Shown: positions 1-64,000 of the stretch, piece after piece
Layout of the letters: every line of letters starts with the position of its first letter
Position numbering within the stretch: position 1 is the stretch's first letter
From: an uncultured bacterium
GTDB taxonomy: Bacteria; Babelota; Babeliae; Babelales; Babelaceae
Reading direction: 5' to 3'
Assembly: GCA_963848965.1 (NCBI GenBank)
Contig: CAWKFG010000001.1
Location: 320,001 to 384,000 of the forward strand
Length of the DNA stretch: 64,000 nucleotides
The notes under the pieces: generated by a model
What the model saw: the letters and a program-made list of their open reading frames with translations, nothing else
What the model was told of the DNA's origin: nothing
Database searches by the model: none
Program-made: the position numbers and the translations under genes

Positions 1-528
1 CAGAAGCAAGAAAAGGAAAAACAAGAGAAAAACAAACAAGGCGAGCAAAAAGAGCAGAAGCAATCATCGCAACAAGAAGAAAGCGATAAAAAGAAAAAAC
101 AGGACAAAGAGCAAACGCGCGGACAAGATTCGCAAAAAGAACGTGAGCAAGAAAAACAAAGGAAACAAGAGCAAACTCAACAAAGCGAACAAAAGGCCAG
201 CGACGACCAAGCAGCTCAAGAAAAAGATAGAGCTCAAACTGGCAAACAGTCCGGTAGCCAAAGTGCAGAGCAAACTCGCAAAGAAGAAGCAGAGAAAGAA
301 CAACAAGGTAAGCATAGTCAGCCCTCTCAACAAGAAATGCAAAAAAAGGAATCTGCTGCTTTAACATCACAGCAAACACGTAAAAGTATAGCAGATGAGC
401 GATTAAATGTCTTGGAAAAAAAAGTATTAGAGGCTGCAGAACAAGAAGATACACAAATGTATAAAGCATTAGTAAAAACACAAATACAAGCAAAAATGCC
501 GGCAAATTATGGTCAAAAAAATTGGTAA
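1..528 (+). CDS. 3' part of BatB/BatC-like protein (Q/E/K-rich low-complexity linker, C-terminal KNW); 5' end outside window
   Basis: Frame +1 is open from base 1 (QKQEKEKQEKNKQGEQ...) into the listed 337..528 ORF ending GQKNW; lies directly before a BatD-like gene. Confidence 0.65.
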   Translation, partial: QKQEKEKQEKNKQGEQKEQKQSSQQEESDKKKKQDKEQTRGQDSQKEREQEKQRKQEQTQQSEQKASDDQAAQEKDRAQTGKQSGSQSAEQTRKEEAEKEQQGKHSQPSQQEMQKKESAALTSQQTRKSIADERLNVLEKKVLEAAEQEDTQMYKALVKTQIQAKMPANYGQKNW

Positions 529-2725
529 ATTACTTATACTATTGTATAGCACCTTTCTTGGTGCAGAAAGTGCTGTCGATCTTCAGATACTTTCAACAGC
601 AGGGCAACCACTAAAAGCAGTTGCAGTAGGTGTACCCTTTGTTATTGCAGTAAGTTTGAAAAACTTTACGCAAGAGACAAATACACCTTATGTAGCTGGT
701 ATAGAGCAGCTTGAGCTGTTACATACAAGTCAGCAGATGAACACTATGATTATTAATGGAACTACGACTAGTGAAAGAAAGTATCTTTTTCAAGTTCGCG
801 CTCGTGAATCGGGTACACTCACAATTGGTCCTGCTTCTATTACAAAGCCACAAGCTTTACAATCTTCTGTAGTATCATTACCAGTCGAGGCAGAAAGCAC
901 AAAAACCACTTTGAAAGGAAAAGCTCAGTATGAGTTTATTATAGACAAAAAAGAGCCCTTTGTAGGTGAAAAAGTTCCTTTTACTTTGCGTTTTTCTTAT
1001 GCCCAGCCAGATCTTAAAATACGTGCTTTAGAAGAACCTGAAGTAAAGGAGATACGTATACAAACAAATAAAGAAGTGATTGCAAAAAATGTAAGTCAAG
1101 CAGGGCAAGCATATACAGTACAAGAGGTGCACGGCTATTTATATCCAGAAGAGCCGGGCACATTTGTTCTTCCTGCTTTAATTGCAGAATTTGCAGCACC
1201 AGATACAAGCTTTGGCATCTTTTCGTTTTTTGCAAAACGGGAACAAATTTATTCAAATGCAGTTACTCTTAAAGTTTTACCGTTGCCACCTACATCTGAA
1301 GCAGCTCATGCTGTTGGCAAATTTAGAAATCTCTATGCTACTATAAGCCAGTCTCAGATTAATCAAGGAGAGGGTACAGCGCTTACTATCAGTGTAGAAG
1401 GAACTGGTAACGTAGAAAGTGCAAAAGCACCTACACTTGTGCTACCTGAAGGACTTAAATATTATGAATCAAAGGCAACGGTAGAAGGACAAGGTCCCGA
1501 CTATGTAAAGCGCTTTGAATATGTAGTGCAAGCAATTCAGCCGGGTGCCTGGCTGATTCCGCAGCAATCCTTTGTGTATTTTGATCCAGAAAAGAAAGCA
1601 TACAAAACATTATATACAAAACCTCTGCCGCTTGAAGTAAAAGAAGGAACTCCTGTAACTCCAGTAGAACAAGGTATGCCAGAAGAGCCGCAAGAACAAC
1701 CGAGTGCTGAAAAAGATTTTATCCCACAGTCATTATGGCACTTACCGCTGTGGTTGTTTGCTTGTTTATTAGCATTTCCTTTATTTGTATTAGTGAGTAA
1801 AGAGCTCTTTATACGTTTACAACAACTATTACGCAAAAGGTATACAGGATATCGAGCGTTTGCTGCAGCTCGTAGTAAGATTAAGAATGCTCAAGCAGAT
1901 ACTCTTTATACTTCTATCAAAGAAGCATTTGCACAGTACTTGGTAAAAAGTTCTATTACTCAGGAAGATATTGAGAAAGTACTTACAGCATGGGGTCTTA
2001 CATATGAAGAAAAGATGCAATGGCAGCAGTTTGTAACAGCGCTATTAGAGCATAGTTCTTACGCACCATCCCATAGTAAAAAAAATGTAAAAGAGCTTAT
2101 ACATGAAGCAGATACATGGCTTTCTCTGTTTTATAAGAAAGCAAAAATGCAACCAACGCTCACTCTTATGATGCTCTGTCTTATCTCTTTTTCTCTTGTT
2201 TCTGAGCCACGTGAAGGGCTTCTTAATAAAGCTCTCTATATGCGTAGAGCAGAACAGACAACGTGGGGCTCGGATGTCGCTTCTATAGATACAGAGGTTG
2301 AAAATCTTAAAGAGCAAGCGGGAACAGTATCGAGAAAGCGATATTCTCCTTTATTTACAACACTTTATTATGCTTTTAGCAAAGTGCCCTTTGTCATATG
2401 GCAGCTTTTTTTTATTTGCCTCTGGTGGGCTTTAATTTTCTATGGTAGCCTAGTCAAAATGCGCTATCGTATCCTCCTTGTGCTTGCATGGCTCTTTGTA
2501 GGATGGGGCGTAATAACAATAGTGTATGGAAAATATGGACAATGGGCTTTTGTACAGAGATCACAAGCACTTCTGTATATTGGACCAGATACGACATATC
2601 CAAATAAGGGAGAACTCAGTTTTTTAGATGAGGTATATACAATGAAAAAACAAGGTAACTGGTATTATGTATCATCCCCTCTTGGTACAGGATGGCTATC
2701 TGGTAGAGACATAGAGCTTGTATAA
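509..2725 (+). CDS. batD: BatD-family protein with C-terminal BatE/SH3-like extension
   Basis: Signal peptide, BatD-like Ig repeats (GTLTIGPA, AVGKF, VEGTGN, FVYFDP), TM segments, C-terminal SH3b-like LYIGP...GNWYYV...GWL. Confidence 0.7.
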   Translation: MVKKIGKLLILLYSTFLGAESAVDLQILSTAGQPLKAVAVGVPFVIAVSLKNFTQETNTPYVAGIEQLELLHTSQQMNTMIINGTTTSERKYLFQVRARESGTLTIGPASITKPQALQSSVVSLPVEAESTKTTLKGKAQYEFIIDKKEPFVGEKVPFTLRFSYAQPDLKIRALEEPEVKEIRIQTNKEVIAKNVSQAGQAYTVQEVHGYLYPEEPGTFVLPALIAEFAAPDTSFGIFSFFAKREQIYSNAVTLKVLPLPPTSEAAHAVGKFRNLYATISQSQINQGEGTALTISVEGTGNVESAKAPTLVLPEGLKYYESKATVEGQGPDYVKRFEYVVQAIQPGAWLIPQQSFVYFDPEKKAYKTLYTKPLPLEVKEGTPVTPVEQGMPEEPQEQPSAEKDFIPQSLWHLPLWLFACLLAFPLFVLVSKELFIRLQQLLRKRYTGYRAFAAARSKIKNAQADTLYTSIKEAFAQYLVKSSITQEDIEKVLTAWGLTYEEKMQWQQFVTALLEHSSYAPSHSKKNVKELIHEADTWLSLFYKKAKMQPTLTLMMLCLISFSLVSEPREGLLNKALYMRRAEQTTWGSDVASIDTEVENLKEQAGTVSRKRYSPLFTTLYYAFSKVPFVIWQLFFICLWWALIFYGSLVKMRYRILLVLAWLFVGWGVITIVYGKYGQWAFVQRSQALLYIGPDTTYPNKGELSFLDEVYTMKKQGNWYYVSSPLGTGWLSGRDIELV

Positions 2726-2745
2726 TAAGAGAGTAGGTTACCAAC

Positions 2746-3624
2746 ATGAATATATCATTAAACAAGCTCTTGGTAGTTAGTTGGTTTAGTGTAATGACTA
2801 TAATTAGCGGTTTTTTAGTAGCAGAATATCAATTTTTTAGAGCTCAAGCATTGCAACTTGAACAGCTAAAAGATGATTATTCTCAGCATATAGCGCTTTT
2901 AAAGAAACGTATGGATCGTTACAGTGAGCAGCCTGAAGGAGATGGGTTAAAAAAAAACTCAATAAGTACTGATACAAAAGAGGTAAAAAGACTTTTATTA
3001 GTAAATAGAGCATGCAACTATTTGCAACAATCAGCTCTTTCTTTTGTACGTACGTATAATAAAGAGTATGCACTTAAGAATGTGTGTGAAGCTCCTTCAA
3101 TAAAAACTACGAATGTAAAGAAGCGAACAACAAAGAGACCTCTGAAAGCACGTCGGCGTAAAAAGCAAAGTATACCTATAGAAAGCCAGTGGCATAAGTT
3201 GCAACGAGAGCCTCTGTTTCGGTGGCCGCTTGAACGTTCAACATTTTGGTTGAGCTCTCCTTTTGGGCCGCGTAAAAAGCCTAATGGTACGTGGGGATTT
3301 CATAGGGGAATAGATTTAGCAGCTCCTCGTGGTACTCCGGTAAAGGCTGCTGGTGATGGTATAGTAGTACAAGCTACCTATGACCCTGAAGGGTATGGTA
3401 ATACAATTGTTATTGAGCATGATCATAAATTTAGAACACGTTATGCACATTTAGATAAAATATACGTGCATAGGGGACAAAAAATTAAGCAAGGAGAGTA
3501 TATTGGTAGAGTAGGAGCTACAGGATTTGTACGTAAAAGTAGAAGAGGAAGCAGTGGTACACACCTACATTTTGAGGTGTATGTTTTTGGAAAGCACGAA
3601 AACCCATTTCATTTTCTTGCTTAA
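2746..3624 (+). CDS. M23 family metallopeptidase with N-terminal membrane anchor and coiled coil
   Basis: HRGIDLAA, YAHL and HLHFEV motifs. Confidence 0.9.
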   Translation: MNISLNKLLVVSWFSVMTIISGFLVAEYQFFRAQALQLEQLKDDYSQHIALLKKRMDRYSEQPEGDGLKKNSISTDTKEVKRLLLVNRACNYLQQSALSFVRTYNKEYALKNVCEAPSIKTTNVKKRTTKRPLKARRRKKQSIPIESQWHKLQREPLFRWPLERSTFWLSSPFGPRKKPNGTWGFHRGIDLAAPRGTPVKAAGDGIVVQATYDPEGYGNTIVIEHDHKFRTRYAHLDKIYVHRGQKIKQGEYIGRVGATGFVRKSRRGSSGTHLHFEVYVFGKHENPFHFLA

Positions 3625-3676
3625 ATACTCGAGAGAGTATACTATATATGCGGATATTGATTGAAAGGATTTTTTT

Positions 3677-4552
3677 ATGAAAGTTATGCAACGAATACTC
3701 GGTAGATTTTATGATGTTCCTTTAATAAGGCTCGTATTTGAGATAGTTTTTGTCATTTTACCAGTAGCGTTTCTTATTCGAACGTTCGGATTTGGCTTAT
3801 ATCAAGTCCCTACAGGTTCAATGGAAACAACATTGTTGGTAGGTGAACGGTTCTTTGCAGATAAGTTAAGTTATTGGTTTAGACCTCCACAACGCGGAGA
3901 AATTATTGCATTTAATGATCCACGTTATCCTTATTCTTCAAACTCTGCGGTAAATTTTTGGCAGCGGTATGTCTCTTGGAATGTATCTAACTGGACAAAG
4001 CGTGTTATAGGTGTTCCGGGCGATCATGTGCAAGGAAAGATAGAAGATGGTAAACCTGTAGTCTATGTAAATGATGTTAAGCTTGATGAAAGTGCATACA
4101 TAAATAAATACCCGCTTATTATGGTATGGAAACAACCAGGAACATTTACTGAAGGTGCTCGCAAACGTGAATGGGACCAAAAGACATTTGATCCTGCATT
4201 GCCGTGGGATAAACAACTCTATTATAAGATCAATCCTAATAGTATTGTAGTAAATCCTCATACTCTTGAACCTTATGTTGCTTATCCAGGTACTCCACAT
4301 CCTGCTGGTAAAGATGTTTTTGACGTACATCTTAAGGAGAATGAGTATTGGGTAATGGGAGATAATAGGCAAGGAAGTTCTGACTCTCGAGAATGGGGAG
4401 TACTTGATGGAAAGCTTATTCACGGTAAAATTATCTATAGAATATGGTCGATGGATACTAGTGAGTCTTGGTGGTTTATAGACTTGCTTAAGAACCCTAT
4501 CAGTTTCTGGAAAAAAGTGCGCTGGAATAGGTGCTTTCAGTGGGTTAAGTAA
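3677..4552 (+). CDS. lepB: Signal peptidase I
   Basis: PTGSME, KRVIG and GDNR..S.DSR.WG boxes. Confidence 0.93.
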   Translation: MKVMQRILGRFYDVPLIRLVFEIVFVILPVAFLIRTFGFGLYQVPTGSMETTLLVGERFFADKLSYWFRPPQRGEIIAFNDPRYPYSSNSAVNFWQRYVSWNVSNWTKRVIGVPGDHVQGKIEDGKPVVYVNDVKLDESAYINKYPLIMVWKQPGTFTEGARKREWDQKTFDPALPWDKQLYYKINPNSIVVNPHTLEPYVAYPGTPHPAGKDVFDVHLKENEYWVMGDNRQGSSDSREWGVLDGKLIHGKIIYRIWSMDTSESWWFIDLLKNPISFWKKVRWNRCFQWVK

Positions 4553-4646
4553 GGAGGTGAGTAAGGGCCTAAATAGGAAAAAGTTGCATTAATACGAAAT
4601 TGTGATACATTAATAATATGATATATACTATTAAGACAGGAACAAG

Positions 4647-5186
4647 ATGAGCAAAAGAAGAGAAAGTTATATATTTTTCGGTTTTCTTTTAACTGTCGTT
4701 ATGCTTACACCTGCATGCGAATGGCTTGGGATTGGTAAAGGTAAGAAAGCAGAACAACAAGCTGCCCCAGCACAGCAACAAGACGTAAAATTAAAAATAG
4801 TTGACGTTAACGAAGAAAAGATTTATAAAGATGCTCATATAGCAGGAGCGGTACACATCCCTTATGATAGGCTTGAAACCGAAACTGCTCAATGGGATAA
4901 AAATACTCCTATAGTGACCTATTGCACAACCTATGAATGTACAGAAAGTCATAGAGCGGCAAAGAAATTGAAAGAGCTTGGATTCACTAATGTACGTGTT
5001 TACGAAGGAGGAATAAACGATTGGCATAAGCATGCTCAAGAAAACAAAGCGGCTTATCCATACGAAGGATCTGCTACCGAAGCTTATCTGACAAAGTCAG
5101 TAAGTAAACCGGAAGGCAGAGAGAGCGATGTGCCTTCTATCACAGCAGAAGAATTGAGCAAGAGTATTGAAGAGGCGAGAAAGTAA
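4647..5186 (+). CDS. Rhodanese-domain putative lipoprotein
   Basis: Lipobox-like LTPAC; HIAGA, TYC active-site loop, VYEGGINDW. Confidence 0.8.
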   Translation: MSKRRESYIFFGFLLTVVMLTPACEWLGIGKGKKAEQQAAPAQQQDVKLKIVDVNEEKIYKDAHIAGAVHIPYDRLETETAQWDKNTPIVTYCTTYECTESHRAAKKLKELGFTNVRVYEGGINDWHKHAQENKAAYPYEGSATEAYLTKSVSKPEGRESDVPSITAEELSKSIEEARK

Positions 5187-5195
5187 AAAAATTTT

Positions 5196-5269
5196 GGCGG
5201 CATAGCCAAGGGGTAAGGCAAGGGTCTGCAAAACCCTGATCCCCGGTTCGAATCCGGGTGCCGCCTCCA
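5196..5269 (+). tRNA. tRNA-Cys(GCA)
   Basis: GGCGGCA/TGCCGCC acceptor stem, anticodon loop CT-GCA-AA, GGTTCGAATCC, CCA end. Confidence 0.96.
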
Positions 5270-5277
5270 TAAAAATC

Positions 5278-5362
5278 GCCGAGGTGGCGGAATGGTAGAC
5301 GCAAAGGACTTAAAATCCTTCGGGCTATGCCCGTGCCGGTTCGAGTCCGGCTCTCGGCACCA
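5278..5362 (+). tRNA. tRNA-Leu(TAA)
   Basis: GCCGAGG/TCTCGGC acceptor, CT-TAA-AA loop, long variable arm, GGTTCGAGTCC, CCA. Confidence 0.96.
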
Positions 5363-5402
5363 GACTTCGCTCCTCAAGGAGCTACGCCTGGCACGGCCAG
5401 TC
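5363..5402 (+). repeat. tRNA-3'-adjacent short repeat, copy 1 (CTTCGCT-N-AGCTACG-NN-TGGCA-GGCCAGT)
   Basis: Same motif follows tRNA-Lys on the minus strand at 27077..27108. Confidence 0.65.
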
Positions 5403-5485
5403 TATGCCAGATAGCTGCTTTTGGTGAGCTAAGAAAAGAATAGTGATAGTTGTTTAACAATAAAACCAATAATAAAGGAATATCT

Positions 5486-5764
5486 ATGAGCAATAAAGCC
5501 AAATTAATCGAACAAATGGCTAAAATGTCAAAGACTCCAAAAGCAACTTGCAAAAAAGTACTTGAGTCATTTATCAAGTCTGTTGCAACCACTCTTAAAG
5601 GTGGAAAATCTGTAGTTCTTACAGGTTTTGGTAGCTTTAATACCATTAAACGTAAAAGCCGTGTTGGGATCAACCCAGCAACAGGTAAGAAGATGCAAAT
5701 TCCTGCTAAGCGTGTAGCTAAATTCAAGCCAGGAAAAGCACTTCGCGATATGGTTGCACAGTAA
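5486..5764 (+). CDS. hup: HU/IHF family DNA-binding protein
   Basis: NKAKLI...LTGFGSF...GINPATG...KFKPGKAL; ATG at 5486 follows AAAGGA. Confidence 0.93.
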   Translation: MSNKAKLIEQMAKMSKTPKATCKKVLESFIKSVATTLKGGKSVVLTGFGSFNTIKRKSRVGINPATGKKMQIPAKRVAKFKPGKALRDMVAQ

Positions 5765-5776
5765 ACTATTTCGTTC

Positions 5777-5805
5777 AAGAGGGAGCGCAAGCTCCCTCTT
5801 TTTTT
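5777..5805 (+). terminator. Rho-independent terminator
   Basis: AAGAGGGAGC-GCAA-GCTCCCTCTT followed by T run. Confidence 0.85.
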
Positions 5806-5908
5806 ATGCCCATTTTTGTTTTCCATAAAATTTCTTTAAATGCTTGTATTGCCTTTACGTTTGTATATACTGAGACACAGCTTGGTTTCTTTTTAACAAG
5901 GAGTAAGT

Positions 5909-6256
5909 ATGGAACAGGCAGAAAAAGTAAAAGGATGGGATGTCTTTAACAAACCTACGAGTTGGTATGTGCATTTAGGCATGTTTTTTGTTATTGGTTT
6001 TGTAGGTGGATTTGTGCTCAAGCATTTTGGTCGCTATATTATATTTCTTCTTATTATAGGTGGCCTTTTATTGTGGAGCTTAGAATTGCTTAATATTATT
6101 ACCATTAACTATGCTTCTTTTAAAGCTCTTATGGGGCTTTCAACTGATACAACGCTTAATGGATTAGGTACTGAACTAAGTAACTGGATACATACACATA
6201 TCTCAGAGACTATTGCTCTTGGACTTGGGTTTGTCTTTTCATGGATGTTTATGTAG
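5909..6256 (+). CDS. FUN14-family small membrane protein
   Basis: GFVGGFVLK..., ITINY, terminal GLGF pattern; hydrophobic segments. Confidence 0.6.
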   Translation: MEQAEKVKGWDVFNKPTSWYVHLGMFFVIGFVGGFVLKHFGRYIIFLLIIGGLLLWSLELLNIITINYASFKALMGLSTDTTLNGLGTELSNWIHTHISETIALGLGFVFSWMFM

Positions 6257-7413
6257 CAACCGACGCTCCTGCTATAGCACTAGTTGATGATATTATTAGT
6301 AAAGCAGTACATCTACGAGCTTCGGATGTTCATATAGAGCCTACGAGTACTTACTTGCGAATAAGAATACGTGTTGACGGTCTTTTGCATGATAGTAGTA
6401 CTATAGGCTCAGACTATGCACGACAAGTTATTTCTCGTATTAAAGTGCTTTCTCACATGGATATCTCAGAGCGTCGTATTCCCCAAGATGGAAAATTTAT
6501 CTTTTCTTATGAAAAGCACGCCATTGATGTGCGCGTAGCTACATTTCCTAGCATCTATGGAGAGAAGGTTGTTCTTCGTATTTTAGACAGAAGCACAACT
6601 GCACTTGCTTTAGAAGAGTTAGGATTTGATGCTATGTTGCTGGAAACAATACAAAAGCTTTCTCAACGAGCTACAGGTTTTTTTCTTGTTACAGGTCCTA
6701 CAGGATCAGGCAAAACAACAACATTACATGCAATGCTTGCTGCAGCACGAACGACATCAAAGAATATCGTATCACTTGAAGATCCTATTGAATACACAAT
6801 AGAGGGTATAACACAAGCACAGATATATCCTGCAATTGGTTTTACCTTTGAGCATGGTATTCGTGCTTTATTAAGACAGGATCCTGATATTATTATGGTG
6901 GGAGAAATACGAGACAAACAAACTGCACATGTTGCTTTACAAGCAGCAATAACGGGGCATCTTGTGTTAAGTACATTGCATACTAATGATGCTACAAGCT
7001 CTGTAGTACGGTTACTCGATATGGGTATTGAGCCGTTTTTGTTAAATGCTGCAGTAACAGGTGTTCTTTCTCAACGGCTTGTACGTAAACTGTGCAATGA
7101 ATGTAAATACCTTACGCCATTATCAGATGTAGAAAGTACGTTTATACAAGAGTATAAAATTCCTCTTGTAAGCTCATATATAAGTAGGGGTTGCACATCC
7201 TGTAGAGGAATAGGGTATAAAGGACGCATAGGACTATTTGAGCTTTTGGTTATGTCTCATGAACTTCGTGCTTTAATTATGCAACGACCTTCTTTTGATA
7301 CTCTTTACAAGCAAGCATGTACTGAAGGTATGAGACCATTATTGCTTGATGCTGCAGATAAAATAGATACAGGTAGTACGAGTGTGGTAGAGGTTATGCG
7401 TGTTCTTATGTGA
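6241..7413 (+). CDS. GspE/PilB-type secretion/pilus assembly ATPase (short form)
   Basis: ASDVHIEP, GPTGSGKTTTL, LEDPIE, LRQDPD, TGHLVLSTLH, CxxC...CxxC. Confidence 0.92.
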   Translation: MDVYVATDAPAIALVDDIISKAVHLRASDVHIEPTSTYLRIRIRVDGLLHDSSTIGSDYARQVISRIKVLSHMDISERRIPQDGKFIFSYEKHAIDVRVATFPSIYGEKVVLRILDRSTTALALEELGFDAMLLETIQKLSQRATGFFLVTGPTGSGKTTTLHAMLAAARTTSKNIVSLEDPIEYTIEGITQAQIYPAIGFTFEHGIRALLRQDPDIIMVGEIRDKQTAHVALQAAITGHLVLSTLHTNDATSSVVRLLDMGIEPFLLNAAVTGVLSQRLVRKLCNECKYLTPLSDVESTFIQEYKIPLVSSYISRGCTSCRGIGYKGRIGLFELLVMSHELRALIMQRPSFDTLYKQACTEGMRPLLLDAADKIDTGSTSVVEVMRVLM

Positions 7414-7531
7414 TTGTTCAATGAGCGCTAATCCAAGTAAGGCAAGAGCTACCGTCTTATTATTCCTTTAGAATGAGCTGTTTGTAAATGTTTTCAGTAG
7501 AGCAAACGTAGGTCTTATGCAAAAGCTCTAC

Positions 7532-7578
7532 TTGATTTAATGGCAATTTAATGGCATAATAATGGCAAATTAATGGCA
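7532..7578 (+). promoter_or_regulatory. Putative sigma70 promoter overlapped by four TAATGGCA direct repeats at 11-bp period
   Basis: TTGATT-N17-CATAAT; repeats start at 7538, 7549, 7560 and 7571. Confidence 0.6.
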
Positions 7579-8688
7579 TTGAAAGTGCAACATATGTTTA
7601 ATCCTTGTTTTACTATAACTACCTATCTAGCCTCTCTGCTCATGCGTATAGAAGGGTTACGTCAAGAAATTACTCTGTTACCTATTAATCCTTCTGTTTT
7701 GGCAAGTTTAAGAGAAACAGCTTTGTTGTCTTCAGTACATTATTCTACTGCTATTGAAGGTAATAGATTGACTGAAGAAGAAGTTATAGAAGTAATTTCT
7801 CATAATGTGCATATCTCTGGAAAAGAACGAGATGAGCATGAAGTATTAGGATATTATGCTGCTTTAGATGAGCTTGAGCGCTTAGTATTACGTAAAGATC
7901 CTTTAACTGAGAAGGTAATTCAAAAGTTACATGCTCTTGTAATGGCAGGAGGGAAAAGAAGAGTAAAATCAACACCCTATAGACGAGGGCAAAATGTAAT
8001 CCGGCAAGCTGGTAATAGAGCAATTGTTTATATGCCACCAGAGACTCAAGATGTTCCTCTTCTAATGCATGATTTAGTTGTGTGGATTAATAAAGCAAAC
8101 CAGGAATATCTTCCATGTCCTTTACGGGCGGCAATAGCTCATTATCAATTTGCTACTATTCATCCTTATTATGATGGTAATGGAAGGACGGCTCGATTAC
8201 TCGCAACGCTTATTTTACATCAAGGTGGCTACGATCTTAAAGGTCTTTATTCGCTTGAAGAATATTATGCAAAAGATTTGGGCACATATTACCAAGCGTT
8301 AACCATAGGGCCTTCGCATAATTATTATATGGGTAGAGCAGAGGCTGATATTACGTCCTGGCTTGAATACTTCTGTGCTGGGATGCTTGAGAGCTTTGAG
8401 AAGGTCAAAAATCAAGCGCTCAAAGCACAAGGAAGAGGATCTGTAGATACTTCTGAAACATTAAAATACCTTGATGTTCGACAAAGAAAGGTTCTTTCCG
8501 TTTTTTATCATCGAGAAGTAATTACTTCATATGATGTTGAAAAATTATTGCGTGTAAGGCCTCGAACTGCACGAGCGCTATGTAAGCAGTGGGTAGACAG
8601 CGGTTTTTTGATCATTGCTGATGCTTCTAAGAAAAGCAGAAAGTATAAGCTTGCACAACGCTATAATGATTTGAAGGGGAACCTTTAA
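7573..8688 (+). CDS. Fic family protein with C-terminal winged-helix (alternative start 7594)
   Basis: HPYYDGNGRTAR catalytic motif; STAIEGN inhibitory motif. Confidence 0.92.
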   Translation: MALKVQHMFNPCFTITTYLASLLMRIEGLRQEITLLPINPSVLASLRETALLSSVHYSTAIEGNRLTEEEVIEVISHNVHISGKERDEHEVLGYYAALDELERLVLRKDPLTEKVIQKLHALVMAGGKRRVKSTPYRRGQNVIRQAGNRAIVYMPPETQDVPLLMHDLVVWINKANQEYLPCPLRAAIAHYQFATIHPYYDGNGRTARLLATLILHQGGYDLKGLYSLEEYYAKDLGTYYQALTIGPSHNYYMGRAEADITSWLEYFCAGMLESFEKVKNQALKAQGRGSVDTSETLKYLDVRQRKVLSVFYHREVITSYDVEKLLRVRPRTARALCKQWVDSGFLIIADASKKSRKYKLAQRYNDLKGNL

Positions 8689-8700
8689 GGCTCCCCTATT

Positions 8701-9585
8701 CTATGTAAGTTTCTCCTCTAATGTTTCTTTCACATAACTTAATAACGGTATAGCTGCTGCAATACGGATAGTACGAGGAGTAAGCCCTTTATAGAGTTCT
8801 TGTATACCTTTTTCTCGTGCTATTTTTAGCGCAGCATCTAAGCTTCCTTTGTAAAGCTTTTTTGAAAGATCACGCTTGAGGGCAGTGCTTATAGAGTCAC
8901 AGGGATGAGTAAGAATGCCTGCTATTAATCCAGCAGGAACACCAGTGGCTATCGTATCACCTATGCGACTACCTGTAGTAATTCCTAAACGCTTTTTGAG
9001 CATATCGCCCAAGGTTATATATCCTACAGTGAATCCACCGTCTCTTATAGCTGTTGGTATAAGGCCACGATAAAGCTTTTTAAGATTACTGTAAGATACT
9101 GGATTATGCATATCAAAAATCTCTTGGATAGTACGAGAAAGCGTATCTTTTATCACTTGTCCTTGCTGAATTACAAGCATATCAGCAGGACTGCTTGCAA
9201 GTGCGGATGTGCCGCCGGCTATGAACGCTGCAGCAGTTTTTTGTGCATCTGAACCATTAAGATAAGGACTTAAAAGGCCGTTGATACCTACTTGTAGTGC
9301 AGTTATAGGCGCCATACTCGCTACATTAACACCATAACCTTTATAAAGCTGTTTTAAGAGTGATAATGCCGTTCTGTTTGCTGTATCAGAAGCTGTACCT
9401 GTTTGTAACCGATTTTTTATTGCTTGTAACATTTGTCCTACAAGAGTTACTTCACATGCACCAGCAGTGGCTCCAATAAGGCTATTTTCAAGCATTGTTA
9501 ATGATCTTTTTTGAGGTTTTTCCATAGCATACGAATATGAGCAGAGCATAGTTGTTATACTCATAAGTATAGGTAAAGTATACAT
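8701..9585 (-). CDS. Mitochondrial carrier family (SLC25-like) protein with N-terminal signal peptide
   Basis: Three internal repeats with SPADM/HPCDS Px[DE] motifs and LYKGY/LYRGL/LYKGL motifs. Confidence 0.8.
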   Translation of the reverse strand: MYTLPILMSITTMLCSYSYAMEKPQKRSLTMLENSLIGATAGACEVTLVGQMLQAIKNRLQTGTASDTANRTALSLLKQLYKGYGVNVASMAPITALQVGINGLLSPYLNGSDAQKTAAAFIAGGTSALASSPADMLVIQQGQVIKDTLSRTIQEIFDMHNPVSYSNLKKLYRGLIPTAIRDGGFTVGYITLGDMLKKRLGITTGSRIGDTIATGVPAGLIAGILTHPCDSISTALKRDLSKKLYKGSLDAALKIAREKGIQELYKGLTPRTIRIAAAIPLLSYVKETLEEKLT

Positions 9586-9720
9586 AAAAATACCTTTATT
9601 TTATATTATAAATTAATATTAAGAGCATAGTACAAGGAACGTGCCTTTAAGCCACAGGTTTGTATATGCTTTTTGTAGCAAAAACGTAATTGTATTAATG
9701 AAATAGAAAATATTTTGTCC

Positions 9721-9852
9721 TTATCGGACAAACAGAGAAATAATAAAAGTAATCAGTGGAAGAAAGAAAGGAAGGGTAGAAATAAGAGAAGATGAAGAAA
9801 GATGTGAACGTTTGTGTATTTCACAGGCATACGACGTATGTGACGTATACAT
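9721..9852 (-). CDS. Candidate 43-aa peptide with hydrophobic C-terminus (MYTSHTSY...FIISLFVR)
   Basis: Not in ORF track; AAAGG upstream of ATG. Confidence 0.3.
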   Translation of the reverse strand: MYTSHTSYACEIHKRSHLSSSSLISTLPFFLPLITFIISLFVR

Positions 9853-10153
9853 AAGGATACCTTTCATGTAAAAAAAGTTAAAATAATATAATATCATAGT
9901 TTATAGTATGCGATAGAATTTCAAAAAGTCAAGAGTTTTTTGAAGTGTATTACATTAGTACATGAGGGACTCTCTTGGGTGGGATTTTTTAGATATATCC
10001 TTAATATACGCATGAATAGCTATAAAGAAGAAAATTATTTGTCCGTGGTGCAAGACACTAGTATGAAAGAAGCAATCTAATTATTGCTATCTGGCAATAT
10101 GGTTGAGTATGCTAAAGATGATACTTGTATATGCTCAAAGATAAGGGGGAAGT

Positions 10154-10360
10154 ATGAGCAAAAAATTATATTCGTTTTTAGCAGGTGCTTTTACCTTGTG
10201 CGCTTTTAATCACCGGCTTCAAGGATGCCCAATTTGTATAGATTCATTAGGTGCTATCAAAAAGCCATTTTTCTGTTCTGATGAAGAGCAGTTAAAAGTT
10301 CGCATAAAATCACATCAACAAGAGATACATAAACTGTTAAGCAGTGAAGAAATTGTGTGA
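10154..10360 (+). CDS. Small exported protein with CxxC (GCPIC) after signal peptide
   Basis: AAGGGGG RBS, signal-peptide-like N-terminus. Confidence 0.55.
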   Translation: MSKKLYSFLAGAFTLCAFNHRLQGCPICIDSLGAIKKPFFCSDEEQLKVRIKSHQQEIHKLLSSEEIV

Positions 10361-10541
10361 AAGCTTTGGTCTATAATTTTTTGAACGTTATTGAAAAAAT
10401 TTTATCTTCATGTACAATTGTAATAAATTGTTTTATGATATAGTAACTCAATGTACTATCTGTGCATAAAATAGGTGTGAGAACAAAGCACACTAGGTAT
10501 AGGGGAATAAAAAACTTCAATAATATAGCCAAGAAATAAAT

Positions 10542-12623
10542 ATGATAATGAAAAGCTTACTATTATTAGTTCTAGTCTCTAGTGGTTATACTTTTGCTAT
10601 GGAGAGTGAACATGCGCCTATTCAAGAGCAAAGTACCCAAAAAGATTCTGCAGAACTTCTCTCTGGACAAGCTTCTAAGAAAGCAAAATTTTCTGGACAG
10701 CAAGGAACTTTTGAATATGTTCATTCGTGTGAAGGATGTGGTACTTTATTTAGTCAGCTACCTGATTTACTAGGACACGAACAGTTCTGTGATGCGTTAA
10801 AAAATAAAGAAAAAAATCACTTAGGAGAGTTACAACATGCTGAGATAACTATACCATCTATGAATGGACATAAGGAAGAAAATGGTACGACACCTATGGA
10901 ACTATCATATATGCCCTTCAATGGAGCTAGTTTTACATTTCCTCCTGTTGTTGTACACTCAGAAAGTGCTGACATTGATAATGCTGATGAGGAGCTAGTA
11001 TCTATAAAAATTATACCAACTCCAGAAGGAAGTTTATTTCAGTGTGTACCTTGTGATGCTCTTTGTACTCAAGCAGAACAGATACGAGCGCATCTTCATG
11101 AAAAACATTATAAAAGAAAAAAATTTGTATATGAATCAGCTAAAAACAGGTATAAGTGTGATCAATGTAATGCAACTTTTGAACTTCCTGCACAAATAAG
11201 AGACCATCTTTTAAAGCACACAAAACAAGCGAGATTCTCGTGTGAGATATGTGATAAAGATTTTAAGCTTAAATCTGAATTAGAAAGTCATAAGAATAGT
11301 CACAAAAAAGGGGAGTCGTCACCGAGCGTTACTACTCCTGTAAGCACAATTCTGCCACCACATATATCACCAGTAACAGTTCCCCTTAGTACAGTGGGAA
11401 CACCTCATTGGCAAAATTTTATCAGTGTTTTGGGTAAGGAGCCCGAAAAAGTTCCTGAGCAACCTAAGCATTCTACGAGAGCTCCAACGTTGGCAGAAAA
11501 GTTGGCAGCTTTGAGAAATTCTAGAGAACTTCGTGTAAGTACTCCCGCCCAAGCGCTACCAAACACATCTATTACTCAAGGGATAGTACTTAATAACCTT
11601 AAAGATTTAGTTAAAAAAGAAGAACCTAAAGTAGTTTCTTCTCCTTTATTAATACGATCAGTATCAGCACAAGGGATTGTTCCTGAGGTTGATATAGCAG
11701 GGTATATAGACATTAAGCTTGCTGGTGCTTTTATAAACAAAGCAATTGAACTTGTCCAAAAAAGTTTGGGCTATAAGATACCTTTAGATGAAATAAATGC
11801 ACTTTTGGTTAAGGTATATGAAGCTCTTATTCTCCAGAGTATTGATGGGAAAATTGATAAAAAACTTGTAGACAATATGAAGTCGTATATATTTCAAAAG
11901 ATGGTATTTGGAGCCACTACAGCTACGCATAGTTTGCCAGATGTGCTCGGTACTCTTACTAAGCATTATAAAGCACATACTTTTTATCTACAGTCTGTAA
12001 ATCAAGGAGATGATTGGTCCTGTGGTTATTGGGCTGTATTTAATGCGCTTGCTTTAAACTATCTTCTTGAAAAAGGCTATGCTGTTACCTCAGACCATCT
12101 TCAGACACTTACGCATGATAAAGTCAGAAAACTAATTTCTAATGTGCCTAAACAGTCAATTGATGAAGCTCAGTTAATGGCTCTTATTCATGCTCAAGAG
12201 TTAAAAGATGTGTTTATACTAACTTTTAATCAAAAGAATAAAAATGAACAATCTCTTTTGGCATGTACTTATGAAGGTCCTTATGATGAAAAAGAGGATA
12301 GTAATCCGTATTCTACGGTAACATTTACTCAAGAGCAGAATGAGTTTACTGAGATATTTGCTTTACTCCGTGAGCGTATTAAACAAAATGATAAAGCACG
12401 TGCCTACCATTTTATTTGTAATTTAGAAGCGTATCATTGGATTCTTATCTCTATAGTAAAGCGTGTAGATAGAGGTCCTATTATAATAATTCTCGATTCT
12501 GCTCAATTTCCTGTACCACATCGAGGAAATGAACAGTATATCACATTTTTATATACGACATTTATACAGCCGTTTTATCAGCAGATACAAGCCTCTATTG
12601 GCGAGCAAAAAGAAACGGTATAA
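10542..12623 (+). CDS. Secreted C2H2 zinc-finger protein with C-terminal papain-fold (Josephin-like) cysteine protease domain
   Basis: Fingers such as CDQCNATFELPAQIRDHLLKH and CEICDKDFKLKSELESHKNSH; QGDDWSCGYWAVFN...HWILI...ILDS. Confidence 0.7.
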   Translation: MIMKSLLLLVLVSSGYTFAMESEHAPIQEQSTQKDSAELLSGQASKKAKFSGQQGTFEYVHSCEGCGTLFSQLPDLLGHEQFCDALKNKEKNHLGELQHAEITIPSMNGHKEENGTTPMELSYMPFNGASFTFPPVVVHSESADIDNADEELVSIKIIPTPEGSLFQCVPCDALCTQAEQIRAHLHEKHYKRKKFVYESAKNRYKCDQCNATFELPAQIRDHLLKHTKQARFSCEICDKDFKLKSELESHKNSHKKGESSPSVTTPVSTILPPHISPVTVPLSTVGTPHWQNFISVLGKEPEKVPEQPKHSTRAPTLAEKLAALRNSRELRVSTPAQALPNTSITQGIVLNNLKDLVKKEEPKVVSSPLLIRSVSAQGIVPEVDIAGYIDIKLAGAFINKAIELVQKSLGYKIPLDEINALLVKVYEALILQSIDGKIDKKLVDNMKSYIFQKMVFGATTATHSLPDVLGTLTKHYKAHTFYLQSVNQGDDWSCGYWAVFNALALNYLLEKGYAVTSDHLQTLTHDKVRKLISNVPKQSIDEAQLMALIHAQELKDVFILTFNQKNKNEQSLLACTYEGPYDEKEDSNPYSTVTFTQEQNEFTEIFALLRERIKQNDKARAYHFICNLEAYHWILISIVKRVDRGPIIIILDSAQFPVPHRGNEQYITFLYTTFIQPFYQQIQASIGEQKETV

Positions 12624-14988
12624 CAGAGTCAGGGTTGAGTGAGAGTGAACTAATACCTTTTTCTATAAGGAGCTCTGCAATCTCTGGAAAATCAGAAGGA
12701 GCTTGGCCACAGATGCCTATAGGAACTCCTATCCGTTGTGCAGTTGTGAGCGCTATATCAAGCATCTTTATAACTGCAGGATCCCGTTCGTCAAATTGTG
12801 TGCTTAAAAACCCAGAATCTCGATCAACTGCCAAAGTAAATTGTGTAAGATCATTAGATCCTATGGAAAAACCATCAAAATAGCGGGCAAATTCTTCAAG
12901 AAGAATAACATTTGAAGGGATTTCACACATCATAAGAATTTCAAGATTATGCTCTTTCCGTATAAGCCCATGGTGAGCGAGAGCATCTAAGGTACATTGA
13001 GCTTCACCTATAGTACGAACAAATGGGACAAGTAGTTTAACATTGGTGAGCCCCATATCTCTCCGCACTTTTTTGAGCGCTGCACATTCTAGTGAAAATG
13101 CAGGCGCATAAGTAGGATTACAATAACGTATTGCTCCACGAAAACCGAGCATTGGATTCTCTTCATCTGGCTCAAAAAACGTTCCTCCAAGTAGGTTGCG
13201 ATATTCATTACTTTTAAAATCAGATAATCGTACAATAACAGGTCGCGGATAAAATGCAGCTGCAATGATACCAATACCGTGAGCAAGTGTCTCTATAAAG
13301 AATGTTTTTGGATCTCCATAGGGACGAGAAAGCGTCTCTATTATTTTGCGTAAAGCAGGATCAGTAACTTTCTCTATATGGCATATTGCCATAGGATGGA
13401 CTTTTATAAAATTCGTGATGATAAATTCTACTCGTGCAAGGCCTACCCCATCTACCGGTAAGAAAGAGAGTTCATATGCTTTATCAGGATCTGCAATATT
13501 AAGAAGTACGGGAACAGGAGGAATTGGTACCTTTTTAAGTTCTATTTTTGTTATCTCAAATTCTTGAGCTCCTTCGTAAATGTATCCTACTGCTCCCTGG
13601 CTACAGTCAACTGTGACGAAATCTCCGTCTTTTATCAATTCTGTTGCGTCATTTGTGCCGACAATTGCAGGAATACCAAGTTCTCTGCTTACAATAGCAG
13701 CATGGCACGTTCGTCCTCCTTGATTCGTGATAATTGCTGAAGCTTTTTTCATGAGAGGAACCCAATCAGGATCGGTCATGTGAGTTACTAAGATGTCACC
13801 TTCGCCAAATGTAGTGTGTTCATGAATGCTTGTTAGAATACGAGCTTGTCCGTAAGCAATCTTTTTTCCAATACTTAAGCCTGTTAAAAGAGTATGTGGA
13901 GGTACATCTGTCTTTTTTAATGAATAGCGAATGAGTACATCGGTTTGTGCATTTCTGGCGTGCACTGTTTCAAAGCGTGCTTGAACGATGTATAATTGTC
14001 CATCAATACCATCTTTTGCCCACTCGATATCCATGGGGGACCACTTATTGCGTAGCGTACTATAGAGATTTTCAATCGTAAGTGTTTGGCGAGCAAGATC
14101 GAGTATTTCATCATCTGTTAAAGAGAACTGTTGTGCAGCAAGAGGATCTACCGATACCTCTTCTATAGGATTATGTATATCTTTTGTATAAATAAATTGT
14201 ACTTCTTTGCTTCCCAAATATTTTTTAATGATAGGACGATATCCCTGTATAAGTGTTGGTTTATGTACGTGGAATTCATCAGGATTAGCAAGCCCTTTAA
14301 CAATAGCTTCTCCAAGCCCATACGATGAAGTAATAACTACTATATCTTTAAATCCGGTATCGGTATCTAAAGAAAAAATGACACCAGCACTAGCTTTATC
14401 TGAACGTACCATTTTTTGAATACCGACAGAGATACCAACTTTAAAATGATCAAATCCTTGTTCCATACGATAGACAATAGCTCTATCGGTAAAGAGAGAA
14501 GCCATACACTTTCGTGTTGCATTCAGCACTTCTTCAATTCCTTGCACATTGAGATAGGTGTCTTGCTGACCTGCAAAAGAAGCATGAGGTAGGTCTTCTG
14601 CGGTTGCAGAAGAGCGGACGGCAACGTCTATGTTAGTACGGTTGTAATAGTCTGAAAGCCATGTATACGCATAAGCGATTTCTTCTTTAACTTCTGCTGG
14701 TAATGGCTGTGAAGTGATGAGATGACGAATTTCTGCACCAAGTTTCTGAAGCGTTTCCACTGGTAAGGGAGCTACAAGCTGTTCTACAAGATGTTTTAAT
14801 GGCTCAAGAAGGTTATTGTACTTTAAATGATACCAATAAGCATCTGTTGTTATTGCAAATCCTAAGGGAACCTTAATACCTTGATCTTGTAATTGTTGTA
14901 CCATCTGCCCTAAAGAAGCGTTTTTTCCTCCAACGAGTGGCACATCTTGCAAAGAAATTTCGGTAAAATATTTTATAAATCTCATCAA
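12595..14988 (-). CDS. ppsA: Phosphoenolpyruvate synthase
   Basis: VGGKNASLG, AVRSSATAED..ASFAGQ, GGRTCHAAI, FSIGSNDLTQ, ICGQAPSD. Confidence 0.97.
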   Translation of the reverse strand: MMRFIKYFTEISLQDVPLVGGKNASLGQMVQQLQDQGIKVPLGFAITTDAYWYHLKYNNLLEPLKHLVEQLVAPLPVETLQKLGAEIRHLITSQPLPAEVKEEIAYAYTWLSDYYNRTNIDVAVRSSATAEDLPHASFAGQQDTYLNVQGIEEVLNATRKCMASLFTDRAIVYRMEQGFDHFKVGISVGIQKMVRSDKASAGVIFSLDTDTGFKDIVVITSSYGLGEAIVKGLANPDEFHVHKPTLIQGYRPIIKKYLGSKEVQFIYTKDIHNPIEEVSVDPLAAQQFSLTDDEILDLARQTLTIENLYSTLRNKWSPMDIEWAKDGIDGQLYIVQARFETVHARNAQTDVLIRYSLKKTDVPPHTLLTGLSIGKKIAYGQARILTSIHEHTTFGEGDILVTHMTDPDWVPLMKKASAIITNQGGRTCHAAIVSRELGIPAIVGTNDATELIKDGDFVTVDCSQGAVGYIYEGAQEFEITKIELKKVPIPPVPVLLNIADPDKAYELSFLPVDGVGLARVEFIITNFIKVHPMAICHIEKVTDPALRKIIETLSRPYGDPKTFFIETLAHGIGIIAAAFYPRPVIVRLSDFKSNEYRNLLGGTFFEPDEENPMLGFRGAIRYCNPTYAPAFSLECAALKKVRRDMGLTNVKLLVPFVRTIGEAQCTLDALAHHGLIRKEHNLEILMMCEIPSNVILLEEFARYFDGFSIGSNDLTQFTLAVDRDSGFLSTQFDERDPAVIKMLDIALTTAQRIGVPIGICGQAPSDFPEIAELLIEKGISSLSLNPDSVIPFLFARQ

Positions 14989-15384
14989 TGTTCCAATAAA
15001 GCATTTTTTATCAATGATACTAATTTATAGCTTATGTGTGAAGAGATAAGGCAGTGCTTCAGATAAAATATGCTCATTTGGTATAATTACTAAGTTTTGC
15101 TGAATCAAAAATTATGTTACAATTAAACTAAGTTTTAATAGTAATTAAAAAATATTGTGCAGTATTTATCAAACGGTAGAGAAGAATACTGATAATGCTC
15201 TTAATTTTTCGCAGGTTTCTTTGTAAGTAAAGATACCGATAAAAAAGTGAAGAACATCAACGCCCTTCAACGACTTCTGGTAAGCCTGAAAATGAGCGTG
15301 CCAACTCTCGTAATCAAAAGTAAAAATCTATATTCTATGCGCTTCAGCCTTAAAGTAATAAAGAGCAAGTTTTCATACAATTCC

Positions 15385-16308
15385 TTAAAGATTATGTTCA
15401 ATAACTTTTGCTGGGTTATAAATAAAAGAATCAGTAGTATGCAATGAGGCTAAAAATTTACGTATATGTGGCCCATATTCAGCATCTTGTAAAGAAGAGC
15501 CTATAACTGCTTTGATCCATCCAAGTGGAGTACCAAGATCGTATCGTGTACCTTGAATTTTATAAGCAAAAACTCGTTCATTATGTTGCATCATATGAGA
15601 AAGAGCATCAGTAAGTTGCAGCTCTTGAGATGCATAGGTGCTTATCTGTTCTAGTGAGTTAAATATTTTGTGTGATAAAACATATCTACCAACGATTGCC
15701 AAAGAAGAGGGTGCATCTTTTGGATGTGGCTTTTCAACAACGTGAGAAAGCTGAAAAAGATGCGGAGTAATTTGCTTTTTAATGCCTACAATGCCATAGG
15801 AAGAAATGCATTCAGTCGGTACCTCTTGCACAGCTATAACACTTGCTTTTTCTTGTCGAGCAATGCGTATAAGTTGACTTAAGCCTGGTTGCTTGCTTAC
15901 AATAATGTCATCAGGTAATGCTATAGCAAAATATTCTTTACCAATACTATGACGAGCTATCCAAACGGCATGTCCTAAGCCAAGCGGTTCAGATTGCCGT
16001 ATATACGTAAATTGTGCAAGACGTGAAATCTTATCAACACTATTGAGCAACGAAAGCTTATCCTTATCTTTTTCTTTCAGAAGAGCTTCAAGAAACGCAG
16101 CTGTGTCAAAATGATCAACTATTGCTTGTTTATTTTTTCCTACAATCATAATAAAGTTTTGAATATCTGATTGAAGCCCCTCTTCTGCAATATACTGGAT
16201 CGCAGGCTTATTTAAAAGGGGCAACATCTCCTTGGGTATAGCTTTGGTATAGGGTAAAAATCGTGCTCCTATACCTGCTGCAGGCACTACTACTTTCACA
16301 ATCTCCAT
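15385..16308 (-). CDS. galU: UTP-glucose-1-phosphate uridylyltransferase
   Basis: PAAGIGARFLP.TKAIPKEMLP, PLGLGHAV, VEKP, GRYVL. Confidence 0.93.
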   Translation of the reverse strand: MEIVKVVVPAAGIGARFLPYTKAIPKEMLPLLNKPAIQYIAEEGLQSDIQNFIMIVGKNKQAIVDHFDTAAFLEALLKEKDKDKLSLLNSVDKISRLAQFTYIRQSEPLGLGHAVWIARHSIGKEYFAIALPDDIIVSKQPGLSQLIRIARQEKASVIAVQEVPTECISSYGIVGIKKQITPHLFQLSHVVEKPHPKDAPSSLAIVGRYVLSHKIFNSLEQISTYASQELQLTDALSHMMQHNERVFAYKIQGTRYDLGTPLGWIKAVIGSSLQDAEYGPHIRKFLASLHTTDSFIYNPAKVIEHNL

Positions 16309-16327
16309 TCTTGCTCCTTTTTTGTTT

Positions 16328-17368
16328 TTAAAACTGTTTCAGAAAGTCTATCCTATTTCCATGTAAGAGGCGAATATCTGTAATACCATATCTAATCATT
16401 ACTAATCTTGTTAATCCCATACCAAAAGCAAAGCCACTCCATTCGTTCGGATCTAAATTACAAGCCCTTAAGACGTTTGGATGGGTGAGGCCTGCACCTC
16501 CAACCTCTATCCACCGTGTTCTTTTGCATACAGGGCATCCTTGTGTACAAAATGGGCATGACATGGCAATGTCTACCCCAGGCTCTACAAAGGGGTAATA
16601 GCTTGGACGTAGTCGAATAGTGAGGTCCTTACGTTCAAAAAGTGCTTGAAAAAAAGTTTTCATGGTGGCAAAGAGCTGTGCTAGTGATACATGCTTATCT
16701 ACAAAGAGCCCTTCAAGCTGCATAAACATAAACTCGTGGGAAGCATCTGTTGCTTCATTGCGGTATGTTCTTCCTGGTACTACTATAGCAAGAGGAGGCT
16801 TTTGTTTAAGCATCGTGTGAATTTCAACAGGAGAGGTATGAGTTCTTAAGAGAAGCCCTGGCAGAGTAAGCCAAAAAGTATCTTGCATATCTCGAGCTGG
16901 ATGATCAGGAGGTATGTTCAGTGCCTCAAAATTATGGAAATCAGTCTCTACTTCTGGCCCTTCTACAATAGCAAAGCCCATACTTATAAAGATATCCTCG
17001 ATTTTTTCTATAGTGGTTGTGTAAGGATGCAAGCTTCCATGAAGCTCTGTGGTACGATATGCTGTTACATCAAACGAAGCTTCTTGTAATGCTTGATGTG
17101 CAAATTTTGCTTGTGTGAGAGCCTCTTGCTTTATTTTGAATGCTTCTTGAGTATGTTCTTTAAGTGTATTAAACAGTGGGCCATACTCTTTTTTTTCCTC
17201 TAAGGAAAAGCTTTTCAGCTGATGCATAAATTCGCTTATAGTGCCTTGCCTACTTAAATGCTTTATTCTAAAATGTTCTAATTGCTCAAGAGAGGTAACG
17301 CAAGAAAGCTCGTGTAGAAACTCTTTTTCATACTGTTCAAGCGACTTTTTTATATCATCCATACTCAT
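16328..17368 (-). CDS. pheS: Phenylalanine-tRNA ligase alpha subunit
   Basis: HPARDMQDTF, LLRTHTSP, YPFVEP, GFAFGMG; start trimmed to ATG 17368. Confidence 0.96.
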   Translation of the reverse strand: MSMDDIKKSLEQYEKEFLHELSCVTSLEQLEHFRIKHLSRQGTISEFMHQLKSFSLEEKKEYGPLFNTLKEHTQEAFKIKQEALTQAKFAHQALQEASFDVTAYRTTELHGSLHPYTTTIEKIEDIFISMGFAIVEGPEVETDFHNFEALNIPPDHPARDMQDTFWLTLPGLLLRTHTSPVEIHTMLKQKPPLAIVVPGRTYRNEATDASHEFMFMQLEGLFVDKHVSLAQLFATMKTFFQALFERKDLTIRLRPSYYPFVEPGVDIAMSCPFCTQGCPVCKRTRWIEVGGAGLTHPNVLRACNLDPNEWSGFAFGMGLTRLVMIRYGITDIRLLHGNRIDFLKQF

Positions 17369-17519
17369 ATGCCATTGCTTAAAAACTAACCAGATACTTT
17401 TCTGCGCTCTTAAGACTAACAAACGGCGTATCAATTGGCAATGGGGATTGAAATAGTTCAAGAAAAAGAGCTTAATTGCTTGACAAAAATGGCTAAACAG
17501 GTACTATTAATGATGTAGA

Positions 17520-17594
17520 GCCGAGGTAGCTCAGTGGTAGAGCAGAAGCCTGAAGAGCTTCGTGTCGATGGTTCGATTCCGTCTCTCGGCACCA
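17520..17594 (+). tRNA. tRNA-Phe(GAA)
   Basis: GCCGAGG acceptor, GAAGC-CTGAAGA-GCTTC anticodon arm, GGTTCGATTCC, CCA. Confidence 0.96.
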
Positions 17595-17602
17595 TAAAAT
17601 AA

Positions 17603-17635
17603 AAAAAATCTCCAGACAGCATCTGGAGATTTTTT
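17603..17635. terminator. Bidirectional terminator
   Basis: A-run-TCTCCAGA-CAGCA-TCTGGAGA-T-run between convergent units. Confidence 0.8.
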
Positions 17636-17647
17636 GTTACCTAAATC

Positions 17648-17866
17648 TTAGTAGCTGTCGTCTTCGTCAGCGCCAGAATCGTAGTCATCGCTGTAGTCAT
17701 CACCTGAACCGTCCATGTCGTCAGTTGTGCTACTTGTTTCAGTACCTTGTTCTTTTGAATAGCCAACGCTTGTGTCATTGTCCATACGGCCATAGCAGAC
17801 TTCGCATCCTGCTTGAGCTACTACAGGAGTAAGAAGTAATGTAAGAGCGAATAATTGTTTTTTCAT
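17648..17866 (-). CDS. Small exported protein with CxxC and acidic Asp/Ser/Tyr tail
   Basis: AAAGGA RBS, signal peptide ...VAQA, CEVC, DDYSDDYDS. Confidence 0.7.
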   Translation of the reverse strand: MKKQLFALTLLLTPVVAQAGCEVCYGRMDNDTSVGYSKEQGTETSSTTDDMDGSGDDYSDDYDSGADEDDSY

Positions 17867-17888
17867 GATAAATCCTTTTTATGCAATA

Positions 17889-18038
17889 TTAGCAGCAAGT
17901 GTTACAGTTTTGTTGACAACAGTCATAAGAATAGTTATAGCAGCAATTACCACCGCCAAACCAGCCAAAGAAGAATGCGTTTGCTGAAGGCGCTATAAGT
18001 CCAACAGCTAGTAGGGTTAAAGCTAATAGTCTTTTCAT
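17889..18038 (-). CDS. 49-aa exported Cys-rich peptide MKRLLALTLLAVGLIAPSANA-FFFGWFGGGNCCYNYSYDCCQQNCNTCC
   Basis: Not in ORF track; AAAGGA RBS, AxA cleavage site, 7 Cys in the last 18 residues. Confidence 0.75.
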   Translation of the reverse strand: MKRLLALTLLAVGLIAPSANAFFFGWFGGGNCCYNYSYDCCQQNCNTCC

Positions 18039-18118
18039 ATTAATTCCTTTCTTTAAAGGTTATTTGAGTTATATAAGTCTTACTATTTTCAAATAGTAGA
18101 TTATTGTGCTTTAAAAAG

Positions 18119-18346
18119 TCAATAATTTTTACCTTTTTTAGTTAAATTTTTTTTTGAAGAGAGATTCATAGGCAATGGACATTGAGAACATGTAGTCATG
18201 CTTCTTTTTGTTAAAGAGGTTGTAGGTTGTTGACAGGTTAAAGAAAGGGTTTGAGAAGGTATAGAGCAGGACTGGCACTTGTTTTGTCCTGTAGGTAAAG
18301 AATCAATTGTACAAGAACCACCGAGTGAAATAGTTATTTTTTTCAT
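18119..18346 (-). CDS. Small Cys/Ser/Thr-rich protein
   Basis: GAGGA RBS; CQSC and CSQC motifs, 6 Cys. Confidence 0.55.
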   Translation of the reverse strand: MKKITISLGGSCTIDSLPTGQNKCQSCSIPSQTLSLTCQQPTTSLTKRSMTTCSQCPLPMNLSSKKNLTKKGKNY

Positions 18347-18428
18347 ATATTCCTCAAAATAAAGAGTCTTATATTTTTTATCAGTGTACTCTATAAGAGT
18401 ATTTATTTTGAAGAATTAGAGTAAAAAG

Positions 18429-18455
18429 CTACGGACAGGGTAACCCTGTCCGTAG
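18429..18455 (-). terminator. Rho-independent terminator
   Basis: CTACGGACAGGG-TAA-CCCTGTCCGTAG with T run on minus strand. Confidence 0.75.
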
Positions 18456-18481
18456 AGGTAATGTACTAAAGCTGGAATACG

Positions 18482-19069
18482 TTATCGAGCATATGCTTCA
18501 GCTGGTTGAGCAACTGGGTCAGCACTACTGTCACCCAATGGTGCATCTGCTGCAGTAGCTCCTGCATTAGGTTCAGGAGCTACTTGACCTATTGCAGGTA
18601 CGACCGCCTCTCCTCTTACTGGCCTATAAGCAGGTCTGTCGACTAGCCCGTTTGATAGTGGTTGTGCTACAGGACATACGCCAGTAGCGCATGGTGCTGG
18701 AGTTGGTTCAACAACAGGGCATATAGGTTGTACGCATGGTAATGCAGGGCATGCAGGAAGTACTTGTGGGCAACAACCAGGTTTTGGTCTGCAGCAACGA
18801 ATTCTAGGACAGCATACGGGCTTTGGTCTGCAAATACGTGGAGCTGGAACTATACAGCGAACTCGTGGCCTGCAGCATACTGGACGGCATATAAATAATG
18901 GCCGAGGACAGCGTACCCGAGGTTTACAAATTCGTTTAACTACTGGTGTTGGACAACAGGCAGGCAGTGGTTGTGGACAGCAGTCTGCTGGACCATTTGC
19001 AATAGCAAGAGCACTTTCTTGCAGAGCAAACGTTACTATAGTAAGTAATAAAAGTTTTTTACGTATCAT
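18482..19069 (-). CDS. Exported Cys/Pro/Arg-rich repetitive protein (22 Cys)
   Basis: AAGGGGGG RBS before MIRKK, signal peptide, CCxPR/CRPKP repeats. Confidence 0.75.
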   Translation of the reverse strand: MIRKKLLLLTIVTFALQESALAIANGPADCCPQPLPACCPTPVVKRICKPRVRCPRPLFICRPVCCRPRVRCIVPAPRICRPKPVCCPRIRCCRPKPGCCPQVLPACPALPCVQPICPVVEPTPAPCATGVCPVAQPLSNGLVDRPAYRPVRGEAVVPAIGQVAPEPNAGATAADAPLGDSSADPVAQPAEAYAR

Positions 19070-19340
19070 TTTCCCCCCTTTACTAGATATAGTTTTTTCT
19101 AAGCTTAGTAGCAGTACCTTATACTTAGTGTACCGTAAGCGACTGTAGAGATTCAATGTTTTTCAATGAAGCACTGTGCTTGTGAAAAAGGGCCCTCGTT
19201 ACGTTATAAATGCGATAGGGGAAATATATGTTTCTTTTTCATACAAAAAGGAAAATTAATAAATTTTATGATGACTCTTTTAATTATTAAAAAGATGTAT
19301 TATGGTGATACGGTAGTAATGAGGTACTTAGTTTGTAAGG

Positions 19341-29324: not shown

Positions 29325-30683
29325 TTAGCTGATGAGGCATTTACTTTTTTGTTGTGGATGCTGTGGCAGCTCATATTCATGATCTTTAATAATATTAAAT
29401 ATCGTATAAATGTTTAACTGTGCAAGTATTGAATGAATGTCAAATAAATAAGCTGTACCATTAAGAAAGACGCTAAGGGCATAGTGACCTTTTGGGTGTG
29501 TTATAAGAGAGGGTGTATATGCTTTCACATTTTTTACATTAAATCCTAGAGCGATATCTTTAATAAATGTGTGTTCTTTAAGATCCAGTATTCTTAGTCT
29601 AAGCTCTTTGGTAAGTGCTCTAGGATAGTTGTCAAAGGTTGTAACTAGAGCATAATGCTCGTTATGTGTGGTTGTCATACGTAGAACAGATTCTCGCCCG
29701 GGAAGCCTAATTTCGTGGTCTATTTTGTCTGTCGTAAGATTTGCTACATATATAAAGCCATGGCCATCGGCTAGATAAAGAAAATTTCCATCTTTACTGT
29801 AGGTAAGGACATTAAAAAAAGCATGGCCGGGCTTATCATAGCGTATATGGCGAATAGATCCGTCTCTAAGTGATACTAGTTCTATTGCTTGTTCAGATTG
29901 TGAAGCTACTGCAAATTGTGTCTTATCTGGATTAAATGCACCTTGGGCCATAGATGGCTGAAAGTGTGTAGGCTGGCCGTTTGGTATTGGTATTACAGTA
30001 TTTTCTGGAGAGGAAGATACTATGTTTTTTATATAAGTAATTCGTTTATCAGTAGTGATAACAATACTGTTCATGGAGTCTTTATCATTACTAAAAGTTA
30101 CCATTACTGGTGTTGATGGTAATGTATGTTCTTGTAAGCATATGCCAGTCTCTAGACTCCAGACTTGCATTTTATTATGGCGTGTTCCTACTAGTGCATA
30201 GTTACCATCGTTGCTTATTGCTAAGCACGAAATAATTCCTTTATAACCACCAAATTTTAGTTTGCATTCATGAGTAGTGATGTCAATAAGGTAACAGTAG
30301 CACTGGACATCGGATCCAAAAAGAATATATTTACCATCAGGAGTAAATTCACCACATGTGAAAATTGTATTGGCATTTTCTACTGTATTTATTGGTGGTA
30401 TAAAACCAGCTATAGAGGGCTGTGCTGGTGAATATTTCATGAGAATATACGAATAGCGCTCAATAAGATACTGTAATAAGCTATCCTTAACAGGATATGG
30501 TAGGCTGTTTAGTTCATTAATAAGCTTTTCTCGCTGTACTGTAGGCGCTGTATTTATTTGTTTTCTAAGTGCTGTAATACAGCTTTCAAATAGTGAAGAA
30601 AAGTGCTTATTTTCAGGTGGTTCCATGCCTTGTAAAAGAGTAAAGAAAGAGCAGAGAAAGAGTATATTTTTTATATGATGCAT
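29325..30683 (-). CDS. Secreted WD40-repeat protein with SOCS-box-like N-terminus and CaaX C-terminus
   Basis: FTPDGKYI, ISNDGNYALVG..VWSLETG repeats; SLFESCITAL...LPYP; ends KSKCLIS. Confidence 0.75.
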   Translation of the reverse strand: MHHIKNILFLCSFFTLLQGMEPPENKHFSSLFESCITALRKQINTAPTVQREKLINELNSLPYPVKDSLLQYLIERYSYILMKYSPAQPSIAGFIPPINTVENANTIFTCGEFTPDGKYILFGSDVQCYCYLIDITTHECKLKFGGYKGIISCLAISNDGNYALVGTRHNKMQVWSLETGICLQEHTLPSTPVMVTFSNDKDSMNSIVITTDKRITYIKNIVSSSPENTVIPIPNGQPTHFQPSMAQGAFNPDKTQFAVASQSEQAIELVSLRDGSIRHIRYDKPGHAFFNVLTYSKDGNFLYLADGHGFIYVANLTTDKIDHEIRLPGRESVLRMTTTHNEHYALVTTFDNYPRALTKELRLRILDLKEHTFIKDIALGFNVKNVKAYTPSLITHPKGHYALSVFLNGTAYLFDIHSILAQLNIYTIFNIIKDHEYELPQHPQQKSKCLIS

Positions 30684-30780
30684 AGTAACAATCCATGTAA
30701 GATCTGGTTTAATTTTTGTTTTTAATATTTCTAATTGTACTTAGCATCTTATGTTGTGTCAATTAAGGTAAAAAAATGCT

Positions 30781-31644
30781 TTATGCGGCAGCAGCGATCG
30801 TTTTTTCTATGACTAGTTGCGGGATCTCTACTTTTTTCAAGCTTTGATAATATGGTTTATTATATTTATCGAAGTAGAGAATACCATCATCAGTCCAGCT
30901 AAAGTTTTCAAAGCTAATACACTTATCTTCGATGCACTTGAAAGGGATAGACAGAATCCATTGAGCAATAAGAGGATGACGCATTTGACAGTGAGAGGGA
31001 TGTTTATTGACCTCTTCATGTTCAATAATAACCTGTAGATTAACGACTCTTTCAAGTTTATTGATACAGCGACTATAAAAGCCAAGTACGGTTTGCACAA
31101 TATCCTTTTTGGAGTAGAGGTTGCAAAGATGTTTAATAATTTTCATATTTGGTGCATACCTTTTTAAATGAATAGGAGTAGCAAGTAAATAGACATGATC
31201 AATAAGATACTCTTTGCTTGTGCTATTTTGTTGTAGAAGGGTGCTCCTATAGCTCATGATGCTATTCTGTGCTAGAAAAAAAGGGTCTTTCTCATTTTTG
31301 GATGCTTGTGTATCGTCTAAAGGAGCGAGTAGTTGGCTTGTAAGATTAATTACGTTGCCTCCATGACTGTGGCCTATAAGAGTAATTTTTTCTGTAGTAT
31401 AGCTTAAAATTACCTTTGCTAGTGCTTCTGCAGCTTGTATTCGTGCTATATGGCTCAGTTTACCAGACCAGGTAAAGGAGACCACTTTTTCGTCAAACAT
31501 CCGAGCTTCTTCTTCAAGTATTTTATAAAAATCTCCTTTAGGGCCGCACCAGAGAGCATCTGTGGCAAATGTTCCATGAACGAGGATAACTACTGGATGG
31601 GTAAAGGTACACCATAAAGCTAAAATAAATAGTACTTTTTTCAT
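30781..31644 (-). CDS. Secreted alpha/beta hydrolase (lipase-like)
   Basis: LVHGTF, GHSHGG nucleophile elbow, LATP, YS..D; AAGGAGG RBS before ATG 31644. Confidence 0.8.
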   Translation of the reverse strand: MKKVLFILALWCTFTHPVVILVHGTFATDALWCGPKGDFYKILEEEARMFDEKVVSFTWSGKLSHIARIQAAEALAKVILSYTTEKITLIGHSHGGNVINLTSQLLAPLDDTQASKNEKDPFFLAQNSIMSYRSTLLQQNSTSKEYLIDHVYLLATPIHLKRYAPNMKIIKHLCNLYSKKDIVQTVLGFYSRCINKLERVVNLQVIIEHEEVNKHPSHCQMRHPLIAQWILSIPFKCIEDKCISFENFSWTDDGILYFDKYNKPYYQSLKKVEIPQLVIEKTIAAAA

Positions 31645-31864
31645 GAGCCCCTCCTTACTCTTTTTTTTTACAATAATAGGCTCTAACTCCTGTGTCAACA
31701 GTTCTCTTGAAGTTTTGTTAGGTCACTTTTTCAAGTGTCAAGCAGGGTTAAATTGTGCATGAAAAAACATATTTTTACACTAAATGTATTGCTAGTTTAA
31801 GCAAGTCTCTGGTAGTCTAATTCAGGAAATAGAGTATGCATAACACTTTAAATAAGGATCTAGT

Positions 31865-32068
31865 ATGAAATACATTATATTATCTGTACTATTAGGAGCA
31901 CTTGGTACAGTATTAGCTTATAACAGTAATAATCATAAATATTGTCATGATACAGAAACGGGAAAATACAGACGTATTAGATCGACTGACAATCCAAGGC
32001 CTATGATGCCTCATGGGGGACGTTCGGAATTTTATAAGCCGCATCTTGAGTGTAATCCCCAAAGATAA
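31865..32068 (+). CDS. Small exported peptide with two Cys
   Basis: TAAGGA RBS, signal peptide ...TVLA. Confidence 0.55.
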   Translation: MKYIILSVLLGALGTVLAYNSNNHKYCHDTETGKYRRIRSTDNPRPMMPHGGRSEFYKPHLECNPQR

Positions 32069-32145
32069 AGTAATTATAAAAAAGACCATTATATAAATGT
32101 CGCAATCGCGTAGTGACTATATGCGAGGAATAATAAAGGAGATTA

Positions 32146-33039
32146 ATGATAAAATACATATTGTCTGCAGCAGCTTTTTTCTTTATAGCAGCTCTTAATG
32201 GTATGGAAAAAGAAGCAGCTAGCTTTTTGGCACTGTTGCCAAGTGAGCTTGGGTGTCAGATTTCTGGTACTTTAATTTCTCAGGCAGTAAAGGATATTCG
32301 CGATCTGCAGTTTAAGCTGGCTTCAGAACGACGGGACTCACTTATACCACCCCTATTTTTGAGTTTTAGTAAAATTGTTAATGACTACATCAAGAAATAT
32401 TCTCCATTATTAAGTAATTCTGACTGTTTAGCATTCTTTATTGAGCAACTTTTTTCTGAGCTAGGATTCCGTAATTTGAGTCAAGAATTAAACCTTATTT
32501 TATATGCTTTAAACCCGCCAACAACTTCCAGGAAACAGTATCCTCAGGCAAGCAGTTATGTATCTGACTGGCTGCAAGCAATCCCACATCCGGCTGTAGT
32601 CAGATGGCTTCAAATAAGTTTGAACAATCCTGCCAATAAAAACACTGCTGAAAGTATTTTTTGGGAAAGTTTTTCTGTTTTTTTCGCGAATATGCCTGAA
32701 TATAACGATCGTCTTGCGTTAATACTTAATGCGCTTTTACAAGCAGGTATTGATATCAATATAAAACGCAAAGAAGATGGCAATACGCCTTTAATGGTTG
32801 CAGCTTCATTCTTTAATGCTCCTGTAGTACAATTTCTCCTTGCTCGTAAAGCAAATCCTCGTGAGCTTAATACAAAGGGTCAATCTGCACTTACTCTTGC
32901 TCAAGAGTCTTATGAGAAACTTTTAAAGCCTGCAAAGTCTGTATTTTTCGGTACGGTAACTTTAGAAATTTCTCAAAAGAGATTGGATGATATTCGTGAG
33001 ACGATAAGACTTCTTACTCAAGCAAGTTCAAAGTCTTGA
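32146..33039 (+). CDS. Secreted ankyrin-repeat protein with F-box-like N-terminus
   Basis: FLALLPSELGCQI; DGNTPLMVAA...VVQFLLARKAN. Confidence 0.75.
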   Translation: MIKYILSAAAFFFIAALNGMEKEAASFLALLPSELGCQISGTLISQAVKDIRDLQFKLASERRDSLIPPLFLSFSKIVNDYIKKYSPLLSNSDCLAFFIEQLFSELGFRNLSQELNLILYALNPPTTSRKQYPQASSYVSDWLQAIPHPAVVRWLQISLNNPANKNTAESIFWESFSVFFANMPEYNDRLALILNALLQAGIDINIKRKEDGNTPLMVAASFFNAPVVQFLLARKANPRELNTKGQSALTLAQESYEKLLKPAKSVFFGTVTLEISQKRLDDIRETIRLLTQASSKS

Positions 33040-33327
33040 TACCTAATTCTTTAAAAGAGCAAGTGAAAAGAAATTTGAACAGGCCAGTATTGGCCTGTTT
33101 CTTCCTTATCCTAGAGTATATAAAATACTTTACCAATAATGATTGGGAATACTTTTCATTATGCTTAGCTCTAGACCCCATAATTTTTAGGAAGAATCTC
33201 AAAAGATGCCTGTTTTATAGCGCAGATCCCTTATGAAATGCCTTTTGCTACTGGACAGATTGGTATTATATGCTAAAATAAAATTATCCCCGATTCGGTT
33301 TTATTAAGATTTTAAGAAGGTGTTTTC

Positions 33328-33669
33328 ATGGCGAATAAGAAAAATGAAGAAATAACATTTGCTCGATATGCGATTTTTCAGACAGGTGGTAAGCAGTACC
33401 AGGCACTTGAAGGAAAGACAATTGGTATTGAAAAGCTCGATGTAGCAGAGGGTGATTCAGTATCCTTTCAAGAGGTGCTCTTGAGAAAAACAGGTGATGG
33501 TGCTATAGAAGTAGGGCAACCGTACGTTAAGACTCCTGTAAAAGCAGTAGTCCTTAAGCACATTAAAGGGCCTAAAGTTATCGCTTTTAAGTTTAAGCGT
33601 CGTAAAAAGTATGCACGCAAGATAGGGCATAGACAGCCAATTACCGTTATTCGCATCGAAGCTATCTAA
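33328..33669 (+). CDS. rplU: 50S ribosomal protein L21
   Basis: YAIFQTGGKQY, KRRKKY.RKIGHRQ. Confidence 0.96.
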   Translation: MANKKNEEITFARYAIFQTGGKQYQALEGKTIGIEKLDVAEGDSVSFQEVLLRKTGDGAIEVGQPYVKTPVKAVVLKHIKGPKVIAFKFKRRKKYARKIGHRQPITVIRIEAI

Positions 33670-33688
33670 CTTCTCGCACGTAGCTTTT

Positions 33689-33715
33689 AAGGGCATGGTA
33701 TACATGCCCTTTTTT
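33689..33715 (+). terminator. Rho-independent terminator
   Basis: AAGGGCATG-GTATA-CATGCCCTT followed by T run. Confidence 0.8.
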
Positions 33716-33745
33716 GCTGCTAATTCTCCTGTTATTGCCTACTCC

Positions 33746-34147
33746 TGCTAGCTAGGGGCTTAGCCCCTGTAACCCCAGCAAGGGCGCGCCCTTGCAACCC
33801 ACTTTGTCTGCTCAGAGCTACCGCTCTTCGCTCGTTCTTTTAAAGCAAAAAATCGTACCGATTTTTTGCAGTTGCACACCGCTACGCGAGTCTCCATCAG
33901 GGGAGGAACGCTCCCCTGCTGATGACACTCTGTTTACAGAACTATTGTTGGTATGAAATAACAAAGAATAAAACGTAAGTCAGCAACGGGCAACCAGGGA
34001 GTTCCCCTGGTTGCTTGACTTCGCGTAGCGACTGCTATTGTTAAAAAACGCTCAGCGTTTTTTAACGCAGAAAAAGAACAAAAGAAGTAAAAGGGTTCTA
34101 GGGCCTAAGGCCCTAGCAGGGTCCAGGGACAGCGTCCCTGGCTAGCA
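33746..34147. other. GC-rich pseudo-symmetric multi-hairpin non-coding element (MITE/REP-like or structured RNA)
   Basis: About nine hairpins, long-range complementary segments, terminal TGCTAGC/GCTAGCA. Confidence 0.65.
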
Positions 34148-34269
34148 ATGCCCCTAAAAGCATTAAAATAAAATTCAGTTATAATTAAAATAATAAGAAA
34201 TCTCTCGATTTGTGTCTACTATTTAGAGTAAGATAAAAATAGAGACATTTTATTTTGGGGGAACTGTGC

Positions 34270-36852
34270 ATGAAAGTGTACGTTATTCTTATTCTTTGTG
34301 CTTTCATCAATTTTTTTTCTTTAGAAGGGGCGAGTTCTACTGCTAATGCTGTTGTTATTGATAACAATAATAAGATACTTCTTGGCGGAATGATCTCAAA
34401 TGGCAGTGGTAACGACTTCTTGCTTGTTCGTTATAATCCAGATGGCTCCTTCGATACAACGTTTAATGCGCCTGGAATCCTTACTGGTAGACCGGGTGTA
34501 GTAATTACCGATATACGTGAAACGAATGACCAAATCAACTCAATTGTTATCGATAATAGTAATAGAATTGTCGTTGCAGGTTTTTCTAGTAATGGATTAA
34601 CGAATGATATTGCAGTTGCACGATACAATGATGATGGAAGTCTTGATACAACGTTTAATCCTGCGGGAGTAGGTTCTGGAGTTCCAGGTATAGTTATTAC
34701 TGATGTAAGTGGCTTTGACGATGCTGCCTATGCTGTAGTTATAGACAATAGTAATAGAATTGTCGTTGCAGGATCTACTAACAGCGGAGTAGCTACTTCT
34801 GTTGTAACACTACGCTATAACGATGATGGCAGTCTTGATACAACGTTTAATCCGGCGGGCATAAGTTCAGGAATTCCGGGTATAGTTATTACAACTGTTA
34901 CTGATGTTGATGATGAAGCTCGTGGAGTTGTTATAGATAATAATAACAAAATTGTCGTTGGCGGCTTTGCAAGAAGCTCTTCGGGATCCAGCTTTTTGGC
35001 TATACGTTATAATGATGATGGTACGTTAGATCCAACGTTTGCTACTCTTGGTATTTTTGTATTTGAGCGTAGCGCTAATGATAGAGCAAATGATATTGAT
35101 ATTGATAATAACAATAAAATTGTGCTGGCAGGAGTATCAAATGAAGGAACCAATAATGATTTTGCTTTAGTGCGTATAAATCCTGACGGAACATTAGATA
35201 CTACGTTTAACCCATTAGGACGTAATTCAGGGATACCCGGTATCGTTATGCAGGATGTTGGAGATAATAATGATACGGCAACTGGCCTTATTATTGATAA
35301 CAATAATAATCTTGTTACTACTGGTATTGCTCAAGTGAATACAAGTACAGTCTTTGCTACTATGCGTCATACAAATAGTGGTGATCTTGATATAACGTTT
35401 AATCCGGCTGGAACGCTTACTGGTATTCCAGGAATAGTTATTACTGAAATTATAGGGCTCGATCCTCTACTACCAGGTGAACGTGCTATTGCAGAATCTC
35501 ATGCTATAGCGCTTGATAATGAGAACAAAATAGTAGTAGCTGGTTTCTCTCAAGATATCCTTCAAAGAAATATAGTAACAGTACGATATAATAGTGATGG
35601 ATCGTTGGATACTACGCTTAATCCTGATGGGCGGCGTCCGGGAATACTCCTTTCTCTTTTAGTAGGACGAGGAATAGGCAGGCTTCCTATAGGATATCCG
35701 CAAGACGATCTATTGCCAGAGGCACTTGCTAGTTTAAGTCCTACACTTTTGCAGGAAGTAAGCTCGGGAGCTCCTATCTTTGCGATTCCAACTATTAGTG
35801 GAGAGAGCCCGCTTATTACGAGCTTAACTGATCCTGTGCTCACAGGAACTGCAAGTCCTAATGCGCTTATTACAGTCTTTAGTAACGATATTCAAGTAAC
35901 ACAGGTTTCTGCTGATGAGCAGGGGTTATGGAGAGCAGTGCTTCCTACGCTTACTGATGGTACCTATAATGTATATGTAGTTGCAGAAGATCCTCTTACT
36001 CGTTTTACGCTTGCATCTGATCGTACAGTTTTAGTAGTAGATACACATATGCCTACACCGCCGATTATTGAGAGTCCTGCACCTCATTCGTGGATAGATA
36101 CAACAGCTCCTGTTATACAAGGAACTGCAAAGCCAAGTTCGTTTATTACCTTGTTTCTTAATAATAGACGTATAACAACTGTTGTTGCTGATACTGAAGG
36201 ACGATGGACTTTTACCTCACCTGTGCTGCCAGAAGGAAAATATGCCTTATATGCCGTAAGTACTGATAGAGCTCGTAATAGAAGTGCTCGTTCTCAGGTA
36301 TATACGTTTACTATTGATACAGCTGCATTTAGAGCACCGCGTATTGTAAATCCGGTTGATAGGCTTGTTACAAATAGAAATAGACCAACAGTTACTGGTG
36401 AAGCTCGAGCAGATGCTGTAGTTACTATTGTATTAAATGGAAGGCAGATGGGGACAGTAAAAGCAAATGCTCGAGGAGGCTGGACATATACCTTTACAAC
36501 GCCACTAGCTGATGGAGATTATAGACTCTCTGCTACAATGCCGAGTCCTGCAGGTCCTACTCTTCTTACTTCTGCAATTACTACTTTTACTGTTGATACA
36601 GTACCGCCACGTCCTGCTATTATTTCTCAGATTTTAGAAGGAGGTCAAGCTTTGAGTGGTCTTGCAGAACCAGGAAGTACAGTAACGCTGTATTTAGATG
36701 GAGTATTGCTTGACCAAGTAGTTACGGATCCACGAGGAAGATGGGGCTATACACCACAAGACATCTCTGCAGGAACACATAGGCTTAGCATTACTGTTGC
36801 AGATAGAGCAGGAAATGTAAGTTCTATGGTAGAACGAACATTAGATTTATAA
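34270..36852 (+). CDS. Surface protein: delta-60 (DUF5122-like) beta-propeller repeats plus C-terminal bacterial Ig-like domains
   Basis: Repeated KIVVAG...RYNDDGSLDTTFN; GTAxPxxxVT...ADxxGxW...DxAGNxS Ig motifs. Confidence 0.85.
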   Translation: MKVYVILILCAFINFFSLEGASSTANAVVIDNNNKILLGGMISNGSGNDFLLVRYNPDGSFDTTFNAPGILTGRPGVVITDIRETNDQINSIVIDNSNRIVVAGFSSNGLTNDIAVARYNDDGSLDTTFNPAGVGSGVPGIVITDVSGFDDAAYAVVIDNSNRIVVAGSTNSGVATSVVTLRYNDDGSLDTTFNPAGISSGIPGIVITTVTDVDDEARGVVIDNNNKIVVGGFARSSSGSSFLAIRYNDDGTLDPTFATLGIFVFERSANDRANDIDIDNNNKIVLAGVSNEGTNNDFALVRINPDGTLDTTFNPLGRNSGIPGIVMQDVGDNNDTATGLIIDNNNNLVTTGIAQVNTSTVFATMRHTNSGDLDITFNPAGTLTGIPGIVITEIIGLDPLLPGERAIAESHAIALDNENKIVVAGFSQDILQRNIVTVRYNSDGSLDTTLNPDGRRPGILLSLLVGRGIGRLPIGYPQDDLLPEALASLSPTLLQEVSSGAPIFAIPTISGESPLITSLTDPVLTGTASPNALITVFSNDIQVTQVSADEQGLWRAVLPTLTDGTYNVYVVAEDPLTRFTLASDRTVLVVDTHMPTPPIIESPAPHSWIDTTAPVIQGTAKPSSFITLFLNNRRITTVVADTEGRWTFTSPVLPEGKYALYAVSTDRARNRSARSQVYTFTIDTAAFRAPRIVNPVDRLVTNRNRPTVTGEARADAVVTIVLNGRQMGTVKANARGGWTYTFTTPLADGDYRLSATMPSPAGPTLLTSAITTFTVDTVPPRPAIISQILEGGQALSGLAEPGSTVTLYLDGVLLDQVVTDPRGRWGYTPQDISAGTHRLSITVADRAGNVSSMVERTLDL

Positions 36853-36865
36853 GAGGAAGAGCAAC

Positions 36866-37054
36866 ATGGACTATAGGCGAAAATATGTAATAAATGCTTT
36901 GTGTATAATCTTCTGTATTGTGCACATTATAGAAGCTCAGTATAAGCCAAATATTATTGTTATTATGGGTGACGATGTAGGGTGGTTTAACCTTGAAGGC
37001 ATTAAAGAGCAGCTTCAAAAAACCTTGCAAAATCAGTCAGGTCCTGGTCTATAG
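36866..37054 (+). pseudogene. Internally deleted arylsulfatase remnant
   Basis: Signal peptide plus KPNIIVIMGDDVGW sulfatase N-terminal motif, only 62 aa. Confidence 0.7.
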
Positions 37055-37057
37055 ACT

Positions 37058-40000
37058 CTATTGTCGTGCATGATATAAATAGTGCATGAGTAGTAGTTCA
37101 GTTATGAGTGCAAAATGGCCTGCTATAATGGCCATAAAGCGCGCTGATGTTACTTCAAAACATGCTGCTATAGATACACTTGTTTCTATCTGTGTAGTAG
37201 TATAGTGGCCATCATTCTGTAATTTTTGTAAAGAAATTGCATAGTCGCAAAAGAATCTAAGGATCTGAATATAAAAGTAGTAGAGCCCTTGGCCTATGCC
37301 GTAAAGGCCATTTGTGTTGTAAAAATAGCTGTAGGCTTTTATGGGGCTGTTAAGAAAGTACGAAAGAAAATAATCCACAGTATGAGTAGAACTCAGCGTG
37401 TATAATGTCCCATCACAGCCGATAGAGTATGCTTGACGACCATTTGTCAGCTGCATCCCTAAAATTTGGGTTAAGCATACAAAAACATGGCCCGGCATAA
37501 GGTCGTTTATAACATGATTTGTGGTGCTGTTTGTCAAAGTAGCACTATAGTCACTTGTTGGTTCATCATGAGCACTTATATGATATTTTAGAAGTTCAGG
37601 AGTCCATCTAAAATGAATATCTTCTTGTGCAGTGTTGAGTAGAAAGCCATCGTAGGTGAGCGTATACTGTAACCATAACCAATACAAAAAGAAGCCACAT
37701 ACAGGCAAGAAAGCTGCACAGAGAAACTGAGCTATCTTCTTATTCGAACATTGAGCTCTTGTATTGGATTGTATGATGTCCAAATGTTTACCCAACAACT
37801 TTGCAATACCCATATGTATATCTTTTTTTAGATCTGTATATATATGCTTTAAAAACAATGCTTTTTCCTCTTGTGGTAATGCAGTAAGGTTAATCTCTTT
37901 GCTAAGAGAGATAAGGGTTTTCTTGGCCTCTAAATAGTTATCTGTGCTTATACATTGAGCTCTATTCTCGAGCCACTTTCTCATGCCGAGTTTTAATAGG
38001 TGTAAGAGAGTAGTAGCCTCTTTGATATTAAAAAGGAGATTAGCTTCTGGAATATGAGCAAACAGTTTAAGTACTTCTGAATCATTGTTAAAAATAGACT
38101 GTGCGAATGAAGTAAAAGATACGCGCGCTTGTTGTGCTAACGATTTACCTACTGTTGTAAGTAGATACCCTCTACTAGATTCCGGAAGGTTAGCTATATC
38201 AAGTGTAGCATTCCATTGACTAAGAGTTCTTTCAAGAGAGCCTCTTTCCTTTATATGCTCCAATGCTTCTCCATTTTTTTTGATCCATCCTTTTATGCCT
38301 GCTTGTAAAAGATCATAAGTACATGTGCCAGGCACAACAAAGCTCAATGCTGTTTTACGATCTTTGTTCATAAAGAGGGGATTTGCGCCTGCGCGAACAA
38401 GCAGCTCTAGAATATTATCGTGCTGGCGCTGTGCTGCATACGTGAGAGCAGTATAACCTGCAGTATCTTGTTTATCGACTTCTATACCTTGTGCAGCAAG
38501 AAGAGAATGGCATGCTTCTGTGCTATTATTATAGGCTGCTATCATTAAAGGAGTAAGCCCTTGAGAAGTTGTTTGATTTACGTGAACCTTTTCTGCTTCT
38601 AGTACTTCACTATTATTTTCATAAGCTGCCACCATTAAAGGAGTCCATCCTTGAACTGATATATTTCTCTGTTCTTTTTCTCTAATGAGAGAAACTTTTT
38701 TCTCAAGCTTTTGCTGTTGCTCTTCTTGAGCAAGCTCGAGAGGAAAAGTTTGTAATAAAGAACGTGTAGCTCCTTTTAAAGGCGCATAGTCAAGTACTCC
38801 TTTACCGCTACTATCTTTGGCGTTTATATCAGCACCTTTACTTAAGAGCAGTTTAATAGCTGCGCTATATTCTTCTTGTGCTGCGAGCATTAGTGCTGCT
38901 TGCCCTTGAGAATTTCTATAATGTATACAGTAAGGATAAAGTTCTAAAAGCTTTTCAATTAAAGAAGTTGCTTTATAACGTATAGCAGTATGTAAAAGTT
39001 CGCCTGCATGATGAGGCTGTAGTACTATAAGATTTCGTTCTAATAAGGTGATGAGTTGAGATGTATTTCTTTCTATCATACTCTGTACGGTTTTTATAGA
39101 GAGTTGTGGGTATGTGTTACCCATAGAAGTAATAGCTCTATGATGTATGTCACCATGGTCTTGCACTAACTGAAAACATCTTGTAAGGCAGCGTTCTAGA
39201 AAGTACTCTTTAATCTGCTGACTTTTAATAAGGGCCTCAAGAGTTGTGCGATCTTGTAGAGTAAGGGCAATAAGGAGTGCGTCATTGCCTTCATCATCTT
39301 CTTGAATATCTGGTACCTGTTCAAGCATTTGTAAAGCGGCAGTTCTTTTTCCTTTTTTGACTGCATAAAGAAATAAATTGGTACCTTGTTTGTCAATTCT
39401 CATAGTTTTAAACTCTTTACAAAGCTCTATTCCTCTCTGGTCTAAATGATCTTCCATAATTTGTTTTTTGAGAATTGTAAGCTTTTCTTGAGCTTGTACT
39501 TTCTTTTCTTGTTCTAAAGGTTCTTGAGCTGGCTTTATTCTCTTGAGAATAAGCTCCTTAATTTCTTGACATGTTGTTTTGTCTATATACTTATAAAGAG
39601 GGATTCCATGTATTTGTTGATAAAGATCTGCGTTTGCATTGAGTAAAAGCCTAATCATTTTGTGATCATTATTTTTAAGTGCATAATAGAGAGCTGTTTG
39701 ACCAAAAGCATCTAGTGCATTAAGAGAGGAAACACTAAGATGTAGCCTTGCTTTTAGAAGATTTTGCTGAGCAACATAATAGAGAAACTCATTTGCTTGA
39801 TGTTCTTTTATCCATAATTGTTTAAGAGTCGCGTATCTATCAAAACATTTTATTATATCGGTTAATTGCCTTTTCTGCGCAATAATAAAGGCAGTTTCGC
39901 CTTTATTGTTTCTTATAGTTTCATCTGAATATGGTAATAATGCTTCAAAGAGCAAAGGTTGATTATAAGATACAGCATGGATAAGTGCTGTATTGTTTTC

Positions 40001-41158
40001 AATATCCTGTAGAGCAGGATCGGCACCGTTTTCAAGGAGAAGTTCAATAACCGTTTTTGCGCCTTGTACTAACGTATCTGTAGTTGCATAGCATTTACAT
40101 GCCTGCATTAAGGGAGTAATACCATGTCTGTCCTGTCTATTGACTTCAGCTCCAGAAGATACTAGTACTCGAATGATTTCAATATATTTCGTAAGAGCTT
40201 GTTTATTATCTACTAAAGATATGTGTCCAAGAGCATGAGCTAAGGGGGTAATCCCTTCTTTGTTTGCTTTATTTATAAGGACAGAATTGGCAAGTTCCAG
40301 AACACATAAAACCTCTCCAGAGCTAATACCATAGTGTAAGGCGGTGTTACCATTTTTATCGTGGTCCAAAAGATGGCCATTGTGCTTAAGAAGAGCGCGA
40401 ACCACGCGCCATTGGCCTTTTTTTGCAGCATGTATCAAAGGCGTTAGCGCAATATCAGTGTTTATGTCTGTAGGTGACACTTTAGATTCTTGTTGAGAAG
40501 AAAGCTGTTGTGCCTGTTGCTTTGCAAGGCTTTCAAGATGAGCCATAAGAGGTTGTGATTTTTGTACTTGTGGATAAAGAGTAAGTATTTGTGGTACTGC
40601 AGTTTTGCAAGATGGTGTACATTGTACAAATATATATAAAGGAACCCTGTTTTCTGCTGTTATTAAAAGCTTATAGACAAGTTGGTTACCTCGTTGCTCT
40701 TTCTTGATAATGTGAGTTTTTCCGGTAGTAACAATGCCCTGTACATACCGTATTATATCTTCTGTAGCCCAATGATAAGGGAAAAAAGCCTTTGGTTTAG
40801 GTAGTAGAGTGCCTTTATAAATGATAAAGCCTTCATGAAAGTCATGTATGTTTTTTGAAGTAACTATCCAAAATTCTGGCGAAATTTTATAGACTGTGCC
40901 GTATCCAAGATCTTCTATGATAGGATCAAGAAGAGCACACCAGTGCAAGCCTAATATTCTTGCTGTATGATCTTTGGTGATACATTGGTAAGCACTAATG
41001 TGAGTGAGTACATCCTCTAATGATATATCATAATATTTGTTATCAAGCGAAAGAGAGATGGTGGTACTTTTTCCTTTTTCTTTCTCCATGCCAAAAGAAG
41101 AGAGAAAAAAGCACAACAAAAAACTTTGAAAGTATAAAAGTATAACATATGTACTCAC
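37058..41158 (-). CDS. Large secreted protein: EndoU-like nuclease domain, many ankyrin repeats, C-terminal hydrophobic region
   Basis: THI...ILGLH...KAFFPYHW..EDI...ILTLYP; repeated GxTPL/TAL ankyrin motifs. Confidence 0.75.
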   Translation of the reverse strand: MSTYVILLYFQSFLLCFFLSSFGMEKEKGKSTTISLSLDNKYYDISLEDVLTHISAYQCITKDHTARILGLHWCALLDPIIEDLGYGTVYKISPEFWIVTSKNIHDFHEGFIIYKGTLLPKPKAFFPYHWATEDIIRYVQGIVTTGKTHIIKKEQRGNQLVYKLLITAENRVPLYIFVQCTPSCKTAVPQILTLYPQVQKSQPLMAHLESLAKQQAQQLSSQQESKVSPTDINTDIALTPLIHAAKKGQWRVVRALLKHNGHLLDHDKNGNTALHYGISSGEVLCVLELANSVLINKANKEGITPLAHALGHISLVDNKQALTKYIEIIRVLVSSGAEVNRQDRHGITPLMQACKCYATTDTLVQGAKTVIELLLENGADPALQDIENNTALIHAVSYNQPLLFEALLPYSDETIRNNKGETAFIIAQKRQLTDIIKCFDRYATLKQLWIKEHQANEFLYYVAQQNLLKARLHLSVSSLNALDAFGQTALYYALKNNDHKMIRLLLNANADLYQQIHGIPLYKYIDKTTCQEIKELILKRIKPAQEPLEQEKKVQAQEKLTILKKQIMEDHLDQRGIELCKEFKTMRIDKQGTNLFLYAVKKGKRTAALQMLEQVPDIQEDDEGNDALLIALTLQDRTTLEALIKSQQIKEYFLERCLTRCFQLVQDHGDIHHRAITSMGNTYPQLSIKTVQSMIERNTSQLITLLERNLIVLQPHHAGELLHTAIRYKATSLIEKLLELYPYCIHYRNSQGQAALMLAAQEEYSAAIKLLLSKGADINAKDSSGKGVLDYAPLKGATRSLLQTFPLELAQEEQQQKLEKKVSLIREKEQRNISVQGWTPLMVAAYENNSEVLEAEKVHVNQTTSQGLTPLMIAAYNNSTEACHSLLAAQGIEVDKQDTAGYTALTYAAQRQHDNILELLVRAGANPLFMNKDRKTALSFVVPGTCTYDLLQAGIKGWIKKNGEALEHIKERGSLERTLSQWNATLDIANLPESSRGYLLTTVGKSLAQQARVSFTSFAQSIFNNDSEVLKLFAHIPEANLLFNIKEATTLLHLLKLGMRKWLENRAQCISTDNYLEAKKTLISLSKEINLTALPQEEKALFLKHIYTDLKKDIHMGIAKLLGKHLDIIQSNTRAQCSNKKIAQFLCAAFLPVCGFFLYWLWLQYTLTYDGFLLNTAQEDIHFRWTPELLKYHISAHDEPTSDYSATLTNSTTNHVINDLMPGHVFVCLTQILGMQLTNGRQAYSIGCDGTLYTLSSTHTVDYFLSYFLNSPIKAYSYFYNTNGLYGIGQGLYYFYIQILRFFCDYAISLQKLQNDGHYTTTQIETSVSIAACFEVTSARFMAIIAGHFALITELLLMHYLYHARQ

Positions 41159-41448
41159 AACTAGTTCCCCCCTTCATGAGATCGTTTTAACGACTTTTAT
41201 CTTTAAGCAAGATTTTAACGAAAATTGAGCGAGAATTTTCTATCGAACCCTTGCTAAGACTATAGCCGACAAGCGCCTTGAGCTACAAAAGCTAAAAAAG
41301 CTTTTCTTTCTTATGTTTGAGTATACTAATAAGTGACATAGAGGTCTAGAGCAGGAACTGTTCAAAGTAATGCTTATTGAGAGACCATAAGACTTGTCGA
41401 TAGAAGGTTAGAGACGTCTCAGTGAAATAGATGTAGTTTACGAAATTT

Positions 41449-42339
41449 CTATAATACTGCACATACTCTATAAGGGATGTGCGGCTGTTTGGGAATGATT
41501 AAGAGATCATTATTATCCATGATAGAAATGATAAAGTGATTGATTGCAATTTCATTAGCTATACTTCTTTGCTTATCTAAAAGTGTTAGAATAGAAGGAA
41601 GCTGCTTAATAAACGCTTCTTTAAGAAGAAAGTCATTATGCCCAGGGCTTGCGTTGTTGAGTAAAATCTCAGCTTGTATAATGTTTTTGTGTGGCTTAAA
41701 TATACGCTCTGAAAGCACAGGTATCCCATAGGAAAATCTCTGTGGATCACATATTTGAGCAAAGTCTGTAGCAGAATAGAGATGGTAGATTTTCTTAAAA
41801 AGAGGAGATGTTATATAAGTACAAGTGTTTTCTTGTACAGGACAGGATATTAATACAAGTCTGTCGACAGTAAAGGAGTAATTATTTTCTTCTTCTGCTA
41901 TTTTAGCAAGATAGAGAGCAATAGTAGCGCCATGACTATGTCCTATTATAGTGAGTGGCTCTTTGCAATGTTTACATATCCACTTATAAAGAGATCGTGC
42001 AGCTTCTAAACGAGCATTTATGGTAAGCTTACCAGACCATCCATAAAGGTAAAAAGAGTCAAGAGGAAATTCCTCTGGTGCTATAGTAGCTAATAAAGAT
42101 GCAATGCGGCCGAGTGTAGAGTATGTTGGTTGTTCTTTGGCATAACAGGCACCAGCAGGGCTGTATACACCATGATAATAATACGAGACGATCGGAAACA
42201 ATGTTCCATGAATAAGAATGGTACTGTTTTTAGAGGGAATTTGTTGAGAGGGAACCGTTTCTCTTTCCATTCCTTGTAAGCTTATAGATGCCACCAAAAG
42301 CATATAAAAAATAGACAGTATTTGCACCATAATTTTCAT
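41449..42339 (-). CDS. Secreted alpha/beta hydrolase, paralog of 30781..31644
   Basis: IHGT, WSGKL...R..AA..L, GHSHG, LYS.TD. Confidence 0.8.
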   Translation of the reverse strand: MKIMVQILSIFYMLLVASISLQGMERETVPSQQIPSKNSTILIHGTLFPIVSYYYHGVYSPAGACYAKEQPTYSTLGRIASLLATIAPEEFPLDSFYLYGWSGKLTINARLEAARSLYKWICKHCKEPLTIIGHSHGATIALYLAKIAEEENNYSFTVDRLVLISCPVQENTCTYITSPLFKKIYHLYSATDFAQICDPQRFSYGIPVLSERIFKPHKNIIQAEILLNNASPGHNDFLLKEAFIKQLPSILTLLDKQRSIANEIAINHFIISIMDNNDLLIIPKQPHIPYRVCAVL

Positions 42340-42427
42340 CTCTCGTAAAGGGTCTTATAGAGACTATACTACTATAAGAATAGGATACCTGCAAAGGCAA
42401 CAGAGATTACTCTGTATGATTACCTTC

Positions 42428-43078
42428 TTATGATGTTGCAAGTTTTGCTACTTTTGCTATATCTTTAATGCTGCCTGCACAAATAAGAATGTCTCCTTCT
42501 CGAACAATATGATCTTCTTCAATAAGGACAATTTCGTCTTTTATTTTTCGTCCAATGCACATAATGTTATAGGTGCTCGGTAGCTGAAGATCTTTGATTG
42601 TATATCCTACAAATCTTGTAGGAGCAGCTATCTCGCTGATGCAGTAGTCGGGACTTAAACGACTTATTGCTTTAAATGGTAAGCTCAAAATATCGGCAAG
42701 CCGTCGTCCTACTTCTCGCTCTGGTAAAATAACTTGATCTGCTCCAATAATCTGAAGAATATCTCTGTGGATATCGCTTATTGAGCGGGTAATGACTTGA
42801 GGAACTTTGAGCCTATGTTTTAAAAGAGCAGTAACAAGTATAGATTGAGCAAAGTTTTCGCCCATAGCCACAATAACAGTATTCATCTCTTCTGCGCCAA
42901 TAGTACGTAATGAATCTTCATCAATAATACGCATGCAAATAGCTTGTGTAACTTTATCTCGTATAGAAGCTATAATAGATTCATTACTATCAACTGCAAG
43001 CACCTCCATGCCATTATCTGCTAATGTTATAGCTACATCGTAGCCAAAACGGCCTACTCCAATAACACAAAATTTCAT
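42428..43078 (-). CDS. ktrA: Ktr/Trk potassium uptake regulatory (RCK) subunit
   Basis: IGVGRFG nucleotide-binding motif, PEREVG. Confidence 0.88.
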   Translation of the reverse strand: MKFCVIGVGRFGYDVAITLADNGMEVLAVDSNESIIASIRDKVTQAICMRIIDEDSLRTIGAEEMNTVIVAMGENFAQSILVTALLKHRLKVPQVITRSISDIHRDILQIIGADQVILPEREVGRRLADILSLPFKAISRLSPDYCISEIAAPTRFVGYTIKDLQLPSTYNIMCIGRKIKDEIVLIEEDHIVREGDILICAGSIKDIAKVAKLATS

Positions 43079-43087
43079 ATGTTTCCT

Positions 43088-44422
43088 CTAGCTCATCATA
43101 AGTCGTTCTTCTGGATATTGAAATTCTACTTTTTCTTGTCGTGCTTTCAATGCTAAAAGCATAGTAAGCGAGCCAACTCGTCCAATAAACATGTTTGTTA
43201 TAATAATAAATTTTCCAAGCACTGATAAATAGGGTGTAATATCTGTTGCTAATCCAAGATTAGTAAACGACGATACTGCTTCAAAAAAGATACTAATAAA
43301 TTTACTCTGAGGTTCAGTAAGAAGAAGGCAAAATGTGCTTACAATAACCCAAAAAATACTGAGTGAAAGTACAGCCATAGCTTTAAACACTTGATCTTGA
43401 GGAATACGTCGTCCTTTTAGTTCAACAGCCATCCGTCCTGTAATAACAGAACGAATCGTTGCTAAAAATATAGCAAAGGTAGTAACTTTAATACCACTTC
43501 CTGTAGATCCTGGTGATGATCCTATAAAGCTATACATGATTATCATAAATACGGTTGCTGTGTGTAACGTAGTGATATCTATAGAAGTGAGTCCTGCACT
43601 ACGATAAGTGATTGCGTTGAATATCATATTACTGAGAGTAACCAACCAAGAGCTGCTGCCAAAATGAGCAGGAGCTTCAAGTATAAGTAACAGAAATGTT
43701 GCTATGACCAAAGAGATGATAGTCATTGTTACTATAACTTTTGTAGTAAGCGAGAACGTATAACGCTTACGATTAATCTTTCTTTTGAGGTACAGGAAAA
43801 GCTCGTACCATGTCATAAATCCAAGACCACCGCTCAGTACTAAAAATCCTGTTATAGTAAGCATAGGAATATTGTATGCAAAGGGAATCATACTATGACC
43901 AAAGCTACTTAATCCTGCATTGCAAAAAGAAGAGATGCTATGAAAGATTGCATGAAAGAGCGCTTCAGAGGGAGGGTAATAAGGAATGATAAAAAAGTAT
44001 ATTAGAAATGCTCCTAATGACTCAAGGAGTACTGTGAGCGTTATAATGAAAAAGAGAACACGACGTGTATTTTTCCAGGTTTCAAGTTCAAGAACTTGTC
44101 CAAGCATAAGTTGTGTTGCAAATCCTAAATTAAAAAACAAAGAGATTAAGAAAAGAGAAAGCGTTAAGAGTCCAATACCCCCAATTTGAATAAGTGCTAG
44201 AATGATGCTTTTTCCAAAGAGAGTAAAAGAATCAAAGGGTACGGTAAGTACTCCTGTAACGCAGGTAGCAGCAGTAGCTGTAAAAAAGCAGTCAAGCACA
44301 GAAACAGGTACTTTTTGTGCTCCAGGAAGCATCAGAAGAACCGTTCCCAAACATATAGTTAAAAATATAGACAGCAATACAGTTCTGCCTGGCGAAAAAA
44401 ACATACGCTTGCGTGGTGCCAT
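43088..44422 (-). CDS. ktrB: Ktr/Trk potassium uptake membrane subunit
   Basis: CVTG, FCNAG, RSAG, SPGSTGSGIKVTTF, FIGRVG. Confidence 0.9.
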   Translation of the reverse strand: MAPRKRMFFSPGRTVLLSIFLTICLGTVLLMLPGAQKVPVSVLDCFFTATAATCVTGVLTVPFDSFTLFGKSIILALIQIGGIGLLTLSLFLISLFFNLGFATQLMLGQVLELETWKNTRRVLFFIITLTVLLESLGAFLIYFFIIPYYPPSEALFHAIFHSISSFCNAGLSSFGHSMIPFAYNIPMLTITGFLVLSGGLGFMTWYELFLYLKRKINRKRYTFSLTTKVIVTMTIISLVIATFLLLILEAPAHFGSSSWLVTLSNMIFNAITYRSAGLTSIDITTLHTATVFMIIMYSFIGSSPGSTGSGIKVTTFAIFLATIRSVITGRMAVELKGRRIPQDQVFKAMAVLSLSIFWVIVSTFCLLLTEPQSKFISIFFEAVSSFTNLGLATDITPYLSVLGKFIIITNMFIGRVGSLTMLLALKARQEKVEFQYPEERLMMS

Positions 44423-44462
44423 ACTCTCTGCTCCTCAGAAATTTATGTCAGTATAGCATGTG

Positions 44463-45029
44463 CTAATGAATAAGGAACCACATACCAATAAAAATAGCAA
44501 GAGCTCCTATGGCAAAATAATAAAAATATTCATTAAGATAGTACTCAAGCTTATCTCCCCATATGCTGATACCTGTGGCAATAGCAAAGAAGCGTATGCC
44601 TCGTGCAATAAGCGAGAAAAAAATAAAAGGCAAGAGTGGTAACTTACAAAAACCTGCAGTAAGAGTAAGTGCTTTAAAGGGCATAGGAGTAAGAGCTACT
44701 GCAAATACTGTCCATGCTTGATATTTTTTAAACTGCTCTACAAGAATATCAAACTTTTCTTGAGAGATAAAAAAACTAATAATATTTTTTCCAGCAGCGT
44801 TCCATAACATGGTTCCTAGATAATATCCAGCTATTGCTCCTAAAGCAGAAGTAAGAGTAGCAATAGTCGCATACCAAAAAGCTTTACGTCGATTTTGTAG
44901 GCAATAAAATGCCAGTAGTGTGCTTACTGGTACTATAAAGAACCCCTCTATGAATACTAGAAGCCCAAAGAGGGAAGTTCCATAAGGAGAGTGTACATGC
45001 TTACCGAGCCAATTATAAATACCCTTCAT
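44463..45029 (-). CDS. YqaA/DedA (VTT-domain) membrane protein
   Basis: TPMPFK..TLTAG, RGIRFF motifs. Confidence 0.8.
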   Translation of the reverse strand: MKGIYNWLGKHVHSPYGTSLFGLLVFIEGFFIVPVSTLLAFYCLQNRRKAFWYATIATLTSALGAIAGYYLGTMLWNAAGKNIISFFISQEKFDILVEQFKKYQAWTVFAVALTPMPFKALTLTAGFCKLPLLPFIFFSLIARGIRFFAIATGISIWGDKLEYYLNEYFYYFAIGALAIFIGMWFLIH

Positions 45030-46342
45030 GCAGCTCTTTCTGTCTGCTTTAAGTAGTCGTGAATACGCTCAAATGGTATACGCTCTTGAAGCATGCTATC
45101 TCTGTGACGTATTGTTACTTGCTGGTCTTGAGCACTTTCAAAATCATAGGTAAAGCAGAAAGGAGTACCTATTTCATCTTGACGTCGATATCGTTTGCCA
45201 ATGGAGCCAGATGCATCATATTGAAGCATATATCCTTTACTCTTATAGTCTTGATAAATCTTTTCCATAGGTTCAGTCTGCTCTTTTGTAAGAGGCATAA
45301 AGGCTGCTTTATAAGGAGCAATTTGTGGAGCAAATTTAAGCACAACGCGCGATTCACCATCGACTATATCTTCATGATAAGCATCAAATAAGAGTGTTAA
45401 AAGCAAACGATCGGTTCCTACAGAACATTCGACAACATGAGGAACATAAGAAGTTTTTGTCTCTTCATCAAACACAGAAAGGTCTTTACCTGAGTATTTC
45501 ATATGCTGAGTAAGATCGAAGTTTCCTCTATTTGCAATTCCTTCAAGCTCCTTCCATCCAAAAGGAAAATGATATTCTATATCAGAAGTAGCTGTTGAAT
45601 AGTGAGAAAGCTCATCTTTTTCATGTGCACGTAATCGTATTTTTTCGGGATCTATCCCTATCGTTGTATAAAACTGTTTGCGATGTGCTGTCCAGAACTC
45701 AAAGAATTTAACTGCAGAAGATGGCGTGCAGAACCACTCTATCTCCATTTGTTCAAACTCTCTCATCCTGAAAAGAAATTGCTTAGGAGTAATCTCATTA
45801 CGAAATGCTTTGCCTATCTGTGCTATACCAAAAGGAATTTTTACGCGGTTACTTGAATAAACATTCTTGAAGTTAATAAATATCGATTGCGCTGTCTCCG
45901 GTCGTAGATAAGCAATTGAACTCGTATCTGTAGATGCTCCTACATGCGTTTTAAACATAAGATTAAATTGACGTACATCTGTCCATGTTTTATTACCGCA
46001 ATGAGGACATGGCTTATTAAGATCTATATCATCTGCTCGAAAGCGACGTTTACAGGTAAGACAATCTACCATAGGATCTTGAAAACTTTGTACGTGGCCA
46101 GATGCTTCCCATACTGCATGAGGCCCAAGAAGAGCTCCTTCAATATAAAGAATTTCAAGGCCCGTAGAGTTGAGAGACTGTGTCCAAGCAGCACGAATAT
46201 TGTGCTTTAAGAGAGCTCCCAACGGTCCTATGTCATAGACGCCATTAAGGCCCCCATAAATCTCTGCTGATTGGTAAACAAAACCACGCCTTTTACAAAG
46301 TGAAACAAGCTTTTCAAGAGTAACAGATGATGTATGTGTCAT
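45026..46342 (-). CDS. glyQS: Glycine-tRNA ligase, alpha2 dimeric type
   Basis: LCKRRGF..EIYGG, LRPETAQ, FRNEITP..F.FR.REFEQME, IGKRYRRQDEIGTP. Confidence 0.96.
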   Translation of the reverse strand: MTHTSSVTLEKLVSLCKRRGFVYQSAEIYGGLNGVYDIGPLGALLKHNIRAAWTQSLNSTGLEILYIEGALLGPHAVWEASGHVQSFQDPMVDCLTCKRRFRADDIDLNKPCPHCGNKTWTDVRQFNLMFKTHVGASTDTSSIAYLRPETAQSIFINFKNVYSSNRVKIPFGIAQIGKAFRNEITPKQFLFRMREFEQMEIEWFCTPSSAVKFFEFWTAHRKQFYTTIGIDPEKIRLRAHEKDELSHYSTATSDIEYHFPFGWKELEGIANRGNFDLTQHMKYSGKDLSVFDEETKTSYVPHVVECSVGTDRLLLTLLFDAYHEDIVDGESRVVLKFAPQIAPYKAAFMPLTKEQTEPMEKIYQDYKSKGYMLQYDASGSIGKRYRRQDEIGTPFCFTYDFESAQDQQVTIRHRDSMLQERIPFERIHDYLKQTERAA

Positions 46343-46674
46343 TAAAATCTCCTACTGCAGTCAGACGCTTCAGTATGTCCAACACCCATAGTTCTTTACC
46401 GGTTATAGTACGCTATCAAAAGAAAAATAGTTATTTTATGTACTTCTATAAGTATATACCACTCTGCTTATTTGAGCAATGAACAGTACACAAGGGGGAA
46501 TTATAAATCAGTATACTACTTGTTCTTTTATGTGTATAAGTGCTTTCTATAAGGTTAACTTGCGAGTTAAGAATTTTTATGACAAAAATAAATTGCTTAC
46601 TCTTGACTTCATTTATAAATTAAGACTACTATAAAGTCATGCTGCAGTATTAACCACTTAAAAAGGGAGGCGAT

Positions 46675-47553
46675 ATGAAAGTGAATTTTACTGCGAAACG
46701 GATAGCACTTGCTCTCTTGTTAGCACCGATAACGGGTGTACAAGGGACTGGTTACGGCTATTATGCTGGTAATAACGGGGCGTGTTGCCCGCCAGTAAGC
46801 TGTGGCTATGCACCGTTCGAATGTGGCGCACTCAACTTTGAATTCAAAGCGGGTGTAGCGCCAAAAATATGGACAGACAGGGACAGAGTGTTCGGTGTAG
46901 CACCTCAAGTTCCGTCACCACGTGGGCCGTTTGTTGACCTTGTGAAACTTCCACGTTTCCGTTGCTTATACAAGCTACCATGGACTGTAGGTTTTAAGCT
47001 TGGATGGCTCTTAAGCTGTAACTTGGAAACATTCCTTGAGTTTAACTATACTCAAGCAGATGCAAGAAGAAGATTCAGCTTTGGAGTTCCATTAGACGGT
47101 GTTAGCGCATCAGTTAATGTACGACCAACAAACAAGCTTAAAGAATTCAGCGGATTCTTAGGTACACGTTACTATTGGAACAGATGGTTCTGCAATACAA
47201 CGTCATGGTTCTTTGGTGCGAAATTGGGTGTAACTCATACTCGTGCTCGTTGCTTTGACTTTGTAGTTTCAGGAATTCCAAATACAACAGACTTTACTTC
47301 AGATGTTGGCAGATTGTTTGACAGACATACATCTGTAGCTGGCGGAGTTCATACTGGTTTTGATGTTAAGTTGTGGTGCGGCTTCTCCTTTGTATTCACT
47401 GCAGAGGTTGTAGCAAGCTGCGGTCCTCGTGGCAACCAAAACTTTATCCAAAGTACTCCTACACCAGGACTTGGAATTACAAGTGTACATATTGGATCAG
47501 TCGGTACGGAAGTTACATTCCCAGTTACCTTCGGTCTTCAATATACATTCTAA
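46675..47553 (+). CDS. Cys-rich putative outer-membrane beta-barrel protein
   Basis: Strong RBS, signal peptide, CCPPVSC, amphipathic strands, terminal GLQYTF. Confidence 0.65.
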   Translation: MKVNFTAKRIALALLLAPITGVQGTGYGYYAGNNGACCPPVSCGYAPFECGALNFEFKAGVAPKIWTDRDRVFGVAPQVPSPRGPFVDLVKLPRFRCLYKLPWTVGFKLGWLLSCNLETFLEFNYTQADARRRFSFGVPLDGVSASVNVRPTNKLKEFSGFLGTRYYWNRWFCNTTSWFFGAKLGVTHTRARCFDFVVSGIPNTTDFTSDVGRLFDRHTSVAGGVHTGFDVKLWCGFSFVFTAEVVASCGPRGNQNFIQSTPTPGLGITSVHIGSVGTEVTFPVTFGLQYTF

Positions 47554-47572
47554 GAAAGCTTTTGGGTTTTCA

Positions 47573-47602
47573 GGGTATGCTCTCGGGCATACCCTTTTTT
47601 TT
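47573..47602 (+). terminator. Rho-independent terminator
   Basis: GGGTATGC...GCATACCC followed by long T run. Confidence 0.8.
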
Positions 47603-47605
47603 ATA

Positions 47606-49081
47606 CTACTCTGTTTTTGAAGCTCTTTCTTTTTCTGCGTTTTCCAGAAGTTCACGTATAGCATTCCTTCTTTCTATATATACATTGATGTCATTTGTAT
47701 CTATCTGCATAATTTCTAATATGGAGTAAATATCTCCTTGTTGGTACATAAGATGTATGTTCGCTTTATATTTAGGTGAAAGAAGAAGCTTAATCATCTC
47801 TATGTTACCCTTTTTTACTGCAACCATTAAAGCAGAGAAATGTAAGTGAGTTCCTTTTAATTGATGGTTTATATGTGCTCCATGCTCTAATAGAAGTTGA
47901 ACAATTGTAGTATGGCCTGTAAGGGTCGCTGCAATTAACGGGGTTAATCCTCCCCTATTTTCAAAATTAACATCAGCTTTATTAATAAGTAGAAACTCTA
48001 TCATTTCTTTATGGCCGAAAGCTGATGCAATAATTAAAGCAGTTTGTTGTGCAGAGTCAAGTGGTTCAATATTTTGATAAAGGAGAGAGCCATACGTATT
48101 TTGCATGTTTAAGGGACTTTGGAGACCATTAATACGAGCACCATTTTTAAGAGCGATATGAGCTATTTCAATATTGTTATCTGCAGCTGCTATACACAGT
48201 AGATCTGTAGCTTTTTGCTCTTTATTTGGATCTGCTTTTAAATACTGATCCAAAAATACTAGGGCTTGCGGAGTTTTTAAGGTAGAGCAAACGAATAATT
48301 CATTGATTTGGTTTGATGCTAGATCTTTTACCACTTTAGCAGACTCATCAGAGGTTGCTCTCTCGTATGAGGAGGCGCACATGCTTTGATATATTTGTTT
48401 GACTTCATCAAAAGTGATAGTATTATTAATTGGTACATTTAGAGCCCAGTTAGCTATTTCTTGAGCTAGTTGTGCAATAAAAGGCCTCTCTTGAAACATG
48501 AGTGTAACTACTGCTTCTGACATATCTTTTTCTTGAAGTGAATGTTCTTGAAAATATTTTTGAACTTCTTGGCTAAAGAGTTGTTTTTTTATTTCTGGGC
48601 CTTTTTGGAGTTGCTTAAAGTGAGCGATGAAAGTTTGACCAGTTGTTGTTTTTTTACAAAATTCGGCAAAACGGTCTATTTCCTTGTTGCTAAAGAGAGT
48701 TGTTAACTCTTGAATAACATATTTATGAAGTGGTTCGCTCTCATAATATTGCTTACCCACAGAAAGAAAAAGTCTCATTTTTTCTATAATTTTTTTAAAG
48801 TTCTCAAGATCTGCGGCTGCGGCAATTTTAAAAGGAACGGCGTTAGAAGCTAAAAAGTGATGAAATCTAACATATTCAGCGTCCTCAGGAGTAGGGGTAG
48901 GGTTTAATAAGTCAGGGTTGTTTAAAAAATTCGTAAGTAAAAAAACTTGAGCAACAAGCTCTGTTGGCAGCTTACTGAGGAACGAAACATCATTTTTAAG
49001 GTGGCCTTGCTGTAATGCAGATTCCATGCTAAATAATGGAAAAGCGAAAAGCAGCATCCCTAAAAAGTAGTTTTTCAACAT
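47606..49081 (-). CDS. Secreted ankyrin-repeat protein with F-box-like N-terminus
   Basis: FLSKLPTELVAQVF; TALIIAS.FGH, GLTPLIAA..GH ankyrin repeats. Confidence 0.78.
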   Translation of the reverse strand: MLKNYFLGMLLFAFPLFSMESALQQGHLKNDVSFLSKLPTELVAQVFLLTNFLNNPDLLNPTPTPEDAEYVRFHHFLASNAVPFKIAAAADLENFKKIIEKMRLFLSVGKQYYESEPLHKYVIQELTTLFSNKEIDRFAEFCKKTTTGQTFIAHFKQLQKGPEIKKQLFSQEVQKYFQEHSLQEKDMSEAVVTLMFQERPFIAQLAQEIANWALNVPINNTITFDEVKQIYQSMCASSYERATSDESAKVVKDLASNQINELFVCSTLKTPQALVFLDQYLKADPNKEQKATDLLCIAAADNNIEIAHIALKNGARINGLQSPLNMQNTYGSLLYQNIEPLDSAQQTALIIASAFGHKEMIEFLLINKADVNFENRGGLTPLIAATLTGHTTIVQLLLEHGAHINHQLKGTHLHFSALMVAVKKGNIEMIKLLLSPKYKANIHLMYQQGDIYSILEIMQIDTNDINVYIERRNAIRELLENAEKERASKTE

Positions 49082-49289
49082 GCATATCCTTTCTAATTGA
49101 ATTGCAGTAACTGAATAACGGTGAACTAAAGTCTGAGGCTTTCTTGATCTTTATCTTTAAGTAAAATCAATTTTAGTATAGATTGTCACCATTCCAAGTC
49201 AAATGCTCTTGTAAGCGGTTTGAGATTTTATAATAACGCGATAAACTAAAGAGGAAATCTAATTTTCTCTGTTTTCAGAAGAGGTTCCT

Positions 49290-51011
49290 ATGCATCACTT
49301 AAAAACTTCATTTCTTATTGTTGGATGTCTTGTTATGGTGTTTTCTGCGAGTATCATGTACAGACTCTATGGTGTAACTAAGCAGCCAATTGACGTTACT
49401 AAGCAGTTAACAGTAGATCAGCCGGTTACATCGGAAAGTCCGGTTTTGATTGAAGAGCCTAAAGTAAGTAGGCATCAGCTTTGGAGTTCAATGCAGCGCA
49501 AGTTTAAAGATACTGTAGCACAGGTATTTACACAGAGTCTTAAATTTAACTGGGTTGAACCTTATAAGTCACCTAATCAACAGGAATCAACTGGAAGTGC
49601 TTTCTTTATTAACGATGATGGTGAACTTATTACTAATGCCCATGTTGTTGATCAAGCATTGGTGGTTTATATACAAATACCGTCACTTGGTAAGCGCCGC
49701 TTTGAAGTAACAATACTTGGTGTCTGTCCAGATCGCGATTTAGCACTTTTAAAATTAAAGCCAGAAGCACTTGTATCTTTAAAGAGGGAGCTTGGAAGAG
49801 ACAAGTTGCCGTATTTGACGTTTGGAGATTCTGATTTAGTGCAACGTGCTGCAAAAATTATGACATTGGGATATCCTCTTGGACAACAGGGCCTTAAAAG
49901 TACTACAGGTATTGTAAGTGGTCGAGAGCATGTAGGAGGCCATTATTTTATTCAAATAGACGCAGCAATAAATCCAGGAAACTCTGGTGGGCCATCGCTT
50001 GGTAATAAGGGTGAAGTAATTGGTGTCAACTCTGCAGGTATTTCGATTATGAATAATGGAGATCAATTGGTAGCTGCTCAAAATGTAGGCTATATTATTC
50101 CTATTAACGAAGTAAAATTGTTCTTAGAGCAGTTACGTAGTATGCCTGCTATAAACGGGACAAAATTATTGCGTAAACCTTTTTTAGGTGTACTTTTTAA
50201 TAATGCAAATGATGATCTCACTGCTTATTTGGGTAATCCAGCGCCAGGAGGCTTATTTATTGTTGATATCTATAAAGGAAGCCCACTACATAAAGCAGGG
50301 ATTCAAGCAGGAGATATGGTATACAAAATAAATGGTTATTCTGTTGACGTGTATGGAGAAATGAATGTATCTTGGAGCACAGAGGACAAGGTATCGATTA
50401 TTGATTTTGTTTCACGTTTAAAGATTGGAGAGGAGCTGCATATTCAGTACTATCGAAAAGGAGTGCGTAAAGAAGCGAGATTTAAGTTTACGCAAGCAGA
50501 GTTACCTCCTGTGCGTCGCATGTTCCCGGGTTACGAAAAAATAGATTACGAAATGCTTGGAGGCTTAATAGTCATGCAACTTTCGCTTAACCATGTGGTA
50601 CTCCTTGCACAGTATGCTCCTGAACTTGTACAATATGCAGATATTAAAAAGCATATGGATCCGATATTACTTATAACTCATGTGCTCTTAAATTCTCCTG
50701 CTTCTCGAGCGCGGTGTATAGGAGCTGGAGCTCTTATCTCTCAGGTAAATGATAAACCTGTAAAAACGTTAGAAGAGTTTAGAAAAGCTGTACTTGAAGA
50801 TTCTAAGCGAAACTTTTTAACTATACGAACAACAGAGAACGTGTTTGTAGCATTACCACTTGATGCTATTGTTGAAAGTGAACCTAGTTTAGCAGCTACG
50901 TATTTTTATCAACCTACTCAGTTGTATGAGCAGCTTTCCAAAAAATTAGGAAAAGAGACTCAGTTAGGAAGCAAAGGGCTTTCTCGATCGTTGTCCTTGC
51001 CAATTGGATAA
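49290..51011 (+). CDS. HtrA/DegP-family serine protease with PDZ (paralog 1)
   Basis: TNAHVV, DLALLK, AINPGNSGGP. Confidence 0.9.
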   Translation: MHHLKTSFLIVGCLVMVFSASIMYRLYGVTKQPIDVTKQLTVDQPVTSESPVLIEEPKVSRHQLWSSMQRKFKDTVAQVFTQSLKFNWVEPYKSPNQQESTGSAFFINDDGELITNAHVVDQALVVYIQIPSLGKRRFEVTILGVCPDRDLALLKLKPEALVSLKRELGRDKLPYLTFGDSDLVQRAAKIMTLGYPLGQQGLKSTTGIVSGREHVGGHYFIQIDAAINPGNSGGPSLGNKGEVIGVNSAGISIMNNGDQLVAAQNVGYIIPINEVKLFLEQLRSMPAINGTKLLRKPFLGVLFNNANDDLTAYLGNPAPGGLFIVDIYKGSPLHKAGIQAGDMVYKINGYSVDVYGEMNVSWSTEDKVSIIDFVSRLKIGEELHIQYYRKGVRKEARFKFTQAELPPVRRMFPGYEKIDYEMLGGLIVMQLSLNHVVLLAQYAPELVQYADIKKHMDPILLITHVLLNSPASRARCIGAGALISQVNDKPVKTLEEFRKAVLEDSKRNFLTIRTTENVFVALPLDAIVESEPSLAATYFYQPTQLYEQLSKKLGKETQLGSKGLSRSLSLPIG

Positions 51012-51073
51012 AACGGTGCCGGAAGGTCCGGCACCATAGCATTTTAACTTTTTACTAAAAGAGGAGAGGGAGT

Positions 51074-52642
51074 ATGATTCGAGGAATGAAGCATAATCGG
51101 TATTTATATATAGCTGTTTGCTTATTACTAACAGTAAGTAGAGCAGATGGTGCAATTGAAACGCCAAAAGGCAATTGGCAAGATGTAGAGGAAAAAGCTC
51201 AAAATACTGTTGTACAGATATTTGTACAGAAAGCTGAGTTTAATTGGCTTGATCCTTATAAGAGCCCTGAGCAAAAACAGACGTCAGGAAGCGGGTTCTT
51301 TATTAGTGATCAAGGACACATTCTTACCAATTATCATGTTGTAAGTAATGCTACATCGCTTCAAGTTACTGTGCAATGTTTAGGAAGAAAGCCTCTTGAG
51401 GTTGCTATTGTAGGAGTATGTCCTGATTTAGATGTAGCATTACTCAAGCTTACTGATGAGAGTCTCAATCTATTACGCTCACAATTAAAGCGTGTGCCTT
51501 GTTTAGAGCTTGGCAGTTCTGATGAATTATATCCTACTCAAGAGGTACTTGCTCTTGGATTTCCTTTAGGATTTAGGTACTTAAAGAGCACAGTAGGAGT
51601 TATAGCAGGGCGTGAATTTCTAGATGGTATGTGCTATATGCATATTACTGCTCCTATTAATCCCGGCAATTCAGGAGGCCCTCTTTTAAATGGTCAGGGA
51701 AAAGTAGTAGGAATTAATACAGCAGGTATTACGCTTATTCCTAATGGTAATCAACTGATTGCTGCTCAAAATGTAGGATATATTGTTCCTATTAATGATA
51801 TTAAGACGGTGCTGAAAAATATGCATACTCAGGTGCTTGTGCGTAGACCAGAGCTTGGTATTATCTGTAATCATGCAACAGATGAGCATAGTAAGTATTT
51901 AGGTAATCCAGTACCAGGCGGCATTTACGTAAATCGAGTTATCAAGAACTCGTTAGCTCATAAAGTTGGTATTTGTGAAGGAGATATGATCTATGAGCTT
52001 GAATGTGGTAAGACAAAGTACACTATTGATGAATATGGTGACGTAATTGTTGCATGGCGCGGAAGTTCAAAAATATCTCTTGCAGAACTGTTAATTCGCT
52101 GTTCAATTGGTGAGCCTCTTAAAGTAGTGCTCTATCGTAATGGTAAGCATATGGAATTGCAAGGTAATTTTGAAGTGTTGCCACCTGCGCCTATTCGTGA
52201 GATATATCCTGAATATGAAAGAGATGAGATTGACTATGAGATGATTGGCGGTGCTGTTATTATGCAGCTACGAGAAAACCATTTCCATCTTTTACACTCT
52301 ACTTCTTTGTTAAAACAGTACATGACTTTAGAAAATCGTAATGAGCATGTACTTGTTATTACTCGTATTTTACCAGGGTCACAAATGGATAGAGTTGAAT
52401 GCTTTTACCCCGGAGCGTTACTAGATAAAGTAAATGGACAAAAAGTAAGCACCTTAAAAGAGCTTCGTGATGCACTTATGAAGAGTGTTCAAATAGATAC
52501 TATTGCACTTTCTATTAAGGGTAACCAGTCGAGTGTACTCTCGCTCACTAAAGTATTACAAGATGAATTCCGTCTTGCGTATGCGTATAGGTATCCACTT
52601 ACAGAGTTTGTGCAGCAGCTTGCAAAAGCGGTAAAGAAATAG
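51074..52642 (+). CDS. HtrA/DegP-family serine protease with PDZ (paralog 2)
   Basis: TNYHVV, DVALLK, PINPGNSGGP. Confidence 0.9.
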   Translation: MIRGMKHNRYLYIAVCLLLTVSRADGAIETPKGNWQDVEEKAQNTVVQIFVQKAEFNWLDPYKSPEQKQTSGSGFFISDQGHILTNYHVVSNATSLQVTVQCLGRKPLEVAIVGVCPDLDVALLKLTDESLNLLRSQLKRVPCLELGSSDELYPTQEVLALGFPLGFRYLKSTVGVIAGREFLDGMCYMHITAPINPGNSGGPLLNGQGKVVGINTAGITLIPNGNQLIAAQNVGYIVPINDIKTVLKNMHTQVLVRRPELGIICNHATDEHSKYLGNPVPGGIYVNRVIKNSLAHKVGICEGDMIYELECGKTKYTIDEYGDVIVAWRGSSKISLAELLIRCSIGEPLKVVLYRNGKHMELQGNFEVLPPAPIREIYPEYERDEIDYEMIGGAVIMQLRENHFHLLHSTSLLKQYMTLENRNEHVLVITRILPGSQMDRVECFYPGALLDKVNGQKVSTLKELRDALMKSVQIDTIALSIKGNQSSVLSLTKVLQDEFRLAYAYRYPLTEFVQQLAKAVKK

Positions 52643-52685
52643 CATAGAGAGGGGAGTCGACAAGACTCCCCTTTATAGTAAAAGA

Positions 52686-53336
52686 CTACTTTTCTCGTAC
52701 GAAAAAAATATTAATTTTATCATGTTTTGGAATATCTTCTTGTACAGCTTTAAAGCCGTGCTGTTCAACCCATGATCGTACATCATCATAGAGGGGGTTT
52801 TTCTTAAACCGTTCGGTAAGACTTACTTCAATAAGAAGGGCTTTCACTGTAGAAAATATCTTTGGTGAAGCTTTAAGCACAGTAAGTTCATGTCCTTGCA
52901 TATCAAGCCACATAAAATCAATATGATTAATACCTTGTTCTTGTGCCCATATATCTAGTGTTGTAGTAGGTACTTTGAAGGGCGTGAACTGCACCTCCGG
53001 TCTTTTTACTTTATACTGGTAGGGCTCTAAAAGTGAGCTTGCTGCAGTAGAAGCGCCAGAGCTTACATGTAATGTTGCTTCTCCTACTTTGTCACTTAAG
53101 GCAATAGGAAAGCTGTGAATATTGTTATATCCTTTAGTATTTTCTATAAGCTGTTTAAAAAGCTCAGGGACAGGCTCAAAGGCATAGATAGTACCTTGAG
53201 GCCACAATCTGCTCATTTTAACAGTGTCGCGTCCAATATGCGCTCCTGCTTCTAGAATGCTAGGATTCTTTGGTAAGAATTGAGCAATAAAGAGTTTTGT
53301 AATAGGTGTTTGCACAATAGGAGGTATGGTGTTCAT
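52686..53336 (-). CDS. FkbM family methyltransferase
   Basis: EAGAHIG, AFEP, LDMQGHE. Confidence 0.85.
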   Translation of the reverse strand: MNTIPPIVQTPITKLFIAQFLPKNPSILEAGAHIGRDTVKMSRLWPQGTIYAFEPVPELFKQLIENTKGYNNIHSFPIALSDKVGEATLHVSSGASTAASSLLEPYQYKVKRPEVQFTPFKVPTTTLDIWAQEQGINHIDFMWLDMQGHELTVLKASPKIFSTVKALLIEVSLTERFKKNPLYDDVRSWVEQHGFKAVQEDIPKHDKINIFFVREK

Positions 53337-53608
53337 TGTAAAATTCCATGTGTTACTAGCTAAAGAAGAATTGCCATGACTTATGAGTCTTATACTACCA
53401 TAATTGTAGATTGCTACAAAATGAGCTTCTTCTTTGAGTCTAGACAGACAGGTGACAGTTTTGTTACCCTATGCTAAAGTTTATGTAAGAGCCATTTTTA
53501 TAAACACTCAATTGTTCACACGAGTAGTGGTATAACCCAGCTTACAGAGGAGAAAAAAATAAAGTCGTTACAAGATGGAATACCTTAAAAACGAGAGAAG
53601 GAGTAATC

Positions 53609-54169
53609 ATGAATAAAGTTTATAGCGTTTTTCTACCCATTATCTTACTTGTAAGCACATATACATGGACTTGTGACTTTGAGAAACTTAAAACAGCTGT
53701 TGAGCACAGTGATATCGTAGAAGTTGCTTATCAATTAGCAAGTGGTACAGGTGTGACACTAGAGCAAAAACAAATTCTTTTGGATATAGCCGATAAGAAA
53801 TTGCTAGAAAAAAAAGAAAAGTTTGAAGCTGGTGCTTCTATTTTTAATAAAGATACAGTTATAGGTGCCGGTTTGTTTGCACTTGCAACGACGTTATTGT
53901 TCAAAGGAGCATTGTGGTTCACTCGTTTTACAACTGCAGTAGAGAAAGATAGTCCAAATGAATACCTTCTTACAGGTATAGCAGATAATCAAAAAGCAAC
54001 AATCTATGAGCATGCACGCAAAATTGAGAGAAATGGTGTGTTTGCGCAAATTCCACTTGCAATAGTTGGTCTTTGTAAGCTCTATAAGGGTCTTACTAAA
54101 AAAGAACCTCGTAAGCACTATAGTGATGCTTTTGGAGTAAAAGTTTTACTTGAAAAGCATGTATCATAA
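53609..54169 (+). CDS. Hypothetical exported/membrane protein
   Basis: AAGGAG RBS, signal peptide, two hydrophobic segments. Confidence 0.6.
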   Translation: MNKVYSVFLPIILLVSTYTWTCDFEKLKTAVEHSDIVEVAYQLASGTGVTLEQKQILLDIADKKLLEKKEKFEAGASIFNKDTVIGAGLFALATTLLFKGALWFTRFTTAVEKDSPNEYLLTGIADNQKATIYEHARKIERNGVFAQIPLAIVGLCKLYKGLTKKEPRKHYSDAFGVKVLLEKHVS

Positions 54170-54193
54170 CCTATAGTTAAATAATAATAGACA

Positions 54194-54311
54194 AAAAATA
54201 CCTGCTTTTATCTTTGAATAGCAATCGTAGAGCTTGTAAGTTGCTACTACTGCATACTGGAAATATGAGCTTTATTTATAACATTGCTATGCAAGGATAG
54301 CAGGTATTTTT
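54194..54311. repeat. Long imperfect inverted repeat (~30-bp arms)
   Basis: AAAAATACCTGCT..ATCTTTGAATAGCAAT versus ATTGCTATGCAAGGAT-AGCAGGTATTTTT. Confidence 0.5.
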
Positions 54312-54487
54312 ATTATTTATGGCGTAACTTTTCTTTTTTGCACTGTGATGGCCGATTGGCTGACTAGATTCTTCCCTAAAGTTTATAAGCTATAAGAAGG
54401 AGCTTACGAGATTTTTAGGAAGCATAGTATTATAACTGTGCAAATTGATGTATAATTACAAAAATACTTTAGCTTAGACAACTATTT

Positions 54488-55225
54488 ATGAAAATAAAGA
54501 AGCGGTTAGATCAAAGAGTACAGGAGCTTTATCCACAGTACAGTCGTAATCAAATTCAAAGCTTTATTATGCAAAATAAAGTATTTGTGAATGGTACTGT
54601 TATTTCAAAACCAGGGATTCCTGTCAAAGATGAAGATAATGTTACTGTGCTCGCAGAAGAGCCAAAATATGTGTGCAGGGCAGGGTGGAAACTTGAGAAA
54701 GCCTTAGATATATTTGGCATTGATCCTACAGGCCTTGTTATACTTGACGCAGGGCTTTCTACAGGAGGATTTACTGATTGTTTGCTGCAGCGCGGAGCAG
54801 CACGTGTTTATGGGGTAGATGTAGGGTATGGGCAAGTACATGAAAAGATTCGTCAAGATCCTCGTGTAAGAGTATATGAGCGTACTAATTTACGCTATCT
54901 TAAAAGTCTTCCTGAAAAAGTTGATTTAGTAACGCTTGATCTTTCTTTTATCTCATTACTCAAAGTTATGGATGCTGTCCTAGGTTTAATGAAGGACAAG
55001 GGACAGCTTATAACACTTATTAAACCACAATTTGAGGCTGAGCGACATGAAGTAGGCAAAGGTGGCATTATTAAAGATCCAGAAGTTCATAAGCGAGTAG
55101 TAGAAAAAGTAATAAAAGCAATTGAAGACTATGGCCTTTCCTATCTGGGTAGTATAGAGTCCCCTATTCTAGGTTCTTCTGGTAATAAAGAATTTCTTGC
55201 TTACTTTAAGCGTAGTTCTGCATAA
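54488..55225 (+). CDS. tlyA: TlyA family rRNA 2'-O-methyltransferase/hemolysin
   Basis: S4 domain, YVCRAG.KL, STGGFTDCLLQ, DVGYGQ, LIKPQFE, GNKEFL. Confidence 0.95.
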   Translation: MKIKKRLDQRVQELYPQYSRNQIQSFIMQNKVFVNGTVISKPGIPVKDEDNVTVLAEEPKYVCRAGWKLEKALDIFGIDPTGLVILDAGLSTGGFTDCLLQRGAARVYGVDVGYGQVHEKIRQDPRVRVYERTNLRYLKSLPEKVDLVTLDLSFISLLKVMDAVLGLMKDKGQLITLIKPQFEAERHEVGKGGIIKDPEVHKRVVEKVIKAIEDYGLSYLGSIESPILGSSGNKEFLAYFKRSSA

Positions 55226-55368
55226 AAAACTTCTAGAGACTAACTATAAGAGCCTTTTAGGAAAAAAATGATTGTCTTAATCTGAGCAAATGGTACAATA
55301 GAAAATATAGAGGGGGGTTGTGCATACACAGTACATAGTTTTATAAGCGGATATGCTAAGGGAGATTT

Positions 55369-56952
55369 ATGTTTGGAAAATACACACATTATATTGCTGC
55401 AGGTGTCTTAGTAGTTGCAAGTATAGGAGGTATATCCGTTTATACTGCCATTCAGCATCCTCGTGATTGGCAATATGCTGAAGAAAAAGCGAAGAATACT
55501 GTTGTTCAAGTATTTGCTCAACATATATCCTTTAATTGGCTTGAACCCTATAAAACACCACAGCAGTCTCAAGGAATGGGAACTGCCTTTTTTATTGATA
55601 AAGAAGGACATTTACTCACTAATTTCCATGTAGTTAATCAAGCAAAATCGTTACAAATTAGTATTCCCGCGTTAGGGAAAAAACTTGTTGATGCTACCAT
55701 TATAGGAACTTGTCCAGAGTCTGATGTAGCTTTACTCAAGCTTACTGATGAAGGCCTTGCAGAAGTGCACAAAGTTCTTAAAAAGGTTCCTTATTTGAAA
55801 TTTGGGGATTCAGATGCTCTCTATCGTACACAAGAAGTACTAGCTCTTGGATTTCCTTTAGGATTTAGGTACCTAAAAGGTACAGTAGGAGTAGTTGCAG
55901 GGCGTGAATTTTTAGATGGGATGTGCTATATGCATATTACTGCTCCCATTAACCAGGGTAATTCTGGAGGACCATTATTAAATCGTTTAGGTGAAGTAGT
56001 GGGAATTAATACAGCAGGTATTACTATTTATAATGATGGGCAGAATACAGTAGCAGCTCAGAACGTAGGGTATATTGTTCCTATTAACGATATTAAAACT
56101 TATTTAAAAGCTATGCATACACAGCAGCTTGTACGTAAACCCGTGTTTGGTATCTCGCATAATAATAGTACACTTGAACTTACTCGTTCATTAAATAATC
56201 CGCTACCTGGTGGACTCTATATCAATGATGTAATAAAGGATTCAGTAGCTGATAAGATGGATGTAAAAGTTGGTGATATGCTCTATGAAATAAATGGATT
56301 TACCGTTGATCAGTTTGGTGACGTGAGCGTAGAGTGGCGCAGTTCAGAACAGGTATCACTTGAAGAGTTTTTTGTTCGTTTGCCTATTGGAGCACCTTTA
56401 AGCTTAGTAATGTATAGAAAAGGCAAAAAAATAGTACTTAAAGGCACTTACCAGGAAGTAGTACCGTTGCCTATTCGTTTTATTTATCCAGATTTTGAAT
56501 ATGAAGCTATTGACTATGAGATGTTTGGTGGTCTTTGTATTCAGCAGCTGCGTGTTAACCACTTTAAGTACCTTCCACAAACACCTTTGTTACAGGAGTA
56601 TATGCGTCCAGACAAGCAGAATGAAGAAATACTTGTAGTAACTCGCATTCTCCCAGGCTCCTATATGGATAAGATTCGTTGCTTCTATGATGGAGTTTTA
56701 CTTGAAGAAGTAAATGAAACACCAGTAAAAAATCTTAAAGAGCTCAGAAAAGCTCTTGAAAGCGGTATAAAAAAGGGTGAAGTTGCCCTAAAAACAAAAG
56801 ATAAGATTTACACAGTAGTATCTTTAGATGCAGTTATACAAGATGAAGAACGTATAGCTCGTGATTTTGTCTTTACTCTTACTAAAACTATGCAAGCGTT
56901 GAAAGAGGGTCGTAAAGCTTTAAACGCTTCTGCTAAAAAAGATAAACAATAG
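55369..56952 (+). CDS. HtrA/DegP-family serine protease with PDZ (paralog 3)
   Basis: TNFHVV, DVALLK, INQGNSGGP. Confidence 0.9.
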   Translation: MFGKYTHYIAAGVLVVASIGGISVYTAIQHPRDWQYAEEKAKNTVVQVFAQHISFNWLEPYKTPQQSQGMGTAFFIDKEGHLLTNFHVVNQAKSLQISIPALGKKLVDATIIGTCPESDVALLKLTDEGLAEVHKVLKKVPYLKFGDSDALYRTQEVLALGFPLGFRYLKGTVGVVAGREFLDGMCYMHITAPINQGNSGGPLLNRLGEVVGINTAGITIYNDGQNTVAAQNVGYIVPINDIKTYLKAMHTQQLVRKPVFGISHNNSTLELTRSLNNPLPGGLYINDVIKDSVADKMDVKVGDMLYEINGFTVDQFGDVSVEWRSSEQVSLEEFFVRLPIGAPLSLVMYRKGKKIVLKGTYQEVVPLPIRFIYPDFEYEAIDYEMFGGLCIQQLRVNHFKYLPQTPLLQEYMRPDKQNEEILVVTRILPGSYMDKIRCFYDGVLLEEVNETPVKNLKELRKALESGIKKGEVALKTKDKIYTVVSLDAVIQDEERIARDFVFTLTKTMQALKEGRKALNASAKKDKQ

Positions 56953-57047
56953 TACTTTCAGGGGCAGATTTACTGCCCCTTATTTTATCGCTTAAGCCCC
57001 TTAAAACTGGCTTTTTTTGGTAGGTATGATACTATTAGAGTAGAAGT

Positions 57048-57123
57048 GCGCCCGTAGCTCAAAGGATAGAGCGCCAGACTTCGAATCTGTAGGCTGTAGG
57101 TTCGAGTCCTACCGGGCGCGCCA
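57048..57123 (+). tRNA. tRNA-Arg(TCG)
   Basis: GCGCCCG/CGGGCGC acceptor, CAGA-CTTCGAA-TCTG arm, GGTTCGAGTCC, CCA. Confidence 0.95.
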
Positions 57124-58569
57124 TGCTTGACGATCGTTACAATTTATGATTGCATCAAAGGGTTTTCTCACGTCGTAGAGCACTTTTTCATCACTTACCC
57201 GTAAGTTCAGAAGTACGAGAGTGATTAAGAGTCTCCTTTCTTCAACTTCAGAACTCATAAATAAGTCGTATGCTCGATTTGCTAGATCTAGTATATATTT
57301 TGCTGTTATAAAGTAGTTGTCTTGAGCTTCTTGAAATTGCTCAAGTCGGATACTAACATCGATGCTCTCATCCTTAATCATTTGGTAAAATCTGTCATAC
57401 TCGCTATCAGTAATTCTCCCTTTAAGTCTATCAAGGTAAAGATTATCCATCATAGTAGTAAGAGTTTTTTGTCTTTCGTTAAGTTTCTCGACCTCTTTAT
57501 TATGGAAATCCATCTTTTCTTGCTGAACAGCATTCAACGTATCGACAATAGTGGTTAAAATATCTTTAGGTACATGTAAATTTTTAAAAACGGTTGCAAC
57601 TTGCTCAGTAATTGCCTCTTCTCGGAGCCATTTAGCGCCATGTTTGCCCTTAGATTGTGTGCAATGGTAATAGATATAGCCTTTATGTTTTTCAGGAGTT
57701 ATTGCTAGTCCACAGTCTGCGCAGCGTAAAAGACCTCTATAGATATAAGGTAAGCCCGCAAACTTAAATGGTTTTTTATTAAAGCCTTCTTTAACTTGTT
57801 GTACTTGTTCAAAAAGGGAGGGGCTGATAATTATGGGATAACGATGAGGATATTCCTTATTATTCCATTTCATAACGCCACAATAGAAAGTATTTTTAAG
57901 AATGTGATCAAGAAAGCCTTTAGACCAATTAAGGCCATAGGTGTCTTTTATTTTCTGGCATAATAATTGCATAGAGTAAGCACGAGATGCATAAAGCTCA
58001 AAGATCTTTTGGACTATGCCAGCTTCATAATCATCTACAATTATGTCAGTCTTTTCATCATCTTTAGTAATGTTTTTGTAACCGTAGGGCGCCTTTGATG
58101 GCCATTCTCCTTTACGTAGCTTTTGTTCAATAGCTCTTTTAACGTTGTCGCTTATAGCATCTGAATAATACTTTGCTAACCCAAGACTGATACTAAATTG
58201 AAACTTTTCTACAGCAGAAATGCGGCTATTAATTACCTGCCCATCAGAGGCAAAGTGCAGTTCTATCTCATCACGTAGGGCTTTTTCATAAAGGATGGAG
58301 ATACGTTTATCAAAGACATTGCGAGAAAGTCGGTCAACTTTATCGCAGCAGATGGCAACTTTTTCTTGTTGGTTTAAGATAAAGTCGATAATGCGATCAA
58401 AATCGGATCTATCGTTAGAATAGGCGCTTTCATCAAAACTACAAACTTTTATAACTTGAAAGCCTTTGCTTTGGCAGTATCTTTCAAGGCGGGCAATTTG
58501 AGCAGGCAAAGAGTTACCAGCTTCCTTTTGTTCTTCAGTACTTACTCGAGCGATAAGAATAGCCTTCAT
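57109..58569 (-). CDS. Large serine recombinase (integrase)
   Basis: ARVSTEEQ, DRLSRN, PYGY, zinc ribbon CADCG...YYHC, coiled coil. Confidence 0.93.
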   Translation of the reverse strand: MKAILIARVSTEEQKEAGNSLPAQIARLERYCQSKGFQVIKVCSFDESAYSNDRSDFDRIIDFILNQQEKVAICCDKVDRLSRNVFDKRISILYEKALRDEIELHFASDGQVINSRISAVEKFQFSISLGLAKYYSDAISDNVKRAIEQKLRKGEWPSKAPYGYKNITKDDEKTDIIVDDYEAGIVQKIFELYASRAYSMQLLCQKIKDTYGLNWSKGFLDHILKNTFYCGVMKWNNKEYPHRYPIIISPSLFEQVQQVKEGFNKKPFKFAGLPYIYRGLLRCADCGLAITPEKHKGYIYYHCTQSKGKHGAKWLREEAITEQVATVFKNLHVPKDILTTIVDTLNAVQQEKMDFHNKEVEKLNERQKTLTTMMDNLYLDRLKGRITDSEYDRFYQMIKDESIDVSIRLEQFQEAQDNYFITAKYILDLANRAYDLFMSSEVEERRLLITLVLLNLRVSDEKVLYDVRKPFDAIINCNDRQAWRAR

Positions 58570-58732
58570 ATTTGACTCACGTTATGAAACTAAATTTATT
58601 ATTCTCTACTTATTTTATCATAATGTGAACTGTTTCTATAGGCTTAAATATAAGTGATTGGTTGGGCTTTTGCCATAATCAATCAAGTATCATCTCTTGA
58701 CTTTGTGTCGCTTATATAAGACAATATATAGT

Positions 58733-59071
58733 ATGAGCAGTATGATACAAATTATTTTTTACACTACATCTACGGGAAAGAAGCCTTTTATTGAGTGGCA
58801 AGATGAGCTTGATGTAAAAGCTAAATCAGTTGTCATTACAAGACTTGCTAGAGTAAGATTAGGCAACTTTGGTGACTGTAAACAAATTAAAGAAGGAAAT
58901 GGCATTTGGGAGCTTCGTATTGATTACGGTCCAGGGTATAGAATTTACTTTGGTAAAAGAGGGACAACCGTTGTCGTCTTATTAATAGGTGGGGATAAAG
59001 GAAGCCAAAGTCGTGATATTGCAAAAGCAAAAAGGTATTGGCTCGAATATAAGGGATCCGAATATGAATAA
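58733..59071 (+). CDS. RelE/HigB-like addiction module toxin
   Basis: RLGNFGDCK...IWELRIDYGPGYRIYF...GGDKGSQ.RDI. Confidence 0.9.
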   Translation: MSSMIQIIFYTTSTGKKPFIEWQDELDVKAKSVVITRLARVRLGNFGDCKQIKEGNGIWELRIDYGPGYRIYFGKRGTTVVVLLIGGDKGSQSRDIAKAKRYWLEYKGSEYE

Positions 59072-59369
59072 AAAAAGAGAACATATACATTATCAAGAAT
59101 GGTTATCGGAAGAGCTTAAAGATCCAAAATTGGCGCTTGCCTACCTTAATGAGGCGCTTAAAGATGAGGATCAAAGAGTATTATTATTAGCTTTAAAAGA
59201 TGTCCTTGAAGCACAAGGAAGTAGTATGACTGCACTTGCTGAGGAAGCAAACTTAAATCGTCAGAACCTCTATCGTATGCTTTCCAGGAAAGGAAATCCT
59301 CGCTGGGATAATTTATCTTCTTTGTTTAACGCTCTTGGCTATCAAGTACAACTTTCATTAAAAAAATAA
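59064..59369 (+). CDS. Addiction module antitoxin with C-terminal HTH
   Basis: AYLNEAL...LLLALKDV...LNRQNLYRMLS.KGNP; start overlaps end of toxin gene. Confidence 0.9.
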   Translation: MNKKREHIHYQEWLSEELKDPKLALAYLNEALKDEDQRVLLLALKDVLEAQGSSMTALAEEANLNRQNLYRMLSRKGNPRWDNLSSLFNALGYQVQLSLKK

Positions 59370-59502
59370 AAGTATTTAAGTCTTATAAGTTTACGATTCT
59401 TAGTGCGAGAAGCTAATAGCGTTAGAATTAAGCTACTGAGTCAAAAATTTCAGAGTATAGCTTAGTTTATTTAAGTACTGCTTTAATGGATGGAGGCCAG
59501 TC

Positions 59503-64000: not shown

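Follow-up and report, generated by a model that had tools for sequence, protein, structure and literature searches.

A Met-Glu mark at predicted signal peptidase I sites distinguishes eukaryote-like exported proteins in a bacterium of the Babelaceae

Dependentiae are widespread obligate parasites of protists that export up to half of their proteome via Sec, and to our knowledge it is not known how these bacteria tell host-directed cargo from envelope residents or how such cargo leaves the cell. In other organisms, residues near or at a newly made N terminus act as sorting codes after cleavage, including the +2 rule of E. coli lipoproteins, the lipoprotein export signal of Bacteroidetes, and the PEXEL motif of Plasmodium, whose cleavage leaves Glu, Gln, or Asp as the second residue of the new end and sends the protein on into the host cell. 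These codes depend on signal peptidase II or plasmepsin V and on residues different from those considered here. For signal peptidase I, the available text of two studies describes the Q-rule of Bacteroidetes, in which Gln occupies position +1 of the substrates and is cyclized to pyroglutamate (PMC5837995, PMC10653852). For Dependentiae, the main texts of three studies report that 44% of all proteins in one cultured species, and 78% of its ankyrin proteins, have signal peptides, as do 79 of 126 ankyrin proteins in another, with type II/type IV-pilus-like genes including secretins as the only known outer-membrane route (PMC6561590, PMC4378268, PMC4776705). None of those main texts refers to a residue rule where the signal peptide is cut, and the literature searched, supplements aside, contained no description of a Met-Glu rule.

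We analyzed a window of 64,000 nucleotides from an uncultured bacterium of the Babelaceae, together with the genome it belongs to and sampled relatives. An earlier note on this DNA had read a Met-Glu dipeptide directly behind the signal peptide of seven unrelated effector-like proteins, and the seven N termini match that reading. They are listed here with two further genes of the window (a slash marks the predicted cut).

8701-9585, minus strand: mitochondrial-carrier gene, SYA/MEK; signal-peptide part 9526..9585 (20 codons), Met-Glu at 9520-9525 (ATGGAA)
10542-12623, plus strand: C2H2 zinc-finger protein gene, TFA/MES; signal-peptide part 10542..10598 (19 codons), Met-Glu at 10599-10604 (ATGGAG)
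29325-30683, minus strand: WD40 protein gene, LQG/MEP; signal-peptide part 30627..30683 (19 codons), Met-Glu at 30621-30626
32146-33039, plus strand: ankyrin protein gene, LNG/MEK; signal-peptide part 32146..32202 (19 codons), Met-Glu at 32203-32208
37058-41158, minus strand: gene for a 1366-aa ankyrin protein, SFG/MEK; signal-peptide part 41090..41158 (23 codons, GTG start), Met-Glu at 41084-41089
41449-42339, minus strand: alpha/beta-hydrolase-like gene, LQG/MER; signal-peptide part 42271..42339 (23 codons), Met-Glu at 42265-42270
47606-49081, minus strand: ankyrin protein gene, LFS/MES; signal-peptide part 49028..49081 (18 codons), Met-Glu at 49022-49027
3677..4552, plus strand: signal peptidase I (Peptidase_S26) gene, the only match in the genome (88.7% complete)
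6241..7413, plus strand: GspE/PilB-type (T2SSE) ATPase gene, one of two in the genome and the export candidate named in the earlier note

Pfam bore out the domain names given to six of the seven (Mito_carr, zf-C2H2, WD40, and Ank in three), whereas the "EndoU" and "protease" assignments found no match at E <= 0.01 and the "hydrolase" at 41449-42339 has only weak alpha/beta-hydrolase or thioesterase matches. The WD40 protein (29325-30683) is an orphan outside its repeats, with only a generic WD40 match and no true homologue among 5.8 billion proteins searched. Inspection of the window by eye found no eighth protein in which a signal peptide is followed by Met-Glu. Its envelope proteins lack the mark, as had been claimed: BatD reads FLGA/ES, and no Met stands at the junction in three HtrA-like proteases, an M23 peptidase, an Ig/beta-propeller adhesin, or an OMP-like ORF.

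Genome-wide counts confirm the Met-Glu observation and show it to be far larger than these seven proteins, which are a small part of at least 133 to 224 cases. With cleavage sites predicted from our own profile and rules, independently of SignalP, Met-Glu forms the first polar step after an N-terminal hydrophobic segment in 133 of 794 ORFs; the corresponding figures are 2 of 515 for discarded decoy ORFs and 5 of 1093 for Met-Glu after an internal hydrophobic segment. When the first charged residue is Glu, it is preceded by Met in 133 of 318 ORFs against a background of 1.06% (binomial p ~1e-171). A wider count places Met at the predicted +1 position of 224 proteins spread over 91 unrelated groups, and the mark is found on about one ORF in seven. 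Met is also the commonest +1 residue (84 of 490) according to a crude rule-based predictor, which is noisy and often picks a hydrophobic +1.

Their sequences strongly indicate that the bearers carry ordinary Sec/signal peptidase I signal peptides, with a positively charged n-region, a hydrophobic h-region, a length of ~18-25 residues, and small residues at -1 and -3, and the enzyme gene is present in the genome. In the Met-Glu set (n = 133), lengths peak at 18-21, the residue before the Met is small in 129 proteins (A49, G39, S26, C8, T7), and position -3 is filled by L53, I18, S16, V13, T12, and A9, as well as Met or Cys; Leu at -3 is commoner here than in E. coli. A profile of positions -10 to -1 alone, applied in a leave-one-out fashion, chose the Met as +1 in 104 of 133 cases, so that predicted cleavage falls before the Met, as the earlier note had supposed. 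Met-bearing signal peptides have a median of one Lys or Arg ahead of a 16-residue uncharged run and a maximum hydrophobicity of 2.8. Because signal peptides of exported proteins with and without Met are alike in length, hydrophobicity, and n-region charge, the two classes differ only at +1/+2, and a separate targeting route for each class was rejected on the same grounds. The sites do not resemble a signal peptidase II lipobox, since +1 is Met and Cys appears only at -1 (8 of 133). In class III signals of type IV pilins and pseudopilins, the cut follows a Gly ahead of the hydrophobic segment and Glu lies at +5; here the cut comes after the hydrophobic segment, and a polar mature part follows. 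The Peptidase_S26 protein encoded at 3677..4552 is presumed to be the enzyme that cuts before the Met because it is the sole signal peptidase I found in the genome.

The Met might instead be a real or alternative start codon that gives a cytoplasmic form besides or in place of the exported one, with the upstream "signal peptide" an artifact of ORF extension. Every one of these codons is an in-frame ATG, and one homologue in a public collection that has no signal peptide (P0005) is called as starting exactly at the Met-Glu, though this may be a truncated gene call. However, 60% of the 224 genes have a Shine-Dalgarno-like 4-mer ahead of the first start and 1% have one ahead of the Met, compared with 10% for random internal Met codons, a full n/h/c signal-peptide build precedes the Met in more than 200 genes, and the decoy ORFs almost never show the pattern. 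The start-codon reading is thus largely refuted, and we give it very little credence. Nor is the signal a DNA-level motif: Glu codons behind the Met are used at the genome's own ratio (GAA:GAG 89:44), so it operates at the level of amino acids. A mobile signal-peptide cassette was likewise rejected: when leader DNA, taken as the signal-peptide codons with the 150 nt before them, was compared in about 25,000 pairs, only 59 proved similar, 32 of them paralogues and the rest, 100% identical, overlapping divergent intergenic regions.

Within the motif, Met is the constant element. Met-Glu, the form originally proposed, is the usual one, but other second residues, including Gln and Lys, occur less often in this genome, and others again are found in relatives. 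Position +2 of the 224 proteins is E124, Q30, D6, and N4, 164 in total, and a hydrophobic residue (L, F, I, Y, W) follows the Met in only nine. Among 78 unrelated singletons, Glu occupies +2 in 42 and Asp in one; ordinary non-exported ORFs start with Met-Glu in 23 of 344 cases. An acidic residue falls within two positions after the Met in 71% of bearers, compared with 28% for the first two residues of exported proteins without Met, and biases extend to +3 (K/P/Q) and +4 (E/D/P/A). A general rule of Glu after the cut was rejected because it is only weak in the non-Met proteins (28% versus 21% expected). A clean set of 244 sites has Met at +1 in 118; of the other 126, only 14 have Gln, a distribution that does not follow the Q-rule, and 78 have a predicted +1 residue of a destabilizing type.

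The Met mark appears to separate two classes of exported cargo, as is strongly indicated by predicted sites and Pfam content. Among 187 annotated proteins, with categories assigned by hand from Pfam names, Met is at +1 in 47 of 70 proteins with eukaryote-like domains and in none of the 30 assigned to the envelope, membrane, or housekeeping group (Fisher p = 3e-11); other enzymes have it in 3 of 18 cases and exported proteins without a Pfam family in 24 of 69. The bearers are thus eukaryote-like-domain proteins and lineage-specific orphans, and 58 of 62 ankyrin ORFs with a signal peptide have the mark (52 by script, 6 by eye). The complete absence from the envelope and housekeeping group rules against a general preference of signal peptidase and upholds the earlier note on both its division of effector-like from envelope proteins and its proposal of a genome-wide effector predictor, which here returns 224 proteins.

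This genome shares the Sec-dependent secretome described for Dependentiae, with many signal peptides, ankyrin exports, secretins, and T2SSE ATPases. Like the Q-rule, as far as the available texts describe it, the mark is a lineage-specific first-residue rule following signal peptidase I, involves a large share of exported proteins, and would act after cleavage. Unlike the Q-rule, which according to the same texts extends to the majority of a phylum's exported proteins and requires glutaminyl cyclase, it consists of Met and then Glu, applies to one cargo class, and excludes envelope proteins. Its likeness to the lipoprotein rules and PEXEL, where a short code at the new N terminus would decide the next destination, is an analogy of logic and not homology.

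Random 100-kb samples of eight relatives mostly missed effector regions, and ankyrin-rich samples showed the rule to be present in the family; our profile passed 0-15 sites per genome in relatives and was underpowered there. A signal peptide followed by Met with other second residues is found in relatives from several families of the same order, and some lineages lack it. This genome and G002 share Glu as the second residue, G001 has both Glu and Asp, G005 and G037 have Asp, and a paralogue set of G052 has His, while G048, the closest relative sampled, keeps the Met with many second residues, including the hydrophobic Met-Leu, Met-Ile, and Met-Val. G040 and G041 have other conserved c-region motifs, and many of the ankyrin proteins that they export lack Met at +1; hence the mark is not a general requirement. 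By the crude predictor, Met makes up 16-19% of +1 residues in G001, G002, G005, G052, and G039 and 0-4% in G059, G050, G024, G054, G036, G019, and G043. At the level of single families, carrier homologues (33-41% identity) keep the Met in seven of nine cases despite N-terminal tails that cannot be aligned, as do six of eight signal-bearing carrier homologues in a large protein collection. In the hydrolase family, the Met is exceptional: most homologues read A/E and lack it, and one paralogue has no signal peptide. Most homologues of the DUF6829 protein lack a signal peptide, and the distance from its Met to the first conserved motif falls only within a wide range. Neither the carrier nor the DUF6829 protein had a match in G048, G052, G050, G059, or G001, and a search of genome contigs for related loci with two queries returned no relative.

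We tentatively favor a reading in which Met-Glu is a selected mark on host-directed cargo, read by a bacterial step after Sec, with the Met derived from an old start codon. The single signal peptidase I most likely cuts directly before the Met, giving a whole exported class the mature end Met-Glu or, less often, Met-Gln or Met-Lys. The likeliest reader would be the bacterium's own post-Sec sorting or export machinery, for which the genome offers three secretin genes outside the window (G000:C4:767-775 kb) and the two GspE-type ATPases, and which would separate outgoing proteins from those that stay in the periplasm or outer membrane. A lineage-specific second residue is what a co-evolving reader would be expected to produce. 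There is weak evidence that the Met was probably once the start codon of a cytosolic or foreign gene onto which a signal peptide was grafted by 5' extension, selection having since kept the Met and set Glu behind it. A bolder version, argued by analogy and in our view doubtful, is a post-cleavage export code in which a novel receptor of the secretin apparatus would pass folded eukaryote-like effectors from the periplasm into the host, with Met-Asp, Met-His, and the c-region motifs of G041 and G040 as lineage dialects. Against bacterial sorting, type II secretion is not known to use a linear N-terminal signal, the six-helix mitochondrial carrier would remain in the inner membrane and could not serve as a soluble type II substrate, and neither the varied second residues of G048 nor the Met-less ankyrin exports of G040 and G041 fit easily.

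The reader could also be the host. In the protist cytosol, Met-Glu would mimic a host-made N terminus free of degradation signals, and selection would have trapped the Met. One source assigns N-terminal R, K, H, L, I, F, W, and Y to the primary N-degrons, describes D, E, N, Q, and C as residues that are converted into Arg/N-degrons, and counts signal-peptidase products among the possible N-degron substrates (PMC11735805). The residues that signal peptidase otherwise exposes, as the non-Met proteins illustrate, and most single-base ATG mutants would therefore be N-degrons; by the genetic code, seven of the nine such changes give Ile, Leu, Lys, or Arg. Confinement of the mark to host-directed-type cargo and the scarcity of hydrophobic residues after the Met also suit a host reader. 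The same source defines the NatB class as Met-Asp/Asn/Glu/Gln and places the enzyme co-translationally at the ribosome (PMC11735805), which makes acetylation less plausible for a protein arriving from outside. The NatB-type dipeptide on 164 of 224 mature ends is a match at the sequence level only, and both NatB and the N-degron rules treat Glu and Asp alike, yet this genome prefers Glu 42:1 in unrelated proteins. Moreover, the small stabilizing residues Ala, Ser, Thr, and Gly would do as well as Met, and G048 exposes Met-Leu, Met-Ile, and Met-Val ends. On balance we consider a host reader rather unlikely.

Two other explanations dispense with a reader, and both seem improbable to us to a similar degree. 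The Met could be a functionless relic of the start codon, left in genes that acquired a signal peptide at the 5' end and frequent because such genes are young. The bearer families (Ank, WD40, zf-C2H2, TPR, DnaJ, Mito_carr) lack signal peptides elsewhere, the bearers tested are accessory or orphan genes, and the unmarked hydrolase and DUF6829 relatives and the homologue starting at Met-Glu agree with such an origin. A relic leaves unexplained, however, why 42 of 78 unrelated proteins have Glu at +2, why a cleavage-type site directly adjoins the Met in 129 of 133, and why the Met persists in carriers whose tails cannot be aligned. Alternatively, Met plus an acid would sharply end the hydrophobic core and provide an export-compatible early mature region, so that recruited proteins that fold fast would be transported by Sec and cleaved efficiently and precisely. 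The frequent acid after the Met, the biases at +3 and +4, and the service of both classes by one signal peptidase I accord with such an aid, but envelope proteins cut by the same enzyme from otherwise similar signal peptides do without the mark, Asp should serve as well as Glu, and the second residue varies among related lineages.

If Met-Glu is a selected mark, it would join the Q-rule of Bacteroidetes as a second case in which a lineage prescribes the residue that signal peptidase I exposes, here for one cargo class. So sharp a two-residue mark offers a predictor of the effector set from sequence alone, including orphans without domains, and makes the sorting question in Dependentiae testable by N-terminal proteomics and reporter fusions. 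It also suggests a route by which foreign or cytosolic genes may be recruited for export, through grafting of a signal peptide before the old start codon.

We searched the source genome (G000) for a Met, usually followed by Glu, at the predicted first mature position (+1) of exported proteins, using longest ORFs of at least 60 residues with overlaps removed (1573 of 3497 ORFs kept, 88% of the DNA covered). Of 437 internal Met residues at positions 13-46 that come after a hydrophobic stretch, 153 are followed by Glu (49 by Gln, 40 by Lys, and 13 by Asp); of 534 internal Met residues with no such stretch before them, 21 are followed by Glu. A stricter rule took ORFs whose N-terminal hydrophobic segment is free of charges and looked at the charged residue that comes first behind it; 794 ORFs qualify. 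This residue is Glu in 318 ORFs, 133 of which have Met directly before it, against a background of 1.06%. As controls, Met-Glu follows a hydrophobic segment in 2 of 515 discarded decoy ORFs and in 5 of 1093 segments deeper inside proteins. All 100-kb genome bins with at least 20 candidate ORFs hold 3-14 Met-Glu cases. When sites are scored with a profile spanning positions -10 to -1, Met stands at the best or second-best one in 224 ORFs, with E (124), Q (30), K (24), S (8), D (6), and A (6) as the leading second residues. Restricting the exported proteins to the 244 with a polar mature start and no additional membrane helix gives a cleaner set, 118 of which have Met at +1.

When the 133 strict-rule proteins are aligned on Met, position -1 is A, G, S, C, or T in 129, position -3 is aliphatic or small, position -2 is frequently Tyr, Gln, Leu, or Phe, and signal peptide length peaks at 18-21 residues. 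Judged from sequence, the residues before Met are organised as expected for cleavage by signal peptidase I. The earlier note had placed the predicted cut before Met, and a leave-one-out profile blind to Met agrees, choosing Met as +1 in 104 of 133 proteins. The genome encodes one such peptidase:

Window 3677-4552: signal peptidase I gene, the only one found in the genome

In the closest sampled relative, G048, two signal peptidase I genes lie in tandem (G048:C1:103312-105509) and are 69-70% identical to the window's copy, and several other relatives have 2-5 matches.

A class survey covered 464 kb (the window, C1:400-620 kb, and C4:400-580 kb) and yielded 218 signal-bearing candidates. Pfam was run on 187 of these: every one of the 67 in which Met precedes the first charged residue, plus the 120 longest among the 151 others; the 31 shortest candidates, below 147 residues, make up the remainder.

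Met at predicted +1 by protein class, assigned by hand from Pfam names
Eukaryote-like domains (Ank, WD40, zf-C2H2, MYND, IBR, RING, UCH, TPR, DnaJ, dual-specificity phosphatase, Mito_carr, MutS_V): 47 of 70
Envelope, membrane, or housekeeping proteins (BatD, TamB, three HtrA, two OEP, M23, amidase, NamZ, FtsW, and others): 0 of 30
Other enzymes: 3 of 18
No Pfam family: 24 of 69

The mark is thus not equally common in periplasmic housekeeping proteins, with Fisher p = 3e-11 between the first two classes, the second of which includes sure false signal candidates (EF-Ts and an epimerase). In 5 of the 23 eukaryote-like misses, inspection by eye places Met after A, G, or C a few residues past the profile's choice. 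A signal peptide is present in 62 of the 70 ORFs with at least two ankyrin motifs, and Met follows A, G, S, C, or T in 58 of these 62 (52 identified by script, 6 more by eye).

MutS domain V, an ATPase, sits behind a signal peptide in two proteins of roughly 1000 residues (G000:C1:404295-407330 and G000:C1:445308-448358, the latter also numbered L044:5308-8358); one has Met-Glu after Ala and the other Gln-Glu after Gly, and export of a MutS-like ATPase is odd. Signal-like N-termini also occur on metabolic enzymes in G000:C1 400-520 kb (L046:7111-8604, L050:495-1976, L042:11550-13013, and L047:8057-9502), namely a thioredoxin-reductase-like protein plus thioredoxin, a glucose-6-phosphate dehydrogenase, an amine oxidase, and an arabinonolactone-oxidase-like protein, none with Met at +1.

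By blastp at 1e-5, the 224 marked proteins fall into 91 groups, including one of 106 members linked through ankyrin repeats and 78 singletons, and leader DNA is common only to paralogues. Of these singletons, 42 carry Glu behind the Met, 6 carry Gln, and 1 carries Asp. Acidic residues account for 71% at the two positions after Met versus 28% at the first two mature positions of non-Met exported proteins (21% expected), so Glu is bound to Met and is no general feature. Because GAA:GAG at the mark's Glu is 89:44, the same as the genomic ratio, the mark is a feature of the protein sequence rather than of the DNA. The data establish or strongly indicate a Sec signal peptide, a predicted cut before Met, a distribution specific to cargo class, and convergent selection for Met-Glu.

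The N-termini of the seven window proteins that the earlier note had listed match the translation exactly. Its domain names held in part: Pfam supports the mitochondrial carrier, the C2H2 zinc finger, WD40, and three ankyrin proteins, while EndoU and the protease were not found; the hydrolase gives only weak alpha/beta-hydrolase matches. By eye, no additional protein in the window has a signal peptide followed by Met-Glu. The carrier has a homologue in 9 of 41 f1 genomes, G000 counted, with Met at the junction in 7 of 9 (Met-Glu in 5, Met-Asp in 1, and Met-Gln in 1), and yet the tails from Met to the first helix vary in length and are not alignable. In a collection of 5.8 billion proteins, Met is at the junction in 6 of 8 signal-bearing carrier homologues. 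Most homologues of the hydrolase, including one G000 paralogue, have Glu after Ala without Met, and a further paralogue lacks a signal peptide. A second member of this family (window 30781-31698), 10 kb from the Met-Glu member, has an HGT motif shortly past its leader and a signal-like N-terminus with no junction Met. For DUF6829, most of the best 150 representatives listed lack a signal peptide, and the nearest among those listed (53% identity) has Met-Leu after Ala. The window's WD40 protein is an orphan.

Elsewhere in the window, an 8-kb stretch contains three HtrA-like proteases of the trypsin fold (49290-51011, 51074-52642, and 55369-56952), with clear PDZ matches in the first only. Small signal-peptide ORFs of 66-90 residues cluster at 22518-22787, 22920-23192, and 23751-23951; two have similar leaders and may be small secreted paralogues. 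The N-terminus of ORF 57109-58569 resembles a serine recombinase by eye, and beside it G+C falls to 0.34 at the window end (60001-64000), which may reflect a mobile element.

The window spans C1:320001-384000 of G000. This genome (1.73 Mb, 37% G+C, 5 contigs, 88.7% complete) bears an N-terminal hydrophobic signal on about half of its ORFs and an ankyrin-type motif in 127, and encodes a TLC ATP/ADP transporter, three secretins, and two GspE-type ATPases. Three secretin-domain genes stand side by side at G000:C4:767163-774663, with open frames of 1153, 818, and 796 residues. This gene content fits the published picture of Dependentiae, including their high share of signal peptides, in the portions available of three genome papers (PMC6561590, PMC4378268, PMC4776705).

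Sixty genomes were sampled from the phylum, all counted as the same order (families f1-f12). In random 100-kb samples, which are nearly without ankyrin genes, six genomes have Met-Glu in 0-1 of 26-47 candidates each, G001 (f2) has it in 6 of 45, and G005 (f3) has 2 Met-Glu and 6 Met-Asp among 65. Across their whole genomes, G024, G059, and G050 (all f1) yield 0-1 ankyrin matches. Ankyrin-rich stretches of several genomes do contain a signal peptide followed by Met. In G048 (f1; signal peptidase 70% identical), 14 of 24 signal-bearing ankyrin ORFs have Met, followed by R, L, Q, V, I, T, or A; G052 (f1) has 6 of 12 (His, Glu, or Asp second), and G002 (f2) 5 of 5, paralogues that are all Met-Glu. 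Single cases occur in G054, G006, G037, G035 (f3), G034 (f6), G031, G039 (f10), and G046 (f12), and none was seen among four each in G019 and G043. In G041 (f10), G040 (f6), and G036 (f3), Met appears only within other conserved c-region motifs. About 45 ankyrin ORFs of G041 share a near-invariant signal peptide ending in a T-T-N-A-L-P-A-A type c-region (L100-L103, G041:C1:1389001-1429000 and others), and G040 has a motif of its own, ...S-V/M-Y-A-A-Q-E; both are conserved ends of leaders on effector families, each specific to its lineage.

Several explanations of the mark can be weighed. That Met is an alternative start is very improbable: an SD-like 4-mer, scored 4-17 nt upstream in the 224 genes, precedes 60% of first starts versus 1% of the Met codons, which bears out the earlier view that this Met is not the start codon. 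The same 4-mer precedes the first start in 46% of 344 non-exported ORFs and lies before 10% of 2457 internal Met codons. A pure start-codon relic also fits less well and is improbable. A eukaryotic carrier begins no more than a few residues from the Met junction, and one carrier homologue without a signal peptide begins with Met-Glu at the matching place, possibly through a truncated gene call; a Met-Glu start is uncommon in ordinary G000 proteins (23 of 344). A role in export efficiency fits less well too and appears quite unlikely; in length, hydrophobicity, and n-region charge, the signal peptides of the Met and non-Met classes are alike.

Reading of the mark on the host side, through N-degron rules and the NatB class (available text of PMC11735805), is possible although doubtful. 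Met would then be trapped, with 7 of the 9 single-base neighbours of ATG encoding primary destabilising residues, but the preference for Glu over Asp is left unexplained. We found no description of a residue rule at the cleavage site in the accessible main text of the Dependentiae genome papers or in the wider literature searched; the closest system described there is the Bacteroidetes Q-rule (PMC5837995, PMC10653852). Our tentative preference is for a reader of the mark within the bacterium, at a step of sorting or export: the choice of Glu over Asp and the change of second residue from lineage to lineage are what a co-evolving receptor would predict.

Follow-up and report, generated by a model that had tools for sequence, protein, structure and literature searches.

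Several kinds of bacterial repeat and origin resemble the element described here. MITEs of the Correia, RUP and ERIC type are reportedly gene-less, a few hundred bases long, dispersed and bounded by inverted ends. REP, BIME and REPIN repeats are intergenic and multi-copy; their hairpins carry a four-base tag at the 5' foot, their units stand as inverted pairs around a spacer or in mosaics of modules, and their spread is patchy. The canonical tags are GTAG/GTGG and CGTC in the parts of PMC6006769 and PMC3733652 that deal with them. Intrastrand triplex repeats (TM/PIT) are G-rich short intergenic hairpin repeats that a portion of PMC4666352 links to local instability. Single-strand origins of the ssoT type, such as those of pTA1060, pBAA1 and ICEBs1 (sso1), fold strand-specifically according to passages of PMC4595007, which place the pTA1060 origin at 6349-6549. 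The element considered here is real and, apparently, an unnamed REP/BIME-like mosaic repeat that likely acts as single-stranded DNA and has ends like plasmid single-strand origins. The literature searched, which left most subscription papers outside, describes neither a repeat family tagged with GGGT nor skew halos at bacterial repeats, and six motif strings returned only papers that were unrelated, judged by their titles. The main texts of PMC3733652 and PMC6006769 do not list a GGGT tag, and their figures or supplements could bear on this point.

The window analyzed is a stretch of 64,000 nucleotides from an uncultured bacterium of the Babelaceae (genome G000; 1.73 Mb, 88.7% complete). The repeat element occupies positions 33754..34139 (386 bases, AGGGGC...GTCCCT), holds no gene and is built of two homologous arms back to back; its limits are those of conservation with four colinear copies. 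It lies between rplU, which encodes ribosomal protein L21 (33328..33669, plus strand; Pfam PF00829, E 4.6e-33), and a plus-strand gene for a secreted-type protein with DUF5122 propeller repeats and Ig-like domains (34255..36852; PF17164, PF19077 and PF17936). From its sequence, rplU has an intrinsic-terminator-like hairpin of its own at 33689..33711 (plus strand), upstream of the element, and similar hairpins are found 3' of rplU in most of 25 relatives. The rplU gene is not followed by rpmA here, no rpmA-like frame adjoins it in the 25 relatives, and the downstream gene varies. The word GCTAGC at 33747..33752 recurs at 34141-34146 and is a possible target duplication in this copy only. The first-pass annotation had counted the corresponding TGCTAGC/GCTAGCA stem as part of the element; this stem is particular to the studied copy and falls outside the conserved limits of 33754-34139.

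Read outward from the centre, each arm consists of an inner hairpin, a mini-hairpin, an A-tract hairpin, an optional GAGC hairpin and GGGT plus a hairpin twice. The A+T-rich centre (33919..33989) is the most variable part of the element when copies are compared. On the left, the inner hairpin (33898..33918, plus strand) has a GAAC loop on the inward-reading strand and forms helix 1, in which five of seven pairs show double changes. The remaining left features read on the minus strand. The mini-hairpin CGC-GTA-GCG of the outward strand (33880..33888) was placed by arm alignment and has G-C or C-G as its middle pair; the A-tract hairpin (33845..33869) has 11 pairs and a GTA loop on the outward strand, this loop being G-N-A in 9 of 10 left-type arms; the GAGC hairpin (33814..33827) occurs in left-type arms only; and the terminal module (33754..33800), recognized from arm alignment and the covariation of both its hairpins, reads outward as GGGT plus hairpin, GC, GGGT plus hairpin. 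The right arm begins with an inner hairpin (33990..34014, minus strand) that covaries and again has a GAAC loop on the inward-reading strand. Its other features read on the plus strand: a mini-hairpin, TCGC-GTA-GCGA on the outward strand (34021..34031; arm alignment and covariation), an A-tract hairpin of 12-13 pairs (34040..34066), and a terminal module of the same outward composition (34093..34141). The right module was recognized by its match elsewhere and is common to other genomes of the Babeliae family, many phyla and small plasmids.

The hairpins that the first-pass annotation had named are all in place on the left (33754-33768, 33778-33795, 33814-33827, 33845-33869 and 33898-33918) and on the mirrored side (33990-34014, 34040-34066, 34098-34116 and 34123-34141), and its complementary words are found at 33880/34017, 33771 and 33796/34093, and 33746/34141. 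The predicted fold is strong, with a stability above that of all 100 dinucleotide shuffles in each of three foldings (z of -9.9 for RNA and -10.6 for DNA of the plus strand, and -8.3 for RNA of the minus strand). The element was said to be much more GC-rich than its flanks; at 49.7% this holds against the window (37.2%) and the right 400-base flank (35.2%), but only moderately against the left flank (42.5%). As proposed, it has no open reading frame: there is no frame of 60 amino acids inside it, and the longest ATG-started frame in the stretch has 46 codons. A scan for sigma-70 promoters gave no site inside the element. In the single DNA sequencing run consulted, reads cover rplU and leave the element uncovered.

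Which of these pairings are maintained? Sixteen arms align with one another when read outward, and the loop of the mini-hairpin is G-N-A on the outward strand in all of them. The local hairpins covary, with double changes in 14 of 23 pairs. Across four helices of the 16-arm alignment 98.4% of 367 cells are paired, 67 cells carry double changes and a single cell holds G-U. None of 500 shuffles scored as high and slid controls gave 37-59%, although the score is not a probability, as the arms are related. This test omits the A-tract hairpins, as the alignment puts their two types out of register. The proposed long-range rod of stacked multi-way junctions fares differently: its arm-to-arm pairs break at several positions in one or two of five full copies, whereas the local hairpins are kept in the same five. 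On this comparison the long-range pairing simply follows from the inverted orientation of the two homologous arms and is not a conserved rod. The two or three bases between GGGT and AGGG belong to the stem, and because this spacer is base-paired, GGGT is a tag at the foot of the hairpin.

There are seven full and two partial copies in G000, and all nine lie between called genes, with eight flanking genes pointing at a copy, in either direction, and ten pointing away. Five colinear copies are 82-88% alike, and conservation spans 33754 to 34139. One copy, at G000:C4:43478, carries some 220 bases of its middle in inverted orientation, the centre together with the inner hairpins, and the copy at G000:C4:268413 has left-type arms at both ends; arm exchange and one central inversion are thus seen among copies. 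No direct repeat at the matching distance was found at the other eight copies, so that the GCTAGC repeat is confined to one of nine and there is no consistent target-site duplication of fixed length. A longer copy that could represent a parent transposon with the same ends was not found in G000. By eye, an AGYTR-like word stands 0-3 bases past the last hairpin at about 10 of 16 outer edges, and it may be a true element end or a target preference.

Outside G000 the whole element is nearly absent. In 60 relatives the sole match is a 54-base end in G028, and there was no match in plasmids. The search of records labelled as phage gave seven short end matches in unannotated records. One record deposited as a bacteriophage, MT837061.1 (L027), is a clostridial-type piece that looks chromosomal, with genes for phosphate transport and a clostridial repeat in two copies. 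Used as a metagenome query, the right inner hairpin returned 24 matches, all of them unrelated hairpins. A viral pattern search gave no matches in its stricter form, and looser patterns gave 8 and 11 loci, mostly of one clostridial repeat. Behind rplU the module is missing from all 25 relatives read, but their differing downstream genes mean that these sites do not count as true empty alleles. The distance between G022 and G005 is too great for an empty-site comparison.

The end module is far more widely distributed. A pattern search found the GGGT-tagged double hairpin in at least 125 stretches of GTDB genomes; 79 module loci among the matches listed come from Clostridia, Magnetococcales, Alphaproteobacteria, Streptomyces, Desulfovibrionaceae, Polyangium, Chloroflexia and Turicibacter. 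Four carrier genomes have 66-198 module matches each, against 0-1 in reversed controls. The highest number belongs to the clostridial genome G263 (L226-L238), where the 198 matches lie in long gene-less mosaics of many G-N-A hairpins. Thirteen G263 stretches chosen for opposed pairs hold outward-facing ends, and the six of these that were printed out are gene-less mosaics of roughly 0.6-1.3 kb. In the family of the window 10 of 41 genomes match the module, three of them only once or twice, which is near control level; G022 has 16 modules and its congener G005 has none in 1.14 Mb. G022, G028 and G007 contain two-armed elements with other interiors, and these genomes and G263 share the layout of an inverted pair of units around a spacer. 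An 8-base word, GCCGTTAG, was seen by eye and without statistics inside all four two-armed G007 elements read (L405-L407). It is also present in both arms of the plasmid pRGI00763 (L403:640-720 and 1280-1350), on the same side of the GGGT module.

Among small plasmids, pRGF00221 (RepL), pRGI01449, pRGI00763, pTX14-2, pK1S1 and a related record carry the module, and two larger plasmids have it downstream of their repA. Across the seven small plasmids read, every module shares its strand with a rep-like or mobV gene, or in pRGI01449 with two unnamed genes. The pTX14-2 module aligns to pTA1060 6431-6553 (72%, E 1.7e-11), and given the published span of the origin it thus aligns with the 3' end of that origin; the stretch around this match is kept in 556 plasmid records, mostly from Bacillus. 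A profile built from the G000 arms picks up the pRGF00221 module (E 3.4e-5) and, weakly, that of pTX14-2 (E 0.04) but misses the pTA1060 origin, against which 3 of 16 arms score better than Markov shuffles at p<0.05. pRGI00763 has two outward-facing modules about 700 bases apart, one on the strand of the rep-like gene and the other just before mobV on the opposite strand, which is the layout of the studied element. The suggestion of a single-strand origin therefore stands for the last ~50 bases of each arm but not for the rest of the ~200-base origin: the upstream 150 bases of ssoT were not found in the arms, where the likeness stops after ~50 bases. Since the G000 arms match over this part only, the relation to ssoT, as judged from sequence, is one of resemblance and not of membership.

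The reading we favour, to which we give a probability of about 45%, is that of a gene-less repeat whose two back-to-back arms fold when single-stranded and, through their ssoT-like ends, signal host enzymes to start or re-start DNA synthesis. Each arm would fold when its own strand is single, and the folded arm would provide the signal. With one arm per strand, either strand of a released copy could become duplex again, as in the small plasmid with modules on its rep and transfer strands. A nicking enzyme acting in trans, perhaps from passing rolling-circle plasmids, would move the element, and recombination between inverted arms would flip the centre and swap modules. We infer both the priming activity and the route of spread. 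Against this reading stand the short extent of the likeness to ssoT, the negative searches for a mover and the uneven halo described below; the module could also equally have hopped onto plasmids, and an origin primes to the 5' side of its own strand, which by itself leaves a gain of G observed 3' of the near arm unexplained.

The best of the alternatives, although rather unlikely, is that these repeats are a third kind of REP/REPIN/BIME in which the GGGT at the base of the hairpin serves as guide tetranucleotide, paired arms are cut and moved by an unknown nuclease of HUH type, and the plasmid copies are passengers or have been co-opted. The tag lies directly 5' of a covarying hairpin, as is the case for REP guides in the relevant part of PMC6006769. 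The modules are intergenic, numerous in the four carriers, patchy in the family, and arranged in inverted pairs and mosaics, and CGTC repeats are likewise described without a linked transposase in a section of PMC3733652. Mobilization by an HUH enzyme had also been suggested for this locus, but no partner enzyme was found. Genes of the RAYT/TnpA family (PF01797) were not found in G000, which is 88.7% complete, or in four of five other carriers, and the fifth has a broken one with no module near. G000 has no Y1, DUF559, Y2 or MobV protein; its IS110 and GIY-YIG genes are not accompanied by the module, nor is there a module near any of the IS110, IS91-type, MobV or GIY-YIG loci read. No double-strand origin, Rep, relaxase or other mover was found, Rep families lying outside the profile search. 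A comparison of frames of 100 amino acids or more listed 27 genes common to G000 and G022 and absent from G005, of which the only mobile one is an IS-type transposase, and no partner emerged. At the 79 loci listed, the only gene families that recur beside the module are common host ones, ABC ATPases and sensor kinases among them. In small plasmids the module keeps a fixed position, which argues for a role there. G263 is a good system in which to seek the mover. Four short GIY-YIG genes of G000 (L042-L045; C4:521258, C4:523601, C2:4910 and C2:10072) each lie behind a split hairpin module unrelated to the element, and one of these loci begins at a tRNA 3' end.

The gain of G mentioned above forms a strand-specific halo around copies. 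At synonymous sites, measured against local baselines over all 18 flanks of the G000 copies, the observed/expected G-gain runs 1.96, 1.55, 1.45, 1.22, 1.13 and 0.98 over 0-2.5 kb, and z exceeds 3 in 11 of 18 flanks compared with 26 of 1192 control flanks. In each of the two partial copies the gain is on the terminal-module side and the other side shows a loss (z of 9.0/-3.4 and 5.4/-4.2). Up to 1 kb into active flanks, four-fold C stands at 0.294 vs 0.111 in genes pointing at a copy and four-fold G at 0.194 vs 0.094 in genes pointing away; these flanks were chosen by their own z, and the values describe the spectrum only. The studied copy has no halo (z of 0.2 and 0.3) and is probably young. 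In G022 the halo is weak (1.21-fold at 0-400 bases; z>3 in 4 of 28 flanks vs 31 of 762) and found mainly at two-armed elements. The sign is opposite at four two-armed elements of G007, with C at 0.25 vs 0.18 on the outward strand, and nothing clear is seen at three single modules of G026; these two samples are small and were compared without a wide baseline. Pooled raw skew gave no halo over 32 Clostridia loci and was flat or mixed in other phyla. Genes at the contig ends of G000 (C1:1-9000, C4:1-18000 and both ends of C5) are much richer in third-position G and C than the genome average, and these ends look like foreign DNA joined to the assembly.

Under the priming reading, folded chromosomal arms would change the polymerase that copies the neighbouring 1-2 kb, as a Pol I-type tract, and over time this changed use would leave a strand-specific gain of G. 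By analogy, the length of the halo fits a Pol I-type tract, for which a passage of PMC3167613 gives about 1.3 kb. It is improbable, in our judgement, that the halo and perhaps the rearrangements stem instead from breakage, with SbcCD cutting the hairpins, the flanks being resected and re-copied, and the repeat a passive parasite. G000 does encode SbcD, the stems have 11-13 perfect pairs, the decay over 2 kb is smooth, and deletions and one inversion are found among copies. However, breaks should leave the same mark on both flanks, and at the partial copies one flank gains while the other loses. The Pol IV route to such a halo also fails. The mutation signature of Pol IV is a gain of G after G; no Y-family polymerase was found in any of four genomes, and the gain of G is not in excess after G (odds ratio 0.93, compared with about 3 after C or T). 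MutS appears in ten places in G000, as one full protein and nine other MutS_V-domain proteins of 685-1193 amino acids, compared with one and two matches in two relatives.

Little probability is likewise left to a structured RNA, or to a terminator or mRNA stabilizer acting as RNA, the first of which had been offered as a reading of this locus. The predicted fold is indeed very stable, and seven of the eight genes pointing at a copy end 4-57 bases from it. Against this, the search of Rfam gave no match at the gathering threshold and none worth noting at E<=10, G-U pairs are confined to the one cell in 367, the long-range helices break between copies, both strands fold alike, and this copy sits behind the terminator of rplU. 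G-N-A loops are unusually stable in DNA. The two arms show these loops on opposite strands, and as they face opposite ways, no single transcript shows both in the G-N-A form. The local covariation, the strand-specific G-N-A loops and the opposed arms make it likely that the element acts as folded single-stranded DNA rather than as RNA. The part of the first-pass annotation that described a non-autonomous, multi-copy element acting at the level of single-stranded DNA is thus borne out by the copies, the local hairpins and their covariation. It is highly improbable that the ends fold into small intrastrand triplexes with GGGT as the third strand: the order GGGT-NN-AGGG...CCCT matches that of class I purine triplexes as defined in a portion of PMC4666352, and the spacer is not paired in several outermost hairpins of G000, but there are only 4 triplets where the search in that portion requires 6, and the supposed loop is Watson-Crick paired, its last base, a position that search left free, being complementary in 65 of 65 distinct modules and both spacer bases being paired in 67 of 70 second hairpins.

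The end module is common to a characterized plasmid origin and so offers a testable answer to the question of how REP-like repeats without a linked transposase arise and spread. A broader proposal, which we regard as quite doubtful, is that plasmid single-strand origins gave rise to an unnamed superfamily of repeats now widespread in chromosomes. Its members would be priming signals set back to back; they would spread although they carry no transposase gene, serve as numerous tiny points of replication start or restart, and alter the mutation spectrum of core genes over the 2 kb around them. If the repeat does cause the halo, it is a local, strand-specific source of mutation that doubles third-position C in adjoining core genes, and it would mislead analyses of codon usage and skew.

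How does the element compare with the known systems? Like MITEs it is gene-less, a few hundred bases long, dispersed and inverted at its ends, but these ends are diverged hairpin modules and not near-perfect inverted repeats, a consistent target duplication is lacking, and a parent insertion sequence was not found. It resembles TM/PIT repeats as a G-rich, short, intergenic hairpin repeat linked to local instability, and differs in that the stretch available as a third strand is too short and its loop is base-paired. With REP, BIME and REPIN repeats it shares intergenic multi-copy hairpins that are tagged at the 5' foot, the pairing of inverted units across a spacer, mosaics and patchy spread. 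However, the tag is GGGT and not GTAG/GTGG or CGTC, each arm of the 386-base unit holds four to five different hairpins, no RAYT gene was found in G000, and the module also occurs at plasmid origins. The ssoT-type origins lie on a rolling-circle replicon or an ICE together with a Rep or relaxase, whereas the nine chromosomal copies adjoin host genes without a replicon, have two outward-facing arms, and have a putative origin function. Like these origins, the arms of the element fold strand-specifically, with stem-loops that present G-N-A loops on the outward strand in all 16 arms.
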